64,000 nucleotides of DNA from contig JAFTXE010000018.1 in assembly GCA_017461745.1 (NCBI GenBank), positions 564 through 64,563 of the forward strand, given 5' to 3'. Position numbers and translations under genes: made by a program. The DNA comes from Clostridia bacterium (lineage in GTDB: Bacteria > Bacillota > Clostridia > Oscillospirales > CAG-272). The notes below the pieces were generated by a model that was not told the origin of the DNA, searched no databases, and worked only from the letters and a program-made list of their open reading frames with translations. Below are positions 1 to 64,000 of this stretch, piece by piece. How positions within the stretch are numbered: the first letter of the stretch is position 1; the number at the start of each line of letters is the position of its first letter.

Positions 1-126
1 TTATGTTATATTGCTCTATGCGAAAAAAATAATCCAACTCTTTGCGAACCATCGGGGCTTGAACCCTCGACAATAACAAAGAGATTGATTCACTATTTTT
101 AATAGTTTCTATCAACTAACGTGATA

Positions 127-155
127 TTGCAAAAATATTGTCAGTTTGTTATAAT
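127..155 (+). promoter_or_regulatory. sigma-A-type promoter TTGCAA-17-TATAAT
   Basis: -35 at 127..132, 17-nt spacer, -10 TATAAT at 150..155, 48 nt upstream of ATG 203. Confidence 0.5.
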
Positions 156-202
156 ATCATTAGAAGGGCGCCACTTCAAATTTTTGAATAGAGGTATTTT
201 GC

Positions 203-1339
203 ATGAATTTGAATTTTTCTGAAAATTTTAAGCAACTGAGAAAGGAAAAGGGATATACCCAGGAAAAAATTGCTGAAGTTCTCGGTGTAACGGGGCAAAC
301 TATTTCCCGCTGGGAGCTGGGAATGTGTTATCCTGACATCGAACTCTTGCCGTCTATTGCAAATTATTTTGGGGTTACGGTAGATATTTTGCTTTCCAAT
401 GATAATAATTCCAAGGAGAAGGATCGCGAGCTTTTTTATGAAAAATTGGATACGCTTGAGTGCTCAAACAGCACGGAACGAATTGATTTTGTTAAGGAGT
501 ATTGTCGCAAATACCCCGAAAATGACGAATATGCATTTCAACTGATTCGTTCTATTGATTATTATGCGTGTGGCAACGAGGAAAGATGTGCAAGATTTAT
601 GCCGATTTTGTTGAAAACGGCAGAGAAATTGATGGATACGCAGTACCGTCATGCTGTGATTCAAGAAATGGCAATGCTTTGTGCAGAGGAAGAGCTGGAT
701 ACGTGGCTGAATATGGTGCCGTACGCGGGAGGCTTTAGCAGACGCGACTGTCTGATCTCAAGAGTCGCGGCGCGCGGAGATTTTCAAAATTCCTATGTCC
801 AGAAAGGCTTGAACATGATAGAGACCTTGGCGAGCCAATTGGATAAGCGCTGTCCCGATCAACTTGGTTCAAAGAAGAAAGCGATCTATCAAAGGGAAGT
901 GTTGCAAGTCATTGAATCTTTCGGTTGCAACGGAGAAGTGCCCGACGGCTGGAAAATGTTCTATGCCTATAAGCAGCTCGTTCTTGCCGCGTGCTTGTTT
1001 GGTCAGAAAAGACATGACGAGGCGTGGGCAGAATTCGATTCCGCTATTGAAAAATGCAAATATATTTTTTCGCTTGATGCAGAATGGTTGCCGATCGGCG
1101 GAATGCTTTTTTCAAATTTGAAAGTGAGCAAGGATTGGAACTATGCCGTGGATGAGGAAGGACGTAAGCATAAGCTTTTCAGAATGATCCGACTGTCATT
1201 TTATCACATTTCGACGATTTGTGATCTTTTGACAAATGAAAGATGGGCATGGTTCAATTCGGTTCGAGACACCGAAAAATTCCAAGCCGCTGTAGAATGG
1301 GCAAGGGAAATGGAAAAGACGCAAGAAATTGAGTTGTAA
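203..1339 (+). CDS. XRE-family HTH transcriptional regulator with long C-terminal helical (TPR-like) domain
   Basis: 378 aa; N-terminus LRKEKGYTQEKIAEVLGVTGQTISRWE is a canonical Cro/C1-type HTH; AGAGG RBS. Confidence 0.75.
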   Translation: MNLNFSENFKQLRKEKGYTQEKIAEVLGVTGQTISRWELGMCYPDIELLPSIANYFGVTVDILLSNDNNSKEKDRELFYEKLDTLECSNSTERIDFVKEYCRKYPENDEYAFQLIRSIDYYACGNEERCARFMPILLKTAEKLMDTQYRHAVIQEMAMLCAEEELDTWLNMVPYAGGFSRRDCLISRVAARGDFQNSYVQKGLNMIETLASQLDKRCPDQLGSKKKAIYQREVLQVIESFGCNGEVPDGWKMFYAYKQLVLAACLFGQKRHDEAWAEFDSAIEKCKYIFSLDAEWLPIGGMLFSNLKVSKDWNYAVDEEGRKHKLFRMIRLSFYHISTICDLLTNERWAWFNSVRDTEKFQAAVEWAREMEKTQEIEL

Positions 1340-1357
1340 TTTTGTTCTGTAACCACA

Positions 1358-1423
1358 GCACCTTTAGCTCAGTTGGTAGAGCAACTGACTTGGGTCACGG
1401 GTTCGAACACTCACGGTGCACCA
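1358..1423 (+). pseudogene. degenerate tRNA-like remnant (about 66 nt, anticodon arm missing)
   Basis: GCACCTT-TA-GCTCAGTTGGTAGAGC D-arm and ...GGTTCGAAC...GGTGCACCA 3' end are tRNA-like, but anticodon and T stems do not pair and about 10 nt are missing. Confidence 0.4.
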
Positions 1424-1517
1424 ATGCCGCACAAAATGTGCGTGATTGCTTGGATTTTATTATAAATGTTGATGTGAAATCAACAGATATAGAAAAAAGT
1501 AAAAAGCAAAAAAAGAA

Positions 1518-1592
1518 GAGCATATCTGAAAAATCTGATAAAATGTTAAGTGACAAAACATTATCGGATGATTCGGATATGCTCAATTTTTT
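1518..1592 (+). terminator. long hairpin plus T-run
   Basis: GAGCATATC (1518..1526) pairs with GATATGCTC (1576..1584), inner AATGTT/AACATT pairing, followed by AATTTTTT. Confidence 0.4.
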
Positions 1593-1828
1593 ATTCCGTG
1601 TGTGAGCATTCCACTCAATTGCGGTTATTTGATATAAAATAAATTGTGCTTTTTTGAGGAGTGGATTTTATCTTAGAAACTTTTCATTTGTTACAGATCA
1701 ACTCAAAAAACTCATATAATAATTAACAAAGCGTCATATAATTATTTTGTCCCGAATATTTTTTACGCGAAACGGTAAAAATCATTCGTATATATTTAAA
1801 CGTTTATATTGAATATTAAGGAGAGAAT

Positions 1829-2986
1829 ATGCAAAAAGCTTCCGCAAGCCGCACCTTTATTATTGCTTTTTCAATATTTATCGGTGTATTGATAATTATA
1901 AATCTTTCGGAATTTCTGAGAATTTTCGGTATTGCAATCGGAATAATTCTTCCTCTCCTTGCGGGGCTATGCATCGCTTTCGTACTTAATATACCTCTCA
2001 GTCTTATTGAAAAGCTTTGGGATAAAATAGATCGTCACAGCGCGCGCCGCTCTCATGCCGTTGCCAAGCGAGCCGTTTCTCTGTCTCTATGCTTTATCGG
2101 TATTCTGGGAATACTGACAGCGCTTTTATTGATAGCCACTCCCTATGTCAAAGCGTCGTTCGAGGCGCTTGTTGACTTGCTGCCTCAATTTCTTGACGAG
2201 ATTGAGAACTTCTGGCAGAATATTTCCAATCGTCTTGCCGAGTATTCCATAGCTTTGCCTGCAATTGAGCTTGACAGCGAGAAAATAATGTCGGGGCTCA
2301 GCAAATACTTCTCCTCGGGCTCATCTTCCTTTATAGATACTTCACTTAACATAGTCACTTCGGTTGCGTCGGGTATTTTCGATACTGTATTGGCTATCGT
2401 CATTTCCATATACGTTCTTGCGAAAAAAGAACGTCTCCGCGCGCAAGCCAAAAGAATACTGCGCGCTTTTTTGTCCGACAAGCATTATGAGCTATCGCTG
2501 AGAATTGCCTCGCTGTCTGCGTCCACCTTTGCAAGATTTCTCTCGGGACAGCTTGCGGAAGCAGCTATTCTCGGTATGCTTTGCCTTGCCGGAATGCTCA
2601 TATTCGGCTTTCCCTTTGCTCCCTTGATATCTCTCATAGTAGGTATAACCGCGCTCATTCCCATATTCGGCGCATTCATCGGTATTGCAATAGGAGCGTT
2701 TCTTATTCTCCTTAACAGTCCTATACAGGCGCTGTGGTTTCTGATATTCATAACGGTGCTTCAGCAAATTGAAGGAAATCTGATATATCCTCGGGTCGTT
2801 GGAAGGTCGGTGGGGCTACCTGCTCTTTGGGTGCTTATCGCGGTAACCGTAGGCAGTTCGTTCGGTATCGTGGGTATGCTTATATGTGTTCCGCTCGTTT
2901 CTATACTGTATTGCCTCGTTGGTCAGCTCGTTAGCGCAAGGCTTGAAGAAAAAATGAAAACGCTTCAAAATAAACAAAAAGACTAA
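1829..2986 (+). CDS. AI-2E family transporter (PerM/UPF0118-like permease)
   Basis: 385 aa polytopic membrane protein; QQIEGNLIYPRVVGRSVGLPALWVLIAV motif typical of the family; GGAGAG RBS. Confidence 0.8.
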   Translation: MQKASASRTFIIAFSIFIGVLIIINLSEFLRIFGIAIGIILPLLAGLCIAFVLNIPLSLIEKLWDKIDRHSARRSHAVAKRAVSLSLCFIGILGILTALLLIATPYVKASFEALVDLLPQFLDEIENFWQNISNRLAEYSIALPAIELDSEKIMSGLSKYFSSGSSSFIDTSLNIVTSVASGIFDTVLAIVISIYVLAKKERLRAQAKRILRAFLSDKHYELSLRIASLSASTFARFLSGQLAEAAILGMLCLAGMLIFGFPFAPLISLIVGITALIPIFGAFIGIAIGAFLILLNSPIQALWFLIFITVLQQIEGNLIYPRVVGRSVGLPALWVLIAVTVGSSFGIVGMLICVPLVSILYCLVGQLVSARLEEKMKTLQNKQKD

Positions 2987-3049
2987 AAGATACGGTTTAG
3001 TGCGCTTTGACCACACTTTTTTATGGCAAAATGACGAAAATCAAAAAAC

Positions 3050-3081
3050 TTGTTGACAAGTCAACAAAAGTGTGGTAATAT
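3050..3081 (+). promoter_or_regulatory. promoter overlapped by perfect palindrome TTGTTGAC-AA-GTCAACAA (candidate MarR operator)
   Basis: 8-bp inverted arms at 3050..3067 contain -35 TTGACA (3053..3058); -10 TAATAT at 3076..3081; directly upstream of the MarR gene. Confidence 0.5.
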
Positions 3082-3114
3082 ATAATCAAGTACGTTTCAA
3101 AAGGAGGTATAACT

Positions 3115-3561
3115 GTGGAGCAGGACAGGCTGGACAATTTTATGACGCTCATAGTCAGTGCTTCAAGAAGTATTACGAAATTAAAAAGCAGATACATGGC
3201 ACATTACGGCTTAGGCAGTACACACACCATTTGTATACGCAAGCTATTTTTTTCAAATGACGGTCTTACCCGCACTCAGCTCGCAGACCAATGTGAGCTT
3301 GATAAGGCGCAGATATCAAGAATAATAAACGAGCTATCGGAAAAAGGCTTCGTTACCGAAGGCAAAGGAGGCTCTAACTACAAAAAGAAGGTCGTTCTCA
3401 CCGACATGGGGAAAAAAACAGCGCGTGAGATAAACGATACGGTGCTTACGATAAACAGCTTCGTGAGCGAAAAAATTTCACATGAGGATATCAATGTTTT
3501 TTACTCTGTTTTCGGCGAAATATGTGAAAATTTGAAGGTCGCCGAGGATAAATTCAAATAA
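3115..3561 (+). CDS. MarR family transcriptional regulator
   Basis: 148 aa, GTG start after AAGGAGG; winged-helix segment LTRTQLADQCELDKAQISRIINELSEKGFV. Confidence 0.8.
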   Translation: MEQDRLDNFMTLIVSASRSITKLKSRYMAHYGLGSTHTICIRKLFFSNDGLTRTQLADQCELDKAQISRIINELSEKGFVTEGKGGSNYKKKVVLTDMGKKTAREINDTVLTINSFVSEKISHEDINVFYSVFGEICENLKVAEDKFK

Positions 3562-3591
3562 TTTACAATTAAAATAAGAAAGGAAAATATT

Positions 3592-5340
3592 ATGGCAACG
3601 AATGAAAAAATAACTATGGACGGTAACGTTAAGCTTATAACCAGACCTAAAACGGATAGATTGTATGAAAGAGTTCTTGACGCTTACGACCTTTGTAGAA
3701 TACTTGCAAAGCACGGCGACAAGACGGCGTTTACCTACTACGACAAGAGCAAAAAGCTCTATAGCATTTCCTACGTAAGATTCTACAACAGAATTGTAAG
3801 AACTGCGGCAGGACTTGTAAAGCACGGTCTCGCGGGCAAAAAGATAGCTCTTATCGGAGAGACGTCTACCTCTTGGCTGGCTTCTTATCTCGCAGTGCTC
3901 GTTACGGGCGGTATAGTTATCCCCATGGATAAGGAGCTTGATATTAAGGCTATCGTCGGACTCCTTGACAGCGTTGACGCTGACGCTATAATCTACGCCG
4001 ATCATTTCAATGGCAAGCTGGCTGGCGCTTTCGGAGAAAATTCCACTGTCAAGACCTTCCTTCCCATTGACCCCGATGAAGCAGAGCTTAAAAGGGAAGG
4101 CGTTATTCCATACAGAACGCTCAGAGCGGACGGAAAGGCTGACGTTGACGCGGGACTTTTCAAGCTTTCTCCCAAGCAGGATAGAGAAAAACTGTCCGAG
4201 ATGCTGTTTACCTCGGGTACTACGGGTACGAGCAAGTGCGTAATGCTCTGTCAGAAAAACGTATTCTCCGTCGTAACCTCAGCTTGTGAGTCGGTTGACT
4301 TTAATCCTAACGACGTTCTCGTTTCCGTTCTCCCCGTTCACCACACCTACGAGCTTGCGGTGCTTCTTGCGGCTATGGATTACGGCACGCATATCTGCAT
4401 AAACGACTCGCTGACTAAGGTTCTCAAGAATTTCCAAACCTTTAAGCCCACGGGACTCGTTCTCGTTCCTCTCTTCGTATACACCATGTACAAGAAGATT
4501 TGGGCTGAGGCAAAGAAAACGGGTAGAGACAAAAAGCTTAAGCTCGGTCTTTCCGCATCGAACGCGCTCAGAAAGGTTGGCATAGACAAGCGTGCCGAGC
4601 TGTTCAAGGACGTAACTAATGCCTTCGGCGGCAGACTTGAAAAGATAATCTGCGGCGGCGCGGCGCTCAATCCCAAGATGATAGAATTCTTCGGAGATAT
4701 CGGTATAAATATCTACGAGGGCTTCGGTATCACCGAATGCGCTCCTCTTACCTTCGTTTCACCTTACTACGCTCAGAAGGTCGGCTCTGTAGGTCCTGCC
4801 GTTCCTTGCTGTCAGGGACGCATTGACGGCGAGGCGTTTGGACCTCACGGATATATCGAGGGCGAAATTCAGATAAAGGGCGACAACGTAATGCTCGGCT
4901 ACTACAACAACCCCGCGGCTACTGCCGATGCCTTTACTGAGGACGGCTGGTTCAGAACGGGTGATATGGGATATATGGACAAGGACGGATATTTCTATAT
5001 TACGGGTAGACTTAAGTCGGTCATCGTTCTTGAAAACGGAAAGAATATCTTCCCTGAGGAGATAGAGGAATATCTCGCGGATATCGAGCTTATTGCTGAA
5101 AGCGTAGTCGTCGGCAGACAAAACGGTTCTACGGTAAATCTCGTGGCTATCGTTTATCCCGACCTTACAAAGTTCGCTCCCAATCAGAGCGAGAGCGAAA
5201 TACTTGAAGCTATCGAAAAGGCTATCAATCAGATGAATAAGCGTCTGCCTTCTCACAAGCAGATAAAAAAGGTCGAGCTTCGCGATACAGAGTTCGAAAA
5301 GACTACCTCTAAGAAGATAAAGAGACATCTTGTAAAGTAA
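3592..5340 (+). CDS. AMP-forming long-chain acyl-CoA synthetase
   Basis: 582 aa; AMP-binding motifs LFTSGTTGTSKCVML and GWFRTGDMGYMDKDGYFYITGRLK. Confidence 0.85.
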   Translation: MATNEKITMDGNVKLITRPKTDRLYERVLDAYDLCRILAKHGDKTAFTYYDKSKKLYSISYVRFYNRIVRTAAGLVKHGLAGKKIALIGETSTSWLASYLAVLVTGGIVIPMDKELDIKAIVGLLDSVDADAIIYADHFNGKLAGAFGENSTVKTFLPIDPDEAELKREGVIPYRTLRADGKADVDAGLFKLSPKQDREKLSEMLFTSGTTGTSKCVMLCQKNVFSVVTSACESVDFNPNDVLVSVLPVHHTYELAVLLAAMDYGTHICINDSLTKVLKNFQTFKPTGLVLVPLFVYTMYKKIWAEAKKTGRDKKLKLGLSASNALRKVGIDKRAELFKDVTNAFGGRLEKIICGGAALNPKMIEFFGDIGINIYEGFGITECAPLTFVSPYYAQKVGSVGPAVPCCQGRIDGEAFGPHGYIEGEIQIKGDNVMLGYYNNPAATADAFTEDGWFRTGDMGYMDKDGYFYITGRLKSVIVLENGKNIFPEEIEEYLADIELIAESVVVGRQNGSTVNLVAIVYPDLTKFAPNQSESEILEAIEKAINQMNKRLPSHKQIKKVELRDTEFEKTTSKKIKRHLVK

Positions 5341-5354
5341 TTTGTAATATATCA

Positions 5355-5383
5355 TTGACAAATTACGCGAAAAGATGTATAAT
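5355..5383 (+). promoter_or_regulatory. consensus promoter TTGACA-17-TATAAT
   Basis: -35 at 5355..5360, -10 at 5378..5383, upstream of the DegV gene. Confidence 0.55.
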
Positions 5384-5443
5384 AGTATTTGATACTACAT
5401 TTAAAGTTTTGATGTACCGCAAAGGTACGGAAAGGAATATTAC

Positions 5444-6304
5444 GTGCGTGATTATGTAATTCTTACAGACTCGGGAACAGACTTGAGTCCCCAGATGGCT
5501 AAAGAGCTTGATATTAAAATTCTTGACCTCTTGGTTATAATGGAGGGTGACCCCACTCCAAAGCCCAATTCGGAGGTTGATACCAAGGAGTTTTATAAAT
5601 TCCTTCGCACAAAGAAGGGCGCGACGACTTCGGCTATAAATCCCGAGACCTTTGCTGATGAAATGGATAAAATTCTATCCGAGGGAAAGGACGTTTTATA
5701 TCTCGGCTTCTCCTCGGGTCTGAGCAATACCTACAATGCTGGCAGAATTGCCGCTGAGGAAATGGCTCATAAATATCCCGATGCCAAGGTTTACGCTTGC
5801 GATACGCTTTGCGCGTCTCTCGGTCAGGGTATGCTCGTTTATCTTGCAGCTAAGAAGAGACTTGCGGGAGCTACTATCGACGAGGTTCGCGACTACGTTG
5901 AGGCTACGAAGCTTCACCTCTGTCATTGGTTCACCGTTGACGACCTTATGTTTCTGAAGCGCGGCGGTAGAGTAAGCGCTACCACGGCGGCTGTGGGTAC
6001 GATGCTCGGCATTAAGCCCGTTATGCACGTTGACAACGAGGGACACCTTATTAAGATGGGTACGGCAAGAGGTAGAAAGGCTTCCATTGACGCTATCTTT
6101 GAAAAGACCAAGGCTACTATCGTCGAAAAGGATACCATGTTTATCTGTCACGGCGATTGCATCGAGGACGCAAACTATCTTGCCGAGCGCGCTAAGAATG
6201 AGCTTGGTTTAAAGGAAGTCATCATTGACTACACGGGCGTTGTTATCGGCTCTCACTCGGGGCCCGGAACACTCGCTATATTCTACATTGGAACTGAGAG
6301 GTAA
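5444..6304 (+). CDS. DegV family fatty-acid-binding protein (FakB-like)
   Basis: 286 aa, GTG start; YVILTDSGTDL N-terminus and overall DegV pattern. Confidence 0.85.
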   Translation: MRDYVILTDSGTDLSPQMAKELDIKILDLLVIMEGDPTPKPNSEVDTKEFYKFLRTKKGATTSAINPETFADEMDKILSEGKDVLYLGFSSGLSNTYNAGRIAAEEMAHKYPDAKVYACDTLCASLGQGMLVYLAAKKRLAGATIDEVRDYVEATKLHLCHWFTVDDLMFLKRGGRVSATTAAVGTMLGIKPVMHVDNEGHLIKMGTARGRKASIDAIFEKTKATIVEKDTMFICHGDCIEDANYLAERAKNELGLKEVIIDYTGVVIGSHSGPGTLAIFYIGTER

Positions 6305-6309
6305 TTGAT

Positions 6310-7962
6310 ATGAAGCTTGACGGACCGTCCCTATACGCACTGTTTATTTCGGCGTCCAACGCTCTGGATAACAACAAGACCGCTATAAACAACATGAACG
6401 TATTTCCCGTTCCCGACGGAGATACGGGTATAAATATGTCGCTGACGCTTGACGCGGTAAGAAAGCTCGACGAAACCTACGTTCAGCAGAACGTTTCCGA
6501 GCTGTCAAAGAAAATTGCATCTCTCATTCTCCGCGCCGCAAGAGGCAACTCGGGCGCTATCCTCTCCCTTTTCTTCAGAGGTATGTCTAAGGCTTTCTGC
6601 GATTGCGAGGAAATAGATACCTCTGACGTTGCAAGAGCCTTCAGAAGAGGTACTGAGGAGGCTTACAGAGCCGTTATGAATCCTACCGAGGGTACTATTC
6701 TTACGGTTATGAGACGCTGCGCTGAGGAGGCTGAGGCGGCTGTTGCCGAGGGCAGATTTGCCAGCGACGACGTACGCGGACTTTTCTCACATATAGTTGA
6801 CGTCGGTGAGGAGGCGCTCGCTCATACCCCCGACCAGCTCCCGATTCTTAAAGAGGTCAACGTTGTTGACGCGGGCGGATACGGCTTTATGACTGCTCTC
6901 AACGGTATGCTTGCCGCTCTTAACGGAAATCCCGTTGCGAGAAACGATAACGACGTAGCAACAAAGGAAGCGGATTTCTCCACCTTTGATACCGAAAGCA
7001 TTACTTTCCCTTACTGTACCGAATGTATCGTTGAAAAATACGACGAGTTCAAGGGGGAGGACAAGGCTGAGGAATTCCACCGCTTCGTCGGCGGAATCGG
7101 AGACAGCGTTGTATTTGCCGAGGACGACACCATAATCAAGGTTCACGTTCATACCGACCACCCGGGCGCTGTTCTTGAAAACGCGGTCAAATTCGGTATG
7201 CTTGCTACCGTTAAGATAGAAAACATGAGAATTCAGCACTCCGCTATAGTTTCCGACAAGCAGGAGGTAAAGAAGGAGCAGGCTCCCGAAATTGCCGCTC
7301 CCGAAAATCCTTTCGGATTTGTAAGCGTTTGTATGGGTGCGGGAATAAGAGATACCTTTAAGGACCTCGGCGTTGACAACATAATCTACGGCGGTCAGAC
7401 AATGAACCCCAGCACGCAGGACATAATCGACGGAGTTAATAAAACTCCCGCAGAGGTAGTTTTCATTCTTCCCAACAATAAGAATATCTATCTTGTCGCG
7501 GTTCAGGCGTCCAAGCTGATAAAGGACAAGAAGGTCGTAGTTCTCGGAACGAGAAGCGTTCCTCAGGGAATTTCCGCTATGCTCGCATTTGACCCCGACG
7601 GCGACGTTGACGCAAATACCGCCGCTATGGAAGAGGCGGCTAAGGCTGTGGTAAGTATGTCGGTTACCCATGCGGTAAGAGACACCACTATTGACGGTGA
7701 AAAGATAGAAAACGGACAGATGATAGGAATGGTTGACGGAAGTATTGATTGCGTTGCGAATACTCCCGAGGAGTGCCTTTCCAAGCTTACGGCAAAGATG
7801 GATGGCGCAAGCTATATTACCCTCTTCTGCGGCGAGGAGGTAAACGAGGAGCAGTCCGCAATGGCTGAGCAGATTATACGCGATAACGTTCCTACCGCTG
7901 AAATCGTAGCCATTCAAGGCGGTCAGCCCATATACAGCTACATTATTTCGGTAGAAAAATAA
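6310..7962 (+). CDS. DAK2 domain protein (YloV/FakA-like fatty acid kinase subunit)
   Basis: 550 aa; FPVPDGDTGINM Dak2 phosphate-binding motif; starts 5 nt after the DegV stop. Confidence 0.8.
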   Translation: MKLDGPSLYALFISASNALDNNKTAINNMNVFPVPDGDTGINMSLTLDAVRKLDETYVQQNVSELSKKIASLILRAARGNSGAILSLFFRGMSKAFCDCEEIDTSDVARAFRRGTEEAYRAVMNPTEGTILTVMRRCAEEAEAAVAEGRFASDDVRGLFSHIVDVGEEALAHTPDQLPILKEVNVVDAGGYGFMTALNGMLAALNGNPVARNDNDVATKEADFSTFDTESITFPYCTECIVEKYDEFKGEDKAEEFHRFVGGIGDSVVFAEDDTIIKVHVHTDHPGAVLENAVKFGMLATVKIENMRIQHSAIVSDKQEVKKEQAPEIAAPENPFGFVSVCMGAGIRDTFKDLGVDNIIYGGQTMNPSTQDIIDGVNKTPAEVVFILPNNKNIYLVAVQASKLIKDKKVVVLGTRSVPQGISAMLAFDPDGDVDANTAAMEEAAKAVVSMSVTHAVRDTTIDGEKIENGQMIGMVDGSIDCVANTPEECLSKLTAKMDGASYITLFCGEEVNEEQSAMAEQIIRDNVPTAEIVAIQGGQPIYSYIISVEK

Positions 7963-7978
7963 TCAAGAAAAACATATT

Positions 7979-8008
7979 GCCGTGGATTGCTCGAAAGCAA
8001 TCCGCGGC
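7979..8008 (+). terminator. rho-independent terminator
   Basis: GCCGTGGATTGC/GCAATCCGCGGC 12-bp stem followed by T-rich tract. Confidence 0.6.
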
Positions 8009-8148
8009 AATTTATTATTTGTGGGGAAGACTAACCGAGATATCTTGTGTAACCATATCGGAAAATCATAATTTGATGTACCTATGATTGTTTTACGCAC
8101 GCAGTATAAGTGTACAAGTGATAAAAAATAAAATAATACTATTTTTTG

Positions 8149-8177
8149 TTGACAAACGCAACAATTAGGTGTATAAT
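8149..8177 (+). promoter_or_regulatory. consensus promoter TTGACA-17-TATAAT
   Basis: -35 at 8149..8154, -10 at 8172..8177. Confidence 0.55.
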
Positions 8178-8231
8178 ATTATGTGAGGTAAGATGCTTTA
8201 CCTCGAAAAATTACATATAAGGAGTTTTACA

Positions 8232-8495
8232 ATGGACGCATTGAAGAAGATCTTTCCTCTGTCCTTTAAGTACACAAAGGACGTACCTAACCTTATTATA
8301 GGTATTATTCTTCAGATTCTTGCAATAGCTGTAATGGCAGTGCTTATTTGGTTAGCAACCGCTATTGTTGGTTGGATTCCCGTTATCGGCGCCATTATCG
8401 GTTGGGCTCTTGGAATAGTTTCCTCCCTTCTCGGTCTTTACTGCCTTGTAGGAATCATTATCCAGATTCTTGTATTTGCTAAGGTTATAAAGTAA
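8232..8495 (+). CDS. small hydrophobic membrane protein
   Basis: 87 aa from the ATG preceded by AAGGAG (the ORF-track start 8193 lacks an RBS); two predicted TM helices rich in I/G/A. Confidence 0.5.
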   Translation: MDALKKIFPLSFKYTKDVPNLIIGIILQILAIAVMAVLIWLATAIVGWIPVIGAIIGWALGIVSSLLGLYCLVGIIIQILVFAKVIK

Positions 8496-8510
8496 GATAC
8501 GTATGAAATA

Positions 8511-8544
8511 CAAAGGACACCTGACAATGTTCGGGTGTCCTTTG
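8511..8544. terminator. bidirectional terminator hairpin
   Basis: CAAAGGACACC/GGTGTCCTTTG stem between convergent genes. Confidence 0.55.
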
Positions 8545-8556
8545 TGTTGGGTTCAG

Positions 8557-9000
8557 CTATTTGTAATCTCCGTACCTTTTCATTCCGATGAATTTTATAT
8601 CGTCATGCTTGATAACAGATATTAAGTCGATTATCCAAATGCCGTAAATTACACCGGATAATATAATAAATGAAATGAAGTCTTCAGAAGTTTCTAAATC
8701 TCCAATGAATGAGAAAATACAAAACATTAATGGTTTTAATATAATAAGGTCAAATAGTCCAAATAAAAATCCTATTGTTGTATTACCGCCAATACGATAT
8801 AAACTACCATACAAATCAAATAAAAGCGTAAAAATTATTTTGTTCTTTTTGCTCATATTTCTCATTCGTTCTCCCATTTTTTCACGTGCAGTGGGGGCTG
8901 TAGAGGGTTCAGAATCAGATGATTCGTACGGTTTCTTTTCCTTAACTGTATATGTATCACTTATACTGTTATACTCTATCTCATACTCCCTTTCGCTCAT
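8557..9000 (-). CDS. hypothetical membrane protein
   Basis: 147 aa from MSEREYEI (the upstream part of the ORF overlaps the preceding gene); acidic N-terminus then 3 hydrophobic segments; AT-rich codons. Confidence 0.45.
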   Translation of the reverse strand: MSEREYEIEYNSISDTYTVKEKKPYESSDSEPSTAPTAREKMGERMRNMSKKNKIIFTLLFDLYGSLYRIGGNTTIGFLFGLFDLIILKPLMFCIFSFIGDLETSEDFISFIILSGVIYGIWIIDLISVIKHDDIKFIGMKRYGDYK

Positions 9001-9013
9001 AGATAAATCCTTT

Positions 9014-9319
9014 CTATTTTCTAAAAACAGGTGTTTTTTCGATCTTTTGACATTCTTCAATATAAATTTTTCGTGCACAACGTCTTTGATGACCTATTGA
9101 ATATGGCCAACTTAATAAAGCTATTAACATAGGTATCCAACAAACAATCAGTCCGATTACTGTACCAGCCATACTAAGTCCCAAAACAAAGCAATTGCTA
9201 CGAAATTGCCCCAATGCTGCACCTTGCTTTTTAGCAAGAGTATTATAATATGCCTCATCGTATTTTGGAAATTTGCGTTCCTCCAAAGCGTTATGTATTG
9301 TTTTTTCTTCGAATTTCAT
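9014..9319 (-). CDS. hypothetical small membrane protein
   Basis: 101 aa, GGAGG RBS; two central hydrophobic helices. Confidence 0.45.
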   Translation of the reverse strand: MKFEEKTIHNALEERKFPKYDEAYYNTLAKKQGAALGQFRSNCFVLGLSMAGTVIGLIVCWIPMLIALLSWPYSIGHQRRCARKIYIEECQKIEKTPVFRK

Positions 9320-9342
9320 GTTAATACCTCCTTATGTACTAT

Positions 9343-9371
9343 ATTATACACCTAAAGATTAAATTTATCAA
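9343..9371 (-). promoter_or_regulatory. promoter TTGATA-17-TGTATAAT (minus strand)
   Basis: Reverse complement of 9343..9371 reads TTGATAAATTTAATCTTTAGGTGTATAAT; drives the 9319..8557 gene pair. Confidence 0.5.
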
Positions 9372-9441
9372 CCCATAGATGATTAAAAAATGCTTTGAAA
9401 TTTAATATAATTATTCTATAGGTTAATTCGGAGGTGTAAAA

Positions 9442-9756
9442 ATGGAAAAATTACTAATTGATATAGGTCAAAGGATATATGAAAGACGTAAATCAATGGG
9501 GATGACTCAAGAGCGGCTTGCTGAGAAAATGGATGTATCTATTCAAATGATTTCAAACTTAGAGCGTGGAAATAAAGCTATTAAAATTGAAAACTTATTG
9601 AAGATAAGCAAAATATTAAATGTTAGTACAGATTATATTTTAACGGGTCAACATATTGAATTTGATGAAAGTCATTTGATTGAAAAGATAAATAAATTAT
9701 CTAAGCGAGATTATCAAATTATAGAGCAATTGGTGGATTGCTGTTTAAAAAGTTAA
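9442..9756 (+). CDS. XRE-family HTH transcriptional regulator
   Basis: 104 aa; RRKSMGMTQERLAEKMDVSIQMISNLERG HTH; divergent from the membrane-protein pair. Confidence 0.8.
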   Translation: MEKLLIDIGQRIYERRKSMGMTQERLAEKMDVSIQMISNLERGNKAIKIENLLKISKILNVSTDYILTGQHIEFDESHLIEKINKLSKRDYQIIEQLVDCCLKS

Positions 9757-9827
9757 TATTAAATATCGAATTACTATATTGCCGTTTTCTTGTCTTTTTG
9801 AGAGTGATTAAATTTTATAACAAAATA

Positions 9828-9865
9828 AGCGACAGCTCTATACCTTTAGGTAAAAAGCTGTCGCT
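9828..9865. terminator. bidirectional terminator hairpin
   Basis: AGCGACAGCT/AGCTGTCGCT 10-bp stem between convergent genes. Confidence 0.5.
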
Positions 9866-9925
9866 CTTTCTATACGCTGCTTTCGCTATTGTGGCAGGGA
9901 ATATTTTGCATTATGTAATTATAAT

Positions 9926-11623
9926 TTATTTAAGCTTCACGTCGCAGACGACGGGTCTGTGGTCCGAGCCAAATTCGGTTTGGTTATTGTAGTTGAGAAT
10001 GATATTCTCGGACGTCATCGTATCGTCGAGGAAGACGTAGTCAACGGTTTTCATGGCGGAAGCAAGCGTCTTGATTACGTTGGTAAGTCCCGTTTCGGTT
10101 TCTATGCTGTTATATGCAGAGCTGCCAACGTAGCTGTTGAAATCTCCCATGAGAATTACGTGACCGTCCGTGTGATTGGCTGTAACCGTCTCTATAACGG
10201 TGCGAATCTTCTTTATCTCAGCAATTCTGTCTGCTTCTCCCTCAGGGTTTTGCGCTGAGGAGAGATGAGTTCCGAAAACAACGAGCTTTTCACCCGTAGC
10301 CTTATCCTTAAGCACTGCCCATGTGACCACTCTTCTGTTTATCAGACCGTTTGCCTTCTCTATATCCGTATATCCGCTGTCGATGAGCTGGAATTTATCC
10401 GTTTTATACATTATCGGCGTGCGGTTGGATACACCGTCGGCGCGGTCACCCTCGACGAGAGTGTATTCGTTTTCAAGCAGGGGAGGGAGCTTCTGACGCC
10501 ACTGGTCAAAAAATTCGCAGAGGACAAGAACGTCGGGGGAATATCCGAGAATAGCCGCCGCAACTATTTCCTTGCGGACGTCAATCGACGGGGTGAGCTT
10601 TCCGCCGCTTCCCCAGCCGTCGAACTCAACGAGAACATTATACTGCATAAGTCTGTAATCGCCCTTGGTGTTTGCCTCATAGCCGTCAACGAGGGAGCGG
10701 CTTATATCGATTTCCTCAAGCTCCTCGGAGACAAGTCTCATATTGGTATCAAAGGATTCGATTGCCTTTTTTGTAGTATAAGCGCCGTTTCCGAGAAGTA
10801 CCAGCTTGTTACCGACGGTCGTCGTTACAAATTCAAGTGAGCCGAGTGCCTGCGCGCAAGCAGTGCTTTCGGCGCGGTTGGTCTTTCCGATAAGTATTTC
10901 AAGCTCAGAAGCTGTTGCGGAATCGTCGGATATCGGAATAAAGTAGCCGCAAGCCGTTCCTATGAGCATTTGAAGCTCAAGAGCGTATTCGCGATTTTTT
11001 TCGGGCATATCAAGAGAGGGGTAAATTATAGTATAATCCTTAAGACTGTTGCCGTTGAGCGCCATAGACTTAATGGAATAGTTTTCGTGAATAAAGCTAT
11101 AGTCCTGCTTCCAGAGCAGAGTAGTAGTCTTGCTCTGATCGTCAAAGCTTATAAGCTCGTCCGAGAGGAAGGACATAAATTTAAAAACGGCGTTTACCGC
11201 GGCTTCGTCGGTATGAGCGGCTAATACGATGTTTTTATCCGTGACCGCTATTTTATAATCCTTGTAGCCTGTACCGTCAAGGATTTTTGCCGTATCGTTT
11301 CTTTTGCAGCTTCCGATTATTATTTCTCCCTCGCTGTCAACGTAAGTCTCGCTACCGTCGCTCTCCATTTTAAACGGAGCTTTGGTTATTTGCTGTAGCT
11401 TGCTTACGAGACTCGTTACGGTAGAGGTAAGCTCGTCGCTGCAATTTGCGGGGGTAACTATTTTGTAGCTTGCGTTTATACCGTTTGCCAAAACCACGTT
11501 CTTTTCGACAGGAGCGGTTGACTCATCGGTGGACGCGGTGTCGTCAGCTTTTCCGCCCGAGCAAGAAATTACAAGCGGAAGAGTAAGGCACAGAAGTAAA
11601 ACGAGTGAAATCAGTTTTTTCAT
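9926..11623 (-). CDS. lipoprotein with C-terminal endonuclease/exonuclease/phosphatase (EEP) domain
   Basis: 565 aa; lipobox LVISC; EEP hallmarks LMQYNV..., GTHL, MGDFN, C-terminal SDHRPVVCDV. Confidence 0.75.
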   Translation of the reverse strand: MKKLISLVLLLCLTLPLVISCSGGKADDTASTDESTAPVEKNVVLANGINASYKIVTPANCSDELTSTVTSLVSKLQQITKAPFKMESDGSETYVDSEGEIIIGSCKRNDTAKILDGTGYKDYKIAVTDKNIVLAAHTDEAAVNAVFKFMSFLSDELISFDDQSKTTTLLWKQDYSFIHENYSIKSMALNGNSLKDYTIIYPSLDMPEKNREYALELQMLIGTACGYFIPISDDSATASELEILIGKTNRAESTACAQALGSLEFVTTTVGNKLVLLGNGAYTTKKAIESFDTNMRLVSEELEEIDISRSLVDGYEANTKGDYRLMQYNVLVEFDGWGSGGKLTPSIDVRKEIVAAAILGYSPDVLVLCEFFDQWRQKLPPLLENEYTLVEGDRADGVSNRTPIMYKTDKFQLIDSGYTDIEKANGLINRRVVTWAVLKDKATGEKLVVFGTHLSSAQNPEGEADRIAEIKKIRTVIETVTANHTDGHVILMGDFNSYVGSSAYNSIETETGLTNVIKTLASAMKTVDYVFLDDTMTSENIILNYNNQTEFGSDHRPVVCDVKLK

Positions 11624-11639
11624 AAATTCTCCAATTCAG

Positions 11640-11671
11640 CGAGAGGCTGTTGCGCTTGCAACAGCCTCTCG
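11640..11671 (-). other. 14-bp perfect intercistronic hairpin without U-run
   Basis: CGAGAGGCTGTTGC-GCTT-GCAACAGCCTCTCG between the SBP stop and the EEP start. Confidence 0.5.
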
Positions 11672-11680
11672 GGGATAAGA

Positions 11681-13162
11681 TTATTGCATATAGTATTTAT
11701 TGAGGTTTATAACCGTAGCCTTCATGTCGTTTTCGAAATCGTTCTTGTAGTAGGATACCCAGCTGAGAGATTCCTTTTCAATTGCGTTTCTGAACATTGA
11801 AGCGGGAGCTCTTGTGAAGGAGTTGTACCAAAGAATACCCATATCCGTGGTAGCGCCCGAACGAAGAATGTCGAACATACGTGAGGAGTTTTCGTCCTTA
11901 GCGTAGCGCAGCTTCATTACGTTCTCGTATACTACGGGAGTAACGTTGGTGTAGGTAACGTAGCCCATGGTCTCAAGGAATGCGGAGGATACGTCTATCT
12001 CGTCTTCGTCAAGGTCGAAGGGAATAGCAAACTGAATGTGGGGGCTGGATACGAGAGTACGGTATCCCATGTTAGCCTCTTCAGTTCCTTCCTCGTACTT
12101 GGGGAAGGGCAGAACGCCTATTTCGGCGTCAACGTCGGCAAGCGTGGTCTTCATCTGATAAATGGTTGAAACGTTGAATACACAACGCCCTTCCTTAAGC
12201 AGATGCACCCAAACGCTTTGATCGTTAAGTCTGAGCTTATGGTCTACGAAGATGGAGGAGTAAACCATGTCGTAAACGGTGAGCGCCTTCTCGGAAAGAA
12301 TATCGTCGGAAACCTTAACGACGCCGTCAGCGTCCTCAACGGTCTTAAGACCCGTTGCGTAGTAGAAGCTGTCGAGCATAACTCTGGACTCCATACCGAT
12401 AGCGTAGAAGTCGGAGTCGTCCCATATCTCGTCACTGCTTGCGCTTATATTTGAAGAAAGTTCAAACATCTTTTCAAGCGTCCAACCGCCGTTGTCAACG
12501 AGCTCGTAAACGTCTTCCTCAGAGATGCCGTAAGCGGACATCTGCTCGGAATCAAAGAGTACAGCCTGCAAATAGTAAAGCAGATTGATGGAAGCGTCAC
12601 CCGAAATATGATAGGTCTTGTTGTTTACCGTACAGACGTCGTACATAAACGTGGGCCACCAAGCCTTCTCGGAATTAAAGTATTCGGTCTGATTGAGGTC
12701 AACGAGAAGTCCTCTCGTAGCGAGGGACGGAGCAACGAGGGAATAGCAGGAGATAAGGTCGTATGCTTCCGCGTCACTCTGTACGCTCTTTTCAACGGTC
12801 TGAGCGAAGTTAAGACGGTCGTTGAACTGTCCCTTGATACGCTCGACCTTGATATTCACGTTGAGGTATTCCTCAATAAAGTTGTCTCTTGCGACAATAG
12901 CCGCGGAAACCTGATCGCCCATATCGGCGTTCTCGGGAGTAAATTCTTCAACACCCCAGTCAGAGCAACCGAGAACGGTAAAATCTCTTCCGCCGTAATC
13001 AAGGTCGTCGGGAACTGACAGTATCTGTGATTGGTCGCCCTCTGTGGATATGGTAAATCCTTCCGTCGTATCTTCGGTCTGGTCGTTATTTGAGCACGAC
13101 GTAGCCATAAGACAGCTCGTCAGCATAAGTAAAGCGAGAATAATAGATAAAATTTTCTTCAT
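11681..13162 (-). CDS. extracellular solute-binding lipoprotein (ABC-type sugar SBP family), no cognate permease nearby
   Basis: 493 aa; lipobox LMATSC; size and pattern of LplA-like family-1 SBPs. Confidence 0.7.
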   Translation of the reverse strand: MKKILSIILALLMLTSCLMATSCSNNDQTEDTTEGFTISTEGDQSQILSVPDDLDYGGRDFTVLGCSDWGVEEFTPENADMGDQVSAAIVARDNFIEEYLNVNIKVERIKGQFNDRLNFAQTVEKSVQSDAEAYDLISCYSLVAPSLATRGLLVDLNQTEYFNSEKAWWPTFMYDVCTVNNKTYHISGDASINLLYYLQAVLFDSEQMSAYGISEEDVYELVDNGGWTLEKMFELSSNISASSDEIWDDSDFYAIGMESRVMLDSFYYATGLKTVEDADGVVKVSDDILSEKALTVYDMVYSSIFVDHKLRLNDQSVWVHLLKEGRCVFNVSTIYQMKTTLADVDAEIGVLPFPKYEEGTEEANMGYRTLVSSPHIQFAIPFDLDEDEIDVSSAFLETMGYVTYTNVTPVVYENVMKLRYAKDENSSRMFDILRSGATTDMGILWYNSFTRAPASMFRNAIEKESLSWVSYYKNDFENDMKATVINLNKYYMQ

Positions 13163-13179
13163 GTCGTTTATCCTTTAGC

Positions 13180-13374
13180 TTAATAAAGCTTGGTCCACTC
13201 ACCCGTACCTACCTGCTTTTCAGGATCGGCGTCGGAGGTATCGGCGGTATCCTCGGTAGTCGTAACTGCGGAGGTGTTCGTATCTGTTTCTGTGTTTTCG
13301 TCAGCGTTGTCTTTACAAGCGACTATGCTCAAAAGCATGATGAGGCACAGTGCGAGAGCAATTATTTTACGCAT
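13180..13374 (-). CDS. small acidic lipoprotein
   Basis: 64 aa from MRKIIALAL; lipobox SIVAC; D/E/T-rich mature part. Confidence 0.45.
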   Translation of the reverse strand: MRKIIALALCLIMLLSIVACKDNADENTETDTNTSAVTTTEDTADTSDADPEKQVGTGEWTKLY

Positions 13375-13406
13375 ATCAATTTCCTTTCTTATCAATCAGT
13401 TTTTTG

Positions 13407-14918
13407 TCAGGATATCTTGCCGAGCTTCTTAAGCACGTCGAGCTGAACGTTTGCGTAAGGGCTGTAGGACATGATCTCGAAGTTGGTAACTCCGTAATCC
13501 TTACCCTGCTTGAAGGTGTAATCCTCGGTCTTAACGCTCGTTCTGTCGTTGTATGCGGCAGCGGCAACCTCGCTTACGCATCTTGAATTGTTTTCAGCGG
13601 AGAAATCTGAATATATCACAATCTCTGCATTATCGGAGTACTTTATCTTTATGTAGCTTATAGCCGCATACTTGGTGTCTCCGTCCTTAGCCGTTGCAAC
13701 TCCCTTGATGTTCTCTGCAATAGCCTCAGCCTTGACCGCGCTGAACTCAACGCTTGCGGCGGTAAGCTCTTCAGCGGTAACGCCGTCTGCGAGTATCGCG
13801 TCGGTAAGCTTTGCAAGCTCAACGAAGATAAAGCCTGCCTCGGTTACGTAGGATGAGATATCGGTAAGAGAGGGAAGCGTTGCTTCAAAGCGAAGCTTGT
13901 TTCCGTCACCTATGAATATGGAAGCGCCCGTGCTTGTAACGGGAGCTGCGAATACAGCCTTAAGCTTTATCTGCGTGCTGCCTGCGTCGATCTTTGCACC
14001 TGGTGCGTAGAACTTAGGAGTGGTCTCCATGGTCATCCAGCCCGCGATGGTTCTCTCGGATGCCTTGAGAGGAAGGGTTATCTTTCCTTCGGTGTCCTTG
14101 TTTCGAGAAGCTATTGCGGTCTCTCCGTTATAGAAAATAGCGTCGTCGGTCATAACTGCAAGATTGGGATTTGCGAGGTCAGCGGAAATAACAAGATCTC
14201 CTGTAACAGCGTGACTGCCGTCATATATACCGTTCCAAGAATATCTTTCATACTGTTGTATGCTCTCAAGGTAGTTGGTTACGAAAAGGTCCATAAGAAC
14301 GGTTCCGGAGCAATCTGCCGCATTTTTAAATTTGTATTGCATCTCTACGGTGTATCCGTCGCCTGTTCCGTCGGAGGTACGTCTGTCGTCGGTCTTATAG
14401 GTGAATCTGGATATTCCCGATACCTGTCCCTCAGTAAGCTCTCTGCCACCAAGGTACATAGCGGGAAGTGCAAGCTCTTTAGTGCCGTCACCGTTCTCGT
14501 CAAAGCCACCTTGGAAAAGGTCACCATTCCACGCCGTAGCGCCAACGCTTGCGATGCCCTTGTCGTTTACGTTCATAAGAATGTAAAGATAAGCGTCTGT
14601 TCCATCACTGTACCACATAGCCTTGAAGGTGGGGGTGAGAAGGTGCTCTGCATCGGGATGTCCGCTATCTACGTTAACGACGGATAATCCAAATACTTGG
14701 CTGTCGTCTGCGTACTGCCATTCCTCACCAGCACTGACTTTGCCGTCAACGGTTATAGTAGCACTGGCTCTTTTTACAGTGTAGGAAAGTCCGCGATCCA
14801 TTGATTCAGCGCCTGTTGCCGTCATCCAGTTCCATGCGGCAGAGGTAGGTAGGGCGATTACCGATAGCAAAAGTACGGCAATCAAAAATAGAGAAATAAT
14901 TTTGGTGTGTTTTTTCAT
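13407..14918 (-). CDS. secreted protein, N-terminal CBM9/DOMON-like sugar-binding fold suspected
   Basis: 503 aa; signal peptide ending PTSAA; ITVDGKVSAGEEWQYA motif; AGGAGG RBS. Confidence 0.45.
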   Translation of the reverse strand: MKKHTKIISLFLIAVLLLSVIALPTSAAWNWMTATGAESMDRGLSYTVKRASATITVDGKVSAGEEWQYADDSQVFGLSVVNVDSGHPDAEHLLTPTFKAMWYSDGTDAYLYILMNVNDKGIASVGATAWNGDLFQGGFDENGDGTKELALPAMYLGGRELTEGQVSGISRFTYKTDDRRTSDGTGDGYTVEMQYKFKNAADCSGTVLMDLFVTNYLESIQQYERYSWNGIYDGSHAVTGDLVISADLANPNLAVMTDDAIFYNGETAIASRNKDTEGKITLPLKASERTIAGWMTMETTPKFYAPGAKIDAGSTQIKLKAVFAAPVTSTGASIFIGDGNKLRFEATLPSLTDISSYVTEAGFIFVELAKLTDAILADGVTAEELTAASVEFSAVKAEAIAENIKGVATAKDGDTKYAAISYIKIKYSDNAEIVIYSDFSAENNSRCVSEVAAAAYNDRTSVKTEDYTFKQGKDYGVTNFEIMSYSPYANVQLDVLKKLGKIS

Positions 14919-15107
14919 GAGTTTCCTCCTTTGAATAAAAATATTTTTCGATTATAGTCATATTTGACAAAATATGTTCTGTTATTCCAAACTATTTGTC
15001 ATTTATTCCTAATCCGCCCTTATTCTATCACAAAAGTGCGGTGTTGTCAATAGGTATAAATAACATTTTTTCGCACAATGAACTAATTTTGTTTGTGTTG
15101 TGAAAAA

Positions 15108-15875
15108 TTACAATTCGATATCACACCATATGGGCTTATGGTCGGAGGCGTATCGGGTAATATCGTCCGTATCCATGCCCGAGTCCGTGGGGGTAGCTCC
15201 GCGAACGGCGATCTGGTCAACGCTGTTGGCTTGCTTTACGCAGTTGGTAAGCCCAAGCTCCGAGAGCATAGCTTGGAAATTTGGAGCGTCGGCGCGCTCG
15301 TTGAAATCGGCGGTTACGATTATCGGAATATCCTCGCCGTATCTTGCCGAAATTTCCTTTGCAAGCTCCGTGGTTATCTTTGCGTGTATAGCGCGCTTTT
15401 CTGCGTCCGTTTGCCAGTGGGTAGCAACTACGAGCAAACGTGTATCTCTGTCGTAGTCCTCAAGCAAGCCCCAAGTGATAGTTCTTTTGTTATAGGAATG
15501 GCGGAAATCCATTCCGTCTGACGCAAAGCCCTCAAGTCTGCGTATGCCGCCCTCAAGCAAGCAGAAGCGGTCGGACTTGAAGAATATGGGGTTTCTGTTT
15601 ATAGTGGATTTTTGCTCGGGCTTCGCTGTCTCCTTGAGATTTACTCCGCCTACGCTCGGACCGAAGAGAGAATATCCCTCGGGGCAAAATCCGCTCCATT
15701 CTTCAAATCTTTCGCAAAGAACCAGAACGTCGGGCTCGTGTCTTTTTATTATTTGTAATACGTCTGCGGCTCTCTCCTTTGCGGGACGTCTTGGCATCGC
15801 CAAATGCTCCCAACCCCAGCCGTCGCCGTCGTGAAGAATATTGTATTGCATTATTCTGTAGCGTGTTTTTTCCAT
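15108..15875 (-). CDS. EEP family phosphoesterase (cytoplasmic)
   Basis: 255 aa from MEKTRYRIMQYNILHD (AAGGAGA RBS); THW, ADFN and SDHKPIWCDIEL motifs. Confidence 0.75.
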   Translation of the reverse strand: MEKTRYRIMQYNILHDGDGWGWEHLAMPRRPAKERAADVLQIIKRHEPDVLVLCERFEEWSGFCPEGYSLFGPSVGGVNLKETAKPEQKSTINRNPIFFKSDRFCLLEGGIRRLEGFASDGMDFRHSYNKRTITWGLLEDYDRDTRLLVVATHWQTDAEKRAIHAKITTELAKEISARYGEDIPIIVTADFNERADAPNFQAMLSELGLTNCVKQANSVDQIAVRGATPTDSGMDTDDITRYASDHKPIWCDIEL

Positions 15876-16024
15876 GATAGTGTTATCTCCTTTTCGTGTT
15901 ATAAAATGGTACGCTCGTGGGTTTATTTTAGCATAGGCAAAATGGTTTGTCAATACAAAAGATAAAATTTGTTCGCTAAGCGAAAAAAATTATTCCGCAC
16001 AACGAACAAAATCCTCTTAATCTA

Positions 16025-16053
16025 TTGACATAATATTTTTTATGTGCTATAAT
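16025..16053 (+). promoter_or_regulatory. consensus promoter TTGACA-17-TATAAT
   Basis: -35 at 16025..16030, -10 at 16048..16053. Confidence 0.55.
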
Positions 16054-16089
16054 TAACCCAATTATACAGTAATCGAGAGGAATTTGAAA

Positions 16090-17181
16090 ATGGAATTAGG
16101 CAAAATAGACAATAATTTTGTCGAAATGCAACATTTAAATTTACCCGATATAAAGCTTGTGGATATAAGTCAGCTTCCCGTGGATATATACGGCTTTTAC
16201 GATTTTGAAAATGAAAAGATTTTCAAGCGTATGCCCGACGAGGTAGCCCAAGGTATAGGCGGTGGCGTCGCAAAGCTTTATCTTGATACGGCGGGCGGGC
16301 GGATAAGGTTTAGCACCGATTCACAGTACGTCGCTATAAAGGTGCGCTTTTCGCACGTAATGAGAAATTCAATGATGACCTCTATGAACGTATGCGGCTT
16401 TGACCTGTACGAAAATTTTCTTCCGTCGGGAACGAGCAGATACGTGGGCGCTTTTGATACGGGCGCTCGCCCTGAGCTTGAAAACGGATATGAGGCGGTA
16501 ATACGCTTTGCCGATAGCAGAATGAGATATCTTACTATGAATTTTCCTCATTATTCTCACGTTGAGAGTCTCAGCATCGGGATACAGAAGTCAAGCGTTA
16601 TAGGCGGTGGAATGCCGTACGCAAATAAATTGCCCGTGGTTTTTTACGGCTCGTCGATAACTCAGGGCGCTTGCGCGTCGCGACCGGGTAATTCTTACGA
16701 GAATTTTATTTCCAGACGCTTCAATTTCGACTATATAAATCTCGGCTTTTCGGGAAATGCCAAGGGAGAGCCCCAAATGGCAGAGTATATTTCGGGTCTT
16801 CCGATGAGCGCATTTGTATGTGATTACGACCATAACGCGCCCGACGCCGATTTCCTTCTTCAAACGCACGGTGCGTTATACAGACGTATCAGGGAAAGCC
16901 ATCCGAGTATTCCGTATATAATCATGTCGCGCCCCGATTTTGACGTGAGCTATAAGCAAAGCGTATATCGACGCGACGCCATATATAAGACGTTTATCGA
17001 CGGATTTAAAGAGGGCGACGAAAATCTCTATTATATAGACGGGGCGGGGATATTTAACGGGGAATACGAGGACTCGTGTACTATCGACAAAACTCATCCC
17101 AACGATTTGGGCTTTATGTATATAGCGGAAAGCGTAAGCGGAGTTATAAAGCGCGCCATGGCTGACGGCGCCGTTTTTTAA
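16090..17181 (+). CDS. SGNH/GDSL hydrolase with N-terminal beta-sandwich domain
   Basis: 363 aa from ATG (TTG at 16084 also possible); VVFYGSSITQG block I, DKTHPND block V. Confidence 0.8.
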   Translation: MELGKIDNNFVEMQHLNLPDIKLVDISQLPVDIYGFYDFENEKIFKRMPDEVAQGIGGGVAKLYLDTAGGRIRFSTDSQYVAIKVRFSHVMRNSMMTSMNVCGFDLYENFLPSGTSRYVGAFDTGARPELENGYEAVIRFADSRMRYLTMNFPHYSHVESLSIGIQKSSVIGGGMPYANKLPVVFYGSSITQGACASRPGNSYENFISRRFNFDYINLGFSGNAKGEPQMAEYISGLPMSAFVCDYDHNAPDADFLLQTHGALYRRIRESHPSIPYIIMSRPDFDVSYKQSVYRRDAIYKTFIDGFKEGDENLYYIDGAGIFNGEYEDSCTIDKTHPNDLGFMYIAESVSGVIKRAMADGAVF

Positions 17182-17259
17182 GGCAACAAATCACAAATAT
17201 TCGTTACGGTGCAATTGCGCCGTCGGAATTATGTGATATCTATTTAAGCAATAAACATT

Positions 17260-19548
17260 TTGTTAAGGACGGAACGAGCATTGAATAACACAAATTGGAT
17301 TAGAGCCGACGGGCTTGGACAGAGCGATTGCCCTGTGTTTTGTATAAATATTAAGGCAAACGGACGAATAAAGAAGGTTACCGCAGAGGTAACGGCAATA
17401 GGAATTTACGAATTGTACGTAAATCAGAAAAAGGTTGGAGACGCTCTTTTTGCGCCCGGATGGACGAGCTATCATAACAGATTGCAGTATCAGACTTACG
17501 ATATAACCGATTACTTTGATACAGAGGAAAGCTCCGTGGCAATACAGTGCGCACCTGGGTGGGCTGTGGGCTACATAGGTCACGGAAACACCAATCATAT
17601 GTTTTTCGACCACGTAAGCGTTACCGCTGAGCTGAAGCTTGAATACCTCGACGGCAGAACGGAAACGTACGTTACGGGCGAGGACTGGCAGGTGTGCCGC
17701 TGGGACACCGTAAGGTCGGAGTTTTACCACGGAGAATACAGAGTGTACGGCGCTCCCCTTGAGCGCTTGGGCATGGCTGTAGCCGATGCCGCGCCCGAGA
17801 CTCGTCTTATTTCGGACGAGGGATGTCCGACAAGGGAGCAGGAAAGAGTTCCTGCGGTTTCGCTGATAATCACACCTAAGGGTGAGAGAGTTATTGACTT
17901 CGGACAAAACCTTGCGGGCTACGTGGAAATACGTATAAAGGGCGAGAAGGGCGAGAGAGTCAGAATTTCTCACGCAGAGGTCTTGGATAAGGACGGAAAT
18001 TTTTACACCAAAAACTTAGAGCTTGCCAAAAATATAAATACATACGTGCTCAGCGGCACTGAGGATATCCTCAAGCCCAAATTCTCGTTTCAGGGCTACC
18101 GCTATATAAGACTTGACGAGTACCCCTATGAGAACGTAGACCTGTCTGCGTTTACTTCCGTTGCCGTATATTCTCAGATGAAGCGGACGGGAAGCTTTGT
18201 GTGCGGACATGAAAAAATCAACCGCCTTTATTCTAACACTATATGGGGACAGAGAAGTAACTTTATAGATATTCCGACCGACTGTCCTCAACGAGACGAG
18301 CGAACGGGCTGGACGGGAGACGTTCAGGTGTTCGTAAGAACGGCGGCGATAAATTACGATGTCGAACGCTTTATGAGAAAATGGCTCAGAGACGTTATGA
18401 TAGAGCAGAGAGCTGACGGCGCTGTAACGAGCGTTGTTCCGGGAGTTGCGGGTAGAGGAGACAGAATATCTACCGCGTGGGGAGACGTATGCACCGTCGC
18501 GCCGTGGGAGCTTTATCTCGCTTACGGAAACAAGTCTATGCTCGAGGAATTTTATCCGATGATGGAGCGTTGGATAGAATATATGCGCCGAGAGGGTGAG
18601 GAAGAATATCTTTGGCTCGGCGGCGACCACTACGGAGATTGGCTTGCGTCCGACGCAATACTTTGTCCCGAGGTCAGAGAGGGAGCAACGCAGACCGACC
18701 TTATCGCAAGCGCGTTTTTTGCGTATTCCGTATCCATAATGGTCAAGGTATGCCGCGCTCTTGGAAGGGATTCGTCGGAATATGAGACGTTATACGGCAA
18801 TATAAAAAGCACCTTCCGCCGCTTCTTCATGAAGGACGGCTTGCCGACGCTGTATCCGAAATACGACGCATTTTCCACCACTCGACCCGTAAAGGGACTT
18901 ACTCAGACCTCTGTGGCGCTCGTGCTAAGATTTGGTCTTTATGATGGAGAGGACGAGCGGAAACTGCTTACTGATAAGCTCGTAGATATGATAAAAGAAA
19001 ACGACGGCAAAATGAGTACGGGATTTGTCGGTACTCCTCATATTTTGCACGCGCTTTCGGAAAACGGAAGAAGCGATGCGGCGTACGATCTGTTTTTGTG
19101 CGAAAAAAATCCCTCTTGGCTGTATTCCGTAAATCAGGGCGCTACGACCATATGGGAGCATTGGGATAGCATAAAGGACGACGGCAGCTTTTGGTATGAC
19201 GTTAAGAATTCCTTCAATCATTACGCCTACGGCTCTGTGTTTGATTGGGTATATTCCTGGGTTCTCGGAATAAACGTAAGAGACGACGGCGCGGGATATA
19301 AGACGCTTGATATACGCCCCGTGGCAGATAAACGCTTGGGCTTTGCCGAGGGAGCGATAGACACCGAAAACGGAAGAGTAGGGGTCAGATGGGAATTTGC
19401 TGACGGTAAGCTCAGATATACTGTCGAGATACCCGACGGCTCTTTGGCGAAAATCACTCTTGCCGACGGCTCTGCTCACGAGTGCGAGGGCGGAGTGTAT
19501 ACCTTTGAATGTTTAAATAATTTGGTATATAGAATAATGGAGGGATAA
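17260..19548 (+). CDS. alpha-L-rhamnosidase (glycoside hydrolase family 78)
   Basis: 762 aa, TTG start uncertain; IPTDCPQRDERTGWTGD signature, six-hairpin domain pattern. Confidence 0.85.
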   Translation: MLRTERALNNTNWIRADGLGQSDCPVFCINIKANGRIKKVTAEVTAIGIYELYVNQKKVGDALFAPGWTSYHNRLQYQTYDITDYFDTEESSVAIQCAPGWAVGYIGHGNTNHMFFDHVSVTAELKLEYLDGRTETYVTGEDWQVCRWDTVRSEFYHGEYRVYGAPLERLGMAVADAAPETRLISDEGCPTREQERVPAVSLIITPKGERVIDFGQNLAGYVEIRIKGEKGERVRISHAEVLDKDGNFYTKNLELAKNINTYVLSGTEDILKPKFSFQGYRYIRLDEYPYENVDLSAFTSVAVYSQMKRTGSFVCGHEKINRLYSNTIWGQRSNFIDIPTDCPQRDERTGWTGDVQVFVRTAAINYDVERFMRKWLRDVMIEQRADGAVTSVVPGVAGRGDRISTAWGDVCTVAPWELYLAYGNKSMLEEFYPMMERWIEYMRREGEEEYLWLGGDHYGDWLASDAILCPEVREGATQTDLIASAFFAYSVSIMVKVCRALGRDSSEYETLYGNIKSTFRRFFMKDGLPTLYPKYDAFSTTRPVKGLTQTSVALVLRFGLYDGEDERKLLTDKLVDMIKENDGKMSTGFVGTPHILHALSENGRSDAAYDLFLCEKNPSWLYSVNQGATTIWEHWDSIKDDGSFWYDVKNSFNHYAYGSVFDWVYSWVLGINVRDDGAGYKTLDIRPVADKRLGFAEGAIDTENGRVGVRWEFADGKLRYTVEIPDGSLAKITLADGSAHECEGGVYTFECLNNLVYRIMEG

Positions 19549-19611
19549 GGTAGCTTTTTGACTTGGCGAAAGACAAATATTAAGTCGGTGAATTGAAATT
19601 ATATTCCGCGC

Positions 19612-19640
19612 TTGACTATTGACGGGTTTTATGGTAAAAT
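19612..19640 (+). promoter_or_regulatory. promoter TTGACT-17-TAAAAT
   Basis: -35 at 19612..19617, -10 at 19635..19640. Confidence 0.45.
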
Positions 19641-19685
19641 ATAGATAAATATACTGTTAACGGATACAAGCAGGAGTTAAGTTCA

Positions 19686-20300
19686 ATGAAGGAAAAAGTT
19701 ACTTTAGACAATATTAAAGAGGACCTTGAAAAGATAGTCGGGCTCAAAAGCTACAGAACTTCCGAATGGCGTATATCGTTTATATTGCCGTTTATGCTGA
19801 TAGGACTTATCGAGACGTTTTATTTTAAGTACCGTTGGATTGGAATGGCGTTCTTTGTGGGAGCGATATACCACGCTTTTCAGCTTTCTCGCGAGAGTAA
19901 GCAAAACGAGAAAAAGCGGCGAGAGCTTGCGGATGCGGTCGGCAGAGGGGATTTTTCCATTTCTAGACAAACGCTTTCTCATATAGCCACCGAAACTATT
20001 TACGAGCCGAACCAATCGGGAAGCCACGGGCGCGTATCTAAAGATATCAAGTGCTTTTATTTCCTTTCGGGTATAAGCTGGCGCGTGCCCGAGGTGGACG
20101 TACATTATGGGTGGAGTAAGGAATTTTATATGACGTCGAGCGGACTTGATAATACTTCGGTGAAGGGAAACGAATTTTACTTCGTTACGCTTAAAGGACA
20201 TCACGATATATCGTATATTTACAATACGAATATGTTTTATGTTGAAGAAAATACGGTCAGCGATGAAGCTGTTAACGAGGAAAAAGAGGAGATTATATAA
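19686..20300 (+). CDS. hypothetical membrane protein
   Basis: 204 aa; two N-terminal TM helices then a soluble domain; no motif recognised. Confidence 0.5.
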   Translation: MKEKVTLDNIKEDLEKIVGLKSYRTSEWRISFILPFMLIGLIETFYFKYRWIGMAFFVGAIYHAFQLSRESKQNEKKRRELADAVGRGDFSISRQTLSHIATETIYEPNQSGSHGRVSKDIKCFYFLSGISWRVPEVDVHYGWSKEFYMTSSGLDNTSVKGNEFYFVTLKGHHDISYIYNTNMFYVEENTVSDEAVNEEKEEII

Positions 20301-20917
20301 TGAAGGTTCTTATGATAAACGGTAGTCCAAAGGACAACGGAAATACGGCGAGAGCGCTTGCCGAAATGTGCGGAGTGTTTGAGAAGGAGGGCGTGGAAAT
20401 TGAATATTTCCACGTTGGTAATAAAGCGATAAGCGGTTGTACGGGTTGTGCGGCTTGTTTTAAAATAAAGAAGTGCGCTATAGACGACGTTGTGAACGAG
20501 CTTGCGCTGAAGCTTGAGCAATGCGACGGCGTGGTGATTGGTTCGCCCGTGTATTACGCCGCTCCCAACGGTACTCTTATAGCTCTGCTTGACAGGCTGT
20601 TTTACAGCACCAAATTCGATAAAAGAATGAAGGTCGGCGCGGCTCTTGTAGTTGCGCGCAGAGGCGGCTGTACGGCGGCGTTCGACCAGCTGAATAAGTA
20701 TTTTTCAATAAGCGGAATGCCCATAGCTCCAAGTCAATATTGGAATATCGCTCACGGCGCACTGCCAGGTCAGATAGAGGAGGACGGAGAAGGGCTTCAA
20801 ACAATGAGGACACTCGCCGCTAATATGGTGTTTCTTATGAGAAGCATCGACCTCGGCAAGCAGGCATATGGATTGCCCGAAAAGGAAAAGGCGGTAAGAA
20901 CTAATTTCGTGAGATGA
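20300..20917 (+). CDS. flavodoxin-like NADPH-dependent FMN reductase / iron-sulfur flavoprotein
   Basis: 205 aa; MKVLMINGSPK...GNT, CTGCAAC cysteine cluster, GSPVYY motif; ATG overlaps the previous stop. Confidence 0.75.
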   Translation: MKVLMINGSPKDNGNTARALAEMCGVFEKEGVEIEYFHVGNKAISGCTGCAACFKIKKCAIDDVVNELALKLEQCDGVVIGSPVYYAAPNGTLIALLDRLFYSTKFDKRMKVGAALVVARRGGCTAAFDQLNKYFSISGMPIAPSQYWNIAHGALPGQIEEDGEGLQTMRTLAANMVFLMRSIDLGKQAYGLPEKEKAVRTNFVR

Positions 20918-21110
20918 GAGATTAGTTTGTGAGGGGATTGTTTTTTGTCAGAAACTTTCTTTAGAGAAAGTTTCCGACACCTTCAAAGAACTTGAAGAAA
21001 TAAATATTAAGGCTGTTGGAATTTTGTATTGCGCTAAATTGTGAGTACGGTATTTTTCTAAGGTGGAAACCACGTCAAACGCTGCTGCACGTTTGACGGG
21101 TTTCTTTTTT
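20918..21110 (+). repeat. composite post-stop-codon repeat, family R1, copy A
   Basis: Starts right after the stop with GAGATTAGTTTGTGAGGGG; hairpin GAAACTTTC..GAAAGTTTC; ends with terminator GGAAACCACGTCAAACG..CGTTTGACGGGTTTC+T6; similar to 26517.. and 33269.. Confidence 0.7.
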
Positions 21111-21144
21111 ATTTAAAGTTGCGGTGCGGATATCTCTCAAAGCG

Positions 21145-21191
21145 GTAGGGGCGACCATCGTCGGCCGCGGACGTGCAATGCACGCCCCTAC
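21145..21191. repeat. GTAGGGGCG...CGCCCCTAC palindromic element (inverted copy)
   Basis: Reverse complement matches the elements at 40827..40875 and 43743..43791. Confidence 0.65.
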
Positions 21192-21251
21192 AAAATCGAA
21201 GTCATAACCGCTGGTTTCAACTAAGCTGGTGTTTTTCTCTAACCAAAAACC

Positions 21252-21279
21252 AAAAAAGCCTTGAAAATCAAGGCTTTTT
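21252..21279. terminator. bidirectional terminator
   Basis: A6-GCCTTGA-AAA-TCAAGGC-T5 downstream of the minus-strand gene ending at 21341. Confidence 0.6.
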
Positions 21280-21340
21280 CTGTGGCTATATCTTTTTTAT
21301 CGTCCTTTGATATGTTGTGCGTCCTTAATAGATGCCGTAA

Positions 21341-23029
21341 TTATTTTGTGTACTCTATTTGATATTCTACCAAGCTCATAGTGTTACTCTCTGCATTATA
21401 AATAATACTGATAAAATCATATATTCCGCTTTTGCTTGGCAAGCTATTAAATTCTTTTGTTGTTTTGTTGTATATTAGGTAGTAATCGCTTGATTCCATA
21501 TCATATAGATACGAGGTGATACCAACCATATCGTTAGGTATGTATGACATCCACTTTGTGTCACTTTCAAGATATTTCTCAAATTCTGCCACGCAAGCAT
21601 TATCAAAATAAATATCGCTGGTATAGTAAATATATCCGCGAGGTGATGATTGCGTTCCTTGAGTCCAATCGCGTGTATTAATTTGAGTATGCTCGGGAAT
21701 GTCAATATTCAATATTTGCTCTGCTTTCAAAATCGGTTCATCACTGTGCGAATATATATCGTCAAAAATAAAAGTAAATGAGCCGTAAATGCAAAGCAAT
21801 GCCGCCATAATAAATCCAACAATCACGTTTTTCTTATACTTGAATCCTTTTTTCTTCAAGTAAAAACCAAACATGATTGATGCTATAGGAATAGGAAGAA
21901 ACAAAAAGAATGCCCACATATTCTCATATTCCATTGCCCCCGGATTGATAACGGATAAAATAGCAGTGCCTATCAAACCACCCCATATAGAGCAAATAGA
22001 GAAAGCAAACAAAAGAATAGAAATTACACGCTGCCGACCTCTTGGTTTTGGAGAATATGTTTGAGAATTTATCCAATCACATGGATTTATGATAGGTTCA
22101 GTTATAGTACTATCGACTTTTTCAGACGATTCCTCATTAGTATAGTCCGAGTTTTCGTCAGAGGCAACTGCATCCTCCTGTATTGAATCATCTTTTTCTG
22201 CTATTTTTTTCAGATATTCATTAGAAAGACAAGCCAACATCAACTTGGGATATTGCTCTTTAACGAGACGAAATCGAAATTCTGCCTCTTTAATTTCCTC
22301 AAGTTCAAATGATATCAAACCTTTAAGATATTGAATATATGCTTCTGTCACATTGCGAGAAGTCCATGGCACAAGCTGCTCGCGAAGCTCAGAAATTTTT
22401 TCCGAATCGTGATCATAGAGCGCACAAAGCATATGAAGCACCGTTTGACACCTTTCGTTTATCAAGCGTTGCTTTTCTTTTTGACGAGTCAATTGTGAAA
22501 GCTCTTGGTCGTATTTAGATGCAGTATCTTTTAGCATATTACCGTCTTCAAGAAAAAATGCACATCTCGCTTTTTGAAACAGACCAACCATTGCATAGTT
22601 TCTATTTCGAGCACCAATCATTTTTTCTGCATATTTAATTGCTTCCAAATAATTTCCAAGATATAAATAGTCTTGCAAAAAAATAGAATTTGGAGGGTCG
22701 TGCTTGTATACGTTGAGATATAGAATAAGCTGTTTTTCAGGATCACATTCTTGATCCATTGACGATGTCAACGGATGCGTAATGAATAATACTGCAAAAA
22801 ACAATATCAAAAGACAAACAATAACCATCAATAAAAGAACCCCTATAGGCAAGCCTTTGGAAGTAACCGTCTCTGTTACTCCATTGACTGTATATGTTGA
22901 GGTTGAAGATCCGCCGAAAATAAAAATAGCAATTATCGCAATGACAGTAATAACTATCGCAAATTTTCTTCTTTTTTTAATCTTTTTTATTAAATCGGTA
23001 TACTTTGGTATTTTTTGATTTTGATTCAT
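21341..23029 (-). CDS. hypothetical membrane protein with TPR-like middle region
   Basis: 562 aa; N-terminal TM pair, helical repeat region, acidic linker, 4 TM, C-terminal beta-rich domain; AT-rich codon usage. Confidence 0.55.
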   Translation of the reverse strand: MNQNQKIPKYTDLIKKIKKRRKFAIVITVIAIIAIFIFGGSSTSTYTVNGVTETVTSKGLPIGVLLLMVIVCLLILFFAVLFITHPLTSSMDQECDPEKQLILYLNVYKHDPPNSIFLQDYLYLGNYLEAIKYAEKMIGARNRNYAMVGLFQKARCAFFLEDGNMLKDTASKYDQELSQLTRQKEKQRLINERCQTVLHMLCALYDHDSEKISELREQLVPWTSRNVTEAYIQYLKGLISFELEEIKEAEFRFRLVKEQYPKLMLACLSNEYLKKIAEKDDSIQEDAVASDENSDYTNEESSEKVDSTITEPIINPCDWINSQTYSPKPRGRQRVISILLFAFSICSIWGGLIGTAILSVINPGAMEYENMWAFFLFLPIPIASIMFGFYLKKKGFKYKKNVIVGFIMAALLCIYGSFTFIFDDIYSHSDEPILKAEQILNIDIPEHTQINTRDWTQGTQSSPRGYIYYTSDIYFDNACVAEFEKYLESDTKWMSYIPNDMVGITSYLYDMESSDYYLIYNKTTKEFNSLPSKSGIYDFISIIYNAESNTMSLVEYQIEYTK

Positions 23030-23050
23030 AGTGATTCTCCGTACTTAAAT

Positions 23051-23082
23051 AAAAAGGTGTGCATAACCGAAGTATGCACACC
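23051..23082 (-). terminator. intrinsic terminator inside the 5' leader of the 21341..23029 gene
   Basis: Minus strand GGUGUGCAUA-CUUCGGU-UAUGCACACC followed by UUUUU, 21 nt before the RBS. Confidence 0.65.
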
Positions 23083-23270
23083 GAAAAACGCAAACTCCGA
23101 TTGCTGCTACACAAAACTTAACAAGCGTAGAGAAAACTCATACTTAGATGCCAAGTGGAATTTGCATTTTTTCCAAATTCATTATTAGCATACAAGTATA
23201 GGAATAAACCTCTCTATAAAAAAAATAGAGAGTCCTCTCGCATAAGCTTGTTGATTAAATTTTGTGTAGC
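23083..23270 (-). promoter_or_regulatory. structured 5' leader / candidate invertible segment (copy L1)
   Basis: Inverted repeats 23106..23126 and 23246..23270, hairpin block A 23154..23180, 17-mer block B 23084..23100; homologous blocks at 47891..47983. Confidence 0.55.
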
Positions 23271-23276
23271 AAGGAT

Positions 23277-23305
23277 ATTATATCATAAATTCCATGGTTT
23301 GTCAA
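23277..23305 (-). promoter_or_regulatory. consensus promoter TTGACA-17-(TGa)TATAAT on minus strand
   Basis: Reverse complement of 23277..23305 = TTGACAAACCATGGAATTTATGATATAAT. Confidence 0.6.
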
Positions 23306-23368
23306 TATTAAGGGGAATATAAAAATTGTATCACAACAATTTAACATCAAGAAAAATTATAAAAGCAC

Positions 23369-23397
23369 TTGAATAAAATTCTGACCTGTGATATAAT
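23369..23397 (+). promoter_or_regulatory. promoter TTGAAT-17-(TGa)TATAAT for metY
   Basis: -35 at 23369..23374, -10 at 23392..23397; short leader. Confidence 0.5.
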
Positions 23398-23429
23398 TAA
23401 ATATGAATTTGTTTTTTAGGAGAAAAGTT

Positions 23430-24716
23430 ATGTCTGAATTTAAAATTGAAACAAAATGTATACAGTCGGGATACACTCCCAAGAACGGTGAGCCTCGTGT
23501 TCTTCCTATTTGCCAGAGCACGACCTACAAGTATGACAGCGCCGCTCATCTTGGCGACCTTTTTGACCTGAAGGTTGCGGGTCATATGTATTCCAGAATT
23601 TCCAATCCAACGGTTGAGTGCGTTGAGAATAAGATTGCTGACCTTGAGGGCGGTACGGGAGCGGTTCTTTGCTCCTCGGGACAGGCTGCAAATCTGCTTG
23701 CCATTCTCAATATTACCTCTGCGGGACAGAATATCGTAAGTATGTCCTCTATCTACGGCGGTACTATCAACCTCTTTGCCGTAACTCTTAAGCGCATGGG
23801 TATTGAGGTTCGTTTTGTTACCCCTGAGATGTCCGACGAGGAGGTCGCTGCTCATATTGACGAGAACACGCGCCTTTTCTTCGGCGAGACCATCGCAAAC
23901 CCCGCACTCGTCGTATTCGATATCGAAAGATATGCAAAGCTTGCTCATGCGCACGGTATTCCGCTTCTTATAGACAATACCTTTGCGACTCCCGTTCTTT
24001 GCCGCCCCTTTGAGCACGGTGCGGATATAGTTATTCATTCAACTACCAAATACATGGACGGACACGCTCAGGTAGTCGGTGGCGTTGTGGTTGACGGCGG
24101 AAAATTCGATTGGACGGCGGGTAACAAGTATCCCGAGCTTACCGAGGTGGACGAGTCCTATCACGGTGTTATATATACAAAGGATTTCGGACTTAAGACT
24201 GCGTATATTACCAAGCTCCGTGTTCAGCTAGTTCGTGACTTTGGCGTTTTGATGCCTGCAATGTCCGCATATCTTCTCAATCTCGGACTTGAAACTCTTT
24301 CCGTCCGTATGGAGCGCCACTGCGCAAACGCGCTTAAGGTAGCTGAATATCTCTCCAAGAGCGACAAGGTATCGTGGGTCAACTATCCGCTTCTTGAAGG
24401 CAACAGCCAATATGAGCTTGCGAGCAAATATCTTCCCAACGGCGCTTGCGGAGTTATTTCCTTCGGCGTAAAGGGAGGAAGAGAAGCGGCTGTCAAGTTT
24501 ATGGACAGCTTAAAGCTTGCGGCGATAGTCGTTCACGTTGCGGACGCAAGAACCTCGGTTCTTCACCCTGCAAGCACGACGCACCGTCAGCTTACCGACG
24601 AGCAGCTTGTTGATGCGGGAATTACGCCCGATCTTGTAAGACTTTCCGTTGGTATTGAAAACGCTGATGACATTATTGCCGACATCGAACAGGCGCTTGA
24701 AATATCTCAGAAATAA
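23430..24716 (+). CDS. metY: O-acetylhomoserine aminocarboxypropyltransferase/sulfhydrylase (PLP-dependent)
   Basis: 428 aa from MSEFKIETKC (AGGAG RBS); Cys/Met-metabolism PLP family, STTKYMDGH lysine motif. Confidence 0.9.
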   Translation: MSEFKIETKCIQSGYTPKNGEPRVLPICQSTTYKYDSAAHLGDLFDLKVAGHMYSRISNPTVECVENKIADLEGGTGAVLCSSGQAANLLAILNITSAGQNIVSMSSIYGGTINLFAVTLKRMGIEVRFVTPEMSDEEVAAHIDENTRLFFGETIANPALVVFDIERYAKLAHAHGIPLLIDNTFATPVLCRPFEHGADIVIHSTTKYMDGHAQVVGGVVVDGGKFDWTAGNKYPELTEVDESYHGVIYTKDFGLKTAYITKLRVQLVRDFGVLMPAMSAYLLNLGLETLSVRMERHCANALKVAEYLSKSDKVSWVNYPLLEGNSQYELASKYLPNGACGVISFGVKGGREAAVKFMDSLKLAAIVVHVADARTSVLHPASTTHRQLTDEQLVDAGITPDLVRLSVGIENADDIIADIEQALEISQK

Positions 24717-24761
24717 AAACGTTATTAATATTTGAAAGTATTATGAAAGTGAGGCAGAGCC

Positions 24762-25679
24762 ATGCCAATAAGAATACCAAATCTTCTGCCCGCAACGCAG
24801 ACCTTACTTGAGGAAAATATCTTCGTAATGACTGAGACCCGTGCTATGACGCAGGATATCCGTCCCTTGAAGATACTTATGCTCAATCTCATGCCGCAGA
24901 AGATAGTTACAGAAACGCAGATAGCAAGGCTCATTGGAAACACGCCCTTGCAGGTCTCCCTTGAGCTTTTACAGACCGCTACGCATAAATCAAAGCACAC
25001 CTCGGCTGAGCATATGCTTGCGTTCTATAAGACCTTTGACGAGGTCAGAAGCAACAAGTACGACGGGCTTATAATAACGGGCGCTCCCGTTGAGCACCTC
25101 GACTTCGAGGAGGTCGAATATTGGGATGAGCTTTGCGAGATAATGGAGTGGAGCAAGACGCACGTTACGAGCACCTTCCATATATGTTGGGGAGCTCAGG
25201 CAGGTCTTTACTATCACTATGGAGTTAAAAAATATCCGCTTGATAAAAAGCTTTTCGGAGTGTTTGAGCATAAGCTCGACCACAAGCACTCAATACTTTT
25301 CCGTGGCTTTGACGATACCTTCGTCGTCCCTCATTCAAGGCATACGACCTGCAATCGTGAGGATATCGAGGCAGTACCCGAGCTGAAGATCTTGTCAAGC
25401 TCCGATGAGGCGGGCGTTTTCGTTTGCGCTACCGACAAGGGCAGACAGATATTTGTGACGGGACATTCCGAGTACGACGCCGATACGCTGAAAAAGGAAT
25501 ATCTGCGTGATAAAAACGCGGGGCTTCCCATTGACGTACCTAAGAATTATTTCCCCGATGATGACGACACCAAAGAGCCTATCGTTCGCTGGAGAAGCTG
25601 TGCAAATCTTTTGTACTCCAATTGGCTGAACTATTTTGTATATCAGTCCACGCCGTACGATATAGACGCTATAGAATAA
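24762..25679 (+). CDS. metA: homoserine O-acyltransferase (MetA family)
   Basis: 305 aa; [11 protein letters not shown]..., [17 protein letters not shown] catalytic Cys motif. Confidence 0.9.
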
Positions 25680-25685
25680 TTCGTT

Positions 25686-26516
25686 ATGTATTCAAGGGTA
25701 TACGTTGAGATAACCAATATTTGTAACAGAAGCTGCTCGTTCTGCCCGGGGCACGACAGAGAGGCGCGGAGAATGACGGCGAGTGAGTTTGACGCTGTAA
25801 CGGACAAGCTCGTCGGCGTAACGCAATACCTTTACTATCACGTTATGGGCGAGCCGCTTACTCACCCGCTCTTGCCCGATTTTATAAGGACGGCGACCGA
25901 AAAGGGCTTTAAGTCCGTGGTTACCACAAACGGTACTTTGCTTGAGTCCGTCGGCGACGCACTTATTGATGCGGGAGTGTACAAGGTCAATATTTCCTTG
26001 CATAGCTTTGAGGGAGACGCCGCTGAGGCGTATGAGAAATATATAACCTCTTGCCTTGACTTTGCCGATAAGGCGAGCAGGGCAGGGGTTCTCGTTATAT
26101 TGCGACTGTGGAACAAGGGACACGACGGAGGCAGAAACGAGGATATAGTTGCGGCTATGAAGGAACGATTTTCGGACGCTGAATGGAAAGAGGACGCGCG
26201 AGGAGCGAGAATACGCCACCGCTTGCATCTTGAATACGGCGAACGCTTTGAGTGGCCTGACGCAAGCGCCGAGGACGGCGGAGCGGACGTGTTCTGCTAT
26301 GGGCTTTCCGACCATTTTTCCATACTGTGCGACGGAACGGTAGTGCCGTGCTGTCTTGACAGAAACGGAGCACTTGCGCTTGGTAACGTGCTTGTGGATA
26401 GCGTGGAGAAAATAATGACCTCAGATAGAGCCGAACGGATACGCCGCGGCTTCAAAAACAGAACTGCCGCGGAGGATCTTTGCCGCAGGTGCGGATACGC
26501 GAGAATGAAGTTTTGA
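25686..26516 (+). CDS. radical SAM protein with C-terminal SPASM/twitch-like Cys cluster
   Basis: 276 aa; CNRSCSFCPG (CxxxCxxC) at the N-terminus; C-terminal CDGTVVPCC...CRRCGY. Confidence 0.8.
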   Translation: MYSRVYVEITNICNRSCSFCPGHDREARRMTASEFDAVTDKLVGVTQYLYYHVMGEPLTHPLLPDFIRTATEKGFKSVVTTNGTLLESVGDALIDAGVYKVNISLHSFEGDAAEAYEKYITSCLDFADKASRAGVLVILRLWNKGHDGGRNEDIVAAMKERFSDAEWKEDARGARIRHRLHLEYGERFEWPDASAEDGGADVFCYGLSDHFSILCDGTVVPCCLDRNGALALGNVLVDSVEKIMTSDRAERIRRGFKNRTAAEDLCRRCGYARMKF

Positions 26517-26711
26517 TGAAAGTTAGTTTGTGACGATGGGGACGCGATTTTGGGGTCTTTCTTTCGGAGAAAGACCCCATACCCCAAAGAACTCGTAAAA
26601 AATAAATATTACGGTTGATAAAATGTAGTGCTGTGCTTAATTTGAAGTATGGTACTTTCTACGGTAGAAACCGCGTCAAATGCTGCTGCACATTTGACGG
26701 GTTTCTTTTTT
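26517..26711 (+). repeat. composite post-stop-codon repeat, family R1, copy B
   Basis: TGAAAGTTAGTTTGTGACGATGGGGACGCG head, GGGGTCTTTCTTTCGGAGAAAGACCCC hairpin, terminator hairpin + T-run; near-identical stretches at 33269..33446. Confidence 0.75.
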
Positions 26712-26894
26712 ATTAAAAAGATAGTGCGAACACTTACAAAGGCTCTCCTTGTAGGAGAGCTGTCAGCGAAAGCTGACTGAGAGGTCTACACGGATATGCG
26801 TACTAACCTTGTCATTGCGAGGGAGCTTTAAATGGAATTTACAAAAACAAAGGATACCTAACGTTAAAGCAAGGTATCCTTTATATTTTCAGGT

Positions 26895-28958
26895 TTATTT
26901 GATTTTCATAACGCCCTTATATTCGAGGAGCTTGATATAAAGTCCGCCCTGAACGGTACGGTTGCGGAAGCCCTTCCATATTTTATCGGTGCTGCTGTAA
27001 TAACCCTTATACTCGCCTGTGGTCGTCCAATACCAGTCGGTCATAGGAACGCGGGAGGGAGATACGGTGTTGTGGAACGCATCCCACATAGGCTCAATAA
27101 AGCGCTCAAAATCCGCTCTGTTGTCTGCAAGTGTTGCTGTCCATACCGTCCAGTCACTCTTGGTGTAGGGCTGGCGGCTGTCGAGCGGCAGACCGTAGGG
27201 CATCATGTGCTTGTAGTAGCTTGCTACCTCGGAGGCGATAACCGACTTGGGCATGATATTAGTGCCGAACAGCTTATCCCATACTATGTTGTACTTCATG
27301 CTGAACGTGTCGGGCTTGTCGAAGGCAAGACGGTAGCTTCCGTCTCCGTTGGACGCTCTCTTTTCCCAATCAAGTGCCATATCGCGAGCGATCTTGAGAT
27401 ATTTTCTCTCGTCTCTCTTGTTGCCGTTCATGCCGTAGATAATACCAAGTCCCGCAATACCCATGATAGCCTTGAGGGAGAGGTTGCAGTTGTGAGCGAG
27501 GTGACCCGCAAAGTCGTCGGTGCAGAGCTGATTTTCAGGGTCTCTGCCGTTGTCAAGCAAATATTTTACCCACTGCTCAAGGATATCCATATGCGCGTTT
27601 GCAAAGGACGTGTCCTTGGTAGCTATTGCAACTGCCGCTTCCATAACGAGCATATTTCCGCATTCCTCAACGGGCATCTGCATGTCGTATCTCATTTCTT
27701 TTGTGACCTTGTCAATGCCGTATACCTGACCGTTAAGAATGGGGTATTTACCAACGTCGTGAGGAGCAAAGTCGTATTTGAAATCCTTAGTCCATTCGTC
27801 GCTTACCGCATACTTATAAATAGGACGCATCATGCCCTTAACGAGCTCGGGATTGTAAAGAAGGAACAGGGGAATAGAGGGGTAGCTTACGTCAACCGTT
27901 GCGGCGCAACCGTTGGAATAGCATTCCTTGGAAATAAAGAGTACCTCGCCGTCGGTGTCTACTGCCAGCTTGTGAGCGGCAATGGTCTGACGGAGCGCAA
28001 GCTCAAGAAGCTCGGCGTACTTTTCGCCGCCCGCTCTTACAGCGTCAACGAACATACGGTCCTCAAACTCGCGGCAGCGGCGCATTGTGGTCTTGTATTC
28101 TGTGTGAGCCTTTACTATTTCGTCGGTGATACGCTCGCCGTTTTTGTTCCAATAGGAAGTAAGATGCTCGTGGAAATATTCGATGGACTTAATATCGTCG
28201 TAAGCGAAGGAGAATACCGTGGGAGCGCTCGTAAGTTGAACCTCGGCGTAAACGAAGGTCTCGTTTTTCTTGACAGCGTTTTCGTCGTCGGCAGAGGACG
28301 CCTTGGAATCGGCAAAGTAAGAGCCCGTTGCCTGAGCGTTTGCGTTACTGTCAGCAACTACGTACTGCTGAGTGTAGCTTCCGACGTTTCCGTTTACGCT
28401 GAGATAGAAGTAACCCCATTCAATTCTGAGGTCGTCACCGGGGCGGTTAAGTATCTTCTGGGACTTAGTTCCCATTTTTACGGATTTTATCTTTCCGTTG
28501 AGATCCAACGTTTCAACGTCGACCTCGTCGTCACCGCGCACGTTCATGCATATTTCCTCGGAAACGGCAATTTTTACGTTGACGGTGTGCTTTTTGCGGT
28601 CGATAATCTCTCTTGAAACCTCAAGGAAGCTTACGGGACGGGAAACGAGATAAAGATCGGTGGGAATAATGGGAGAGGTGAAGGTCAGCTTTAAGCGAAC
28701 TCCGTTCTCCTCAAAGGTATAAATTGTGGAAAATGCGGTTACGTCAACCGAGGTCTGAGTCATTGCGGGGATATTTTCGTTGACTTCAAGACCGATAATG
28801 CGGTATTCCTTGCCGTCGATGGTAGCAATTCCGCTGATTTTGTTGTTTTTGTCAGTCCAATGGACAGTATCGGTGTCATTAAGAAGGTCAGATTTTGCCC
28901 AAACGTTGAAATAAGGGTCAATGTTAATAAGAGGATACGCAGGCGCTCTGAGTTGCAT
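26895..28958 (-). CDS. glutaminase-like putative glycoside hydrolase (DUF4965/DUF1793-type architecture)
   Basis: 687 aa; N-terminus LRAPAYPLINIDPYFNVWA and overall pattern recalled from this family. Confidence 0.7.
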   Translation of the reverse strand: MQLRAPAYPLINIDPYFNVWAKSDLLNDTDTVHWTDKNNKISGIATIDGKEYRIIGLEVNENIPAMTQTSVDVTAFSTIYTFEENGVRLKLTFTSPIIPTDLYLVSRPVSFLEVSREIIDRKKHTVNVKIAVSEEICMNVRGDDEVDVETLDLNGKIKSVKMGTKSQKILNRPGDDLRIEWGYFYLSVNGNVGSYTQQYVVADSNANAQATGSYFADSKASSADDENAVKKNETFVYAEVQLTSAPTVFSFAYDDIKSIEYFHEHLTSYWNKNGERITDEIVKAHTEYKTTMRRCREFEDRMFVDAVRAGGEKYAELLELALRQTIAAHKLAVDTDGEVLFISKECYSNGCAATVDVSYPSIPLFLLYNPELVKGMMRPIYKYAVSDEWTKDFKYDFAPHDVGKYPILNGQVYGIDKVTKEMRYDMQMPVEECGNMLVMEAAVAIATKDTSFANAHMDILEQWVKYLLDNGRDPENQLCTDDFAGHLAHNCNLSLKAIMGIAGLGIIYGMNGNKRDERKYLKIARDMALDWEKRASNGDGSYRLAFDKPDTFSMKYNIVWDKLFGTNIMPKSVIASEVASYYKHMMPYGLPLDSRQPYTKSDWTVWTATLADNRADFERFIEPMWDAFHNTVSPSRVPMTDWYWTTTGEYKGYYSSTDKIWKGFRNRTVQGGLYIKLLEYKGVMKIK

Positions 28959-28998
28959 AATTTAATCTCCTTTATTATTTATTTTTGTCTACGATTGC

Positions 28999-29027
28999 AT
29001 TATATCAAAAACTTGCAAGCGTGTCAA
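28999..29027 (-). promoter_or_regulatory. consensus promoter TTGACA-17-(TGa)TATAAT on minus strand
   Basis: Reverse complement of 28999..29027 = TTGACACGCTTGCAAGTTTTTGATATAAT. Confidence 0.55.
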
Positions 29028-29153
29028 TTATTTGTCAAATAATGAATGATTTTTACACTATAAGCGTGTCATTGGGGAGAGCATAACTATCTTGGCAAAA
29101 ATATAGTGTCGAAAAAGCTAAAAAACTTTATCAAAATTAAATTGAAAAAAGTA

Positions 29154-29182
29154 TTGACAAACCGAAATAAGTGTGCTATAAT
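29154..29182 (+). promoter_or_regulatory. consensus promoter TTGACA-17-TATAAT for the tRNA pair
   Basis: -35 at 29154..29159, -10 at 29177..29182. Confidence 0.55.
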
Positions 29183-29212
29183 ATATAAAGTAACCGAAAG
29201 GGAGCTGTAAAC

Positions 29213-29301
29213 GCCGGTGTGGCGGAACAGGCAGACGCCCGGGACTTAAAATCCCGTGATACGTAAGTATCGTACCGGTTCGACCCCGGTCACCGGCACC
29301 A
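29213..29301 (+). tRNA. tRNA-Leu (anticodon UAA)
   Basis: 89 nt with CCA; acceptor GCCGGTG/CACCGGC, anticodon stem CGGGA/TCCCG with loop CTTAAAA, long variable arm GATAC-GTAA-GTATC, T arm ACCGG-TTCGACC-CCGGT. Confidence 0.9.
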
Positions 29302-29321
29302 CACGGTAAAAAATTTCATAT

Positions 29322-29399
<78 letters not shown>

Positions 29400-29407
29400 A
29401 AAAAATT

Positions 29408-29436
29408 CCTCGGACTTGTTCCGAGGATATTTTTTT
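29408..29436 (+). terminator. terminator after the tRNA pair
   Basis: CCTCGG-ACTTGTT-CCGAGG followed by ATATTTTTTT. Confidence 0.6.
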
Positions 29437-29635
29437 ACCTCTTCACTTTTCACTCTTCACTCTTCACTTTTCTCCTTCCGCCGAGGAATTTTTTTGGAAG
29501 TAATAAGTAATAGTGAATAGTGAAAAGGTATTAGATGTAGCTTTTCGCTGTGGCGAAAAACATTTTTATTTTAAGGTTGAAAAGTTATAGGTTTTATGGT
29601 ATAATTGATATAACAAAGCGAAAGGTGGTAAGGTT

Positions 29636-29989
29636 ATGACTGACAGCCCTTTGATAGTGAAATCTAAAGCGTTTGCGCTTGAAGTGATACAGGTATGTAA
29701 GGAACTTCGAGTAGCGAAGTGTGAAAGTGCTTTGATAAATCAATTTCTGCGTTCGGGAACGAGTATAGGCGCGAATATTAGAGAAGCTTTTTACGCTCAC
29801 GGCAAGGCTGACTTTATTGCCAAACTGCAAATTGCTTTGAAAGAGTGTTCCGAAACGGAATATTGGATTGAACTTGTTTTGGAAAGTGGATATTACCACG
29901 ACAAAACTTTGCTCGATAAATGTACGGAGCTGAAAAGGATTTTAATTTCTTCCCTTAATACAGCTAAAGCAAATCAAGATAATAAATAA
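29636..29989 (+). CDS. four-helix-bundle protein (23S rRNA intervening-sequence protein / Avd-like family)
   Basis: 117 aa; KSKAFALEVIQVCKEL...QFLRSGTSIGANIREA...ETEYWIEL pattern typical of this family. Confidence 0.8.
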   Translation: MTDSPLIVKSKAFALEVIQVCKELRVAKCESALINQFLRSGTSIGANIREAFYAHGKADFIAKLQIALKECSETEYWIELVLESGYYHDKTLLDKCTELKRILISSLNTAKANQDNK

Positions 29990-30061
29990 TTTTCCCCAAA
30001 CCACTGGACTTTCCGCAATCTTTCGGTATAATGTGTGTTACCACCCGAAAGGAGCGAGAAA

Positions 30062-30301
30062 ATGATAGATTTAAAGCCATATTACCAAGTAAAATTACAC
30101 CTGCTAATTTACAAAGCATCTTTTCTCAATAATCCCCCAAAAACCGAAGACGAGAAATACGCTTATAACGTTATTCAAAAAGCGTATTGGATAAATGAGA
30201 AAAAGATAGAAATGCTGGATTATCAAAAGAGAAATAAGCTGATCGAGAATTATTATAGGCATTTCAGCGGTACACAAAAACAAAAGAAAGGTGGTAGCTA
30301 A
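30062..30301 (+). CDS. hypothetical small protein
   Basis: 79 aa from the ATG after AAAGGAG; stop overlaps the next start (TAATG). Confidence 0.4.
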   Translation: MIDLKPYYQVKLHLLIYKASFLNNPPKTEDEKYAYNVIQKAYWINEKKIEMLDYQKRNKLIENYYRHFSGTQKQKKGGS

Positions 30302-30861
30302 TGACAAAAAAGAATTTTATACGGCGAATTATAATATCTTCCGTATTAACCGCAATAGCTATCGCTCTGATTATAACATTTTGTGTCCTTATGTTTGCTA
30401 AATATTCCTATCCAAGCGAAGAAAATACTTCCATGGCAAGCGATACAGTTGCAGATGTTTATTATGCTTCTGGCAAAAAAGTAGTAATTGTTGAAATGTC
30501 AAACGGAGATCAATTTCAGTTGGTTTATCCAAATTTTGCAAAAGAATTATATGCGACTATCGGTTATGACCTTGACGAGCTTTGCGATCTGCTAAAAGGA
30601 AAAGAGATAAGGTATCTTCGAATGGATCATCTGCCTTGGATAGTAGAAATCTACGTTGAAGATATAGTAATGAACAACACCGAGTTAACAAACAAGCAGA
30701 TAGTTGCAACGCGCATTTTTATAGTAATTATCGGACTTATTATGCTTGCTTTTCCAATCTGCGGAGATGTTGCGTACATAAAAAAGCAGTATAGATGTTA
30801 CAAAAAATCAGAGAAAAAGAGAGCAAGAAAAGCACGGCGAAGTTCAAGAACAACACCATAA
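30301..30861 (+). CDS. hypothetical membrane protein with basic C-terminal tail
   Basis: 186 aa; N- and C-terminal TM helices, KKSEKKRARKARRSSR tail. Confidence 0.5.
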   Translation: MTKKNFIRRIIISSVLTAIAIALIITFCVLMFAKYSYPSEENTSMASDTVADVYYASGKKVVIVEMSNGDQFQLVYPNFAKELYATIGYDLDELCDLLKGKEIRYLRMDHLPWIVEIYVEDIVMNNTELTNKQIVATRIFIVIIGLIMLAFPICGDVAYIKKQYRCYKKSEKKRARKARRSSRTTP

Positions 30862-30868
30862 AAAGCTC

Positions 30869-30934
30869 GGCATCTATTTTGGATGCACATGAAATTGCCT
30901 TAGATAGCCGAAAACCCTTGATTTTATTGACTTT
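30869..30934 (+). repeat. 66-bp repeat R3, copy a
   Basis: GGCATCTATTTTGGATGCACATGAAATT...CCCTTGATTTTATTGACTTT; second copy at 31471..31536. Confidence 0.7.
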
Positions 30935-30990
30935 TTACAAGCTTTCAAAATTACGTTATAATTATTTCATCAAAGCGAAAAGGATTTAAT

Positions 30991-31464
30991 ATGAAAAAAG
31001 CAAAAACGGTTTTTGTGGCGATCTTAATAGCTTTAATCGCCATCGTTGCAATCGTATTACATATTTTCTTGCCTGATTATACAGACTCATTTATAGTTTT
31101 TATTATTGGCATTCTAATGTGTATTGCGGCAGTTTCTATTATGATTGATTCATATCACTGCAAAACAAAGGTGTCGGCTATATTGATGGATTACGGATTT
31201 GAACAATTTAAGGCGCACGTTACAAGCTCTCCTGTTTTTTCATACAGTTATCAAGGTAAGTCGTATACAGAACCGTCCAGAGAATCGCTTTCACAAAGGT
31301 ATGTATTAAAACATTACAAGGAAGGGCAAGCGTATGATATATACATATCGGCAAAGGACCCGACATGTATAAAGCTCACTCGGAGAATTCGTGCGTTTGA
31401 ATTAATATTGTTCATTATAGGACTGTGTATAGTTGCCCTCTCAATTTATTCGTTATTTTTATAA
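30991..31464 (+). CDS. hypothetical membrane protein (DUF3592-like layout)
   Basis: 157 aa; two N-terminal TM, beta-rich middle, C-terminal TM. Confidence 0.45.
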   Translation: MKKAKTVFVAILIALIAIVAIVLHIFLPDYTDSFIVFIIGILMCIAAVSIMIDSYHCKTKVSAILMDYGFEQFKAHVTSSPVFSYSYQGKSYTEPSRESLSQRYVLKHYKEGQAYDIYISAKDPTCIKLTRRIRAFELILFIIGLCIVALSIYSLFL

Positions 31465-31470
31465 TTTGAA

Positions 31471-31536
31471 GGCATCTATTTTGGATGCACATGAAATTAC
31501 ATCCAATAACTCAAACCCCTTGATTTTATTGACTTT
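31471..31536 (+). repeat. 66-bp repeat R3, copy b
   Basis: First 28 nt and last about 20 nt identical to copy a; partial third GGCATCTATT at 31545..31554. Confidence 0.7.
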
Positions 31537-31574
31537 CCCGTGGTGGCATCTATTCTGTCAAGATAACACAAAAA

Positions 31575-31676
31575 ATCCAACTCGAAAGAGTTGGATCAGA
31601 TTACTGACAAAGGGTTCAGGACTATGGTTCTGAGCCCTTTGTCAGTAATCTGAGGGCACCATTAGGTGTCCTTTTT
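31575..31676 (+). ncRNA. candidate small structured RNA: three consecutive hairpins ending in a terminator
   Basis: ATCCAACTC-GAAA-GAGTTGGAT; 18-bp perfect stem CAGATTACTGACAAAGGG/CCCTTTGTCAGTAATCTG; GGGCACC-ATTA-GGTGTCC+T5. Confidence 0.3.
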
Positions 31677-31798
31677 GCTAATTAAATAAAATTTTATTTT
31701 TATTTTGTCGAATTTCTTGTTTTTATATTGAATTTTTGAAAAAAGTGTGTTATACTTAAAGTAAATTTTATGCTATAAGCATATAAAAGGAGGATTTT

Positions 31799-33268
31799 AT
31801 GAACAAGTTTGCCAGACTCCTCGGGTACGACCCCGTGGAGAAAAAAACAAGTGTCAAAACGGAGCTTGTCGCGGGTGTAGTTACTTTTCTTGCTATGGCT
31901 TACATTTTGACGGTCAACCCCAACCAGATTTTCGGCGCGGGCAGTCCCTATTGGGCTTCGGCGTTTATCGCTACGGCTCTCGGTGCTGTCATTGGTACTC
32001 TTTTGATGGCGTTTCTCGCTAAGATGCCTCTCGCTCAGGCTTCGGGTATGGGTCTTAACTCAATGCTCGGCGGTCTTATCGGCGGCTGGGGCGGCTACGG
32101 TGCTGCCTTCACTCCCGGTCAGGGCTTTATGCTCGTTCTTATCTCGGGTCTCATTTTCCTTGCGCTCTCCCTTATAAGAATCAGAAAAAAGACCTTCCGT
32201 GAGCTTGTATTCGACGGTATGCCTATTGCGGTAAGAAGTGCTATTTCCGTCGGTATCGGCTTGTTTATCGCTTTCATTGGCTTCCAGAATGCAAAGGTTA
32301 TCGTTGGCGACCCTTACGTATTGGTTTCCCTCGTTAATTTCACCGGCTACGACGTTAACGTTGCCAATGCGGCTGTTTGCCTTATCGGTCTTTTCCTTAT
32401 CGCTATTCTCGATAAGCTCAACGTCAAGGGTTCTGTTATTATCGGTATTATCGGCGCGGCTATAGTCGGTGTTCCTCTCGGAGTTACCAACCTTTCAATA
32501 CTTAAGGGTGAGGGCGATATTTCCTGGAAGTTCTGGGAGAACTTCGCAAACTTCTTTACGGGTGAAAACAGCGTATTCGGTTCGTTTGCTGACGTATTCA
32601 CCGAGGGACTTATTCCCGCAGGCGTGTCTGTATTTACTATCATTATGATAATTATTACGCTCTGCATGATAGATATGTTTGACACTATGGGTACGATAGT
32701 TGGCTGTTGCAGTGGAAACAGAGTGCTTTCCGACGAAAACAACAAGCCTCACAACTACGGCAAGATTATGATGTCCGATGCTGTAGCAACCTGTGCGGGT
32801 GCAATGCTTGGTACGTCCACAGTTACCACGTTCGTTGAGTCGGGCGCAGGCGTATCCGCAGGTGGTAGAACGGGTCTTACCGCTCTTACAACGGCAGGTA
32901 TGTTCTTCCTCGCAATGTTCGCGCTTCCTCTGTTCGCAGCTATTCCTTCGGCAGCGGCGGCAGCAGCGCTTATATACGTTGGTGTTCTTATGATGAAGAA
33001 CAACATCAAGAACGTTGATTTTTCTAACAGCATCAACGCAACCTCTGCATTCCTTACTATAGTAGTAATGGTTCTTTCTTACTCCATTACTAAGGGAATC
33101 GGTGTGGGTCTCATTTCTTACACCGTTATGTCCGCTCTTTCTTACGTTATCAGCGCTATCAAATATGCAGTTAACAAGAAGGAAAAGCCTGTTTGGAACA
33201 TTTCCGTAGTAGCTATCATAGTATCGCTGCTCTTCTGCGTATATTTCTTCGTTCCCGCTACGCTTTAA
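31799..33268 (+). CDS. NCS2/AzgA-family purine (guanine/hypoxanthine/adenine) permease
   Basis: 489 aa polytopic; TELVAGVVTFLAMAYILTVNP N-terminus typical of PbuG/AzgA permeases. Confidence 0.85.
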   Translation: MNKFARLLGYDPVEKKTSVKTELVAGVVTFLAMAYILTVNPNQIFGAGSPYWASAFIATALGAVIGTLLMAFLAKMPLAQASGMGLNSMLGGLIGGWGGYGAAFTPGQGFMLVLISGLIFLALSLIRIRKKTFRELVFDGMPIAVRSAISVGIGLFIAFIGFQNAKVIVGDPYVLVSLVNFTGYDVNVANAAVCLIGLFLIAILDKLNVKGSVIIGIIGAAIVGVPLGVTNLSILKGEGDISWKFWENFANFFTGENSVFGSFADVFTEGLIPAGVSVFTIIMIIITLCMIDMFDTMGTIVGCCSGNRVLSDENNKPHNYGKIMMSDAVATCAGAMLGTSTVTTFVESGAGVSAGGRTGLTALTTAGMFFLAMFALPLFAAIPSAAAAAALIYVGVLMMKNNIKNVDFSNSINATSAFLTIVVMVLSYSITKGIGVGLISYTVMSALSYVISAIKYAVNKKEKPVWNISVVAIIVSLLFCVYFFVPATL

Positions 33269-33446
33269 AGTTAGGGACGCGGCTTTGGGGTCTTTCTTTC
33301 GGAGAAAGACCCCATACCCCAAAGAACTCGTGAAAAATAAATATTAGGGTTGTTGGAATTTTGTGCTGTGCTTAATTTAAGTACAGCATTTTTCTAAGGT
33401 GGAAACCACGTCAAATGCTGCTACGCACTTGATGGGTTTCTTTTTT
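33269..33446 (+). repeat. composite post-stop-codon repeat, family R1, copy C
   Basis: AGTTAGGGACGCGG head, GGGGTCTTTCTTTCGGAGAAAGACCCC hairpin, GGAAACCACGTCAAATG.. terminator + T6. Confidence 0.75.
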
Positions 33447-33652
33447 ATTAAAAAGATAGGGCTGACAATCGCTGACTGATGAGGGTAGCCGACGAAGGCG
33501 GCGTGCGTCCTGATTCAAGTTTTACTATTTACCTGATAAAACATAATTTATATATGCACTAACGGTATATAAAAAACATGAGCTATTTTAATCTCAAAAG
33601 ACTTTACAAAATTGACTTTACATGATATAATATGTAAAATAATGGTTTTGGG

Positions 33653-34597
33653 GTGACAATGATGTCGAATGCAAATCTTTTGACAAGGACATACCGCGGA
33701 GAGCCGTATCTTAAGGATGCGGCGAAATTAAAAGGAACTTACGACGATATTTACGTTTACGATATCGCTGATTTTTGCAGGCTGATTTCAACTCGCGAGC
33801 TGCATAAAAGGCGTGATATGGGGGAGAGCATATACGATATAATGTCTACCGACGGCGTTTTGGAAATATTGGATTACGTAAAGACTTATACGGAAATTCC
33901 TTTGCTTGTCAAGACAGTCCACGGCGTTGCGTTGATAATTCCGTCTCTTGTTCCGTCGACGTCTCTTTTTGTTTTGTCTTACGTCAGCGTAGGCGGAGAA
34001 AGGCTATATGCGTATTGTAAGCAAAGCGGAGCGTCCGTTTGCTATTCGGGCGAGCTTGAGAGGGAAGAGTTGAGCGAAAATACCGCTCTCCCGAGAAGTA
34101 TTGAGCAATATTGCGAACGCTATCTTTGCAGAATGGAGGCGGCTTTTGAAGGGACTGCGAGAGGGCAGATGCTTGAAGGTGATATTACCAATATTCTTGA
34201 GGAGCGCATATATGCGATTTCGTATTACGCGGGGTGCTCGGCAAGCGTTTTGAGTGCAGAGCCGATAGTTGCTTTCGGAGATTTTGATTTTTCGCTGTTT
34301 ACCGCGTTTGTCTTTTGCTTTATGATTGTTGCAAGACGGTATTCGCGGCGCAATGAATTGGCTGTTGTGCTTGAAAATAAGAGCTTTGGAATATCCGTTA
34401 TGGCGAGTATGTCGGTGAAGGGAAGGCAAATATGCGATTGCGCGGAAATACGCGAGTTTACGACCATAACCGACAGAAAACGCGGCTTCTTTGAATATAT
34501 GTGCGATGGGGCAGTGGCTCATATACGTTTTTCGCCCGTGGCAAAGGATTGGTCGTATCTTAATATCAAGTCTCCGACAGAAGAAAATAATGCGTAA
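33653..34597 (+). CDS. hypothetical protein
   Basis: 314 aa (GTG; ATG 6-9 nt later is possible); no motif recognised. Confidence 0.45.
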   Translation: MTMMSNANLLTRTYRGEPYLKDAAKLKGTYDDIYVYDIADFCRLISTRELHKRRDMGESIYDIMSTDGVLEILDYVKTYTEIPLLVKTVHGVALIIPSLVPSTSLFVLSYVSVGGERLYAYCKQSGASVCYSGELEREELSENTALPRSIEQYCERYLCRMEAAFEGTARGQMLEGDITNILEERIYAISYYAGCSASVLSAEPIVAFGDFDFSLFTAFVFCFMIVARRYSRRNELAVVLENKSFGISVMASMSVKGRQICDCAEIREFTTITDRKRGFFEYMCDGAVAHIRFSPVAKDWSYLNIKSPTEENNA

Positions 34598-34764
34598 ATA
34601 ATTCCATAAAATCTTTGATTTTTCAGGTTTACCTGAATATTGCGAAAAACACTTGAAAAATGATTAAATTTTGATTAATTTTTTGAAAATACTCTTTACT
34701 TATTTGGAGTTTTATGTTATTATATTAGATGGAAAAAATTTTTTAAAAACGGAGGAAAAATTTC

Positions 34765-37700
34765 ATGGCTATTCAAAGAAAAAAGATGTCCATGGACGGT
34801 AATACAGCTGCGGCGCATGTCTCCTATGCGTTCACTGAAGTTGCCGCTATTTACCCTATCACACCTTCATCCGTAATGGCTGAGCTCACAGATGCTTGGT
34901 CCGCAACAGGACTCAAGAACATTATGGGCGAAAACGTTAAGGTAATGGAGATGCAGTCTGAGGCAGGTGCGGCAGGTACCGTTCACGGTTCTCTTGCGGC
35001 AGGCGCGCTCACCACTACTTATACGGCTTCTCAGGGTCTGCTCCTGATGATTCCCAATATGTATAAGATCGCGGGCGAGCTTCTCCCCTGCGTTATTCAC
35101 GTTTCTGCTCGTTGCGTAGCTTCTCACGCGCTCAACATCTTCGGAGACCACTCCGACGTTTATGCGTGCCGTCAGACAGGCTTCGCTATGATCGCAGGCT
35201 CTAACCCTCAGGAAGTTATGGACCTCGGTGCCGTTGCTCACCTTGCAACCATCAAGGGAAGAGTTCCTTTCATTAACTTCTTCGACGGTTTCCGTACGTC
35301 TCACGAGATCCAGAAGATCGAGACTTGGGATTACGAGGATCTCAAGGAAATGGTTGACATGGACGCTATCGCTGAATTCCGCGCTCGCGCTATCAACCCC
35401 GAGCATCCCGTACTCCGCGGCTCTGCTGAAAACGGAGATATCTTCTTCCAGCACAGAGAGTCCTGTAACCCCTACTACGATGCGCTTCCCGCAATCGTTG
35501 AGGATTACATGAACAAGGTAAACGAGAAGATCGGTACTGATTACAAGCTCTTCAACTACTACGGCGCTCCCGATGCAGAGAAGGTTATCGTTGCTATGGG
35601 CTCTATCTGCGACGTTGCTGAAGAGGTTATAGATTACATGATGGCTAAGGGAGAAAAGGTTGGTCTTATCAAGGTTCGCCTTTACAGACCCTTCGTTCCC
35701 GCAAAGCTTATCGAGGTTCTTCCCAAGACTGTTAAGAAGATTGCTGTTCTTGACAGAACCAAAGAGCCCGGTGCTCTCGGCGAGCCTCTCTACCTCGACG
35801 TTGTTACCGCTCTTGCTACGAACGGCGTAAACGTTAAGGTCGTTGGCGGTCGTTACGGACTTGGTTCTAAGGACACGCCTCCTTCCTCCATCTTCGCTGT
35901 ATACGAAAATCTCGATGCGGCTGAGCCTAAGAACGGCTTTACCATCGGTATCGTAGACGACGTTACGGGACTTTCTCTTGACGAGAAGCCCGCTCCCGAT
36001 ACCTCTGCTGAGGGAACTATCTCCTGCAAGTTCTGGGGTCTCGGAGGAGACGGAACGGTTGGAGCTAACAAGAACTCCATCAAGATCATCGGTGACCACA
36101 CCGACAAGTTCATTCAGGCATACTTCCAGTATGACTCCAAGAAGACGGGCGGTGTAACCATTTCTCACCTCCGCTTCGGTGACAAGGCTATCAAGTCTCC
36201 TTACTACATCACTAAGGCTGACTTCGTTGCTTGCCACAATCCTTCCTACATCACCAAGGGCTACAAGATCGTAAACGACGTTAAGCCCGGCGGTACGTTC
36301 CTTCTTAACTGCCAGTGGGCTCCCGAGGAGCTTGACGCTCACCTGCCCGCAGACGTTAAGTCCTACATCGCAAAGAACAACATTAAGTTCTATACCGTTA
36401 ACGCTATCGATAAGGCTCGTGAGATCGGAATGGGTAAGAGAACTAACACAATTCTCCAGTCCGCATTCTTCGCTCTCGCTAACATCATGCCTATCGCTGA
36501 GGCTGTTGACTACATGAAGTACATGGCTAAGAAGTCCTATCTCAAGAAGGGCGAGGCTGTCGTTGAGCTTAACTACAAGGCTATCGACGCAGGCGTTGAC
36601 GCTCTCGTTGAGATCAAGGTTCCTGCTGAATGGGCAAACGCAGGTGAGGCTCCCGCTAAGGCTGCTGCTACGGGTGAGAGAGCTGACCTCGTTAACTTCG
36701 TAAACACCGTCGTTACTCCCGTATCTCTTATGAACGGCGACAAGCTTCCCGTTTCTGCATTTAAGGGTATGGAAGACGGTACGTTCCCTCAGGGCTCTGC
36801 TGCTTACGAGAAGAGAGGCGTTGCTGTTGACGTTCCCGTATGGCATCCTGAAAACTGTGTACAGTGTAACCAGTGTGCGTTCGTATGTCCTCACGCGGCT
36901 ATCCGTCCCTTCGCTATGAACGAGGAAGAGGCTGCTAACGCTCCCGAGGTAACTAAGTTCACGGCTAAGCCCGTTATCAAGACTAACTACAAGTACACCA
37001 TGGCTGTTTCTCCTCTTGACTGTATGGGTTGTACCCTCTGCGTCAAGGCATGTAAGGTAAGTGAGAACGCAATAAAGAACGGCAAGCCCGAAAAGGTTGC
37101 TATCGAGATGGTATCTCAGGCAAGCCAGCTTGATCAGCAGGCAGCATTCGACTACGCTGTTGCTAATGTTTCCGAGAAGGCAGAGCTTATCAACGAAACC
37201 GTTAAGGGCAGCCAGTTCAAGCAGCCTCTGCTCGAGTTCTCCGGCTCTTGCGCAGGATGTGCTGAGACCTCTTACGCTCGTCTCATTACACAGCTCTTCG
37301 GTGAGAGAATGTATATCTCCAACGCAACAGGATGTTCTTCCATTTGGGGTGGCTCCGCTCCCGCAACTCCTTACACGGTAAACCGTGAAACAGGTAAGGG
37401 TCCCGCTTGGGCTAACTCCTTGTTCGAGGACAACGCTGAGCACGGTCTCGGTATGGCTCTCGGTCAGAAGACTATCCGTGAGAAGCTTATAAAGAAGGTT
37501 GCCGAGATGGCTGAGTCCGACAAGGCATCCGACGAGTTCAAGGCTGCCGCTAAGGCTTACCTTGACACTGTAAACGACGGTAAGGCTAACGCTGCTGCTA
37601 CCGACGCTCTCGTAGCAGAGCTTGAAAAGGCAGCTGCGGCAGGCTGTCCCACCGCTCCCGCTATCCTTGCTGAAAAGGATTACCTCGCTAAGAAGTCCGT

Positions 37701-38343
37701 ATGGATCTTCGGTGGTGACGGATGGGCATACGATATCGGATTTGGCGGTCTTGACCACGTACTCGCATCGGGTGAGGACGTAAACGTAATGGTATTCGAT
37801 ACCGAGGTTTACTCCAACACGGGTGGACAGGCGTCCAAGGCTTCTCAGATCGGTCAGGTTGCTCAGTTTGCGGCAGCAGGTAAGGCAATCGGCAAGAAGG
37901 ACCTTGCTCAGATAGCTATGTCCTACGGCTACGTATACGTTGCACAGGTTGCAATGGGTGCTGATATGAACCAGCTCCTCAAGGCTCTTACTGAGGCTGA
38001 GGCTTACAACGGACCTTCTCTTATCATCGGTTACGCTCCTTGTGAGATGCACGGTGTTAAGGGCGGAATGCAGAACTGCCAGCTCGAAATGAAGAAGGCG
38101 GTTGACGCAGGCTACTGGCAGATGTTCCGTTACAATCCTACGCTTGAAACGGGCAAGCTCGTAGTAGATTCCAAGGCTCCTACGGCTAACTACGTTGACT
38201 TCATCAAGTCCGAGACTCGTTATGCTCGCCTTGTACAGTCCTTCCCCGAAAAGGCTGAAAAGCTCTTTGCTCAGGGCGAGGAGAACGCAAAGGCTAAGTA
38301 CGACAGACTTCAGAAGCTTGCTGAACTCTACGGAAATAACTAA
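34765..38343 (+). CDS. nifJ: pyruvate:ferredoxin (flavodoxin) oxidoreductase
   Basis: 1192 aa; two CxxCxxCxxxCP ferredoxin motifs (CVQCNQCAFVCP, CMGCTLCVKAC), TPP motif GGDGWAYDIGFGGLDHV. Confidence 0.95.
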   Translation: MAIQRKKMSMDGNTAAAHVSYAFTEVAAIYPITPSSVMAELTDAWSATGLKNIMGENVKVMEMQSEAGAAGTVHGSLAAGALTTTYTASQGLLLMIPNMYKIAGELLPCVIHVSARCVASHALNIFGDHSDVYACRQTGFAMIAGSNPQEVMDLGAVAHLATIKGRVPFINFFDGFRTSHEIQKIETWDYEDLKEMVDMDAIAEFRARAINPEHPVLRGSAENGDIFFQHRESCNPYYDALPAIVEDYMNKVNEKIGTDYKLFNYYGAPDAEKVIVAMGSICDVAEEVIDYMMAKGEKVGLIKVRLYRPFVPAKLIEVLPKTVKKIAVLDRTKEPGALGEPLYLDVVTALATNGVNVKVVGGRYGLGSKDTPPSSIFAVYENLDAAEPKNGFTIGIVDDVTGLSLDEKPAPDTSAEGTISCKFWGLGGDGTVGANKNSIKIIGDHTDKFIQAYFQYDSKKTGGVTISHLRFGDKAIKSPYYITKADFVACHNPSYITKGYKIVNDVKPGGTFLLNCQWAPEELDAHLPADVKSYIAKNNIKFYTVNAIDKAREIGMGKRTNTILQSAFFALANIMPIAEAVDYMKYMAKKSYLKKGEAVVELNYKAIDAGVDALVEIKVPAEWANAGEAPAKAAATGERADLVNFVNTVVTPVSLMNGDKLPVSAFKGMEDGTFPQGSAAYEKRGVAVDVPVWHPENCVQCNQCAFVCPHAAIRPFAMNEEEAANAPEVTKFTAKPVIKTNYKYTMAVSPLDCMGCTLCVKACKVSENAIKNGKPEKVAIEMVSQASQLDQQAAFDYAVANVSEKAELINETVKGSQFKQPLLEFSGSCAGCAETSYARLITQLFGERMYISNATGCSSIWGGSAPATPYTVNRETGKGPAWANSLFEDNAEHGLGMALGQKTIREKLIKKVAEMAESDKASDEFKAAAKAYLDTVNDGKANAAATDALVAELEKAAAAGCPTAPAILAEKDYLAKKSVWIFGGDGWAYDIGFGGLDHVLASGEDVNVMVFDTEVYSNTGGQASKASQIGQVAQFAAAGKAIGKKDLAQIAMSYGYVYVAQVAMGADMNQLLKALTEAEAYNGPSLIIGYAPCEMHGVKGGMQNCQLEMKKAVDAGYWQMFRYNPTLETGKLVVDSKAPTANYVDFIKSETRYARLVQSFPEKAEKLFAQGEENAKAKYDRLQKLAELYGNN

Positions 38344-38395
38344 ATAAAAGCTACTCAAGGGGGTGCCGCATATGCGGTAGCCCCTAAGGGTATAT

Positions 38396-39997
38396 ATGGG
38401 AGAATTTAACGTTATGAAGAAATTACATAAGATATTGCCTGCTAAGAGATTAACTCTTATACAGAATATTATCACCATGGTACTCCTGGCAGTAATAGTG
38501 TTTATGAGCTTCGGAACGGTATTTACCGCTACCGTAAACAAGGACGCAACAACTGTCGAGATGTTTGACAAAATAGTAAACGGCTTGGGCGGTGATCCCG
38601 TAGAAATGCCCGATACTGTTGATGTCAGCGCGCCTTATATAATAAAATCTGTCGGCTCAGTTGTCGATATACTTAAGAGCGGAATGAGCGCTGTGAAGGA
38701 CGCTATGGAGCTTTCCGATAGCGCAAAGCAGGTTCAGGAGGAAGCTGATGATCTTTCCACTCCGCAGGATGCGGCTGACCTTCAGTACGAGGTAAATAAT
38801 CTTGAAGAGCAGGCAAATAAAACTCAGGCTAAAGTGAATAGTCTTTCCGAGTCTCTCAAGAGCGATGATTTCGTAAGCTTGGTAACTCTCATAGTTATTA
38901 TTATTCAGGCGTTTGGAGAAAGCCTTCTCCTCGGAATCATCTACGTTGCGCTTATAGGTCTTTCCTTGTCACTTCCTATCGTGGCTATTATAAGATTTAT
39001 TCTTGCCCTTATCTCGTTTTTCAGATACTTGGGTAAGCCGGGAGAGGGATATGCTAAGATATCCAAGTCCTTCGGCGCTATCTTCGTAATGCTGCCTATT
39101 CTTTGGCTGTTTAAGATAATAGCTCCTCAGATAACCTTCGGCTCGGGTATCATTACTATGGTGATACTCTGCATCGTGGTTCTCGCTATAAATCTTATAG
39201 CGTCAAGACTAAAGGCTTACACGCCCGTACAGTTCAAGTACATAAACGTCCTTCAGGGTGCTTCCTTGTTTGGCGTTATCGGATATTTCCTCATTATGTT
39301 GAATATCGACGGAACGGGAATGTTCGATAAGATATGGGGCGGAATCGGTAGCTTTATGGATAAGACGGAAACGGGTAAGATGCTTATTACGGTTGCCGTG
39401 ATAGTCGCTTTCGTGATCGTCCTTATTAATACCTGCAAGCTTATAAAGAAGATTGCATGCCGTCTGTGCTGTATGGTGCCTGCGGGAAAGGTTATGGCTC
39501 ACGACACCGCGATAGTCGGCGCTACCTTGGCACTCGTTCTTATTGCTGCTCCCGTATATCTTATGGTGGGCGGATTTGAGCTTGACTTGGGAGACGGAAT
39601 GACGTCGTTTATTCTGTTTGCCGTTGGCGCGGGCTTGATATTCGTGTCCGAGCTTGTTATGCTTATACTTAAGAAAACTCTTTGCGCAAGCGCAACGGGC
39701 GATGATATCCATGCGGTTCTCACGGGTTGTCCTACGGGCGAGGACGCAGAAGCTCCCGCTGAGGAAGCAGAAGCTGAAAACGCTCCCGTAGAAGAGCAGA
39801 CCTCGACTGAGGAAGCTCCCACGGAAGAAACCGTCGCCGTAGAGGAAACGGTAGAGAGTGTAGAAGCTGTAGAGACCGTAGAAATCGATGCAGAGGAGAG
39901 CGAGCAGACGGATGCGGTGGTTGACGAAGGACCTGTCAACATCGTTATCGGAGACGTCGCTGAGCAAGCCGAAGCAGAGAAAACGGAAAATGAATAA
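38396..39997 (+). CDS. hypothetical polytopic membrane protein with acidic E/T/V-rich C-terminal tail
   Basis: 533 aa (alternative ATG at 38414); coiled-coil-like N-terminal ectodomain, at least 7 TM. Confidence 0.5.
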   Translation: MGEFNVMKKLHKILPAKRLTLIQNIITMVLLAVIVFMSFGTVFTATVNKDATTVEMFDKIVNGLGGDPVEMPDTVDVSAPYIIKSVGSVVDILKSGMSAVKDAMELSDSAKQVQEEADDLSTPQDAADLQYEVNNLEEQANKTQAKVNSLSESLKSDDFVSLVTLIVIIIQAFGESLLLGIIYVALIGLSLSLPIVAIIRFILALISFFRYLGKPGEGYAKISKSFGAIFVMLPILWLFKIIAPQITFGSGIITMVILCIVVLAINLIASRLKAYTPVQFKYINVLQGASLFGVIGYFLIMLNIDGTGMFDKIWGGIGSFMDKTETGKMLITVAVIVAFVIVLINTCKLIKKIACRLCCMVPAGKVMAHDTAIVGATLALVLIAAPVYLMVGGFELDLGDGMTSFILFAVGAGLIFVSELVMLILKKTLCASATGDDIHAVLTGCPTGEDAEAPAEEAEAENAPVEEQTSTEEAPTEETVAVEETVESVEAVETVEIDAEESEQTDAVVDEGPVNIVIGDVAEQAEAEKTENE

Positions 39998-40082
39998 TTA
40001 GAGTAATATGTTTTAGGGGCTTTCTTTAGTAGAAAGCCCTTATGTTTTCTGATATTTACAAAATGAAAATCGTATTAAACGA

Positions 40083-40111
40083 TTGACAAGGTGGCATAAT
40101 TGTGATATAAT
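40083..40111 (+). promoter_or_regulatory. consensus promoter TTGACA-17-TATAAT for the TA pair
   Basis: -35 at 40083..40088, -10 at 40106..40111. Confidence 0.55.
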
Positions 40112-40139
40112 AATACTACCAAGTGAAAGGAGATTAGAT

Positions 40140-40436
40140 ATGAACAACTCTATTTCAATAAGACCGTCAAAGGATATTCGCACGAACTATGCACAGATCT
40201 CCACTCTGACGAGAAGCAATCCTGTTGCCATAACGGTTAACGGAAAGGAAGATACTGTTCTTCTCAGTCACGAATATTTTCAGGCTCAGCAGAATTATAT
40301 TGCGGAGCTTGAAACTAAGCTTGCGGTATATGCGCACTTGGCGCAAGCGATGGACGACATAAAGCTCGGCAGAGTTCAAGACGCAGATGATGCTTACGAT
40401 GATATTATTGCGGAAATGGAGAGCTTCGATTTATGA
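40140..40436 (+). CDS. type II antitoxin (Phd/YefM-like)
   Basis: 98 aa from the ATG after GGAGA; IRPSKDIRTNYAQISTL...PVAITVNGKEDTVLLS pattern; overlaps the toxin start by 4 nt. Confidence 0.7.
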   Translation: MNNSISIRPSKDIRTNYAQISTLTRSNPVAITVNGKEDTVLLSHEYFQAQQNYIAELETKLAVYAHLAQAMDDIKLGRVQDADDAYDDIIAEMESFDL

Positions 40437-40762
40437 GCTTTAAGATCAAGTTCACCGATACCGCCAAAGAAGATCTTCGCAACATTGCCATATATATAGC
40501 TGAGCAGTCTAAGGATAAGAAAATTGCCATCGACCTTGTTAATGAATTGAGAGAAAAAACAAAAATTCTTGAGACCTTTCCTGAGTGCGGTGCAATTCCC
40601 GATGACAGAATAATGAAAAACTCGAATTATCGTTTTTTAGTCTGCAAGGAATATTTGATTTTTTATCACTATGTTTCTGAAGATAATACCTCTTATGTTT
40701 TGGCTGTTTTTAATTCAAAACGCGACTATTCAAGAGTAATGAGAAGATTTGTAAAAAAATAA
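40433..40762 (+). CDS. type II toxin, RelE/ParE family
   Basis: 109 aa; FTDTAKEDLRNIAIYI..., YRFLVCKEYLIFY pattern. Confidence 0.75.
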   Translation: MSFKIKFTDTAKEDLRNIAIYIAEQSKDKKIAIDLVNELREKTKILETFPECGAIPDDRIMKNSNYRFLVCKEYLIFYHYVSEDNTSYVLAVFNSKRDYSRVMRRFVKK

Positions 40763-40765
40763 ATA

Positions 40766-40814
40766 AGTTGGACACATTATAGCGGTTTTACCCAAATGAT
40801 GTGTCCAACTTTTT
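40766..40814. terminator. bidirectional terminator hairpin, copy c1 of 4
   Basis: AGTTGGACACATTAT...ATGATGTGTCCAACT + T4; same hairpin family at 43685, 47149 and 53291. Confidence 0.65.
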
Positions 40815-40826
40815 ATTGATATACTT

Positions 40827-40875
40827 GTAGGGGCGTGCATTGCACGTCCGTGGACGACACGATGGTCGCTCCTAC
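40827..40875. repeat. GTAGGGGCG...CTCCTAC palindromic element
   Basis: GTAGGGGCGTGCATTGCACGTCCGTGGACGACACGATGGTCGCTCCTAC; near-identical at 43743..43791. Confidence 0.65.
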
Positions 40876-40893
40876 GGAAGCATTTAATCGAGA

Positions 40894-40921
40894 CTTGTTT
40901 GCTTGCCTCTTCGATAGCAAC
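40894..40921 (-). pseudogene. 28-bp remnant of the GGGtGRT gene 3' end (copy c1)
   Basis: Reverse complement encodes VAIEEASK followed by CAA instead of a stop; matches 53400..53427. Confidence 0.45.
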
Positions 40922-40957
40922 ATTGTTTGCGCGAACCGATATTTTTTATTGCACGTA

Positions 40958-40986
40958 TTGACAACCGTCGATGTATATGATATAAT
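40958..40986 (+). promoter_or_regulatory. consensus promoter TTGACA-17-TATAAT
   Basis: -35 at 40958..40963, -10 at 40981..40986. Confidence 0.55.
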
Positions 40987-41018
40987 GTATACAAATTTAT
41001 ATTGAACGGGAGAAGCTT

Positions 41019-42113
41019 ATGTTTGATAACGTAAAACACAATTTTGGCTTTGGTTGTATGCGACTGCCTATGACGGACGGTGAGGTAGATACGGCGGAAT
41101 TTAACCGAATGATAGATACCTTCATACAGGCAGGCTTTAATTATTTTGATACCGCGCACGGTTACATTGACGGAAAAAGCGAACGGGCTATTCGCGAATG
41201 CCTTACCTCAAGATATGAGAGAGAAAGCTATATACTCGCAAATAAGCTCTCAGACTGGTTTTTCAAAACCGAGGCTGAGGTCCGTCCGTTATTTGAGGAA
41301 CAGCTTCGGATATGCGGTGTCGATTACTTTGATTTCTATTTATTCCACGCCCTCAATCGCAACTCGTATAAAAAGCACAAGGAGTGCAACAGCTTTGAGA
41401 TAGTAAAACAATTGAAAAGCGAGGGAAAGGTAAAGCATATAGCAATGTCCTTTCACGACACGGCTGACATACTCGATATGATACTTTCCGAGCAGCAACA
41501 GATCGAGGCTGTACAATTGCAGATAAACTATCTTGACTACGACGACCCGGGTGTGCAGAGCAAAAAGTGCTATGACGTCGCCGTCAAGCATGGCAAGAAG
41601 ATAATCGTCATGGAGCCTGTCAAGGGCGGCGCTTTGGTAAATCTCCCGCCTGACGGAGTTGCCGAATTCCAAAAGCTCGGCAATGCCGCCCCCGTCTCTT
41701 ACGCGCTCAGATACGCCGCAAGCTTTCCCGAGGTATTTATGGTGCTTTCGGGCATGGGAAGCATGGAGATGATGGAATCAAATATCAAGACGATGTATCC
41801 TTTCGTTCCGCTGAATAAAAACGAGCTTAAAGCTACTGACCGAGTCAGAGACATTATCCGCAAGTACAAGCAGATCCCCTGTACGAAATGCAGATATTGC
41901 GCGGAGGTTTGCCCCAAGAACGTTCCTATCGCAGACCTGTTTGCCACGTATAACGAATACGCCTTGGCAAGAGTGACGAAGAAGCAAACGCGAGAAAGCC
42001 TTGCGTCATTCGACGTCAAGGCAAGTGATTGCGTTGAGTGCGGCAAGTGCGAGAGCATCTGTCCTCAAAGCATTGATATTCGCCAAAAATTAAAGAATCT
42101 TGCAAAATTGTGA
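41019..42113 (+). CDS. aldo/keto reductase fused to a C-terminal 2x[4Fe-4S] ferredoxin-like domain
   Basis: 364 aa; FGCMRLP, FDTAHGY AKR motifs; CTKCRYCAEVCP and CVECGKCESICP clusters. Confidence 0.85.
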   Translation: MFDNVKHNFGFGCMRLPMTDGEVDTAEFNRMIDTFIQAGFNYFDTAHGYIDGKSERAIRECLTSRYERESYILANKLSDWFFKTEAEVRPLFEEQLRICGVDYFDFYLFHALNRNSYKKHKECNSFEIVKQLKSEGKVKHIAMSFHDTADILDMILSEQQQIEAVQLQINYLDYDDPGVQSKKCYDVAVKHGKKIIVMEPVKGGALVNLPPDGVAEFQKLGNAAPVSYALRYAASFPEVFMVLSGMGSMEMMESNIKTMYPFVPLNKNELKATDRVRDIIRKYKQIPCTKCRYCAEVCPKNVPIADLFATYNEYALARVTKKQTRESLASFDVKASDCVECGKCESICPQSIDIRQKLKNLAKL

Positions 42114-42132
42114 TCTATAAGGAGATATTGAA

Positions 42133-42681
42133 ATGGAAAAAACGCTACGCAGAACAATAATCAAAATATCAAAGGAAGCCGCTTTTATACTTATCACTAT
42201 AGTAAGCGCGGTGATCCTTCCCCAAATATTCCACGGCGTCGGCATGTTGCTCGGCATTGGCGGAAAACTTGGTCAGATTTTTCTTCCCATGTATATCCCC
42301 GTTCTGCTGATCGGTTTTTATCGCGGATCTGCTTCGGGCGCTGTCACGGGCTTGCTTGCTCCGCTTGTCAGCTTTGCCATCACGGGAATGCCCGCCGAGA
42401 CTCTCTTGCCGTATATTACGCTTGAATTAGTCGCAACGGGAGCGCTTGCAGGCATTTTTGCGAAAGCAAAGCTTCCTGCCTTCGTTCGTGTGCTTTCCGT
42501 TCAAGTCGCAGCTAAGATAATTCGTCTTGTCGCATTTGCAGCTTCTCTTTATTTGGCAAACGGAACGGTAGCCGCGTCCGCGTTGTTTTCAGGTATTCTC
42601 ATATCTATCCCGGGCGTCGTTCTTCAGCTGGGTCTTGTGACGTATTTAACGATCAAAAAGGAGAAAAAGCTCGGTGAATAA
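42133..42681 (+). CDS. membrane protein resembling an ECF-transporter S component
   Basis: 182 aa, about 6 TM, G/A-rich helices. Confidence 0.5.
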   Translation: MEKTLRRTIIKISKEAAFILITIVSAVILPQIFHGVGMLLGIGGKLGQIFLPMYIPVLLIGFYRGSASGAVTGLLAPLVSFAITGMPAETLLPYITLELVATGALAGIFAKAKLPAFVRVLSVQVAAKIIRLVAFAASLYLANGTVAASALFSGILISIPGVVLQLGLVTYLTIKKEKKLGE

Positions 42682-43366
42682 GCAAATCCAAACTGCCCGT
42701 CAGAAATTGATTGACGGTGAATACACGTGCGTATTGCAGGTCAACGGCGAAGAATACTGCTCGCGCGAGCGTGGCGTAAAGCCCTTGATATCCCTTTTGC
42801 AAACGGGCAATTCATTCGTCGGAGCAATTGCCGCCGACAAAACGGTAGGCGCAGGGGCGGCACACCTATACGTGCTGCTCGGTATTCACGCCTTGTGGGC
42901 AAATATAATAAGCGAATCGGCAATACAGATACTCAAAAAACACAACGTACAGATCCTGTACGGCGAATGTGTTCCTCATATCATCAATCGTCAGGGCAAC
43001 GGCATCTGCCCCATCGAATCCGCCGTCACCGATGCGAAAAGCTCCCAGGAGGCTTACGATTTGATAGTAGCCGCATTAGAACGGCTTCAGAAAAGCAAGG
43101 ATGCCGAGGTCGCAACGAAAATATTCAAGGCTCTTGCCGACGAAAATCGCCTTGAGATAATGGAAATACTGATAGACGGTGAAAAATGCGGTTGTGAGCT
43201 TCTCAAAGCTCTTAAAATAGGACAGCCTACCCTCTCGCACCACATGCATATACTGTGCGATGCGGGGTTGGTCGATTCCTTCAAAAAGGGTAAATGGACG
43301 CACTATTCAATAAGCGCCGAGGGTTCGGCTCAGCTTATGCGACTGGTCGAAAAATACAAAAAATAA
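42674..43366 (+). CDS. DUF1893-like domain fused to an ArsR/SmtB HTH regulator
   Basis: 230 aa, GTG start overlapping the previous gene; C-terminus FKALADENRLEIMEIL...CGCELLKALKIGQPTLSHHMHIL is a canonical ArsR HTH. Confidence 0.7.
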   Translation: MNKQIQTARQKLIDGEYTCVLQVNGEEYCSRERGVKPLISLLQTGNSFVGAIAADKTVGAGAAHLYVLLGIHALWANIISESAIQILKKHNVQILYGECVPHIINRQGNGICPIESAVTDAKSSQEAYDLIVAALERLQKSKDAEVATKIFKALADENRLEIMEILIDGEKCGCELLKALKIGQPTLSHHMHILCDAGLVDSFKKGKWTHYSISAEGSAQLMRLVEKYKK

Positions 43367-43383
43367 GGACCTCCTAAAATTAA

Positions 43384-43617
43384 AGACATATCTGAAATTG
43401 ATAAAATCTTCCGTGTAGGTTCAAATATAAACAAAGCGGGGATAAAATTTTACGATGTAAAAGTCGCCTCGCTCACCGTACACGGACTTATGTATTCGGA
43501 CACCGAATTCCGCTAAGCGTTGGAGAAAACGTCAGTGACAGAGTCAAGAATCTTAATTACAACACAGCGGGTGGAAGAATACGCTTCAGAACCGACAGTC
43601 CGTACGTCGCTATATAT
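43384..43617 (+). pseudogene. fragment of an SGNH-hydrolase N-terminal domain (stop + frameshift, truncated)
   Basis: Two frames give KDISEIDKIF...VHGLMYSDTEFR* and ENVSDRVKNLNYNTAGGRIRFRTDSPYVAIY, matching DTAGGRIRFSTDSQYVAIK of the intact paralog at 16090..17181. Confidence 0.55.
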
Positions 43618-43684
43618 CGATGGCAAAAGCTCCTATCAGCCTTATTAAAACGTAAAATCTTCTTTAAAATGTAAAACAAAAAAC

Positions 43685-43729
43685 GGACACATCACAAGGA
43701 AAAATTCCAAATGATGTGTCCAACTTTTT
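43685..43729. terminator. bidirectional terminator hairpin, copy c2
   Basis: GGACACATCA...TGATGTGTCC + AACTTTTT. Confidence 0.6.
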
Positions 43730-43742
43730 ATTGTTTTATTTT

Positions 43743-43791
43743 GTAGGGGCGTGCATTGCACGTCCGAGGACGACACGATGGTCGCCCCTAC
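43743..43791. repeat. GTAGGGGCG...CGCCCCTAC palindromic element
   Basis: GTAGGGGCGTGCATTGCACGTCCGAGGACGACACGATGGTCGCCCCTAC. Confidence 0.65.
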
Positions 43792-43810
43792 GGAAGCCTT
43801 TAATCAAGAC

Positions 43811-43994
43811 TTATTTGCTCGCTTCTTCAATAGCGACTGCAACCGCAACGGTCATACCAACCATGGGGTTGTTACCTGCGCCGATGAGTCCCATCATCTC
43901 TACGCTCTCGGGAACGCTGTCGGAGCCGTAGCACTTAACCTTAGCTCCGTCACCGTTTGAGTAAGCGGACCTCTTAACTACGTTAACCTCCTCG
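43811..43994 (-). pseudogene. GGGtGRT gene 3' remnant with internal in-frame deletion (copy c2)
   Basis: Encodes ...AYSNGDGAKVKCYGSDSVPESVEMMGLIGAGNNPMVGMTVAVAVAIEEASK*, matching two separated parts of the intact gene at 53400..54398. Confidence 0.75.
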
Positions 43995-44103
43995 GCATTC
44001 TCGCAAAAAATGCAGGCAGTGTATATTGCCACGTTACGTACATTATAACACGTTTTTGCGGTTTAACGTAACGTTCACAAACGTTTCCAAACACTATTAT
44101 ATA

Positions 44104-44601
44104 TTACAAATAGGAGAAGATGAGATGCGCACTGTGCGCATCGAGCTTGCTAACATCCTGTATCTCGTATCTGTTGTCGTTTGCATCGCGGATGATGACT
44201 CTATTAGTCGGATGAAGCTTTTTTATATCGTTGTGTCTGTTGCGTATACCGAAGATTACCCTTCCATGATTGGTGTCCACCGTCCACTTAAGCGTTCCGA
44301 ATTTGTCCTCTACGCTAACAACGCTCTGTATCTTCGGAATCATGTAATATTCAGAGAAGCACTCATCAAGAGCCTTTACCGATTCCTCGTCGAGTTCCGC
44401 GATATCTCTGACAAACCCAATTTCCTTTTCCTCCGAATCGAGTAGGGTGATGTACATATTATGGTTGGTTAAAGGGAACAGCCTACGCGGCTCAAGGTCC
44501 TCGATAATACTGCCGTCTTTTTTTATAAGGCGAACGAGGTACATATCTGTTTTTTCAAGTTTTCCTGTATATTTATCGATATAATATCTTCCCATGACCA
44601 T
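44104..44601 (-). CDS. DUF1854-like protein (partner of the upstream ABC exporter)
   Basis: 165 aa; RRLFPLT, KEIGFVRD, YMIPKIQSV, LKWTVDTNHG, IRDANDNRYEIQDVSKLD pattern recalled for this family. Confidence 0.6.
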   Translation of the reverse strand: MVMGRYYIDKYTGKLEKTDMYLVRLIKKDGSIIEDLEPRRLFPLTNHNMYITLLDSEEKEIGFVRDIAELDEESVKALDECFSEYYMIPKIQSVVSVEDKFGTLKWTVDTNHGRVIFGIRNRHNDIKKLHPTNRVIIRDANDNRYEIQDVSKLDAHSAHLIFSYL

Positions 44602-44607
44602 TCCTCC

Positions 44608-46881
44608 TTATTCAAAGTTTTCGGCACGCTTGGACTCTGCGACCTTGTCTGACATGGACTGTATTTCGACAAGACGGTAATATTTGCCCTTAAGTGCCAT
44701 TAGCTCTGCGGGAGTACCGCATTCGATTATCTCTCCATTATCCACAACGACTATCTTATTTGCCTTGGAAAGAGTAGATAGTCTGTGAGCTATCATTATA
44801 GTGGTCCTACCACTTATCAGACGCTCAATTGCGTCTTGTATGAGGTGCTCGGTTTCGGAGTCGACAGATGCCGTCGCCTCATCAAACACGAGCATCTTGG
44901 GGTTTCTAAGCATTGCGCGCGCGATTGATATTCGCTGACGTTCTCCTCCCGAAAGTCCCACTCCGCGCTCACCGAGCACAGAGTCATATCCGTCAGGTTG
45001 ACGTACTATAAATTCATGAGCGTTTGCAATATCCGCCGCATTTATAACCTCGTCAACCGAGAAGTTGCCGTTACCATAGGCAATATTGTTATATATAGTG
45101 TCATGGAACATCTGGGACTCCTGCTGGACGTAACCGATGTGAGAGCGGTAATATTGCATATCTATTTTGCGGATATCCACTCCGTCAATGGTGATTTTTC
45201 CTTCGTATGTGTCGTAATAGCGAAGGAGAAGATTTATGAGCGTTGATTTTCCCGAGCCTGTCGTACCGACGATACCGACGATGTCCCCGGGTTCTATTGA
45301 GAGATTTATATTTTTAAGAACCTTTTTAGTGCGGTCGAAGGAGAAATTTACGTTCTTAAATTCTATGCGTCCGCCCATATTGACATTTGTGTTGCCCTTG
45401 CCGAAATCATGCTCAGGCTCGGCGTCAAGGATGTCCATGATACGCTCGAGTGAAGCCATCGCGTTCTGCATGGAGTCGGAGAGGTTCGCAAAGAAGTTTA
45501 CCGGCTCATAGAACATCGTTGCGTAGGAGATAAAGGAAACGAGCAGACCAACGGATATCGCGCTTCCGTTACCAGTGGAAAGGCCGTTGATGACCATATT
45601 TCCGCCCATCGCCCATATAATGACACTTCCGCAGCTCATTAGGCAATTTACGATAGCGGGATACGCGTTGAGTATCTTGCCGGCCTTGGTGTCGATTCTG
45701 CGCCAATCGTCAACACATTCACCGAAGCGCTCGGTGGCATTCTTCTCGTTGGTGTACGACTTTGTTACGCGGATACCCGGTATAGTATCGGCAAGCACGG
45801 ATGTGACCGCGGATGAGCGCCTCCATATGCGTCTGTAAAACGGCGCTATCTTCTTTTTGAAGATACGCGAGCCGATAACGACCAAAGGTACGGGAAAAAG
45901 CGAGAATAGCGTCAGCTTCCAATCTATGCAAAGCATAACGACTACAATGCCGATGAGCTTGAAGAATTGTACGACGACCTCTTGAGTGATACGGAGCATA
46001 AACGCCTGAATTGTTGCGGTATCTCCGCTTATTCGGTTAATAACTGATCCTGTAGAGGTCTTGTCGTAGAAGCGCATAGGAAGATACTGCGCCTTCTCGT
46101 ATACCTCACACCGTATGCGAGCGACTATTTTATCTCCCGACACACGGAGCATATATCCCCGTATACCTGCGAGCAGATAGTGAATTACATGTAGACAAAC
46201 AAGCATTACAACGACCGTCGCGAGAAGGCGGCTGTTTTTATTCGGTAGTATCTCGTCGACAAGTGTCCTTGTAAGAATCGGTGGAACAAGTGCAAGAGCT
46301 GTCGTAATTATAGAGATGATGACGGATATTACAAGTATTGGAAGCTCAGGCTTCAGATATCCGCCCAACCGTGAGAGAAGTCTCTTTTTTTTCATACAGT
46401 GAATACAGGGAACTCCTGGAGCGGATAGAGTGCGTCCGCATTTGGGACATATCGACAGCATCTTTTCGTATACTGCCTGCATCGTGGCGAACGCCTCCGC
46501 CACGGGCTCTCCGTCGCGAATACCCGTGGCGTAAGTCAAAACGGCATCGCAAAGAGCTGCGACGGTAAAGGTGAATCTGAATACGTCGTGAAGGACTCCG
46601 TCCTTCGTTTGAATACGCATGATGCCGTTTCCGTACATACGCTTATTAAAAATATTGTGGATATTCTTAAATGAGTAGCGTTCCGAGCAGGTTTGTGTTT
46701 TGAAATCGTAGATAAAAAGACACGAGCCTGTCGCCAAAAGCACACATGTACTATACTGTGCATGTTTTGATATTTCACCGACAACAGCCAACAAAACGGG
46801 ATCATCCTCCGTACCCAAAGAACGTATTACTTCGAGCTTCGAAGCATCCAGTTTCTGATTAATTAAAATAGTGGTTTCCAT
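44608..46881 (-). CDS. ABC exporter (fused TMD-NBD) with about 170-aa N-terminal PH-like + zinc-ribbon extension
   Basis: 757 aa; CPKCGRTLSAPGVPCIHC; Walker A GTTGSGKST, signature LSGGERQR, Walker B MLVFDEATS. Confidence 0.85.
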   Translation of the reverse strand: METTILINQKLDASKLEVIRSLGTEDDPVLLAVVGEISKHAQYSTCVLLATGSCLFIYDFKTQTCSERYSFKNIHNIFNKRMYGNGIMRIQTKDGVLHDVFRFTFTVAALCDAVLTYATGIRDGEPVAEAFATMQAVYEKMLSICPKCGRTLSAPGVPCIHCMKKKRLLSRLGGYLKPELPILVISVIISIITTALALVPPILTRTLVDEILPNKNSRLLATVVVMLVCLHVIHYLLAGIRGYMLRVSGDKIVARIRCEVYEKAQYLPMRFYDKTSTGSVINRISGDTATIQAFMLRITQEVVVQFFKLIGIVVVMLCIDWKLTLFSLFPVPLVVIGSRIFKKKIAPFYRRIWRRSSAVTSVLADTIPGIRVTKSYTNEKNATERFGECVDDWRRIDTKAGKILNAYPAIVNCLMSCGSVIIWAMGGNMVINGLSTGNGSAISVGLLVSFISYATMFYEPVNFFANLSDSMQNAMASLERIMDILDAEPEHDFGKGNTNVNMGGRIEFKNVNFSFDRTKKVLKNINLSIEPGDIVGIVGTTGSGKSTLINLLLRYYDTYEGKITIDGVDIRKIDMQYYRSHIGYVQQESQMFHDTIYNNIAYGNGNFSVDEVINAADIANAHEFIVRQPDGYDSVLGERGVGLSGGERQRISIARAMLRNPKMLVFDEATASVDSETEHLIQDAIERLISGRTTIMIAHRLSTLSKANKIVVVDNGEIIECGTPAELMALKGKYYRLVEIQSMSDKVAESKRAENFE

Positions 46882-46929
46882 CGCAACGGTTTAGCTAGCA
46901 AGCAATCTCCTCATTCAAATTTTTTGGTT

Positions 46930-46958
46930 ATTATACTACATGAAAAAACAAAAGTCAA
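46930..46958 (-). promoter_or_regulatory. consensus promoter TTGACT-17-TATAAT on minus strand
   Basis: Reverse complement of 46930..46958 = TTGACTTTTGTTTTTTCATGTAGTATAAT. Confidence 0.55.
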
Positions 46959-47148
46959 CACTTTTTCGGGATTTTTCGTAATTTTGTGATATTCTCTAAA
47001 AACTTGTCCTATTAGTAAAAACATTACCAATAATAAGAGAAAATAATTAGTGATATCAACGAAAAAATCTACATAAAAAAGGGGTGACTTTTTTGAATAA
47101 AACTGATATAATAATGTGTTATAATAAAATAGTACTAATAAAAAAACA

Positions 47149-47194
47149 GACACATCATTTAGAATTTTCACCTAAATGATGTGTCCAACTTTTT
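47149..47194. terminator. bidirectional terminator hairpin, copy c3
   Basis: GACACATCATTT...AAATGATGTGTC + CAACTTTTT. Confidence 0.6.
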
Positions 47195-47198
47195 ATTT

Positions 47199-47367
47199 GA
47201 TGATTTGCAATCTTCGATTGCATGAATTGATGCTTTCGCGTCATGATTTGAAGGCTTTCGCCTTCATGAATTGAATTGCCCCATAATGCACCGCAGGTGC
47301 AATTCATGGCGATAGCCAATTCATGACAACGAAATTGTCAAATCATGCCCGCAAGGGCAATTCATTG
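47199..47367. repeat. phased array of eight CATGAWTTG 9-mers (4 forward, 4 reverse) separated by mini-hairpins
   Basis: Forward copies at 47199, 47221, 47242, 47265; reverse copies at 47300, 47317, 47339, 47358; spacers are self-complementary (e.g. GAAGGC-TTTC-GCCTTC, CCC-GCAA-GGG). Confidence 0.65.
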
Positions 47368-47381
47368 CAAATAATCTGCGA

Positions 47382-47472
47382 TTATTTGCTTGCTTCCTCA
47401 ATAGCAACTGCAACCGCAACGGTCATACCAACCATGGGGTTGTTACCTGCTCCAATGAGTCCCATCATCTCT
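47382..47472 (-). pseudogene. displaced 91-bp 3' end of the GGGtGRT gene (copy c3, attL-like)
   Basis: Encodes EMMGLIGAGNNPMVGMTVAVAVAIEEASK*, identical in protein to the intact end at 53400..53490; about a dozen nucleotide differences, all synonymous. Confidence 0.8.
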
Positions 47473-47565
47473 TTGTAAATTCAACTGAAGCGTTTCAAAA
47501 CGCTTGTAAATCAAGGGGTTAGACACATAGCTCCTTCAGGAAAACTAGTCACATCATCGACAGCT

Positions 47566-47593
47566 ATTATAACAGGAAATAGCAACCTGTCAA
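47566..47593 (-). promoter_or_regulatory. outward-facing promoter TTGACA-16-TATAAT near the left end of the element
   Basis: Reverse complement of 47566..47593 = TTGACAGGTTGCTATTTCCTGTTATAAT, reading toward 47472. Confidence 0.4.
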
Positions 47594-47773
47594 GTGGTTC
47601 TTGAGAAATTGTTGTAGGTGTTGTAAGTGCTTCGACAAAACTATTTTCTCTTTACTTTTTCATGAGAGTGTGCCGATTTTATTCTAATTAAATTTTTACT
47701 TAATTTTTGGAGCGCGGATTTGAGCGTGGCAGAGCATAAAAATAGTGGCTTTGTTAGTTTTTTCTTGAATCTA

Positions 47774-47802
47774 TTGATTTTCGGTCATTATTGTGGTATA
47801 AT
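47774..47802 (+). promoter_or_regulatory. promoter TTGATT-17-TATAAT for the collagen-like lipoprotein gene
   Basis: -35 at 47774..47779, -10 at 47797..47802; about 270-nt leader follows. Confidence 0.5.
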
Positions 47803-47808
47803 ATAAGG

Positions 47809-47984
47809 GCCAAATCAATCGAATAAATGCGTTATCAGTGTATATTTCTCTTTAGGGGAACTATACTCTTTTTGGCGTGCTTACATAGTAGAATTTGATA
47901 AAAATGCAAATTCCGACTATGTGAGCATGTATACACTGTTTCGCATTAGATTGGTTTGGCGACTATTCGGAGTTTGCGTTTTTT
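47809..47984 (+). promoter_or_regulatory. structured 5' leader / candidate invertible segment (copy L2)
   Basis: Inverted repeats 47826..47844 and 47930..47947, hairpin block A 47891..47918, 17-mer block B 47967..47983 identical to 23084..23100 (rc). Confidence 0.55.
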
Positions 47985-48014
47985 GTGCGCTTGCTTCGGT
48001 AGGCGCACTTTTTT
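47985..48014 (+). terminator. intrinsic terminator inside the leader
   Basis: GTGCGC-TTGCTTCGGTAG-GCGCAC followed by TTTTTT, 67 nt before the ATG. Confidence 0.55.
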
Positions 48015-48081
48015 GTTTTTTGACAAAAAAAGCAAAAAATTACGACTTATATTATTGAGGGGAAAAAAGGAGGAATTTGCA

Positions 48082-50529
48082 ATGCTGAACTTCAAAAAGG
48101 TCATTTCACTATGTCTGTGTCTTGTGATGCTTGTGGGTGTTCTTGCGTCTTGTGACGAGGGCACGCAAGGGATACAGGGTGAGCAAGGTATTCAAGGAGA
48201 ACAAGGAATACATGGCGAGCAGGGTGTTCAAGGCGAACAGGGGGAAAAAGGAGACAAGGGCGACAAAGGTGACAAAGGTGATGACGGTGTAAGTCCGACT
48301 TTAGCAATCAGTGATGACGGCTATTGGGTAATCAATGGCACAAAGACTAATTTCAAAGCAACGGGTACGGACGGGCAGAACGGCACGGACGGTGTAACGC
48401 CATCAATCACAATCAATGCTGATGGTTATTGGGTTATCAATAATGTCGTATCTGAATATAAGGCGGTCGGCAAGGACGGTGTAGACGGAAGCACTCCAAC
48501 GGTCGAGATTAGTAACGATGGCTATTGGGTACTTAACGGAACAAAGACTGCTCATAAGGTCATCGGTCAGAATGGATTGGATGGCGAAGACGGAAAAGAT
48601 GGAGCAGACGGAAAAACGCCCGCTCTGCGCATCAATTCTGAAACAAATGAGTGGGAAGTCTCTTATGACGATGGAGAAAATTGGACTTCACTCGGTGTAA
48701 AAGCGACAGGAGCGAACGGCTCTGACGGCAAAGACGGTCAAAATGGTACAAACGGAAAAGATGGCAAAGACGGTGCTGATGGTATAACGCCGGCACTGCG
48801 CATCAATGCTGATAATGAATGGGAAGTCTCTTACGACAATGGAACTACTTGGGCGTCTCTTGGTGTAAAGGCTACGGGTGCTAATGGTAACGATGGTGCT
48901 GATGGCGAAGACGGTCAAGATGGTCAAGACGGCGCAAACGGCGTAGATGGCATATCTCCGAAAATACGCATCAATGCGGAAAATTATTGGGAGGTATCTT
49001 ACGATAATGGAACAACTTGGGCATCTCTCGGCGTGAAAGCGACTGGCGCAGATGGTCAAGATGGAACAAATGGTACGAACGGCACGAATGGTACAAACGG
49101 AAAAGATGGTGAGGACGGTGCTGACGGTATAACCCCGAAACTGCGCATCAATTCTGAAAATAATGAATGGGAAGTCTCTTACGATAACGGCGAGAATTGG
49201 ATTTCTCTCGGCGTGAAAGCGACGGGCGCTGACGGTCAAGATGGAGCGAATGGTTCTAATGGAACAAACGGAACGAATGGTACGAATGGAGTTAACGGAA
49301 AGACTCCTCGGTTAAGAATCAATTCTGAAAGCAACGAGTGGGAAGTTTCTTATGACGATGGAGAGCATTGGACTTCTCTCGGAGTAAAAGCGACAGGCGC
49401 TGACGGTCAAGATGGAGCGAATGGTTCTAACGGAATAAACGGAACGAATGGCGACGACGGCGCAACGATTGCATCTATCGTATTCAACGAAGAGGGCAAG
49501 TTGGTTATTACGATGACTGACGGCACAGAGTTCATCGTTGATATGCCTGAGAAAGAAGAGCATGTACACAGTTATAGCGAATTGATTGATTATAGTAATG
49601 ATGCAAGTCTATCTTGTACGGAGAGAATGTACTATCAGTTTTGTGCGAGTTGTAGTGAGATAAGGTGGTGCTTGGGTAAGCATAATTTTTCTGAAGGATA
49701 TTATAGCGATGGAACTCATCATTGGTTCGATTGCTATAACTGTGACGAAAAACTTGGCTTTGAAGAGCATACATATAATTTTTACGGTTTTTGCACATGC
49801 GAATCTGACATGGGGCCATCAGACAGTGTTATTTATGGAGTTTCTGAAGATGGCTCGCATGCAGTGGTTACAGGCTATACGGGTTCAGATGCTAAAGTAG
49901 TTATTGCTTCTCAATACGGAGATTTGCAAGTACTTGAAATTGCAGAGAGAGCGTTTGAGAATACTGATGTTGAGACGGTAATTATTTCTGGAAGCATCAT
50001 GTACATTGGTGAATATGCTTTCGCTGACTGTTCAAATCTCTCTAGAGTTTCAACGATGGAAGGTGTTGCGTTTATAGACAGATATGCTTTTGCTAATTGT
50101 ATCAGTCTCAAAACTATAGACATAGCTAATGTCGATGCAATCAATGCATGCGCTTTTTCGGGATGTAGTGCTTTGGATGGTGTTACACTTTCAGAGGATA
50201 TGGAATTTATAACAGGTGGTCTCTTTGAAAATTGCAGTAGTCTTACGAACATCACGATTCCGAGCAATGTGACACTTATTGGAAACGACGCTTTTAGTGG
50301 ATGCAGTAGTCTTAGATGTGTTGAACTTTCTAACAATCTTAAAAGCATTGGTGGAAGTGCTTTTAGTGGTTGTACAAGCTTGGGAAATATTACACTTCCA
50401 GATAGTATAGAAAGTATTGGAGAAAATGCATTTGAAAGTTGTTTGGGGTTAACAAGTATTGTACTTCCACAAAATATCACTGACATCTGCTATATTATCA
50501 TGAACATATCGTTGAATATGGCAAAGTAG
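48082..50529 (+). CDS. surface lipoprotein: collagen-like G-X-Y repeats + modular repeats + Cys-rich region + BspA-type leucine-rich repeats; C-terminus apparently truncated
   Basis: 815 aa from MLNFKK (AAGGAGG RBS; lipobox LASC); 43 G-X-Y triplets at 48160..48288; LRR units like VTLIGNDAFSGCSSL; ends abruptly after ITDI. Confidence 0.75.
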   Translation: MLNFKKVISLCLCLVMLVGVLASCDEGTQGIQGEQGIQGEQGIHGEQGVQGEQGEKGDKGDKGDKGDDGVSPTLAISDDGYWVINGTKTNFKATGTDGQNGTDGVTPSITINADGYWVINNVVSEYKAVGKDGVDGSTPTVEISNDGYWVLNGTKTAHKVIGQNGLDGEDGKDGADGKTPALRINSETNEWEVSYDDGENWTSLGVKATGANGSDGKDGQNGTNGKDGKDGADGITPALRINADNEWEVSYDNGTTWASLGVKATGANGNDGADGEDGQDGQDGANGVDGISPKIRINAENYWEVSYDNGTTWASLGVKATGADGQDGTNGTNGTNGTNGKDGEDGADGITPKLRINSENNEWEVSYDNGENWISLGVKATGADGQDGANGSNGTNGTNGTNGVNGKTPRLRINSESNEWEVSYDDGEHWTSLGVKATGADGQDGANGSNGINGTNGDDGATIASIVFNEEGKLVITMTDGTEFIVDMPEKEEHVHSYSELIDYSNDASLSCTERMYYQFCASCSEIRWCLGKHNFSEGYYSDGTHHWFDCYNCDEKLGFEEHTYNFYGFCTCESDMGPSDSVIYGVSEDGSHAVVTGYTGSDAKVVIASQYGDLQVLEIAERAFENTDVETVIISGSIMYIGEYAFADCSNLSRVSTMEGVAFIDRYAFANCISLKTIDIANVDAINACAFSGCSALDGVTLSEDMEFITGGLFENCSSLTNITIPSNVTLIGNDAFSGCSSLRCVELSNNLKSIGGSAFSGCTSLGNITLPDSIESIGENAFESCLGLTSIVLPQNITDICYIIMNISLNMAK
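48616..49465 (+). repeat. five tandem coding repeats of about 165-180 bp
   Basis: Units TP(A/K/R)LRIN..NEWEVSYD(D/N)G..W.SLGVKATGA(N/D)G + variable G-X-Y run. Confidence 0.75.
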
Positions 50530-50709
50530 AGGGTATATACTATCAAGAGTAGATTTATATTGGCGCCCTAACACTTTACATACATCATTGGGTAGCCATA
50601 CACTACACTGATTTTTAGCGAATTCTAACTTTGCTTCACTTGGAAGATATTCACTAGTAAAGTTTGATTCATCTGCATCTAAGATATTTAATAACCAATT
50701 CTTATACAT
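50449..50709 (-). CDS. hypothetical 86-aa protein, possibly a truncated Bro-N/antirepressor-like fragment
   Basis: AGGAG RBS 7 nt before the ATG; WLPNDVCKVLG resembles the Bro-N motif; the last 80 bp overlap the convergent LRR gene. Confidence 0.35.
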   Translation of the reverse strand: MYKNWLLNILDADESNFTSEYLPSEAKLEFAKNQCSVWLPNDVCKVLGRQYKSTLDSIYPLLCHIQRYVHDNIADVSDILWKYNTC

Positions 50710-50732
50710 TACTACACTCCTACAAACAATCA

Positions 50733-50832
50733 TCTCTATTAGTGTAAAAACTCATATATAAGCATATTATAACACACACATAATGAAATGTCAAACAGAA
50801 TATAATAGTCTCTCTATTAGTGTAAAAACTCA
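50733..50832 (-). promoter_or_regulatory. consensus minus-strand promoter bracketed by two 22-bp direct repeats
   Basis: TCTCTATTAGTGTAAAAACTCA at 50733..50754 and 50811..50832; between them the reverse complement reads TTGACA(50794..50789)-17-TATAAT(50771..50766). Confidence 0.55.
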
Positions 50833-50884
50833 CCATCCAAAAAAACATAAAGCAGACGAGAATTCCCGTCTGCTCAACTAATAT

Positions 50885-51445
50885 TCAAACACCATATTCT
50901 CTGACCCACCTATAAAAAGTCGTAGATGTAATACCGAACGCTTTCTGTATGCTCACTGCCGTTCGCTCATTATCACGCCACTCTTTACAGAGCCTTACAA
51001 ATTTGCTCTTATCAATATCCATACGCTTTCTGCCCTTATAGACACCGTTTGCCTTGGCGATAGCAATACCCTCCGACTGACGCTGAAGAAGACCTTCTCT
51101 CTCCATCTGCGCAAGAGCCGCGAAAATTGTGAGCATGAACTCGCCTTGCGGAGTTGCTGTGTCGATAGACTCCTTCAGACTAACGAACTTCACACTCTTA
51201 TTCTGCAGCTCATCTGTGATAGCGAGCAAGTCACGAGTGTTACGAGCAATTCTGCTGAAGCTCTCACAGATGACTGTATCGCCCTCTCTGACGAACGCCA
51301 ACATCTTTTGCAGTTCCACTCTGTCTGCGTTCTTACCGCTCGCCTTATCCATAAAGATTCTGTCAGCACAATGTTCCTTTGCCATAGCGACCTGTCTTGC
51401 CTCGTTTTGCTCAAGCGTCGAGCATCTGATGTAGAATACCTTCAT
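50885..51445 (-). CDS. small serine recombinase (resolvase/invertase family)
   Basis: 186 aa from MKVFYIRCSTLEQ; catalytic Ser region, C-terminal HTH GITSTTFYRWV. Confidence 0.85.
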   Translation of the reverse strand: MKVFYIRCSTLEQNEARQVAMAKEHCADRIFMDKASGKNADRVELQKMLAFVREGDTVICESFSRIARNTRDLLAITDELQNKSVKFVSLKESIDTATPQGEFMLTIFAALAQMEREGLLQRQSEGIAIAKANGVYKGRKRMDIDKSKFVRLCKEWRDNERTAVSIQKAFGITSTTFYRWVREYGV

Positions 51446-51652
51446 TTTCAAATTCCTTTCTGAAGTGTTATTTTAGAGTGGCTGTTTTTCATGTTGCGTA
51501 ACTTAATTCGATATAGAACCCTAATGTTGCAATTTGCGAGTATCACTTTGAAGTATAGTCTAAAGTGATATAAAATCGTTTGCGAAAAATTGTATATATA
51601 AATAGAGAAATATAGCAATCTCAAATCATATAACCTCAAAGGAGAAGAAACA

Positions 51653-51853
51653 GTGAAATATAACAGATACGATTATCCGATGTTGCTGAAGAAGAAGCAC
51701 ATCAAAGATATCGGGATTTCGGAAGGCTTTTATTACAAATTAGTCAAGACCCATCAACTGCCTACCCTCAAACTGAACAACAGAACCTACATCAACCGAG
51801 ATGCGTTCTTTGATTTGCTTGAACAGAGGACCACCGTTGTAGAAACAGAGTAA
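51653..51853 (+). CDS. small HTH DNA-binding protein (excisionase/MerR-like)
   Basis: 66 aa, GTG after AAAGGAG; LLKKKHIKDIGISEGFYYKLVKTHQLPTLKLNNRTYI pattern. Confidence 0.55.
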   Translation: MKYNRYDYPMLLKKKHIKDIGISEGFYYKLVKTHQLPTLKLNNRTYINRDAFFDLLEQRTTVVETE

Positions 51854-52035
51854 TGAAAACATCTACCCTTATCTGTAATATGAATGGCGACCCTCACCTT
51901 GTTGTTATTACTTGCTCTTCAGAAAAAGATTATATCAAGTGCAGAGGGAAGAAAAAACCTCGTGAGACAAACAACATTCATATAAAACTTGTAAATTTAA
52001 GGAGCCAAAACAATGAAAATAAAAAATCTAACTGA
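51853..52035 (+). CDS. hypothetical small protein
   Basis: 60 aa; start overlaps the previous stop (TAATG). Confidence 0.3.
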   Translation: MKTSTLICNMNGDPHLVVITCSSEKDYIKCRGKKKPRETNNIHIKLVNLRSQNNENKKSN

Positions 52036-52321
52036 AACACCCACTCCCATGCACTTCTCATTGCTTCATCAAGAAAGTAGCATGTCAGAGACAGTATACG
52101 ACGATGACATATCCAACATAGAAGATGCCTTTAACATCCCGATTCCAGCCGATACAACCGAGCCGTGTGCTTTGTTTATCGTATCCGACATTGGAATCTT
52201 TGCAGTAGAGAACATGACCTTGAAAGATGTAATACTGCTCATTCGCAAAAACAACTTCAAAGAAACCTCTGTTGAGATGATACCGCAGGAGTTGGTTGAG
52301 AAACTGACTGTGCGAAAATGA
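52013..52321 (+). CDS. hypothetical protein
   Basis: 102 aa; AAGGAG RBS. Confidence 0.4.
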   Translation: MKIKNLTETPTPMHFSLLHQESSMSETVYDDDISNIEDAFNIPIPADTTEPCALFIVSDIGIFAVENMTLKDVILLIRKNNFKETSVEMIPQELVEKLTVRK

Positions 52322-53260
52322 TTACCTCATCTTAATACTCAACCTTCCCGAAAACTTATCCAAGAGATTGAGTTCATTGACTTGCTTTGCCACATCACTG
52401 ACGAGAAGGTTGAGATAATTCTGCGTAATATCGAGACTGCTATGACCAAGCATTTTAGAGAGGGAAACCACATTGCCACCGCTTAACACCCATTGTTTAG
52501 CGAAAGTGTGTCTGTATCTGTGTATGCCCGTCCTCTCAACACCGCGACGCTTATTATACTCGTACAGCATATGATAACAGGTGCTCTTGACGAGTTGCTG
52601 ACCGTACGCATTGCAGAACAGATAGTCGTCCGTGTTCTTATGCTTACGATATTTCAAAAACTCTTTCAGTACATTTGCCATTGTTTGATTGACGGGCACG
52701 ATGAGCGGTTTTCTATTCTTTGTAACATTGACATAGACCACATTGTTATCGAAATCCACATCCTTGACCTTGATGTTCATAAGACTGCGCTGCCTAACAC
52801 CCGTACTGAAGAGAAAAGTCGTAATCACCCACGCTTGATACTCCGTAAAATTGCACTGCTTGATGTTGGGCTTTTTCAACAGTGCTCTTAATTCGTCCTC
52901 TGTGTAAGTCTCGATGCCGCTTTTATCTACTTTAATTGCTTGCATCTTGAACCGCTCAAGATAGCCCTCGTCCATGAGAAAGTGAAGCGTTGTTATCAAG
53001 TCGCGCAAGTAAGAATTGATACTGACATCATTGTGCAGTATCTTTTTCAGATGCAGAACATAACTCTTGTAAGCGTCCGCATCCATATATTCAATCGGCA
53101 TATCGGGGTCAAAGAATTTATAGAACTGCGTGTAACTCTGTTTGTAGTGATTGATAGTACCTTCTCTCAAATTGCGCTGTCTGCAATTGTCGAGATATTT
53201 GTTACAGCCGTCCTCAAAAGTAAACGCATCACTCGCATCCATTTTCAATCTTTTCATCAT
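52322..53260 (-). CDS. tyrosine-type site-specific integrase
   Basis: About 312 aa from an ATG after GAGGTG (the ORF opens at TTG 53272); TGVRQRSL (Arg), HRYRHTF (H-x-x-R), LGHSSLDITQNYL (His...Tyr). Confidence 0.85.
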   Translation of the reverse strand: MMKRLKMDASDAFTFEDGCNKYLDNCRQRNLREGTINHYKQSYTQFYKFFDPDMPIEYMDADAYKSYVLHLKKILHNDVSINSYLRDLITTLHFLMDEGYLERFKMQAIKVDKSGIETYTEDELRALLKKPNIKQCNFTEYQAWVITTFLFSTGVRQRSLMNIKVKDVDFDNNVVYVNVTKNRKPLIVPVNQTMANVLKEFLKYRKHKNTDDYLFCNAYGQQLVKSTCYHMLYEYNKRRGVERTGIHRYRHTFAKQWVLSGGNVVSLSKMLGHSSLDITQNYLNLLVSDVAKQVNELNLLDKFSGRLSIKMR

Positions 53261-53282
53261 TTCACCTCGCAAAAATCAGTAT

Positions 53283-53336
53283 AAAAAAACTAGACACATC
53301 ATGACGGTTTTACCCGAAATGATGTGTCTAACTTTT
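53283..53336. terminator. bidirectional terminator hairpin, copy c4 (functional terminator of the intact GGGtGRT gene)
   Basis: A7-C-TAGACACATCAT...ATGATGTGTCTA-ACTTTT. Confidence 0.65.
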
Positions 53337-53399
53337 ATTTACTTGATTTTACAAGTTTCAGTCGCTACAAGAGTTTGAAAAAGTCTTGTGGCGTCTGAC

Positions 53400-54398
53400 T
53401 TACTTGCTTGCCTCTTCAATCGCAACCGCTACAGCAACAGTCATACCAACCATGGGGTTGTTACCTGCGCCGATAAGTCCCATCATCTCTACGTGTGCGG
53501 GAACGGAGGAAGAGCCTGCGAACTGAGCGTCGCCGTGCATACGACCCATGGTGTCGGTCATACCGTAGGAAGCGGGACCTGCTGCCATGTTGTCGGGGTG
53601 GAGCGTACGACCCGTACCGCCGCCCGATGCAACAGAGAAGTACTTAACGCCGTTCTCGTTACACCACTTCTTGTACGTTCCTGCAACGGGGTGCTGGAAT
53701 CTGGTGGGGTTGGTGGAGTTACCCGTAATGGAAACGCCAACGTTCTCAAGGCGCATGATAGCAACACCCTCGGGAACGCTGTCAGAGCCGTAGCACTTAA
53801 CCTTTGCTCTGTCGCCGTTTGAGTAAGCGGTCTCCTTAACTACGCTGACTTCCTCAGTGTAGGGGTCAAACTGTGTCTGAACGTAAGTAAAGCCGTTGAT
53901 TCTGGAAATGATCATAGCGGCGTCCTTGCCAAGACCGTTGAGTATTACTCGGAGGGGCTTAACTCTTACCTTGTTTGCGTTAAGAGCGATCTTAATAGCT
54001 CCCTCTGCTGCTGCGAAGGACTCGTGACCTGCAAGGAAGCAGAAGCACTCAGTCTCCTCAGAGAGAAGCATAGAGCCGAGGTTTCCGTGTCCGAGACCAA
54101 CCTTACGGTTCTCAGCAACGGAGCCCGGGATACAGAAAGCCTGAAGTCCGATACCGATAGCGGCAGCGGCGTCAGCAGCCTTGGTGCAGCCCTTCTTTAT
54201 TGCGATAGCAGCGCCTACGGTGTAAGCCCACTTAGCGTTTTCAAATGCGATAGGCTGAGTTTCCTCAACTATCTTATAGGGGTCGATACCCTTAGCGGCG
54301 CAGATTTCCTTGCACTCATCGATAGAGGAAATTCCGTATTCCTTAAGTACGCCGAGGATCTTCGCCTCGCGTCTTTCATAACCTTCAAAATGTGCCAT
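53400..54398 (-). CDS. GGGtGRT-family protein (conserved, function unknown)
   Basis: 332 aa; contains the eponymous SGGGTGRTLHP motif; family name recalled from public annotations. Confidence 0.8.
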   Translation of the reverse strand: MAHFEGYERREAKILGVLKEYGISSIDECKEICAAKGIDPYKIVEETQPIAFENAKWAYTVGAAIAIKKGCTKAADAAAAIGIGLQAFCIPGSVAENRKVGLGHGNLGSMLLSEETECFCFLAGHESFAAAEGAIKIALNANKVRVKPLRVILNGLGKDAAMIISRINGFTYVQTQFDPYTEEVSVVKETAYSNGDRAKVKCYGSDSVPEGVAIMRLENVGVSITGNSTNPTRFQHPVAGTYKKWCNENGVKYFSVASGGGTGRTLHPDNMAAGPASYGMTDTMGRMHGDAQFAGSSSVPAHVEMMGLIGAGNNPMVGMTVAVAVAIEEASK

Positions 54399-54417
54399 TC
54401 TTCTGTTCCTCCTTCAA

Positions 54418-55134
54418 TTACTGCTTGCGGGGGTCGATGTACTTAGCGGCGTCAGCAAATCTACCGTATGTACCCATCGACTTAGCGTATGCTTCGTTAG
54501 GCTCCATGCCCTTCTTGATAAAGTCGGTCATCTTGCCGAGAGAAACGAACTCGTAGCCGATAACCTGATCGTTCTCGTCAAGAGCCATTCTCGTGCAGTA
54601 GCCCTCTGTCATTTCGAGGTAACGAACGCCCTTAGCCTTGGTTCCGTACATAGTACCAACCATGGATCTCTCGCCCTTACCAAGATCCTCCATACCTGCT
54701 CCGATAACGAGACCGCCCTCGGAGAATGCGGACTGGCTACGGCCGTAAACTATCTGAAGGAACAGCTCTCTCATTGCGGTGTTGATAGCGTCGCAAACGA
54801 GGTCGGTGTTAAGAGCTTCAAGAAGCGTCTTACCGGGGAGTATCTCAGCAGCCATAGCTGCGGAGTGCGTCATACCGGAGCATCCGATGGTCTCAACGAG
54901 AGCTTCCTCGATGATACCGTTCTTAACGTTCAGAGAAAGCTTACAAGCTCCCTGCTGAGGCGCGCACCAGCCCACACCGTGAGTGTATGCGGAAATGTCG
55001 GTTATTTGCTTTGCCTGAACCCATTTGCCCTCTTCGGGAATGGGAGCGGGTCCGTGATCGGGGCCCTTAGCTACGGTACACATCTTCTGAACTTCAGCGC
55101 TCATTGCGTACTCGCAAGAAAATTCTTTGCTCAT
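54418..55134 (-). CDS. NifU-N/IscU-like iron-sulfur scaffold-domain protein
   Basis: 238 aa; conserved Cys in GWCAPQQGACKL and IGCSGMTHSAAMA. Confidence 0.65.
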   Translation of the reverse strand: MSKEFSCEYAMSAEVQKMCTVAKGPDHGPAPIPEEGKWVQAKQITDISAYTHGVGWCAPQQGACKLSLNVKNGIIEEALVETIGCSGMTHSAAMAAEILPGKTLLEALNTDLVCDAINTAMRELFLQIVYGRSQSAFSEGGLVIGAGMEDLGKGERSMVGTMYGTKAKGVRYLEMTEGYCTRMALDENDQVIGYEFVSLGKMTDFIKKGMEPNEAYAKSMGTYGRFADAAKYIDPRKQ

Positions 55135-55160
55135 TTTTGTATCTCCTTTAAATTAAAAAT

Positions 55161-55793
55161 TTAAAACTGTTTTATAAGCGGAATAGCTGCCTCGGCGTAT
55201 ATCTTGCCGATGAACATTCTGCCGTTATCGTTGGGGTGGACTCCGTCCTTTGAGTAGTAAAGAGGCTCGGGCTGAGTTTTCAGCGCCTCCTCAAAATGCT
55301 TATCAAGAGGAACGTAAACGTCCGCAAACTCCTCAGCAAGCTTTCTTACTATAGGAAGTCTTCTTTCAAGGTCGGCTCTCATTCCCTCAAACGGCTCTGC
55401 GTCGAGAAGGAAGGGGGAGAGCATTATTATTTTTGCGTTAGTCTCGTTACGAAGACGCTCGAGAATACAGCGATAGTTGAGAGCGAACTGCTCGTCCGTC
55501 GTTGCTATATGCTCGCCGCCGTATCGGTGCCAGATATCGTTGATACCTATGAGCACGGAAACTACGTCGGGCTGGAAAGCGATACCGTCTCTGTAAAGTC
55601 TGTCGAAAAGCTGGCTCGTGCGGTTTCCGCTTATTCCGAAATTGATAAATTCAAATTCTACGTCAGGGCAAGCAGCTGCAATAGCCTCGGACGCATACTT
55701 GGGATATCCGGGACCAACGTCGTGATAATTTCTTTTATCTCTACCTGCGTCGGTTATGCTGTCGCCTTGAAACAAAATTTTTATTTTTTTCAT
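55161..55793 (-). CDS. SGNH/GDSL family hydrolase
   Basis: 210 aa; ILFQGDSITDAG block I, GINDIW block III, DGVHPND block V. Confidence 0.8.
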   Translation of the reverse strand: MKKIKILFQGDSITDAGRDKRNYHDVGPGYPKYASEAIAAACPDVEFEFINFGISGNRTSQLFDRLYRDGIAFQPDVVSVLIGINDIWHRYGGEHIATTDEQFALNYRCILERLRNETNAKIIMLSPFLLDAEPFEGMRADLERRLPIVRKLAEEFADVYVPLDKHFEEALKTQPEPLYYSKDGVHPNDNGRMFIGKIYAEAAIPLIKQF

Positions 55794-55794
55794 T

Positions 55795-56364
55795 TTATTT
55801 AACTATTTCTCCGTAAACGGCGCCGAAAGCGCAAGCGGCATTTGACTCGTCGGTATCGATATGCATAGCAAGAGCGTAACTATCGCTTACTCTGACTACT
55901 ACGTCACCGAAAATAAGAGGACGAGCGGTATCAAGCTTAACGCCAACGATCTCCTTGTCCTTAACGCCGAAAACCTCAGCGTCTGCGGTTGTCATATGTA
56001 TATGACGCTTAGCGGCGATAACGCCTTCCTTAAGCTCAACCTTTCCGCAAGGTCCTTCGATGATACAGCCAACGCTTCCCGCGATATCACCCGATTCTCT
56101 TACGGGTACACCGCTAAGTCCTATAGTTCTTGCGTCGGTGAGCGAAAGCTCAACCTGATCCGCCGATCTCTCAGGGCCGAGAATACTTGCCTTAAGAGCG
56201 CCCTTAGGACCGATAACGGTTACCTTTTCAGCGCAAGCAAACTGACCGGGCTGACTGAGATCCTTCTTGTTTGTCAGAGCATATCCCTTACCGAAAAGGG
56301 TTTCAACCGTTTCTCTGGTAAGATGGACGTGTCTGGCAGATGTTTCAACCAAAAAATTTGCCAT
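55795..56364 (-). CDS. pduL: phosphate propanoyl/acyl-transferase PduL
   Basis: 189 aa; VETSARHVHL and second KRHIHM repeat typical of PduL. Confidence 0.85.
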   Translation of the reverse strand: MANFLVETSARHVHLTRETVETLFGKGYALTNKKDLSQPGQFACAEKVTVIGPKGALKASILGPERSADQVELSLTDARTIGLSGVPVRESGDIAGSVGCIIEGPCGKVELKEGVIAAKRHIHMTTADAEVFGVKDKEIVGVKLDTARPLIFGDVVVRVSDSYALAMHIDTDESNAACAFGAVYGEIVK

Positions 56365-56491
56365 TGTCTTTTCCCTCCATGAAATATTTTCACTCTAATA
56401 ATTATATCACATTTTTTTGTGATTGTAAAGATTTAATTCGGAGATTTATGTAAATAATATTAAAATAATGAAACTTTTAAGGAGAAAAAAG

Positions 56492-57172
56492 ATGTCTGAA
56501 AACAAAAAAAACGATAATTTTTCGGGAAATGAGTTAGATGCTATTGAAAAGAACGGCTCTGTAGTTACGGAAGGCGAGTCGGGCGTTATACATTGCCTAT
56601 CCATTATAGGTCAGGTCGAGGGGCATTATATACTTCCCGAGGGTCAGAAGGCTACCAAATACGAACATCTCATACCATTGCTCGTTTCCATTGAGGAGGA
56701 CAAAGCTATCGACGGCTTGCTGATAGTTCTCAATACGATGGGCGGGGACGTTGAGGCGGGGCTGGCGCTTGCCGAAATGATAGCTTCTATGAAAAAGCCG
56801 AGCGTTTCTTTGGTGCTCGGCGGCGGTCATTCCATAGGTGTTCCTCTTGCAACGTCTGCTAAAATGTCGTTTATAGTTCCTTCGGCGACTATGACAATAC
56901 ACCCCGTCCGTATTAACGGCTTGGTTGTGGGCGTTCCGCAGACCTTTCACTATTTTAATGAAATGCAAAGGCGGATAGTCGATTTTATTTGTAATCACTC
57001 GCACGCGTCTCCCGATAAAATAAATGAGCTGATGATGCGCCCCGACGAGCTCGCTACCGACGTCGGCTCAATAATCGACGGAGACGAGGCGGTAAAATAC
57101 GGCATAATCGACCGCGTAGGCGGGCTCTCCGACGCCCTTGAAGCACTTAGAAAAATGAGAGAAGATAGTTAG
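56492..57172 (+). CDS. ClpP/TepA-family protease-like protein
   Basis: 226 aa from MSENKK (AAGGAG RBS); LNTMGGDVEAGLA, TIHPV pattern. Confidence 0.7.
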   Translation: MSENKKNDNFSGNELDAIEKNGSVVTEGESGVIHCLSIIGQVEGHYILPEGQKATKYEHLIPLLVSIEEDKAIDGLLIVLNTMGGDVEAGLALAEMIASMKKPSVSLVLGGGHSIGVPLATSAKMSFIVPSATMTIHPVRINGLVVGVPQTFHYFNEMQRRIVDFICNHSHASPDKINELMMRPDELATDVGSIIDGDEAVKYGIIDRVGGLSDALEALRKMREDS

Positions 57173-57236
57173 AAAGTCAGTTTGTGATGAATAACGACGC
57201 AATTGGGGGCTTCCTTTTACGGAAAGCCCCCAATTG
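57173..57236 (+). repeat. post-stop-codon head motif + hairpin (R1-type head, copy D)
   Basis: AAAGTCAGTTTGTGATGA... then GGGGGCTTCC-TTTTAC-GGAAAGCCCCC. Confidence 0.6.
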
Positions 57237-57279
57237 TTAGCACTTATATTGAGATTGCCGCGCTCGCGTGGAATAACAT

Positions 57280-57477
57280 GGGACGCGGGGGACGCGGGGG
57301 ACGCGATTTCCGCTTTTTTGAAAAAAAGCTTGGCAAAAAACTTCCTTGCTGGGCTGTAGCCCGCTTAAACATATATAATTCCAAGAATAGCTTAGTCGGG
57401 CTACAACCCGGCAAGAAAGCTTTTGCGGAGCTTTTCTCGAAAAGCGACAACGCGTCCCCCCGCGTCCCCCGCGTCCC
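57280..57477. repeat. about 200-bp palindromic element, family R2, copy D
   Basis: GGGACGCG(GGGGACGCG)2 termini in inverted orientation; arms and central 19-bp stem; homologous to 61728..61888 in the opposite orientation. Confidence 0.75.
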
Positions 57478-57486
57478 TCGCTACAA

Positions 57487-58722
57487 TTATCCCTTGCTAT
57501 TAGCCAGCATAAGTTTAATTCTGTTTTCCTGATTAACTGCGGTAGCGCCTGCGTCGTAGTCTATGGCGACGATATTTATATTGGGGTTCTTTTCTTTTAT
57601 AGGTTTCATCATTCCTTTACCGCAGATATGGTTAGGAAGGCAACCGAAGGGCTGAGTGCAGACGATATTTGGAATGCCTTTATCCGCAAGCTCCAGCATT
57701 TCTGCTGTGAGAAGCCAACCCTCGCCCATTTTCGTACCTATACCGATATAGCCTTGTACCAAGGAAACGGTATGAGTGAAGGGAGTGGGAGGCTCGAAAT
57801 CGGAATTGGCTTTGACTATGTCTATAATATCTCTCTGCTTCGATAGCACGAACTTATATACTATCTTATAGGCGTGATAGGTCTTTTTATTCAGCCCGTA
57901 GATCTTATAGTCCATAAGACTGTTATAAATGCAATAAAGACAGAAGTCAACGAGTCCCGGGACTGTGACCTCAGCGCCCTCGTTTACGAGAAATTCCTCA
58001 AGATTATTGTTGGCGAGGGGGGAATACTTCACGAATATTTCGCCGACGACACCGACCTTGACTTTCTTTATCTCCGCTCTCGGAATGTTTCTGAAGCTCT
58101 CGACAATCTTTGCGTAGTTTTCCTTGACCTTCTTATAAGACATCTTACCCGAGGTCATTTCGTTTGCAAGTCTGTCCGTCCATTCTTCAGAGAGGCGCTG
58201 AGCCTCGCCCTTTTTCATTTCGTAGGGCGTGCATTGATTGCGCAGCAGCATGAGCAGGTCTGCGTACAGCACGGCGTACATCATACGGTAGAGCATAGGG
58301 AGCGTAAGCTTGAAGCCCGGGTGCTGTTCAAGTCCTGAAAAGCTAAATGAGATAACGGGAACGTGAGCGTAGCCAGCCTTGGCGAGCGCCTTTCTTATAA
58401 GGTTTATGTAGTTTGAGGCTCGACAGCCGCCGCCCGTCTGGAACATTATAAGAGCGACCTTGTCGGTATCGTATTTGCCGCTTTGCAGTGCGTCTATAAA
58501 CTGACCTATAACAAGTATGGCGGGATAGCAGGTATCGTTGTGGCAATAGCGCAGCCCCGTATCCTTTATGCGCTGTCCTTGTGTGAGTAAAAGCTCGGTA
58601 TTGAAGCCGTAGTTGTTAAAAACCTTGGAAATGAGCGTGAAATGCATGGGAAGCATATTAGGAATAAGTATGGTGTAATCCTTTTTCATTTCTTCGGTGA
58701 AGGGAATGTATTTCTGTTCCAT
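57487..58722 (-). CDS. 2-hydroxyacyl-CoA dehydratase-family protein (substrate unknown)
   Basis: 411 aa from MEQKYIPFT (AAGGAGG RBS); CHNDTCYP, FQTGGGCRASNY motifs. Confidence 0.7.
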   Translation of the reverse strand: MEQKYIPFTEEMKKDYTILIPNMLPMHFTLISKVFNNYGFNTELLLTQGQRIKDTGLRYCHNDTCYPAILVIGQFIDALQSGKYDTDKVALIMFQTGGGCRASNYINLIRKALAKAGYAHVPVISFSFSGLEQHPGFKLTLPMLYRMMYAVLYADLLMLLRNQCTPYEMKKGEAQRLSEEWTDRLANEMTSGKMSYKKVKENYAKIVESFRNIPRAEIKKVKVGVVGEIFVKYSPLANNNLEEFLVNEGAEVTVPGLVDFCLYCIYNSLMDYKIYGLNKKTYHAYKIVYKFVLSKQRDIIDIVKANSDFEPPTPFTHTVSLVQGYIGIGTKMGEGWLLTAEMLELADKGIPNIVCTQPFGCLPNHICGKGMMKPIKEKNPNINIVAIDYDAGATAVNQENRIKLMLANSKG

Positions 58723-58732
58723 TGTCGCCTCC

Positions 58733-61663
58733 TTACTGCTCAAGCGCGCCTATAAGACTACGCAGTCTTATTTTTACCGCTCCGAGATTAGTTATTTCGT
58801 CTATCTTTATTTGAGTGTAGAATTTACCCTTTTCCTCAAGAATGGAGCGAACCTCATCAGTCGTAATAGCGTCAACTCCGCAACCGAAGGAAACGAGCTG
58901 AACAAGCTCGACATCCTTGTTCTCTGCGGCAAATCGTGCCGCACGGTAAAGACGCGCGTGATACGTCCACTGATTAAGCACCTTGACATCCTGATGCTCG
59001 GCAAGATGGCATACGCTGTCCTCGCTGACGACGGCAAAGCCAAGGGATGCGGCAAGCTTGTCAATTCCGTGACCTATCTCAGAGTCAACGTGATAAGGTC
59101 TGCCCGCAAGAATCATTATTCTCGCTCCGCGCTCTCTTGCCCAGGCAATTGCTCTTTCGCCCGCGGCTTTAACTGCTTTCATGTATTTTTCATAAGCCTC
59201 AAAGCCCTTGGAGATAGCTTTCTTTATTTCTTTTATGGATATCTTGTTGAAATGAGGAGCAAGATAGCTGTAAAGCTCTTTGGCAAGCTCACGGCGGTTG
59301 TTTATGTTAAGATAGGGGTAAAGGAAGTTGGTATTCGACAAAGACTCCATATTACCGCCAAGAAGCTCGGAATAATAAGCTACGACGGGACAGTTGTAGT
59401 GATTGTCGGAGTCTCCCTCGTCCACGTTGTACGTAAGACACGGATAGAATATTGCGTCAACTCCGTCCTCAACGAGCTCCTCGACGTGACCGTGCATTAT
59501 CTTTGCAGGATAGCAGGCGGTGTCCGAGGGAATGGAGAACTGTCCCTTCTCATAGGTACGCTTGGTTGACATTTTTGACACCTTGACGTTGAAACCGAGG
59601 GAATCAAAGATACCATGCCAAAGCGGAAGCAGCTCGTACATTCCAAGAGCAAGAGGAAGACCTATCGTGCCTTTTGCGTCCTTTTTAGGCTCGCTTGAAA
59701 GGGCAGTGAGGTAATCGCGCTTGAACTTGTGCAGATTGGGCGCTTGCTCGTCAGAAACCTTGAGTCCGAGCCCCTTTTCACATTGGTTGCCCGAAATGAA
59801 TTTCTTACCGCTTGAGAAGGTGTTGACCGTGAGGTGACAGTTGTTGGTACAGCCACGGCAGGTGGTTGACTTGGACGTGTGAACGAAGCTGTCAAGCTCC
59901 TTGGGCGAGATGATAGTAGAGCTTTCAAGCTTCATTGAACGAAGCGCCGCGCCGTATGCCCCCATAAGTCCCGCAATTGAAGGACGAATGACGTTTATGC
60001 CAAGCTCCTGCTCAAAGGCGCGAAGAACGGCGTCGTTATAGAAAGTACCACCCTGAACGACGATGTGCTTTCCAAGCTCGTCAGGGGTCGTAGCGCGTAT
60101 TACCTTATAGATAGCGTTCTTTACGACGCTCACGGAAAGTCCTGCGGAAATGTCCTCAACCGTAGCGCCGTCGCGCTGTGACTGCTTAACGGAGGAGTTC
60201 ATAAAAACGGTGCAGCGGCTGCCGAGATTTACGGGTGCGGGGCTGAAAAGTCCCTTCTTTGCAAACTCGTCAATGGAATATCCCATGGAGCGAGCAAATG
60301 TCTCTATAAACGAGCCGCAGCCCGAGGAGCAAGCCTCGTTGAGCATTATGCTGTCGATAGCTCCGTTCTTTATGTGGAAGCACTTGATATCCTGACCGCC
60401 GATATCGAGAATGAAATCAACCTCGGGAAGAAAGTGCTTTGCGGCGGTATAGTGCGCTATGGTCTCAACAAGACCGAGGTCAACGCCGAAGGCGTTTTGT
60501 ATAAGCTCCTCGCCGTAGCCCGTAACGGCACTGCCGCAAATTTTGATGCGGTCGCCACAAAGACCGTAAATGTGACGAAGCTGTTCCTTGACTATTTCGA
60601 CGGGATTACCGCGGTTGGAGCTGTAGTAGGAATAAAGTATTTCCTTATCAGCGGAGAGAAGCACTATTTTCGTTGTCGTGCTACCGCAGTCAATGCCGAG
60701 ATAAGCCTTTCCGCTGTAGGTGGAAATATCTTTTTCGGAGACGGACGCGCCTGCGTGTCTCGCTCTGAACTCGGCGTATTCCTCACGACCCTCAAACAGA
60801 GGAGAAAGTCTGCCCGTGTTGACGCTGGCGGAAATGCTTGATACTATTTTCTCGGAAAGAGTATCAATGTCGGTGAATTTAGCCGCCTTTACGGCGTAAT
60901 AGGAAGCGCCGAGAGCTACGGCAAAGCGAGCGTATTCGGGGAATACCGCATTCTCGTTGGATAGTCCAAGCGTTTCCTTGAAGCGTTGGCGCAGACCTTG
61001 ACAGTAGTATAGAGGTCCGCCGAGAAAGAGAACCTTGCCTCGTATCTTGCGTCCCTGAGCAAGTCCCGCAATGGTCTGATTGACCACGGCTTGATAAATG
61101 CTCGCGGCGACGTCCTCCTTCTTTGCTCCTTGGTTGAGAAGCGGCTGAACGTCGGTCTTGGCAAACACTCCGCAACGTGAGGCGATAGGGTATATTTTGC
61201 TGTGGTTCAGGCTGAGAGCGTCCATCTCGTCAACGCTCATATCAAGAAGCGTTGCCATCTGGTCGATAAAAGCGCCCGTGCCGCCTGCACAGCTACCGTT
61301 CATTCGCTCGTCAGTACCGCCCTCGAAGAACAGTATTTTAGCGTCCTCGCCGCCGAGCTCTATGACGGCGGAGGTCTCGGGCTCAAGCGTCTTTACGACC
61401 TCGCCCGTAGCGAATACCTCTTGAACGAAGGGAATACCGCAAGCCTCGGCAAGACCGAGCCCCGCAGAGCCCGAGAGAGCAACGCAGAACTGCTTGCCGC
61501 CAAGAAGCGGCCGCATTTCCTCAAGCATTTCAAGGGACTTTTTGCGTACCTCTGCCATGTGCCTTTCATATTTTTCGTAAATTACTTTGTCATTCTCACG
61601 CAAGACGGTTTTTACTGTTGTAGAACCAATATCGATTCCGAGAGAGTATATTATTTCTTGCAT
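58733..61663 (-). CDS. CoA-substrate-specific enzyme activase-related protein (two BcrAD/BadFG ATPase domains + C-terminal domain)
   Basis: 976 aa; two LGIDIGSTT/LGIDCGSTTTK actin-fold ATPase starts; Cys motifs. Confidence 0.8.
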   Translation of the reverse strand: MQEIIYSLGIDIGSTTVKTVLRENDKVIYEKYERHMAEVRKKSLEMLEEMRPLLGGKQFCVALSGSAGLGLAEACGIPFVQEVFATGEVVKTLEPETSAVIELGGEDAKILFFEGGTDERMNGSCAGGTGAFIDQMATLLDMSVDEMDALSLNHSKIYPIASRCGVFAKTDVQPLLNQGAKKEDVAASIYQAVVNQTIAGLAQGRKIRGKVLFLGGPLYYCQGLRQRFKETLGLSNENAVFPEYARFAVALGASYYAVKAAKFTDIDTLSEKIVSSISASVNTGRLSPLFEGREEYAEFRARHAGASVSEKDISTYSGKAYLGIDCGSTTTKIVLLSADKEILYSYYSSNRGNPVEIVKEQLRHIYGLCGDRIKICGSAVTGYGEELIQNAFGVDLGLVETIAHYTAAKHFLPEVDFILDIGGQDIKCFHIKNGAIDSIMLNEACSSGCGSFIETFARSMGYSIDEFAKKGLFSPAPVNLGSRCTVFMNSSVKQSQRDGATVEDISAGLSVSVVKNAIYKVIRATTPDELGKHIVVQGGTFYNDAVLRAFEQELGINVIRPSIAGLMGAYGAALRSMKLESSTIISPKELDSFVHTSKSTTCRGCTNNCHLTVNTFSSGKKFISGNQCEKGLGLKVSDEQAPNLHKFKRDYLTALSSEPKKDAKGTIGLPLALGMYELLPLWHGIFDSLGFNVKVSKMSTKRTYEKGQFSIPSDTACYPAKIMHGHVEELVEDGVDAIFYPCLTYNVDEGDSDNHYNCPVVAYYSELLGGNMESLSNTNFLYPYLNINNRRELAKELYSYLAPHFNKISIKEIKKAISKGFEAYEKYMKAVKAAGERAIAWARERGARIMILAGRPYHVDSEIGHGIDKLAASLGFAVVSEDSVCHLAEHQDVKVLNQWTYHARLYRAARFAAENKDVELVQLVSFGCGVDAITTDEVRSILEEKGKFYTQIKIDEITNLGAVKIRLRSLIGALEQ

Positions 61664-61727
61664 ATAAAAATTTCCTTATTTTATTAGTTTTGTGGCAAAC
61701 AAAAGTTGTGATTTGTAGTGATGCAAG

Positions 61728-61888
61728 GGGACGCGTTGTCGCTTTTCGAGAAAAGCTCCGCAAAAGCTTTCTTGCATGGTGGTAGCCCTTTATATTGCTT
61801 ATATATTTTAAGAACAGCTTTAAGGGCTACCACTATGCAAGGAAGTTTTTTGCCAAGCTTTTTTTCAAAAAAGCGGAAATCGCGTCCC
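61728..61888. repeat. about 160-bp palindromic element, family R2, copy E
   Basis: GGGACGCGTTGTCGCTTTTCGAGAAAAGCTCCGC...GCGGAAATCGCGTCCC; central stem CTTGCATGGTGGTAGCCC/GGGCTACCACTATGCAAG. Confidence 0.75.
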
Positions 61889-61925
61889 TTCGCATCCCCT
61901 AAAAATCATAATTTGAAATCTGTCC

Positions 61926-63818
61926 TTACTCCAGCTCAAACGCTCCCGTATAGAGCTGATAGTATTTGCCCTTTTCGGAAATGAGCTTATCGTGGTTGCC
62001 GCGCTCGATTATCTCGCCGTGCTCAAGCACCATGATAACGTCGGAGTTTCTGACTGTCGAGAGACGGTGGGCGATAACGAATACCGTTCTGCCCTTCATG
62101 AGAGCGTCCATTCCTTGCTGAACGAGCGCCTCGGTACGAGTGTCTATGGACGAGGTAGCCTCGTCAAGAATCATAACGGGCGGGTCTGCAACTGCGGCTC
62201 TCGCAATGGATATGAGCTGACGCTGTCCTTGCGAAAGATTTGCTCCGTTTGCGGTGAGCATTGTGTCGTAGCCGTCGGGAAGACGGGTAATAAAGCTATC
62301 CGCGTTGGCAAGCTTTGCCGCGGCGATACATTCCTCGTCAGTGGCATCAAGCTTTCCGTAACGAATGTTTTCCATTACTGTACCCGTAAATAGATTGGTG
62401 TCCTGAAGAACTATGCCGAGTGAGCGGCGAAGGTCTGCCTTCTTTATCTTGTTGATGTTAATGCCGTCGTAGCGTATCTTTCCGTCGTCGATATCATAGA
62501 AGCGGTTGATAAGATTGGTTATCGTCGTCTTGCCCGCTCCCGTAGCGCCGACGAACGCTACCTTTTGTCCGGGCTCTGCATAGAGCGTGACGTTCTTGAG
62601 CACCGTCTTTTCGGGAACGTAGCCAAAGTCCATGTCAACTATACGGACGTCGCCCATAAGCTTCGTGTAGGTGACCGTTCCGTCGCCGTGGGGGTGCTTC
62701 CACGCCCAAGTGCCCGTTCTTTCCGTACATTCAAATATCTCGCCGTTTTCTTCCTTAGCGTTGACGAGCGTTACGTAGCCCTCATCCTTCTCGGGTTCTT
62801 CGTCAAGAAGCTCGAATATACGCTTAGCGCCTGCCATAGCCATGACGATGGCGTTCATCTGCTGAGATACCTGACTTACGTTGTTGGTAAACTGACGGGT
62901 CATGTTAAGGAAGGGAACGACTACAGCAATTCCCATTGCCTGACCTGAGAGGGAGACGTTTGAGACGTTTCCGCTGACTATGAGAAGTCCGCCGACGAAG
63001 GCAACCATAACGTAAAGAATGTTACCGATATTACCCATTATAGGCATTAGAATGTTTGCGAAGCGGTGCGCGTTTGTGGCGTCGTGGCAAAGCTGCTCGT
63101 TGACCTTGTCGAAATCCGCCTCGCTCTGCTGCTCGTGGCAGAATACCTTGATTACCTTCTGTCCCTCCATCATTTCCTCAACGAAGCCCTCGCTCTTTGC
63201 AATGGACTTCTGCATCTTGATGAAGTGCTTTGCGCTGTTGCCGCCTATCTTCTTGGTTACGAGTACCATAGCGACGCTTGCAACGGCAACTACCAACGCC
63301 ATCCATGCGCTCAGATAAAGCATATAGAATACAAGGAAAATAAGTATCAGTCCCGAGCTTACTATCTGAGGAATGGTTCTTGAGATAAGCTCTCGGAGAG
63401 TGTCGATATCGTTGGTGTAATAGGACATGATATCGCCGTGTGGGTGAGTGTCGAAATATCGGAGGGGGAGCTCCTGCATTTTGGAGAACATACGCTTGCG
63501 CATACTGTTCATGAAGCTCTGCGTCGTTATCGCCATGGTGCGAGTGTGAATGAAGGAGGCTACCCAGCCGACAGCGTATATCGAAAGCATTACTCCGATA
63601 GCGAGATAGACGCGTCCGCTTACTGCGCTCCAACCGCTGACGAGACCCTCGTCGATGAGGTTTATAAACAGGTTCATGAAGAAGCTTGCGATGGTGGAGG
63701 CGAGAGCGGTCAGAATGATGCATACGATAACCACTATCAGCGGCTTTTTGTAGTCCTTGAATAAAAGCTTAAGTAAGCGTCCGAGAACACCCTTGTTTTT
63801 TGGTCTTGCGTTTTTCAT
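61926..63818 (-). CDS. ABC exporter, fused permease/ATPase
   Basis: 630 aa; Walker A GATGAGKTT, signature LSQGQRQL, Walker B ILDEATSS. Confidence 0.9.
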   Translation of the reverse strand: MKNARPKNKGVLGRLLKLLFKDYKKPLIVVIVCIILTALASTIASFFMNLFINLIDEGLVSGWSAVSGRVYLAIGVMLSIYAVGWVASFIHTRTMAITTQSFMNSMRKRMFSKMQELPLRYFDTHPHGDIMSYYTNDIDTLRELISRTIPQIVSSGLILIFLVFYMLYLSAWMALVVAVASVAMVLVTKKIGGNSAKHFIKMQKSIAKSEGFVEEMMEGQKVIKVFCHEQQSEADFDKVNEQLCHDATNAHRFANILMPIMGNIGNILYVMVAFVGGLLIVSGNVSNVSLSGQAMGIAVVVPFLNMTRQFTNNVSQVSQQMNAIVMAMAGAKRIFELLDEEPEKDEGYVTLVNAKEENGEIFECTERTGTWAWKHPHGDGTVTYTKLMGDVRIVDMDFGYVPEKTVLKNVTLYAEPGQKVAFVGATGAGKTTITNLINRFYDIDDGKIRYDGININKIKKADLRRSLGIVLQDTNLFTGTVMENIRYGKLDATDEECIAAAKLANADSFITRLPDGYDTMLTANGANLSQGQRQLISIARAAVADPPVMILDEATSSIDTRTEALVQQGMDALMKGRTVFVIAHRLSTVRNSDVIMVLEHGEIIERGNHDKLISEKGKYYQLYTGAFELE

Positions 63819-64000
63819 TCCTGCTCACCTCCCTTGTTCTGTGATTGGTATACTTCACGGTATATGGGGCTGATATTGAGCAGCTCCTCGTGTGTTCCTA
63901 CGGATTCTATCCTTCCGCCGTCCATAACTATTATCTTATCGGCGTGCTCAACCGAGGAGATACGCTGAGCGATTATTATTTTCGTTGTGTCGGGGATTTC
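63815..64000 (-). CDS. ABC exporter ATPase C-terminus (partial, runs off the window)
   Basis: Hand translation EIPDTTKIIIAQRISSVEHADKIIVMDGGRIESVGTHEELL...*; stop overlaps the next start (ATGA). Confidence 0.8.
   Translation of the reverse strand, partial: EIPDTTKIIIAQRISSVEHADKIIVMDGGRIESVGTHEELLNISPIYREVYQSQNKGGEQE

What the first reader, a model, noticed from the sequence alone, without database searches (positions are those of the whole stretch)
23051..23305. Consensus promoter, about 215-nt structured leader and intrinsic terminator upstream of a 562-aa membrane protein gene: candidate riboregulator or invertible switch (L1)
All on the minus strand. The TTGACA-17-TGATATAAT promoter (23305..23277) puts the TSS near 23270. 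That is the first base of an imperfect inverted-repeat pair: 23246..23270 GCTTGTTGATTAAATTTTGTGTAGC and 23106..23126 GCTACACAAAACTTAACAAGC, with the outer 11 bp perfect. The enclosed ~120 nt hold four mutually complementary GAGAG/CTCTC stretches and a 7-bp hairpin GAATTTG-N9-CAAATTC (block A, 23154..23180). Directly after the distal repeat come the 17-mer TCGGAGTTTGCGTTTTT (block B, 23100..23084) and a 10-bp GC-rich hairpin with a U-run (23082..23051). A GGAGA RBS and the ATG at 23029 follow. The 3' half of block A (AAAAAUGCAAAUUCC) is complementary to block B over 15 consecutive positions (13 WC + 2 GU, counted by hand). That allows an RNA pseudoknot or alternative pairing, or at the DNA level a second inverted-repeat pair. 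I recognise no riboswitch, T-box or known leader consensus. The layout promoter - IR - segment - IR - terminator - gene is that of cwpV-type phase-variable DNA switches in Clostridioides difficile. Two site-specific recombinases are encoded elsewhere in this window. A conditional-termination RNA is the alternative reading.
Basis: partly seen in the sequence, partly recalled or inferred. Interest (0 to 1): 0.8.

Follow-up and report, generated by a model that had tools for sequence, protein, structure and literature searches.

The report
New structured leader RNA with terminator switch
The region is not a flippable DNA switch but a roughly 215-nt folded leader RNA, one of over 100 copies of an apparently undescribed family in gut and rumen Clostridia, which appears to decide whether transcription stops before mostly membrane and surface-protein genes.

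Summary
The invertible-switch reading is not supported. The riboregulator reading is strongly supported and can now be described in detail.

The leader belongs to a family not found in Rfam 15. About 100 members were recovered from gut and rumen Clostridia metagenomes and MAGs. A second copy lies in this window at 47809-48016 (+).

All members share one layout:
- An extended -10 box 6-8 nt upstream of a long covarying rod (P1-P3).
- An apical hairpin (block A), a linker, block B, and a terminator with a conserved CUUCGGUUG apex.
- A different gene about 25 nt downstream, mostly lipoproteins, LRR surface proteins and zinc-ribbon membrane proteins.

The "inverted repeats" are an RNA helix. Mismatches in outer P1 are G.U (14) and never A.C.

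Covariation supports a relay of mutually exclusive helices:
- Block A hairpin, versus block A 3' strand pairing with block B.
- That pairing, versus linker plus GGAG pairing with the terminator apex (an antiterminator).
- That antiterminator, versus the terminator itself.

The effector is unknown. Among roughly 100 loci, none shows a whole-segment inversion.

The parts
23277..23305 (-). Sigma-A-type promoter: TTGACA (23305-23300), 17 nt, TG-n-TATAAT (23285-23277). The TSS is inferred at about 23270.
   Evidence: 12/12 hexamer matches plus TG. In the family, a -10 box lies 6-8 nt before the 5' arm in 72/73 members, and 62/73 have the TGn extension.
23246..23270 (-). It starts at the inferred +1.
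   Evidence: On the 76-sequence alignment P1 is 98% paired and 12 of 13 pairs show compensatory double changes.
23106..23126 (-).
   Evidence: Non-Watson-Crick cells in outer P1 are G.U (14), not A.C (0).
23130..23239 (-). Interior of the rod. P2 is 23239-23230 with 23139-23130. Side hairpin P2a is 23229-23213. Side hairpin P2b is 23211-23200 (AGG-UUUAUU-CCU here; GGGG-AUAUUAUA-CCC followed by a U-run in the family consensus). P3 is 23199-23185 with 23154-23140.
   Evidence: MFE fold. In the family, the interaction between native 5' and 3' interior strands averages -17.9 kcal/mol, against -3.3 for mismatched partners, p about 1e-40.
23157..23180 (-). Block A, the apical hairpin P4. The A5' strand is 23180-23174, the A-rich loop is 23173-23165, and the 3' stem strand is 23164-23158. 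The A3' segment that is also complementary to block B is 23171-23157 (loop A-run plus 3' stem strand).
   Evidence: P4 -5.1 kcal/mol. P4 is 88.5% paired and 6 of 7 pairs show double changes; no shuffle reaches these values.
23095..23103 (-). Antiterminator 5' strand: linker CAAUC plus the GGAG of block B. It is complementary to the terminator apex.
   Evidence: -9.2 kcal/mol here. It covaries by class: CAAUCGGAG with CUUCGGUUG, CAAUUGGGG with CUCCGGUUG or CCUCGGUUG, and CAAUAGGAG with CUCUUAUUG or CUUCUAUUG. It is 94.2% paired, and 0/500 shuffles reach the observed values.
23084..23098 (-). Block B (GGAGUUUGCGUUUUU). It pairs with A3' over 15 bp and is the inferred anti-antiterminator partner. 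Its first 4-5 nt are shared with the antiterminator.
   Evidence: The helix is 97.5% paired. Both positions of B that the search pattern left free covary with block A (CG/UG/UA at 38/26/11; UA/UG/CG at 49/18/5).
23047..23082 (-). Intrinsic terminator. The stem is 23082-23073 with 23065-23056, the apex CUUCGGUU (23072-23065) is the antiterminator 3' strand, and the U-run is 23055-23047.
   Evidence: -15.9 kcal/mol. The stem covaries in the family.
21341..23040 (-). Regulated gene: RBS GGAGA at 23040-23036, ATG at 23029, and a 562-aa multi-pass membrane protein with no Pfam domain above threshold.
47809..48016 (+). Second member of the same leader family in this window. P1 is 47809-47831 with 47942-47960, block A is 47891-47914, the antiterminator 5' strand is 47963-47972, block B is 47969-47983, and the terminator is 47985-48008. 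A lipoprotein gene starts at 48082.
   Evidence: Here A3':B is -19.8, the antiterminator -9.5 and the terminator -17.2 kcal/mol. Relative to the consensus, the antiterminator carries a compensatory A-U to U-A change that is also matched in the terminator 5' strand.

Best explanation
The feature is an RNA. It is a roughly 215-nt structured 5' leader transcribed from a strong sigma-A promoter, and it acts in cis as a conditional intrinsic terminator in front of the 562-aa membrane-protein gene.

It belongs to a multi-copy leader family of uncultured gut and rumen Clostridia (MAG titles: Oscillospiraceae, Ruminococcus, Acutalibacteraceae). The family is absent from Rfam 15.

Shown by covariation:
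- The 5' and 3' arms form helix P1, beginning at +1, and close a long rod (P1-P2-P3) capped by the block A hairpin (P4).
- The 3' strand of block A can instead pair over 15 bp with block B, just downstream of P1.
- The linker plus the first four nucleotides of block B (CAAUCGGAG) can instead pair with the apex of the terminator (CUUCGGUUG).
- That apex is otherwise part of the terminator hairpin.

Inferred logic:
- While block A stays closed or held away from block B, block B and the linker are free. They capture the emerging terminator apex (antiterminator), delay hairpin completion, and RNA polymerase reads through into the gene.
- When the block A 3' strand pairs with block B (anti-antiterminator), the antiterminator cannot form. 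The terminator folds and transcription stops about 25 nt before the start codon.

The signal that sets the state of block A or the rod is unknown. Candidates are a small molecule, a protein, another RNA, temperature or transcription speed. The conserved P2b hairpin with its U-run and the apical loop are the candidate sensor surfaces.
For: - Fold quality: z = -7. Promoter and terminator are confirmed.
- Family: about 100 true members were recovered with two independent seeds, block A in genomes and block B in metagenomes. All share one architecture.
- Promoter registration: a -10 box lies in register with +1 of P1 in 72/73 members.
- Helices: P1, P4 and the terminator covary. The interior stems covary, at -17.9 against -3.3 kcal/mol.
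- A3':B helix: 97.5% paired, with covariation at both free positions.
- Antiterminator helix: 94% paired. Class-specific compensatory changes give -10.5 native against -5.8 cross-class kcal/mol for the CAAUAGG class. Copy 2 in this window carries an A-U to U-A swap.
- Link to the downstream gene: a co-oriented ORF starts within 50 nt of the terminator in 53/73 members, against 6/54 in a divergent-strand control. These genes are unrelated to each other.
- The leader is modular. It is present before the 77%-identical orthologue in a different context (L003) and absent before the 46-69% orthologues.
Against: - No expression data are available, so neither termination nor read-through has been observed.
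- The terminator (-15.9 kcal/mol) is much more stable than the antiterminator (-9.2 before loop closure). It also nucleates locally, so read-through needs kinetic trapping or a helper.
- A3':B is a pseudoknot with respect to the rod. Only a 7-nt linker joins P1 to block B, so whether the helix can form with P1 intact is uncertain.
- Block B was fixed by the search pattern, which limits the covariation test for A3':B to two positions.
- No ligand-like pocket or effector has been identified.
- The shuffle controls ignore phylogeny.
Confidence: 0.7

Rival explanations
1. Stand-alone structured small RNA, or a static 5' structural module. The terminator would be constitutive. The A3':B and linker:apex complementarities would belong to one fixed tertiary fold, or act in trans, rather than forming a cis switch. 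The downstream gene would be expressed only by leak-through.
For: The unit has its own consensus promoter and a strong terminator. The terminator is thermodynamically dominant over the antiterminator. No classical antiterminator to the terminator 5' strand exists. The family is multi-copy and strongly conserved in sequence.
Against: The helices share nucleotides, so they cannot all coexist: GGAG lies in both A3':B and the antiterminator, and the apex lies in both the antiterminator and the terminator. The downstream ORF is co-oriented and starts a median 25 nt after the U-run, leaving no room for its own promoter.
Confidence: 0.17
2. cwpV-type invertible DNA switch. A site-specific recombinase would flip 23127-23245 between the two inverted repeats, changing whether the leader terminates.
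For: The layout promoter - IR - segment - IR - terminator - gene is present. A tyrosine recombinase is encoded at 52322-53272. One family member (L015) has its apical P3+P4 hairpin reverse-complemented. A Logan contig ends 3 nt inside the distal arm.
Against: The arms covary between loci, and their only mismatches in outer P1 are G.U on the sense strand (14 G.U, 0 A.C). The interior is a covarying RNA rod. None of roughly 100 loci shows a whole-segment inversion, and the assembled contig compared with the window (L001) is identical across the leader. The L015 event inverts only a 52-nt hairpin, not the IR-bounded segment. The recombinase is 29 kb away.
Confidence: 0.03
3. Selfish palindromic repeat (MITE-, ERIC- or Correia-like) that happens to carry a promoter and terminator and has spread through intergenic regions without a dedicated regulatory role.
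For: The element is multi-copy, with 2 copies in this 64-kb window, tandem copies in L066 and more than 100 in metagenomes. It has terminal inverted arms. It is present or absent before orthologous genes.
Against: Copies are diverged and carry compensatory changes in at least five helices. The conserved unit extends beyond the arms to a promoter conserved only functionally and to block B and the terminator. The unit keeps a strict register with the downstream start codon. No target-site duplication is visible.
Confidence: 0.05

Closest known systems
Transcription-attenuation leaders with terminator / antiterminator / anti-antiterminator logic (for example S-box/SAM-I and T-box leaders of Firmicutes, or the trp and pyr attenuators); comparison from own knowledge
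   Same: A structured 5' leader lies between a sigma-A promoter and the RBS. An intrinsic terminator sits just before the gene. Nested, mutually exclusive helices share strands. The sensor domain is closed by a P1 helix, and its 3' end abuts the expression platform.
   Different: There is no match to any Rfam 15 family. The antiterminator pairs with the terminator's loop and upper 3' strand rather than its 5' strand. The anti-antiterminator strand comes from the apical hairpin of a rod of roughly 45 bp, about 52 nt upstream of block B, which makes it a pseudoknot. The effector is unknown. The regulated genes are unrelated envelope and accessory proteins rather than one pathway.
cwpV (Cdi1) and related RecV-dependent invertible switches of Clostridioides difficile; comparison from own knowledge
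   Same: The linear layout promoter - inverted repeat - roughly 120-200 bp - inverted repeat - leader - surface-protein gene, with a terminator in the leader as the off device.
   Different: In cwpV the DNA segment flips and both orientations coexist. Here the repeats are the two strands of an RNA helix (G.U tolerated, free covariation). No inverted copies are seen, and the off/on device is alternative RNA pairing.
c-di-GMP-I/II riboswitch regulons of Clostridia; comparison from own knowledge
   Same: One leader type occurs many times per genome in front of diverse surface, adhesion and membrane proteins, usually with an intrinsic terminator.
   Different: There is no sequence or structure similarity (Rfam negative). 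The ligand is unknown.
Transcribed palindromic repeats (Correia/NEMIS, ERIC, RUP); comparison from own knowledge
   Same: Multi-copy intergenic elements with inverted termini that fold as long hairpins in mRNA leaders.
   Different: Here the conserved unit includes a correctly spaced promoter, block B and a terminator. Copies evolve by compensatory change, and there are no target-site duplications.

Membership tests
cwpV-type invertible DNA switch | Inverted repeats flanking a short segment between promoter and ORF | tested here: met
   Arms at 23270-23246 and 23126-23106, with the outer 11 bp perfect.
cwpV-type invertible DNA switch | Both orientations of the segment exist in sequence data | tested here: not met
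   None of roughly 100 homologous loci has the interior inverted relative to the flanks. L001, an independent contig with the same gene, is identical in orientation. This test used assemblies only.
cwpV-type invertible DNA switch | Mixed orientations within one population (raw reads) | not testable with these tools
   No read data are available. A PhaseFinder-style test on the source sample is needed.
cwpV-type invertible DNA switch | Repeats conserved as DNA recombinase sites, so that mismatches are strand-symmetric | tested here: not met
   The arms differ between loci with compensatory changes (GCCAAAC/GTTTGGC, GCTACAC/GTGTAGC, GTCACAC/GTGTGAC and others). Outer-P1 mismatches are 14 G.U against 0 A.C.
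cwpV-type invertible DNA switch | Cognate site-specific recombinase | tested here: inconclusive
   One tyrosine recombinase lies at 52322-53272, 29 kb away and not adjacent. Only 10 ORFs were scanned.
Terminator/antiterminator transcription attenuator (riboswitch-like leader) | Intrinsic terminator between the TSS and the start codon | tested here: met
   A 10-bp stem plus U-run at 23082-23047. It is conserved and covarying in the family.
Terminator/antiterminator transcription attenuator (riboswitch-like leader) | Alternative helix that shares nucleotides with the terminator and is evolutionarily maintained | tested here: met
   Linker plus GGAG pairs with the terminator apex over 9-10 bp. 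It is 94% paired, shows class-specific compensatory changes, and 0/500 shuffles reach the observed values.
Terminator/antiterminator transcription attenuator (riboswitch-like leader) | Upstream helix that competes with the antiterminator (anti-antiterminator) | tested here: met
   A3':B is 15 bp, 97.5% paired, and covaries at both free positions. It overlaps the antiterminator by GGAG(U).
Terminator/antiterminator transcription attenuator (riboswitch-like leader) | Signal-dependent change in termination; identified effector | not testable with these tools
   This requires Term-seq, in vitro transcription or in-line probing.
Any Rfam 15 family (riboswitches, T-box, leaders, sRNAs) | Covariance-model match at the gathering score, or at least E<=1 | tested here: not met
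   The window at gathering threshold gave only two tRNAs. The region at E<=10 gave only noise. Seven other members at E<=1 gave nothing on the leader.
MITE-/ERIC-/Correia-like palindromic repeat | Many copies with inverted termini | tested here: met
   Two copies in the window and more than 100 in metagenomes.
MITE-/ERIC-/Correia-like palindromic repeat | Near-identical copies, target-site duplications, and flanks unrelated to the element | tested here: not met
   Copies are diverged with compensatory changes. No duplication is seen at the arm ends. The flanks (-10 box, block B, terminator) are part of the conserved unit.
Stand-alone sRNA gene | Independent of the neighbouring gene in orientation and distance | tested here: not met
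   A co-oriented ORF starts within 50 nt after the terminator in 53/73 members, against 6/54 in the control. The median distance is 25 nt.

The most novel reading that the evidence does not exclude
This would be a new class of riboswitch-like sensor RNA that places a large, fast-evolving set of surface, lipoprotein and membrane genes in gut and rumen Clostridia under one as yet unknown global signal. It would use an unusual four-helix relay in which the apical hairpin of a long rod reaches back to the expression platform. Terminated leaders all expose the same block A, which is complementary to block B of every nascent sibling transcript. They could therefore also act in trans and couple dozens of loci through RNA-RNA feedback.
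Probability: 0.3. Interest if true: 0.85.

Novelty: new variant of a known kind. Interest (0 to 1): 0.62.

Why it matters
If confirmed, this adds a widespread regulatory RNA class that appears to be uncatalogued. It occurs in a poorly studied but abundant group of gut and rumen bacteria. There are more than 100 representatives and at least two copies in 64 kb here.

The class controls the kind of genes that shape host and phage interactions: BspA-type LRR proteins, lipoproteins including Ltp-like ones, zinc-ribbon membrane proteins and small Cys-rich peptides.

It is an orphan sensor. The covariation-defined expression platform makes its signal experimentally approachable.

It also serves as a caution. 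The layout promoter - IR - segment - IR - terminator can be an RNA helix rather than an invertible DNA switch.

Tried and rejected
- **Rfam 15.** I scanned the window at gathering threshold, the region at E<=10 and seven other members at E<=1. Nothing matched.
- **Orthologue upstream regions.** Only the 77% orthologue has the leader. The 46-69% orthologues have a plain promoter and a short UTR. The leader is therefore not tied to this gene, and this route gave no covariation.
- **Classical antiterminator.** I searched for one pairing with the terminator 5' strand. The best partners are weak and scattered.
- **Block A 3' strand pairing with the terminator 5' strand.** This specific model falls below the shuffle controls and is rejected.
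- **Whole-segment inversion.** I looked for reverse-complemented block A upstream of block B in all loci. Only L015 has it, and there only the 52-nt apical hairpin is inverted.
- **Literature.** Full-text searches for the conserved sequence strings and for motif descriptions found nothing, as did the supplement of the human-microbiome structured-RNA survey and the 50-genome ncRNA paper.
- **Plasmid collection.** No match.
- **Recombinases.** Only one was found among the 10 ORFs tested.
- **Covariance model.** I did not build one.

Full report
**Observation.**
- On the minus strand I find TTGACA (23305-23300), a 17-nt spacer and TG-a-TATAAT (23285-23277). This is a 12/12 match with the TG extension.
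- Seven nucleotides downstream of the -10 box, at 23270, begins GCTACACAAAATTTAATCAACAAGC. It is complementary to GCTTGTTAAGTTTTGTGTAGC at 23126-23106.
- Between the arms lie the GAGAG/CTCTC stretches and the hairpin GAATTTG-N9-CAAATTC (block A, 23180-23158).
- After the distal arm come TCGGAGTTTGCGTTTTT (block B, 23100-23084), a 10-bp hairpin with a U-run (23082-23047), GGAGA (23040-23036) and the ATG at 23029.
- The block A 3' half pairs with block B over 15 positions at -19.0 kcal/mol.
- The leader's MFE is -80.2 kcal/mol against -49.3 +/- 4.4 for dinucleotide shuffles, z = -7.0.

**The leader is not tied to this gene.**
- The downstream ORF is a 562-aa multi-pass membrane protein with no Pfam domain above threshold.
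- A 77%-identical orthologue in an unrelated genomic context (L003) carries the same promoter, leader and terminator with only a handful of substitutions across the roughly 300-nt unit.
- Orthologues at 69% (L004, L006), 49% (L007) and 50% (L008) lack the leader. They have a promoter and a short UTR.
- The leader is therefore a portable module.

**It is a large family.**
- A genome-collection scan with the 24-nt block A found 9 loci in different Clostridia MAGs. The MAG titles name Oscillospiraceae, Ruminococcus, Acutalibacteraceae and "Eubacteriales".
- A second member lies in this very window at 47809-48016 (+), in front of a lipoprotein gene.
- A short-form member sits on an unverified phage scaffold from human faeces.
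- Every member has the same order: TGnTATAAT, then 6-8 nt, P1 5' strand, variable stems, a small GGGG-AUAUUAUA-CCC hairpin followed by a U-run (absent in short forms), P3, block A, P3', P2', P1 3' strand, GA-CAAUCGG, block B, a terminator with apex ACUUCGGUUG, and a U-run.
- A -10 box sits in register in 72/73 members, and 62/73 have the TG extension.
- No Rfam 15 family matches the window copy or seven other members.
- Text searches for the conserved strings or for a matching description found nothing.

**It is an RNA structure, not a DNA repeat.**
- On a 76-sequence non-redundant alignment (A2), P1 is 98% paired, and 12 of 13 pairs show compensatory double changes. Examples are GCCAAAC/GUUUGGC, GCUACAC/GUGUAGC, GUCACAC/GUGUGAC, GCGACAC/GUGUCGC and GCUCAAC/GUUGAGC.
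- In the outer ten pairs, the non-Watson-Crick cells are 14 G.U, 2 C.U and 0 A.C. A DNA inverted repeat would show G.T and A.C equally. The asymmetry identifies the minus strand as a functional RNA.
- The interior stems differ in sequence between members yet stay complementary. The interaction energy of native 5' and 3' interior strands averages -17.9 kcal/mol, against -3.3 for partners swapped between members, p about 1e-40.
- None of the roughly 100 loci has the arm-bounded segment inverted.
- L001, an independent contig carrying the identical gene, is identical across the leader.

**The expression platform.** Four helices share strands, and each is supported across the family.
- *(i) P4, the block A hairpin.* It is 88.5% paired, and 6 of 7 pairs show double changes. 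No shuffle reaches the observed values.
- *(ii) Block A 3' strand pairing with block B.* It spans 15 bp and is 97.5% paired. Block B was fixed by my search pattern except at two positions, and both covary with block A: CG/UG/UA at 38/26/11 and UA/UG/CG at 49/18/5. Changes in the block A 3' strand preserve pairing with B better than pairing with its own 5' strand. For example, U to C at column 174 gives 10 C-G pairs with B but contributes to 17 broken pairs in P4.
  - It covaries by class. CAAUCGGAG pairs with CUUCGGUUG. CAAUUGGGG pairs with CUCCGGUUG, CCUCGGUUG or CCCUGGUUG. CAAUAGGAG pairs with CUCUUAUUG or CUUCUAUUG.
  - For the CAAUAGG class, native pairing averages -10.5 kcal/mol against -5.8 cross-class.
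  - Counted on fixed columns, it is 94.2% paired with 11 double-change cells against 2.2 expected, and 0/500 shuffles reach this.
  - In the second window copy, the consensus A-U pair has become U-A (linker CUAUUCGGAG, apex CUUCGGUAG). The terminator 5' strand changed to match.
- *(iv) The terminator itself.* It covaries.
- The multiple partners explain why blocks A and B, the linker and the terminator apex are so conserved in sequence. Each must satisfy two partners.
- A pairing of the block A 3' strand with the terminator 5' strand was tested and rejected. No other consistent partner for the terminator 5' strand exists.

**How it most likely works (inference).**
- Helix (iii) removes the apex and upper 3' strand from the terminator. 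For steric reasons it cannot coexist with the lower terminator stem: the connecting loop would be 0-1 nt across a 9-bp helix. It is therefore an antiterminator.
- Helix (ii) sequesters GGAG(U), half of the antiterminator's 5' strand. It is therefore an anti-antiterminator.
- Helix (i) competes with helix (ii).
- The read-out is as follows. If block A is closed or kept away from block B, the antiterminator forms and transcription reads through. If block A pairs with block B, the terminator forms and transcription stops.
- In the window copy the energies are P4 -5.1, A3':B -19.0, antiterminator -9.2 and terminator -15.9 kcal/mol. The thermodynamic ground state is therefore "off", and read-through needs kinetic or effector help.
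- A3':B is a pseudoknot relative to the rod, and only 7 nt link P1 to block B. The integrity or bending of the rod, or something bound to the apical hairpin or the conserved P2b/U-run junction, is the likely control point.
- The effector is not identified.

**Cis-regulatory role.**
- A co-oriented ORF with an RBS starts within 50 nt of the U-run in 53/73 members (median 25 nt). The same ORF finder applied to the divergent strand gives 6/54.
- The 93 distinct downstream proteins are unrelated to each other. They include BspA-type LRR proteins (9), zinc-ribbon membrane proteins (9), SHOCT (5), double zinc ribbon (5), ABC ATPases (4), collagen-repeat proteins (3), Ltp lipoproteins (3), MazE/AbrB-like proteins (3) and DUF4234 (3).
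- They also include about 23 proteins with lipobox-like signal peptides and a group of small Cys-rich peptides.
- This pattern fits a regulon of envelope and accessory genes under one leader type.

**Verdict.**
- The "conditional-termination RNA" alternative is supported and is now specified helix by helix.
- The cwpV-type invertible-switch reading is not supported.
- The element is a new family within a known kind, the transcription-attenuation leaders. It has an unusual expression platform and an unknown signal.
- The main uncertainties are the absence of any expression data, the kinetic feasibility of the antiterminator, and the phylogeny-blind nature of the shuffle controls.

Noticed in passing
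window 47809-48016 (+), gene from 48082: This is a second full member of the same leader family. It has -10 TGGTATAAT, P1, a GGGG..hairpin, block A GAATTTGATAAAAATGCAAATTCC, block B and a terminator. It lies upstream of a lipoprotein of roughly 815 aa (MLNFKKVISLCLCLVMLVGVLASC...). Its linker and terminator apex carry a compensatory A-U to U-A change.
   Followed up: yes
L015:1987-2196 (-) (MAG JAZORA010000190.1): In this family member, the 52-nt apical P3+P4 hairpin is precisely reverse-complemented relative to the rest of the leader. This abolishes A3':B pairing. It is 1 of roughly 100 loci. It could be a template-switch inversion at a quasi-palindrome, a natural locked mutant, or an assembly error.
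   Followed up: partly
L002 (Logan contig SRR12529366_39921), position 1: A 1.9-kb contig carrying the identical 562-aa gene ends 3 nt inside the distal P1 arm. This may reflect a de Bruijn graph branch caused by sibling leader copies, or low coverage. It is not explained.
   Followed up: no
window 21341-23029 (-): The C-terminal ~45% of the 562-aa protein (TM segments plus a C-terminal domain) is 65-74% identical to the C-terminal half of a very large family of 473-aa membrane proteins with an N-terminal XRE-type HTH domain (PF01381). The N-terminal halves are unrelated, so the gene looks like a domain-swapped mosaic.
   Followed up: no
L066:32-760 (+): Two leader copies lie 500 nt apart in tandem. 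The first precedes a 45-aa Cys-rich peptide (…GFECCCDEYDYYLF). Similar peptides of 54-69 aa follow the leader in L039, L040, L105, L113 and L139. These may be precursors of a modified peptide.
   Followed up: no
L141 (MT835845.1, 'Bacteriophage sp.' scaffold, human faeces) ~1408-1565: This is a short-form family member, lacking the GGGG hairpin, upstream of a lipoprotein gene on an unverified phage scaffold. Together with the Ltp-type lipoproteins among the regulated genes, it hints that prophages use the same leader.
   Followed up: partly
L136:101-253 (+): This natural deletion variant lacks P3 and block A but keeps P1, block B and the terminator. Its terminator apex has also diverged (GACGACCGUUGG), so the antiterminator complementarity is weakened.
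   Followed up: no
window 52322-53272 (-): This ORF is a 316-aa tyrosine recombinase (Phage_integrase plus a SAM-like N-terminal domain), 29 kb from the leader. It was the only recombinase among the 10 ORFs scanned.
   Followed up: partly
window 23369-23397 (+): A divergent promoter-like site (TTGAAT-17-TATAAT with TG) lies in front of the metY-metA-radical SAM genes (23403-26516, +). No SAM riboswitch or T-box precedes them.
   Followed up: no

Follow-up and report, generated by a model that had tools for sequence, protein, structure and literature searches.

The window, a 64,000-nucleotide stretch of a contig from an uncultured gut Clostridia bacterium, contains on its minus strand an intact GGGtGRT gene (53400..54398; full-length ORF, PF14057, E = 7e-192). 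This is a well-conserved metabolic gene which forms the end of a conserved PTAC-GDSL-NifU-like-GGGtGRT block, and synteny upstream of it is kept in L001, L006, L035, L037, and L148. As the original prediction held, the 3' end of this gene occurs in four units, each composed of a gene-end copy, a spacer, and a hairpin of the motif GACACATCAT, all on the minus strand. Copy 1 (53400..53490) is the end of the intact gene itself, and copy 2 (47382..47472) is a 91-nt repeat; the two share an identical 29-nt core (53440-53468 and 47422-47450, respectively), which shows an imperfect dyad, TAACAACC-CCAT-GGTTGGTA. Copy 3 (43811..43994; core at 43851-43879) matches 53397-53505 plus 53769-53855 of the intact-gene region, and the in-frame internal deletion of ca. 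0.27 kb ascribed to it proved to be 273 bp (91 codons) long and to lie at CGGGAACG microhomology. Copy 4 (40894..40921) consists of the final 28 nt of the gene end; its stop codon, described earlier as lost, is changed from TAA to CAA, and it is the only copy from which the core is missing. The stretches between successive copies are referred to here as island E1, segment 2 (47472..43811), and segment 3.

A search of the 64 kb for GACACATCAT with up to one mismatch returned 10 matches, eight of which make up the four hairpins; shuffled sequences gave a mean of 2.6 matches, and none of 100 shuffles reached 10. Hairpin 1 (53291..53330, motif pair 53293-53328) is a terminator-like stem-loop carried by E1, lying ca. 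30 nt upstream of the start of the integrase gene (int), with an RNA ΔG of -23.3 kcal/mol, an A-tract on its 5' side, and a T-tract on its 3' side. Spacer 2 and hairpin 2 together occupy 47149..47381; this spacer is a run of CATGAATTG mini-hairpins, and the hairpin (47149-47185) is a terminator-like site of 17 pairs. Hairpins 3 (43685..43721, motif pair 43686-43720) and 4 (40766..40810, motif pair 40771-40805; ΔG of -16.0 kcal/mol) follow on the same strand. One arm of hairpin 4 has degenerated, and it adjoins the convergent ParE gene (stop at 40762) of a Phd/ParE toxin-antitoxin pair (40083..40762, plus strand) that flanks the array at its far end. In a related island, L107, the far attachment site (attR) is likewise followed by a distant Phd/ParE pair. 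An E1-type hairpin precedes int in L002, L008, L021, L086, L088, L095-L115, and L135-L141, and in ca. 1 Mb of related loci the hairpin was found downstream of GGGtGRT genes only, which argues against a generic dispersed repeat, the outcome named beforehand as contrary to the prediction. The hairpin probably works as a transcription terminator.

E1 is delimited by direct repeats of 91 nt, attL (copy 1) and attR (copy 2), whose identical cores (53440-53468 to 47422-47450) lie 6,018 bp apart; attL/attR direct repeats with an identity block also bound the complete islands L107 (9,876 bp) and L135 (9,392 bp). Its Xer-like tyrosine integrase (52322..53272, minus strand; PF00589, E = 1e-32; PF13102) probably starts at 53260, giving 311-312 aa, and has no arm-binding domain. 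The closest NCBIfam and PDB matches of this protein are XerA/XerC/XerD, all under the family cut-offs, and its catalytic set (R155, K180/K183, H246, R249, H272, and Y281) is invariant across 12 homologues. The enzyme is presumably active today. Three small ORFs conserved in L094 lie beside it on the plus strand: an HTH_17 protein (51653-51853; E = 1e-4, under the Pfam cut-off), which is a candidate excisionase or regulator, and ORFs of 60 aa (51853-52035) and 102 aa (52013-52321). None of the three had a PHROG match, and the HTH_17 ORF, the only one scanned against NCBIfam, had no match there. A small serine recombinase of the resolvase/invertase type (50885..51451, minus strand; PF00239, E = 5e-41; phrog_125 DNA invertase, E = 1e-60) follows, and resolvase genes are present also in the related islands L135, L137, and L146. 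Next come a perfect consensus promoter (50794-50766), flanked by a 20-nt direct repeat, with a 94-aa ORF (50733-50449), both on the minus strand, and a cargo surface protein (47956..50529, plus strand) with a collagen-like region, DUF4988 repeats, and BspA-type LRR_5 repeats; LRR_5 proteins are recurring cargo of related islands (L097, L137, L138, and L146). At the far end of E1 (47518..47593, minus strand), a consensus promoter faces outward (47593-47566), and two half-sites, ATGATGTGAC (47557-47548) and ATGTGTCTAAC (47528-47518), are similar to the hairpin 3' arm.

No Pfam or PHROG match to a conjugation module, relaxase, or oriT was obtained in E1, and an NCBIfam scan of the integrase, the resolvase, and the HTH_17 ORF gave no conjugation or relaxase match. 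Phage structural, packaging, and replication genes were also absent from E1, its PHROG matches being the integrase and the invertase only, and no close relative of the integrase was found in IMG/VR (best identity, 25%). Outside 50885-53272, integrase or resolvase remnants were undetectable even at E = 10, in agreement with the earlier statement that only the innermost segment retains recombinases. The claim that the segments have their own consensus promoters was likewise confirmed: perfect 12/12 TTGACA-N16/17-TATAAT promoters lie at 40958-40986 (plus strand), 47593-47566, and 50794-50766 (both minus strand), and an 11/12 promoter lies in segment 2.

The attachment sites of E1 were defined by alignment with E1-free strains (L089, L090, and L092) and by comparison of attL with attR. 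Left of the core, copy 2 is of the element type, with an ATT GGA that is absent from every host allele; on the right it represents the host gene end that was displaced, and matches L089. Copy 1 shows the reverse pattern, host-type on the left and an element-supplied gene end on the right, so that the E1 exchange maps within the 29-nt core, which had been thought a plausible crossover region. The two copies, said to differ synonymously at about a dozen positions, differ at 11, every one a synonymous third position; placing 11 substitutions at random never gave an all-synonymous set in 200,000 trials. Since the gene-end copies of L107 likewise differ only at synonymous third positions, the gene-end mimic appears to be under purifying selection. 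E1 thus brought a synonymous replacement of the gene end, as proposed, and its own terminator with it. In E1, L107, and L135, the attR homology starts at nearly one and the same position (within ca. 6 nt), ..GA(A/G)ATGATGGG, which is preceded by CGT(A/T) in L107 and L135. In L097, an E1-like far end is followed by the gene-end mimic, hairpin, and int, which could be either an attP or a tandem junction; otherwise neither an excised circle nor an attP junction was seen. The copies do differ in junction position, as had been noted; however, the conclusion that different crossover sites were used does not necessarily follow, because the excess of copy 3 is an element-borne foreign fragment, i.e. 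a longer attP arm. This GGGtGRT fragment (43994-43907) has 88.5% identity to the native gene and accompanies segment 2 in another genome (L146) as well; the 273-bp deletion joins it to the remainder of copy 3 (43916-43811), which shows 98% identity to the gene end of strain L087.

The E1 integrase is a member of a large family, whose homologues (54-80% identity) always adjoin a GGGtGRT 3' end wherever the locus extends far enough upstream. The order of GGGtGRT end, hairpin, and int was seen in three of three homologues that directly follow the gene in species genomes (L002, L008, and L021), in 13 of 13 metagenome loci whose sequence reaches 100 nt or more upstream of int, and in L135-L141.

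The original prediction had pointed to empty or differently filled sites in related genomes, and both were found among strains that share the GGGtGRT protein at 100% identity. L089, L090, and L092 lack E1, and the gene joins 47472..46156 of the window directly (99.2-99.5% identity), the junction falling exactly at 47472. L087 lacks both E1 and segment 2, the gene being joined to 43916..40805 (98.3%), which places segment 3 directly behind an intact gene. Other integrases (74-75% identity) with other cargo occupy the same site in L086 and L088/L091. No strain without segment 3 was found among those compared. Serial accretion is supported by nested states, namely segment 3, segments 2 and 3, and E1 with both, a pattern that in these alignments is consistent with gene-proximal growth. 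E1 is the most recent insertion and is structurally intact. Arrays without an integrase occur in other species (L148 and L001).

Segment 2 contains, all on the minus strand, the 11/12 promoter (46958-46930) and genes for an ABC exporter (46881-44608) and a DUF1854 protein (44601-44104). It is bounded by repeats, each of which (copies 2 and 3) has kept the 29-nt core intact, and a different array in another genome, L146, contains it at 98.85% identity. The cargo of segment 3 (40958..43366, plus strand) starts with the consensus promoter at 40958-40986 and encodes an aldo/keto reductase with an Fe-S domain (41019-42113), an ECF-S-like membrane protein (42133-42681), and a DUF1893-ArsR fusion (42674-43366). 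Since copy 4 has no core, segment 3 is not bounded by two usable att sites. Pfam domains of recombinases or transfer proteins were absent from both segments, as in CIMEs; because integrase remnants are also missing there, the segments are only putative decayed elements. They probably came by integrase action, from an enzyme of their own that was since lost or from one acting in trans. In L148, the ABC-DUF1854 pair and genes of the aldo/keto reductase and DUF1893 families are contiguous and co-oriented, and therefore some of the array cargo may be ordinary chromosomal neighbours of another lineage.

We consider it highly probable (roughly 0.85) that the GGGtGRT gene end is a recurrent landing site and that the window holds a tandem accretion array of the intact E1 and two older integrase-less modules. 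The attB would be the last ca. 90 nt of the gene, centred on GGTAACAACCCCATGGTTGG, which encodes GNNPMVG. The incoming islands would measure 6-10 kb, be neither phage-like nor conjugative, and use Xer-like tyrosine integrases, with an attP ordered as a ca. 91-nt gene-end mimic, a spacer, the conserved terminator hairpin, and int. A crossover inside the core would swap the last ca. 14 codons for the synonymous version of the island; integration would hand the gene a new terminator, and the previous gene end with its terminator would come to lie beyond the island, so that segments 2 and 3 would each close with a displaced gene end and a hairpin.

For segments 2 and 3 and for the shuffling of modules, RecA-dependent recombination between the ca. 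90-110-nt gene-end repeats and hairpins is a possible, if doubtful, origin, for instance by Campbell-type integration of circular DNA or by exchange with DNA that had been taken up. Segments 2 and 3 would then never have had an integrase of their own, and only E1-type islands would be site-specific. This agrees with the lack of integrase remnants, with the long foreign gene fragment in copy 3, which offers more homology than an integrase site needs, and with host gene 3' ends that are mosaic for synonymous variants on either side of the core (L087 and L093); the right-hand boundary of segment 2 in L146 is, moreover, the mere end of gene homology. However, repeats so short and only 88-95% identical are poor RecA substrates, the intact core has been retained at both ends of segment 2, and an integrase acting in trans, as documented for CIMEs (PMC5704250), would yield the same products. 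Such recombination is compatible with the landing-site reading. A RecA crossover within the repeats gives the same products as integrase action.

It is very unlikely that the locus is an integron-like array in which the hairpins serve as attC-like sites where the integrase captures cassettes. The integrase does adjoin a series of segments, each closed by a conserved imperfect palindrome, and it has weak NCBIfam matches to integron integrase, but the score against that model is 50 bits with a cut-off of 265. The segments are 3-6 kb long and multigene, with their own promoters in both orientations, and the hairpin has a terminator-type A-tract/T-tract form. The integron reading is contradicted by the E1 junctions, which map to the coding core, ca. 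110-240 nt from the hairpins. An origin of the four units by local tandem or segmental duplication, through slippage or unequal crossing-over and with unrelated genes inserted later, is extremely improbable. It would account for the 90-91% identity between the spacers of copies 3 and 4 (repeat family D8), but the spacers of copies 1 and 2 are related neither to these two nor to one another, and the copies differ only synonymously, as expected of independently selected functional ends; the precise presence/absence polymorphism among strains and the linkage of integrase to target across species contradict this reading. A chimeric contig assembled from collapsed strain variants at the repeat can practically be disregarded, since, although public assemblies often break in the last ca. 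100 nt of the gene (L035, L037, L046, L059, and L095-L105), contigs L081-L085, from four different samples, carry this array at 99.97-99.99% identity, and a single 58-kb contig covers the whole of it.

The process itself is already known, whereas GGGtGRT has not been described before as its target. ICESt1/ICESt3-type elements and CIMEs accrete in tandem and site-specifically at the fda 3' end of Streptococcus thermophilus (Pavlovic 2004, Bellanger 2011, reviewed in PMC5704250). ICE/IME/CIME tandems occur also at the 3' ends of other protein-coding or tRNA genes, and a three-step model has been proposed of integration, decay to a CIME, and a further integration into the att site containing the gene end (PMC5704250). 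The window resembles the ICESt1/ICESt3-CIME arrays in that a tyrosine integrase is aimed at the 3' end of a conserved gene and a replacement gene end is supplied, in that the newest element is gene-proximal with older integrase-less modules between att copies, and in that the site is polymorphic in the population. It differs from them in its target (GGGtGRT, PF14057) and its integrase clade, both of which are new, in the small size of the islands (6-10 kb), which lack a relaxase, T4SS, and recognisable oriT, and in the loss of the core from copy 4. CIMEs are defined by cis-mobilisation experiments, whereas segments 2 and 3 are CIME-like in sequence.

In islands and prophages at tRNA and tmRNA genes (e.g. 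those with P4-type integrases), attP carries the 3' part of the target, and the gene stays intact; as in the window, a displaced 3' fragment marks the far end and tandem arrays form at hot spots. Since the target here is protein-coding, the mimic is constrained at the codon level, unlike that of tRNA/tmRNA targets. The E1 enzyme differs from P4-/lambda-type integrases in being short, Xer-like, and free of an arm-binding domain. It shares with XerA/XerC/XerD, its closest relatives in sequence and solved structure, a length of ca. 310 aa, SAM-like core-binding and catalytic domains, and an imperfect dyad in the core site, but scores far under the Xer family cut-offs. Unlike elements that exploit Xer (IMEXs), E1 encodes its own integrase, and its site lies in coding sequence, not at dif. 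The 'iOriT' islands are integrative, have no relaxase, and hitch on conjugative elements (bioRxiv 10.64898/2026.01.13.699239). They are likewise small and att-delimited, carry an integrase and cargo with no transfer genes, and often stand in tandem at one spot; unlike in them, no oriT was identified in the window islands, where the conserved inverted repeat is the sole candidate and resembles a terminator. The six nosocomial species of that study (E. coli, K. pneumoniae, Salmonella, V. cholerae, P. aeruginosa, and N. gonorrhoeae; bioRxiv 10.64898/2026.01.13.699239) do not include gut Clostridia.

Two features are left unexplained by the accretion model, namely the near-invariant hairpin arms and the matching half-site at the far end. 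The outer arms, TT(G/A)GACACATCA and TGATGTGTC(C/T)AA, are near-invariant although the island integrases are only 55-80% identical, and the inner stem, loop, and spacer vary freely. The gap between hairpin and int is too small for a promoter. Speculatively, and with a rather low likelihood in our estimation, the hairpin could be more than a terminator and form, with the far-end motif and promoter, an excision-coupled switch. In the circular form, transcription from the far-end promoter would run across attP towards int, and the 5'-UTR motif, or a protein binding both motifs, would decide whether the terminator forms; when integrated, int would be insulated from the highly expressed host gene. 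If so, the motif pair would likewise allow transcription from the far-end promoter to enter older downstream islands. At the islands' opposite end, the copy of the 3' arm lies a few to ca. 25 nt downstream of the outward consensus promoter, and the order of outward promoter and GATGTG(T/A)-type motif was seen at the far ends of L097, L107, L116, and L135. The far end of L108 has a looser version, in which a -10-like TATGAT is followed by GACGTGTAT.

The intact GGGtGRT gene (53400..54398, minus strand) encodes a complete protein of PF14057 (E 7e-192), and the recurrence of its 3' end together with a downstream hairpin, as originally noted, was evident from repeat searches. The decamer GACACATCAT (at most one mismatch) occurred 10 times in the 64-kb window, with eight of these occurrences forming four inverted pairs (53293/53328, 47149/47185, 43686/43720 and 40771/40805, hairpins 1 to 4), whereas shuffled sequences contained 2.6 on average and none of 100 shuffles reached 10. 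Each hairpin has the gene's 3' end upstream of it on the gene's strand: beyond the intact end (copy 1), these are copy 2 (47382..47472, 91 nt), copy 3 (43811..43994, matching 53397-53505 and 53769-53855) and copy 4 (40894..40921, 28 nt, with TAA changed to CAA). The deletion in copy 3 was in frame, since the two matches differ in offset by 273 bp (91 codons), and its junction falls within the CGGGAACG microhomology. Copies 1 and 2 differ at 11 positions, copies 1 and 3 at 10 and copies 2 and 3 at five, all of them third-position and synonymous; when 11 substitutions were placed at random, the peptide was kept in none of 200,000 trials. The 29-nt block identical between copies 1 and 2 (53440-53468 and 47422-47450; the core) was likewise present. 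The same array was found at 99.97-99.99% identity in contigs from four different samples (L081-L085), which rules out an assembly artefact.

On the gene's strand, genes for PTAC, GDSL and NifU-like proteins precede GGGtGRT, and copy 1 is followed by a 70-nt spacer and hairpin 1. The genes of the gene-proximal island E1 come next: a tyrosine integrase gene (int), three small opposite-strand ORFs (one with a weak HTH_17 match), a small serine recombinase gene, a 94-aa ORF preceded by a perfect promoter, and an opposite-strand gene for a collagen/DUF4988/BspA-LRR surface protein. Beyond them, a perfect promoter faces outward. After copy 2, a spacer of 197 nt leads to hairpin 2, and the cargo of segment 2 (a promoter, an ABC exporter gene and a DUF1854 gene) follows; copy 3 is then separated from hairpin 3 by a spacer of 90 nt. 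The cargo of segment 3 comprises three convergent genes (for a DUF1893-ArsR protein, an ECF-S-like protein and an AKR with an Fe-S domain) driven by a perfect promoter of their own, and copy 4, hairpin 4 and a convergent ParE/Phd pair form the far end. All intervening segments have promoters of their own, and the recombinases are confined to the innermost one, both as had been proposed; no integrase or resolvase pseudogene remnant was detected in segments 2 and 3 when the whole window was searched by tblastn (E = 10), nor was any seen elsewhere in the window.

Strains were collected by an exact look-up of the GGGtGRT protein in public assemblies, which returned contigs from other samples encoding a 100% identical protein. 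Empty or differently filled sites downstream of the gene, by which the island interpretation can be checked, were present in these conspecific contigs. In L089, L090 and L092, the gene joins window positions 47472..46156 directly (99.2-99.5% identity) without the 6,018-bp E1, at a joint that coincides exactly with copy 2's left edge. In L087, the gene runs into 43916..40805 (98.3%) without E1 and segment 2, and L086 and L088/L091 carry another integrase (74-75% identical) and other cargo after the gene. The states found range from segment 3 only, through segments 2 and 3, to E1 in addition to both, and they nest in the way that newcomers inserting beside the gene would produce; a strain without segment 3 was not recovered among the contigs with the identical protein. 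These observations document by natural variation that the array is an insertion hot spot with serial accretion of islands, as had been claimed, and they record successive accretion stages in a single species, a kind of record that is uncommon beyond cultured model systems.

Complete islands were delimited for E1, L107 (9,876 bp) and L135 (9,392 bp), the latter two at related loci. Their attR homology starts within about 6 nt of the same position, at ..GA(A/G)ATGATGGG, and is preceded by CGT(A/T) in L107 and L135. This near-identical start in three islands shows that the gene mimic of ~91 nt belongs to attP and is inherited with it. The attL and attR of L107 differ at 11 positions, all synonymous. 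In E1, the alleles on the two sides of the core were compared: on the left, copy 2 reads CTC ATT GGA, which is in no host allele, and copy 1 is host-like; on the right, copy 2 agrees with the E1-free strains (one difference from L089), and copy 1 has eight private synonymous changes. This pattern places the E1 exchange inside GCAGGTAACAACCCCATGGTTGGTATGAC, which supports the core as the crossover region, and the private changes of copy 1 agree with the idea that an incoming element brings its own replacement of the gene end. Overlap with the identity blocks of L107 narrows the exchange to GGTAACAACCC or ATGGTTGG. An imperfect dyad, TAACAACC-CCAT-GGTTGGTA, can be read within the narrowed stretch and is a putative binding site of the integrase, whose cleavage and overlap positions are predicted to lie within GGTAACAACCCCATGGTTGG.

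Among 32 distinct hairpins compared, the outer arms TT(G/A)GACACATCA and TGATGTGTC(C/T)AA were nearly invariant, with one covarying pair (G-C to A-T), and the inner stem and loop differed in 31. The hairpins are flanked by an A-tract before and a T-tract after, their RNA folding energies range from -12 to -29 kcal/mol, and hairpin 2 passes the scanner's terminator rule outright. Since the hairpin lies 25-40 nt ahead of the int start codon, there is no room for a promoter between them. A generic dispersed repeat was excluded because, in roughly 1 Mb of retrieved loci, the hairpin was confined to sites downstream of GGGtGRT genes. The hairpin is most simply read as an element-borne, bidirectional intrinsic terminator, which would terminate the repaired host gene and insulate int.

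The far end of E1 carries a promoter (12/12; 47593-47566, minus strand) that points out of the island. Immediately after it comes ATGATGTGACTAGTTTT, with ATGTGTCTAAC a further 17 nt on, and both resemble the 3' arm of the hairpin. An outward promoter with a GATGTG(T/A)-type motif was also found at the far ends of the related islands L097, L107, L116 and L135, and more loosely in L108; the L107 motif matches the unusual GTGTTC of its own hairpin. In an excised circle, the 47593-47566 promoter would read across attP to int, and the motif could serve as an operator shared with the hairpin or as an RNA antiterminator. Pairing of the motif with the 5' arm is feasible, but the duplex is weaker than the terminator's own stem (-14.9 vs -19.2 kcal/mol), and the minimum free energy structure of the full-length reconstructed attP transcript keeps the terminator; the 5' arm pairs with the UTR motif only when the transcript is truncated. 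The antiterminator was, thus, set aside as unsupported.

The E1 integrase has 2,268 relatives at E < 1e-20, more than 100 of them at about 77% identity. Among 80 species-representative genomes that have a related GGGtGRT gene, a homologue directly follows the GGGtGRT gene in three (L002, L008 and L021; 58-77% identity), two others (L052 and L077) have only distant, non-adjacent matches, and most have unrelated terminators and no integrase. In the metagenome contigs that encode a homologue (54-80% identity) with at least 100 nt upstream of int, the order GGGtGRT 3' end, hairpin, int was found in all 13, and likewise in L135-L141. The integrase is, in effect, dedicated to the GGGtGRT gene. No second gene-end copy was detected by blastn-short in the 10-kb downstream flanks of the 80 representatives, most of which have either an empty site or an island longer than the flank. 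The protein (311-312 aa) comprises SAM-like core-binding and catalytic domains with no room for an arm-binding domain, and its nearest named relatives are XerA, XerC and XerD, with scores far under the cut-offs. R155, K180/K183, H246, R249, H272 and Y281 are invariant across 12 homologues; E1 is thus structurally intact. No close relatives were found in viral contigs, where the matches were only 24-25% identical, and the islands are, therefore, not phage-like. The hosts are uncultured Oscillospiraceae, Acutalibacteraceae and Christensenellaceae-like MAGs.

Segment 2 is a discrete module: window 47472..43811 recurs in L146 (GCA_045127215.1), matching over 3,663 nt at 98.85% identity, with another island in front of it and other genes after it. 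Left of its deletion junction, copy 3 is only 88.5% identical to the native gene, whereas from the junction rightward into segment 3 the sequence is 98% identical to strain L087; this split marks copy 3 as a typical attR chimera. Its element-side arm is a long, internally deleted, foreign GGGtGRT fragment. Accordingly, the junction positions do differ among copies, as had been stated, but the length of copy 3 is explained by the foreign arm and needs no separate crossover site. Segment 3 is bounded by copy 3 and the core-less copy 4, and its copy-3-side spacer and hairpin share 90-91% identity with the copy 4 spacer and hairpin, indicating that the incoming and resident ends were close relatives. 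Based on the general model of cis-mobilizable elements (CIMEs; PMC5704250), segments 2 and 3 may be regarded as decayed islands. Homologous recombination between the repeats is a live alternative for how these segments were moved, and it is compatible with serial accretion rather than exclusive of it.

Accretion of this kind is known for ICESt1/ICESt3 and CIMEs at the fda 3' end and for IME/CIME tandems generally (PMC5704250). The GGGtGRT array reflects the same process as the fda tandems and as island hot spots at tRNA genes, and is one more case of a well-described process, not a new principle. E1 has the sequence-level features of an integrative island and is not an ICE, canonical IME, prophage or integron; segment 2 has the structure of a CIME, and segment 3 only partly. 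New here are the target gene, the integrase clade and its size, the small islands without transfer genes, and the conserved pair of hairpin and half-site. Among 13 papers that mention the GGGtGRT family, mainly proteomic and gut-microbiome studies, none names it in its title or abstract, which is the basis for calling the gene new as an integration site; the gene is conserved and recurs in gut and rumen proteomic studies. The 3' end of GGGtGRT is a genomic-island hot spot in uncultured gut Clostridia and a marker for strain-variable cargo such as BspA-type LRR surface proteins, ABC exporters and toxin-antitoxin pairs, and the natural attB/integrase pair could serve genetic insertion in organisms without genetic tools.

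Public contigs very often have an end inside the final ~100 nt of GGGtGRT or a short way ahead of int (for example L035, L037, L046, L059 and L095-L105). Because the multi-allelic repeat confuses assemblers, contigs from gut metagenomes break systematically in the att region, which explains assembly breaks at this gene.

The E1 cargo protein (47956-50529) joins a collagen-like GXY run to DUF4988 repeats (five to six, each of 168-180 nt) and BspA-type LRR_5 repeats; LRR_5 surface proteins are recurrent cargo in related islands (L097, L137, L138 and L146). A 20-nt direct repeat, AGTTTTTACACTAATAGAGA, lies on both sides of the perfect promoter at 50794-50766 (window 50740-50835), between the serine recombinase gene and the 94-aa ORF, and may represent an operator pair. 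Since no inverted repeats surround this promoter, it is not an obvious invertible switch, and such a role for the resolvase was dropped. The spacer between copy 2 and hairpin 2 (47186-47381) consists of consecutive small stem-loops based on CATGAATTG/CAATTCATG, and a similar series of mini-hairpins (GCAATGAAATTTGCC and similar) follows the GGGtGRT stop codon in L062.

In L148, from a related species, gene-end copies lie at 6191 and 7683, with a hairpin at 6359. Its genes for ABC-DUF1854 (88% identical), for an AKR with an Fe-S domain and for a DUF1893 protein form one contiguous, co-oriented run (10001-14530); in the window (41019-46881), the same four families are distributed over segments 2 and 3 and lie on opposite strands. 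Such an order may imply that the families are functionally linked or that the cargo had a common origin in the chromosome. In the closest representative species, L001 (GGGtGRT 97% identical), the gene is followed by a hairpin, a single 378-aa gene and a second hairpin (11045-12455), with neither integrase nor gene-end copy. The first hairpin is a GACACGTCA variant with compensatory changes in both arms, and the locus looks like a fully decayed one-gene island. No far-flank synteny with L001 (Phd/ParE, a 533-aa membrane protein, PFOR) was found, so the original chromosomal neighbour of the GGGtGRT gene could not be fixed. A Phd/ParE pair convergent to the last gene-end copy is present both in the window (40083-40762) and in the distantly related L107 (13732-14287), where ParE shares just 28% identity; the pair may be a module that recurs at island ends, or its placement may be coincidental. 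Markedly lower G+C contents (0.31-0.39 vs ~0.47 elsewhere) at 8000-10000, 21000-23000 and 29000-32000 may mark other acquired segments.

Follow-up and report, generated by a model that had tools for sequence, protein, structure and literature searches.

A widespread structured 5′ leader of Clostridia and its proposed role as a transcription attenuator

The pyr attenuators of Bacillus subtilis (PyrR) consist of three alternative elements: an anti-antiterminator, an antiterminator and a terminator. In attenuation of the trp type, the alternative helices are formed between strands 1:2, 2:3 and 3:4. Hairpin-dependent antitermination is known from lambda N/boxB and from the leader hairpins of LoaP. 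A DNA-level arrangement is that of cwpV in Clostridioides difficile, where inverted repeats flank a 195-bp segment and a single orientation accounts for 96% of the DNA (PMC2784873), so consensus assemblies would hide the switching.

The leader described here occurs twice (as L1 and L2) in one stretch of clostridial DNA. It resembles the pyr attenuators in having a predicted chain of mutually exclusive hairpins, in which an upstream element would sequester the 5′ strand of the antiterminator and thereby let the terminator form, and in having a conserved hairpin that is likely to be a protein-binding element. It differs in having an additional “lock” hairpin (A5′:A3′), in that its predicted anti-antiterminator is a 17-bp long-range pairing over a scaffold of roughly 150 nt, and in that the genes it appears to control are diverse accessory genes rather than those of one pathway; the PyrR consensus ARUCCAGAGAGGYU (with up to 3 mismatches) is absent in and near both leaders, and has 8 hits in the whole stretch against 13.8 expected. 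As in trp-type attenuation, successive strands would each have two alternative partners; unlike it, the leader has no translated leader peptide, and the helices number four rather than three. In common with boxB and the LoaP hairpins (PMC12691694), a small invariant hairpin that would suit a dedicated protein precedes the leader terminator. However, neither a NusG paralogue (LoaP/UpxY/RfaH) nor any other candidate regulator gene adjoins L1 or L2 among the neighbouring genes checked by Pfam scan, these being an ABC transporter, DUF1854, an 86-aa ORF without Pfam match, a Cys/Met PLP enzyme, a resolvase and an integrase; moreover, with the explicit RNA antiterminator helix predicted here, RNA polymerase would not have to be modified processively. 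Finally, the c-di-GMP-I and c-di-GMP-II riboswitches share with this leader a P1-closed structured domain with an intrinsic terminator behind it in the 5′ UTR, and occurrence in several copies per genome, before adhesin-like and membrane proteins and also in phages; but the leader has no Rfam match, for L2 even at E ≤ 10 (apart from the chance matches given below), its conservation lies in the switching strands and not in junction or pocket nucleotides, and the genes behind the family imply no ligand.

Two copies of the leader in one window

The window, i.e., the whole stretch of 64,000 nt that was analysed (Clostridia bacterium, contig JAFTXE010000018.1), contains L2 on the forward strand and L1 on the reverse strand. 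Each cassette comprises a sigma-A-type promoter, a folded domain, a short linker with block B, and a strong intrinsic terminator. The domain is predicted to run from a long P1/P2 stem into a junction with the P3 hairpin and a long P4 arm, with the block A hairpin at its tip. The features are as follows.

47774-48014, + strand: L2 leader cassette (promoter, folded domain, block A, block B, terminator)
47774..47802, + strand: L2 promoter, TTGATT-17-TATAAT with TG extension (promoter scan)
47809..47820, + strand: 5′ strand of L2 P1, GCCAAATCAATC, partner 47949-47960 (in MFE fold)
47821..47825, + strand: L2 internal loop J1/2, GAATA; AAUA motif kept (70-90% in alignment A4)
47826..47843, + strand: 5′ strands of L2 P2, partner 47931-47947 (in MFE fold); the inverted repeat first noticed has its arms at 47826-47844 and 47930-47947
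47846..47874, + strand: L2 P3 hairpin (47846-47860) and U-rich junction J3/4 (CTATACTCTTTTTG) (MFE fold, covariation)
47875..47930, + strand: L2 P4 arm, lower stem 47875-47889 / 47916-47930, block A hairpin on its tip (MFE fold)
47891..47913, + strand: L2 block A hairpin (“lock”), GAATTTG-ATAAAAATG-CAAATTC, predicted −4.2 kcal/mol, almost invariant
47900..47916, + strand: L2 A3′ segment, AAAAATGCAAATTCCGA, putative anti-antiterminator strand, complementary to block B
47959..47972, + strand: predicted 5′ strand of the L2 antiterminator, GCGACTATTCGGAG (end of P1, linker, 5′ half of B)
47967..47983, + strand: L2 block B, TCGGAGTTTGCGTTTTT (17-mer search)
47985..48014, + strand: L2 intrinsic terminator, GTGCGCTTGC-TTCG-GTAGGCGCAC and T6 (terminator scan)
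47994-48006, + strand: predicted 3′ strand of the L2 antiterminator, inside the terminator
48082..50529, + strand: gene putatively controlled by L2, collagen-repeat / DUF4988 / BspA-LRR lipoprotein, 815 aa, ATG at 48082 (Pfam scan)
23305-23051, − strand: L1 leader cassette, second copy in the window
23277..23305, − strand: L1 promoter, TTGACA-17-TATAAT, 12/12 consensus positions (promoter scan)
23084..23268, − strand: L1 folded domain through block B (L2-only covariance model, full length, 53.1 bits, E 8e-11)
23157-23180, − strand: L1 block A
23084-23100, − strand: L1 block B
23051..23082 (or 23056-23082), − strand: L1 terminator, GGTGTGCATA-CTTCGGT-TATGCACACC and T5 (terminator scan)
21341..23029, − strand: gene putatively controlled by L1, 562-aa membrane protein weakly similar to Acyl_transf_3 (Pfam scan)

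The elements of L2 named in a preliminary description of the window (promoter, arms, blocks A and B, terminator and ATG) were found at or near the positions given there, except that the block A hairpin, which is indeed present, ends at 47913 and not 5 nt further on at 47918. The two copies of block A had been said to differ by two substitutions and one indel: the two substitutions are real (GATAAAAA versus GGAAAAAA), and there is no indel. A search with the B 17-mer gave two exact sites in the window, so that B is identical in both copies, as described, and a third match with 2 mismatches, against 0.29 hits expected; this third match is the reverse complement of block A itself, the mismatches being G.U in RNA. 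The 24-nt A pattern likewise has two sites in the window, against an expected 0.00. The distance from A to B, put at about 50 nt, measures 52 and 56 nt, and the proposed complementarity of A and B over 17 positions (2 of them G.U) is found in both copies. It also holds that the flanking repeats of L1 and L2 keep their pairing with unrelated sequences, their P1 arms having nothing in common despite belonging to one genome. A resolvase-type serine recombinase does lie 2.9 kb 3′ of L2 (50885-51451), and is followed by a tyrosine integrase (52322-53272).

Repetition on this scale lies far outside chance, and the two loci are copies of one cassette. A covariance model built on the single sequence of L2 retrieves L1 with an E-value of 8e-11, and some 100 copies more; a covariance model, there from both copies, had been proposed at the outset. 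The single-sequence model was used in place of a whole-leader MAFFT alignment with RNAalifold, in which misalignment of the variable helices left no more than P1 and the A hairpin to be recovered.

A family of folded leaders

A scan of genomes for the A...B pattern, with 10 positions of A3′ and 11 of B held constant in the selection of copies, found it in at least 120 GTDB species genomes. The carriers belong to the Oscillospiraceae, Acutalibacteraceae, Christensenellaceae and Lachnospiraceae, and also include phages. A promoter of the form TTGnnn-16..18-TAnnnT stands at the equivalent upstream place in 104 of 117 copies, and in 113 of 124 the next feature in the same orientation is an ORF preceded by a Shine-Dalgarno sequence. 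In most copies the U-tract is separated from the start codon by 12-35 nt, leaving no room for another promoter; thus, the downstream gene would depend on read-through of the leader terminator for its expression. What follows the leader is an extremely diverse set of accessory and surface genes of gut Clostridia, encoding LRR and other lipoproteins, BspA-type LRR proteins, zinc-ribbon (membrane) proteins, methylases, AbrB-type and Ltp-like proteins, small regulators and a sigma factor. Cassettes also stand in tandem (L111, L124); those in L111 are complete, each with its own promoter.

Rfam 15 returned nothing besides 2 tRNAs for the whole window at gathering thresholds, only chance miRNA-type matches of 19 bits or less for positions 47700-48120 at E ≤ 10, and no match on the leaders of fifteen loci with copies, and a literature search by conserved sequences and keywords gave nothing relevant. 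L1 and L2 are members of a widespread family of structured 5′ leader RNAs of which neither Rfam 15 nor the searchable literature has a record. With the divergent relatives L094b and L124b as queries, nhmmer found no more members among the collected loci. A metagenome scan for B variants (GTTTGGCGACTATCGGAGV) gave 36 loci, of which one is a true copy, and that one uncompensated; of the 35 false loci, four are unrelated and match by chance, and the others, on 31 contigs, fall into four recurring sequence types, three of which are versions of one coding sequence, a putative transposase. In viral sequences, the A 14-mer alone gave almost only chance matches, and the B 17-mer also matched a coding sequence with, by eye, a terminase motif.

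The folded domain is about 130-195 nt long (roughly 150 nt in L1 and L2). In the family covariance alignment 91.8% of cells are paired, compared with 65.2% in shuffles, and double changes are found in 47 of the 53 pairs of the fold. The covariation score is 0.61, against 0.17 for shuffles and at most 0.06 for slid controls. The sense strand folds at −81 kcal/mol and the antisense strand at −54 (fold z-score −8.2), and G.U outnumbers A.C at paired positions by 486 to 72. P1 is 99.2% paired over 104 copies, with double changes at all 11 pairs and G.U pairs in about 15% of copies; P2 (helices 3-4) is 83-89% paired with covariation at every pair, and the P4 arm (helices 6-9) 82-97% with covariation at all pairs. 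The block A hairpin (helix 10) is almost invariant. Sequence conservation is concentrated almost wholly in the switching strands (A, B, the linker and the base of P1), that in the junctions being limited to AAUA and the U-run, and P3 is absent from L094b. The G-rich centre at P3 and J3/4 of L2 could, judging from the family listing, pair alternatively with downstream pyrimidines.

The flanking inverted repeats are, on the evidence of this covariation, the G.U excess and the difference between the strands, RNA helices (P1/P2) of a strand-specific fold rather than recombinase sites. The RNA mechanism with regulated termination that the preliminary description also offered is by far the best reading of the two loci, considering the covariance-model match, the covariation and more than 120 further copies upstream of genes.

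Alternative pairings and a proposed attenuator

Block A3′ has two potential partners. The duplex of A3′ with B is predicted at −21.8 kcal/mol, compared with −4.2 for the A hairpin, and since it crosses P1 it would form a pseudoknot. Compensatory changes are found in L111b (CAGATTCC with GGAGTCTGCG) and, as a three-way change, in L314 (A3′ U to C, A5′ A to G, B A to G); in L094b, A and B are unrelated to those of the family but still complementary to each other, with a duplex energy reached by 4 of 500 shuffled tails (0.8%). The lengths of the A-run in the loop and of the U-run in B also covary (Fisher test, 1e-6). Uncompensated variants are L143 (B U to C facing A) and L298 (A3′ U to C facing A). 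Because A and B are almost invariant, the evidence for this pairing is mostly that of one conserved complementarity and three variant lineages. With a linker of only 5 nt, pairing of A3′ with B may be sterically incompatible with a fully folded domain; a comparison of the length of P4 with that of P1 plus P2, aimed at a fold-back geometry, gave r = −0.45 on MFE parses too noisy to interpret.

Block B, in turn, has a second potential partner. A 12-pair antiterminator helix with the terminator loop and 3′ strand is paired in 95.1% of cells, covaries at two positions (exchanges of U-A for A-U and of A-U for G-C), and is the MFE structure when the tail is folded by itself in 84 of 92 copies. For the terminator the figure is 97.6% of cells, with covariation at 7 of 10 pairs, and its TTCG (UUCG) loop is found in 88 of 105 leader terminators but in only 6 of 331 other hairpins. 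The leader thus appears to hold mutually exclusive terminator and antiterminator pairings, as predicted from the aligned copies.

Taken together, the compensatory variants (L111b, L314 and L094b) and the family-specific UUCG loop of the terminator argue for a chain of four helices. We consider it probable that the family is a cis-acting transcription attenuator in which read-through is set by these four mutually exclusive helices: (1) A5′ with A3′, the small A hairpin; (2) A3′ and its loop with B, 15-17 bp, across P1; (3) the antiterminator, i.e., linker and 5′ half of B with the terminator loop and 3′ strand; and (4) the terminator. If B were free, the antiterminator would form and RNA polymerase would read through; if A3′ captured B, with the A-rich loop as toehold, the terminator would form. 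The default state would be the one in which B is captured and transcription is terminated, and a putative trans-acting factor that holds the A hairpin closed would turn the gene on. A shared trans-acting factor, which the preliminary description had suggested, is plausible because A and B are near-invariant. It would most likely be an RNA-binding protein acting on the invariant A hairpin, less likely an RNA or a ligand bound at the junction.

Inversion, other readings and significance

A different view of the flanked domain makes the cassette a programmed switch like that of cwpV, with its P1-bounded domain inverted at low frequency by a recombinase. With the domain forward, A would capture B and transcription would terminate; with the domain flipped, A would mimic B, B would be free and the gene would be on. 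Such a switch could co-exist with the RNA fold, but we regard it as unlikely. The idea is not empty, since in one family member, L169, an inversion that ends exactly at the P1 arms takes in the whole domain and leaves promoter, B and terminator as they were. This sequence folds better when flipped back (−55.4 kcal/mol) than as found (−42.3), which implies that the inversion is recent. Two large serine recombinases adjoin L169, and a resolvase and an integrase lie 3′ of the L2 gene. The layout is also cwpV-like, with a promoter, a flanked segment (about 125-150 bp), an OFF state based on termination, and clostridial surface proteins: in cwpV, too, a repeat-flanked segment lies between promoter and ORF, the leader has intrinsic termination and the target is a surface protein (PMC2784873).

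Against this, each locus is fixed in one orientation across assemblies. The inversion of L169 is fixed in 7 assemblies (L169 and 6 others) of one mobile-element lineage, its chromosomal orthologues are all forward (9 + 6 assemblies), L2 is forward in 3 assemblies and L1 in 2; orientation is thus uniform within each of 5 loci with 2-9 assemblies each, although consensus assemblies miss a minority orientation. The heterogeneity of orientation envisaged for L2 was not seen, its three assemblies being identical. A count of 0 inverted copies among 125 has been set aside, as the genome-scan pattern retrieves forward copies alone. Nor is proximity to a recombinase, noted for L2, a shared trait: of 120 loci of 8 kb, two have a resolvase homologue among the genes inside the locus. 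Such a homologue is present near L2 and near L169. The P1 arms of L1 and L2 differ within one genome, and the DNA repeats are imperfect because of the G.U pairs in P1. Unlike in cwpV, the arms pair as RNA, with G.U pairs and covariation, and enclose a conserved RNA fold, and the terminator lies outside the flanked segment; nested covarying helices and an excess of G.U imply selection on the forward RNA, for which a simple inverton would have no need. A rare spontaneous flip mediated by the repeats, and fixed because it locked the cargo of a mobile element on, fits L169 equally well.

For the attenuator model, L169 provides a natural test, as its inverted domain leaves B without a partner: the pairing of B is predicted at −8.6 kcal/mol, compared with −18.5, and the antiterminator fold has the lowest predicted energy. 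Both levels might even operate together as a switch for the accessory surface proteome of gut Clostridia, with an attenuator RNA whose A hairpin responds to a common trans-acting factor and a low-frequency, cwpV-like inversion at the P1 arms of many loci, but this is doubtful. It is similarly questionable whether the flip would serve to turn A from an anti-B into a B mimic and so lock the gene on, with L169 as the fixed state.

The domain could instead be a riboswitch for a small molecule, ion or second messenger, with an aptamer at the three-way junction setting the availability of block A. A large, covarying, P1-closed domain on a terminator platform, many copies before surface and membrane proteins (as for c-di-GMP riboswitches in Clostridia) and the tandem cassettes of L111 and L124 would all be expected of a riboswitch. 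We nevertheless find it improbable, since conservation sits in the switching strands while the junctions have only AAUA and the U-run, L094b lacks P3, the genes share no metabolic theme and the leader is also found in phages.

It is very unlikely that the cassette encodes an independent small RNA of ~200 nt, acting in trans and only incidentally upstream of other genes. The strong promoter and terminator, the complete tandem cassettes of L111 and the near-invariance of A and B across loci, which fits partners shared in trans, would suit such an RNA, as would an exact 10-nt complement of A3′ in the ribosome-binding region of the L2 gene. But this complement is confined to 2 of 117 copies, the B-like ribosome-binding sequence of L2 being no family trait; the start codon mostly follows the U-tract by a distance too short for a second promoter, in the same orientation; and a covarying antiterminator complementarity would be useless to a purely trans-acting RNA. 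Leader-peptide attenuation, in which an AUG in the A loop would start an MQIP... peptide and the ribosome would choose the hairpin, is dismissed as highly improbable: AUG CAA AUU CCN is kept and the wobble position of its fourth codon varies (A 73, G 23, T 19, C 1), but that position is the first nucleotide outside the core A3′:B pairing, a Shine-Dalgarno-like sequence precedes the AUG in just 3 of 116 copies, the ORFs are anywhere between 4 and over 99 codons long, and nothing is conserved past MQIP.

If the attenuator model is true, one RNA device would govern diverse accessory genes across the dominant Clostridia of the human and animal gut and some of their phages, would flag genes that are conditionally expressed, and would point to a global signal or RNA-binding regulator; it would also offer a compact four-helix terminator switch for engineering. 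The inverted copy L169 would be a natural “locked” control, with which the idea of an RNA attenuator that doubles as a DNA phase switch becomes testable.

Two copies of one leader and their common fold

The leader L2 and its counterpart L1, which lie on opposite strands of the window, are made up of the following elements.

47774-47802 (+): L2 promoter, TTGATT-17-TATAAT with a TG extension, the sole promoter-like site found by promoter scan in 47600-48150
47826-47844 and 47930-47947 (+): L2 repeat arms
47891-47913 (+): L2 block A hairpin, GAATTTG-ATAAAAATG-CAAATTC
47967-47983 (+): L2 block B, TCGGAGTTTGCGTTTTT
47985-48014 (+): L2 terminator, 10 bp with a TTCG loop and T6
48082 (+): ATG start of the L2 gene
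23305-23277 (-): L1 promoter, a perfect TTGACA-17-TATAAT
23180-23157 (-): L1 block A
23100-23084 (-): L1 block B
23082-23056 (-): L1 terminator
23029 (-): ATG start of the L1 gene, which encodes a membrane protein of 562 aa

All L2 elements named in the preliminary description are found in the sequence, and the observation as a whole is confirmed, its interpretation being supported in part. Block A, however, ends at 47913 rather than 47918, and of the differences reported between the L1 and L2 copies of block A the two substitutions are there but the indel is not. The L2 gene product is a lipoprotein of 815 aa with collagen repeats, DUF4988 and BspA-type LRR domains. In 64 kb, the 17-mer of block B occurs exactly twice (0.29 expected), as does the A pattern (0.00 expected), and only one other sequence comes close to B: it is block A itself in reverse complement, which shows directly that the two blocks are complementary.

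Three side observations concern the window itself. The U-tract of the L2 terminator continues into an L2-specific U-rich/A-rich palindrome, TTTTTTGTTTTTTGACAAAAAAAGCAAAAAA (48009-48039), which might form another hairpin or terminate transcription in both directions. The ribosome-binding region of the L2 gene, GGAGGAATTTGCAATG (48072-48081), includes GGAATTTGCA, the exact 10-nt complement of the 3′ strand of the block A hairpin (A3′, TGCAAATTCC); judging from this B-like sequence, which only 2 of 117 family copies have, masking by A3′ could also occur. A pair of adjacent tRNA genes lies at 29213-29396.

The common plan of the family runs from the -10 box over about 8 nt into a long helix P1 (usually GCCAAAC.../...GTTTGGC; GCTACACAAA/TTTGTGTAGC in L1), followed by an internal loop bearing AAUA, a variable P2, a junction of the P3 hairpin with a U-rich J3/4, and a long P4 tipped by the block A hairpin; past the closure of P1 come the linker GAC(U/A)A, block B and the terminator. 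A covariance model with L2 as its sole sequence and the MFE structure of 53 pairs as its fold matches only L2 and L1 in the window, even with filters off, aligning L1 over its full length at 53 bits (E 8e-11), and has 104 matches over the fetched loci, which bears out the claim of one shared cassette rather than chance. In the resulting alignment, standard pairs make up 91.8% of paired cells (65.2% in shuffles), 47 of the 53 pairs have changes on both sides, and the covariation score is 0.61, against 0.17 in shuffles and at most 0.06 for slid partners; since the alignment was fitted to the model, these figures lean toward the structure, although the margin is large. G.U outnumbers A.C by 486 to 72 among paired cells, and the sense strand of L2 folds at -81.2 kcal/mol (z = -8.2) as compared with -53.9 for the antisense strand. 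Thus, what had been described as flanking inverted repeats does pair, with covariation, but as helices of a strand-specific RNA.

Switching strands and a proposed mechanism

Conservation centres on block A, the base of P1, the linker, block B and the terminator loop, and each conserved switching strand has two possible partners. A3′ (CAAAUUC) can pair with the 5′ strand A5′ (GAAUUUG) in a weak hairpin (predicted -4.2 kcal/mol) or, together with the loop (AAAAAUGCAAAUUCCGA), with B over 17 positions (predicted -21.8 kcal/mol); the two of these that are conserved as G.U would be expected of strands each bound to satisfy two partners. The end of P1, the linker and the first five bases of B (GCGAC-UAU-CGGAG) can form an antiterminator with the terminator loop and 3′ strand (C-UUCG-GUAG-n-CGC). 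Across 92 distinct tails, this helix of 12 pairs is 95.1% paired, with exchange among U-A, A-U and U.G at one position (35, 26 and 11 sequences) and A-U replaced by G-C at a second (3 sequences), and a tail folded by itself, so that B is free, adopts it as the MFE structure in 84 of 92 copies. The terminator helix is 97.6% paired, with covariation at 7 of 10 pairs. A TTCG loop occurs in 88/105 leader terminators and in 6/331 other terminator-like hairpins of the same loci; that both window terminators contain CTTCGGT, as had been seen, is explained by the pairing of the antiterminator with the terminator loop.

Because the genome search pattern prescribed the core sequences of both blocks, natural variants of A3′:B were sought among copies found by other routes. 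In L111b, the upstream copy of a tandem pair (A3′ CAGAUUCC, B GGAGUCUGCG), A-U has become G-C and the pairing with A5′ is kept through U.G; this private compensatory pair of blocks, CAGATTCC with GGAGTCTGCG, would prevent cross-pairing of the two switches. In L314-316, found through a homologous downstream protein (A3′ CAAAUCUC, B CGGGGUUUGCG; terminator loop CUUUGG), the canonical U-A is C-G in the A hairpin (A5′ AGAUUUG) and also in A3′:B, which is, at the sequence level, exactly the three-way covariation predicted by mutually exclusive pairing. A divergent relative of the same architecture, L094b, has an unrelated loop/3′ strand (AAAAAGGUGCUCUCC) and B (GGGGAAGGCACUUUUUU) that are still complementary, to a degree equalled by 0.8% of shuffled tails (4/500), and its terminator loop UCCG matches the 5′ half of its own B. 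Single A3′ changes opposite a canonical B give G.U pairs in the phage record MT835503 and the orthologous locus L308, and uncompensated mismatches result from a U to C change in B of L143 (metagenome scan) and from one A3′ change in the orthologous locus L298. The lengths of the loop A-run and the B U-run covary (Fisher test 1e-6, phylogeny not corrected for): a U-run of six never accompanies four A's (24:0), the ratio with five A's being 32:34. These comparisons support the A3′:B pairing, but A and B vary so little from family to family that pairing is evidently not their only constraint.

In the mechanism that we propose, B that is free as the terminator loop emerges would allow CGGAG to nucleate on CUUCG, and the helix would grow into the 3′ strand, blocking the terminator and turning the gene on; B captured by A3′ would let the terminator form and so turn the gene off. 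The U-run of B may use the A-rich loop as its toehold, with A5′ then displaced. At its full 17 bp, A3′:B would be a pseudoknot on a 5-nt linker, which may clash sterically with the folded domain. Predicted energies favour capture of B and termination; kinetically, the A hairpin would have to be invaded within the brief interval after B is made and before the terminator loop is, and the U-run at the end of B is a possible pause site. The control point may be the weak, sequence-invariant A hairpin, which a putative factor would keep closed, turning the gene on. Recognition of the hairpin would then hold its sequence constant, in turn that of B and finally that of the terminator loop, in keeping with the observed pattern of conservation.

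Orientation of the folded domain

The P1 arms of L1 and L2 are unrelated in sequence though they lie in one genome. A link to serine recombinases had been suggested, and one does lie 2.9 kb from L2, but this is no general trait: a resolvase homologue lies within the fetched 8 kb at 2 of 120 loci among the matches listed. Downstream of the L2 gene is a small island with a resolvase-type serine recombinase (50885-51451, -) and a tyrosine integrase (52322-53272, -), an arrangement also present in two other metagenome assemblies.

A viral contig scan anchored on B, and hence independent of the orientation of A, returned L169, in which the entire domain between the P1 arms is inverted, and the promoter, linker, B, terminator and gene are unaltered. 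Its block A has the sequence GGAATTTGCATTTTTAACAAATTC, and the P3/J3-4 motif is present as its reverse complement. The inversion appears recent, because the domain folds better when flipped back (-55.4 kcal/mol) than as transcribed (-42.3 kcal/mol). B is left without its partner (-8.6 vs -18.5 kcal/mol) and the full-length leader is predicted to fold with the antiterminator formed; in these models, L169 is consistent with a natural 'locked' variant of the switch. The L169 mobile element (3650-5542 of L169, minus strand) carries a membrane protein of 95-98 aa and a lipoprotein of 234 aa as cargo, and two large serine recombinases lie just 5′ of the inverted leader.

Through the downstream proteins, further assemblies were reached. 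The inverted leader is identical in six more assemblies of the L169 element (L326, L327, L329, L330, L331, L334), all chromosomal orthologues are forward (9 + 6 assemblies), and two further assemblies have the L2 locus unchanged and forward, as one has L1 forward. Leader orientation tracks lineage. Programmed low-frequency inversion of the domain is a live rival, as consensus assemblies would mask a minority orientation, but it is improbable as the main explanation, given that orientation follows lineage, that none of these loci was seen in both orientations, and that resolvase homologues are so seldom near. In this lack of heterogeneity among the assemblies examined the leader differs from the cwpV switch, whose layout it shares. 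No weight can be given to the genome-scan count of 0/125 inverted copies, since the pattern searched for biased it.

Distribution, controlled genes and known systems

The genome scan (TGCAAATTCC-N35-65-CGGAGTTTGCG; one genome per species) gave at least 120 loci, all in Clostridia MAGs or isolates apart from 1 false positive. The carriers listed come from human, ruminant, rabbit and other guts and include Oscillospiraceae, Acutalibacteraceae, Christensenellaceae, Lachnospiraceae and Borkfalkiaceae, as well as Ruminococcus, Subdoligranulum and Faecousia. Among viral contigs (GCAAATTCC-N35-65-CGGAGTTTGC), another true copy stands 5′ of a zinc-ribbon protein gene, and the GenBank phage MT835503 has a full copy with a methylase-like ORF behind it. 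Matches of GTTTGGCGACTATCGGAGA in a coding sequence recurring over many contigs, presumably a transposase, and of ATCGGAGTTTGCGTTTT, which encodes a SEFAF motif in an apparent phage terminase, are false positives worth knowing for pattern searches; such chance matches within protein-coding genes occur in L130-L165 and L170-L179.

In L111, the tandem cassettes are complete, each with its own promoter (minus strand, 556-383 and 295-127), and in L124 a family cassette stands 5′ of a different leader. Divergent leaders (L094, minus strand ~6520-6320; L124, minus strand ~2628-2445) keep the layout (P1, AAUA loop, tip hairpin, CGGRG linker, hairpin or terminator) with A and B sequences that differ from those of the main family; they hint at a broader superfamily, of which no more members were found among the fetched loci. 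L065 has a Gut-1 RNA (RF01706, 52.4 bits; 1373-1456, +) on the opposite strand, about 0.2 kb past the end of the leader-controlled gene.

Behind 113 of 124 copies lies an ORF that has a Shine-Dalgarno sequence and runs the same way as the leader. It mostly starts 12-35 nt past the U-tract, leaving no space for a second promoter, and thus the gene relies on read-through. The 111 distinct products are of extremely varied kinds, among them BspA-LRR (11), zinc-ribbon proteins, many lipoproteins, small membrane proteins, Ltp-type lipoproteins, GT2 glycosyltransferases, SPFH proteins, trypsin-like proteases, YpsA/SLOG, AbrB/MazE-type proteins, an EcoRI-type methylase and, by eye, one resembling a sigma-70-family factor.

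The leader shares its anti-antiterminator/antiterminator/terminator logic with PyrR attenuators, but both window leaders lack a PyrR box, and neither has a regulator gene adjacent. The trp chain (1:2/2:3/3:4) follows a similar logic; the family has no leader peptide, and a leader peptide device is a weaker reading than the attenuator. So are a ligand-binding aptamer and an sRNA. Position and gene context resemble those of Clostridia c-di-GMP riboswitches, but no Rfam 15 family matches the leaders, at gathering thresholds or at E <= 10. The conserved sequences appear in no paper with relevant context in the searchable literature, and are absent from the 200 of 408 supplement files covered of a human-microbiome structured-RNA survey. 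The leader belongs to none of the PyrR, trp, c-di-GMP riboswitch or cwpV systems; on sequence grounds, the family is classified as a transcription attenuator, represented in at least 120 species, and the genes it controls are accessory and mobile-element cargo rather than a pathway.
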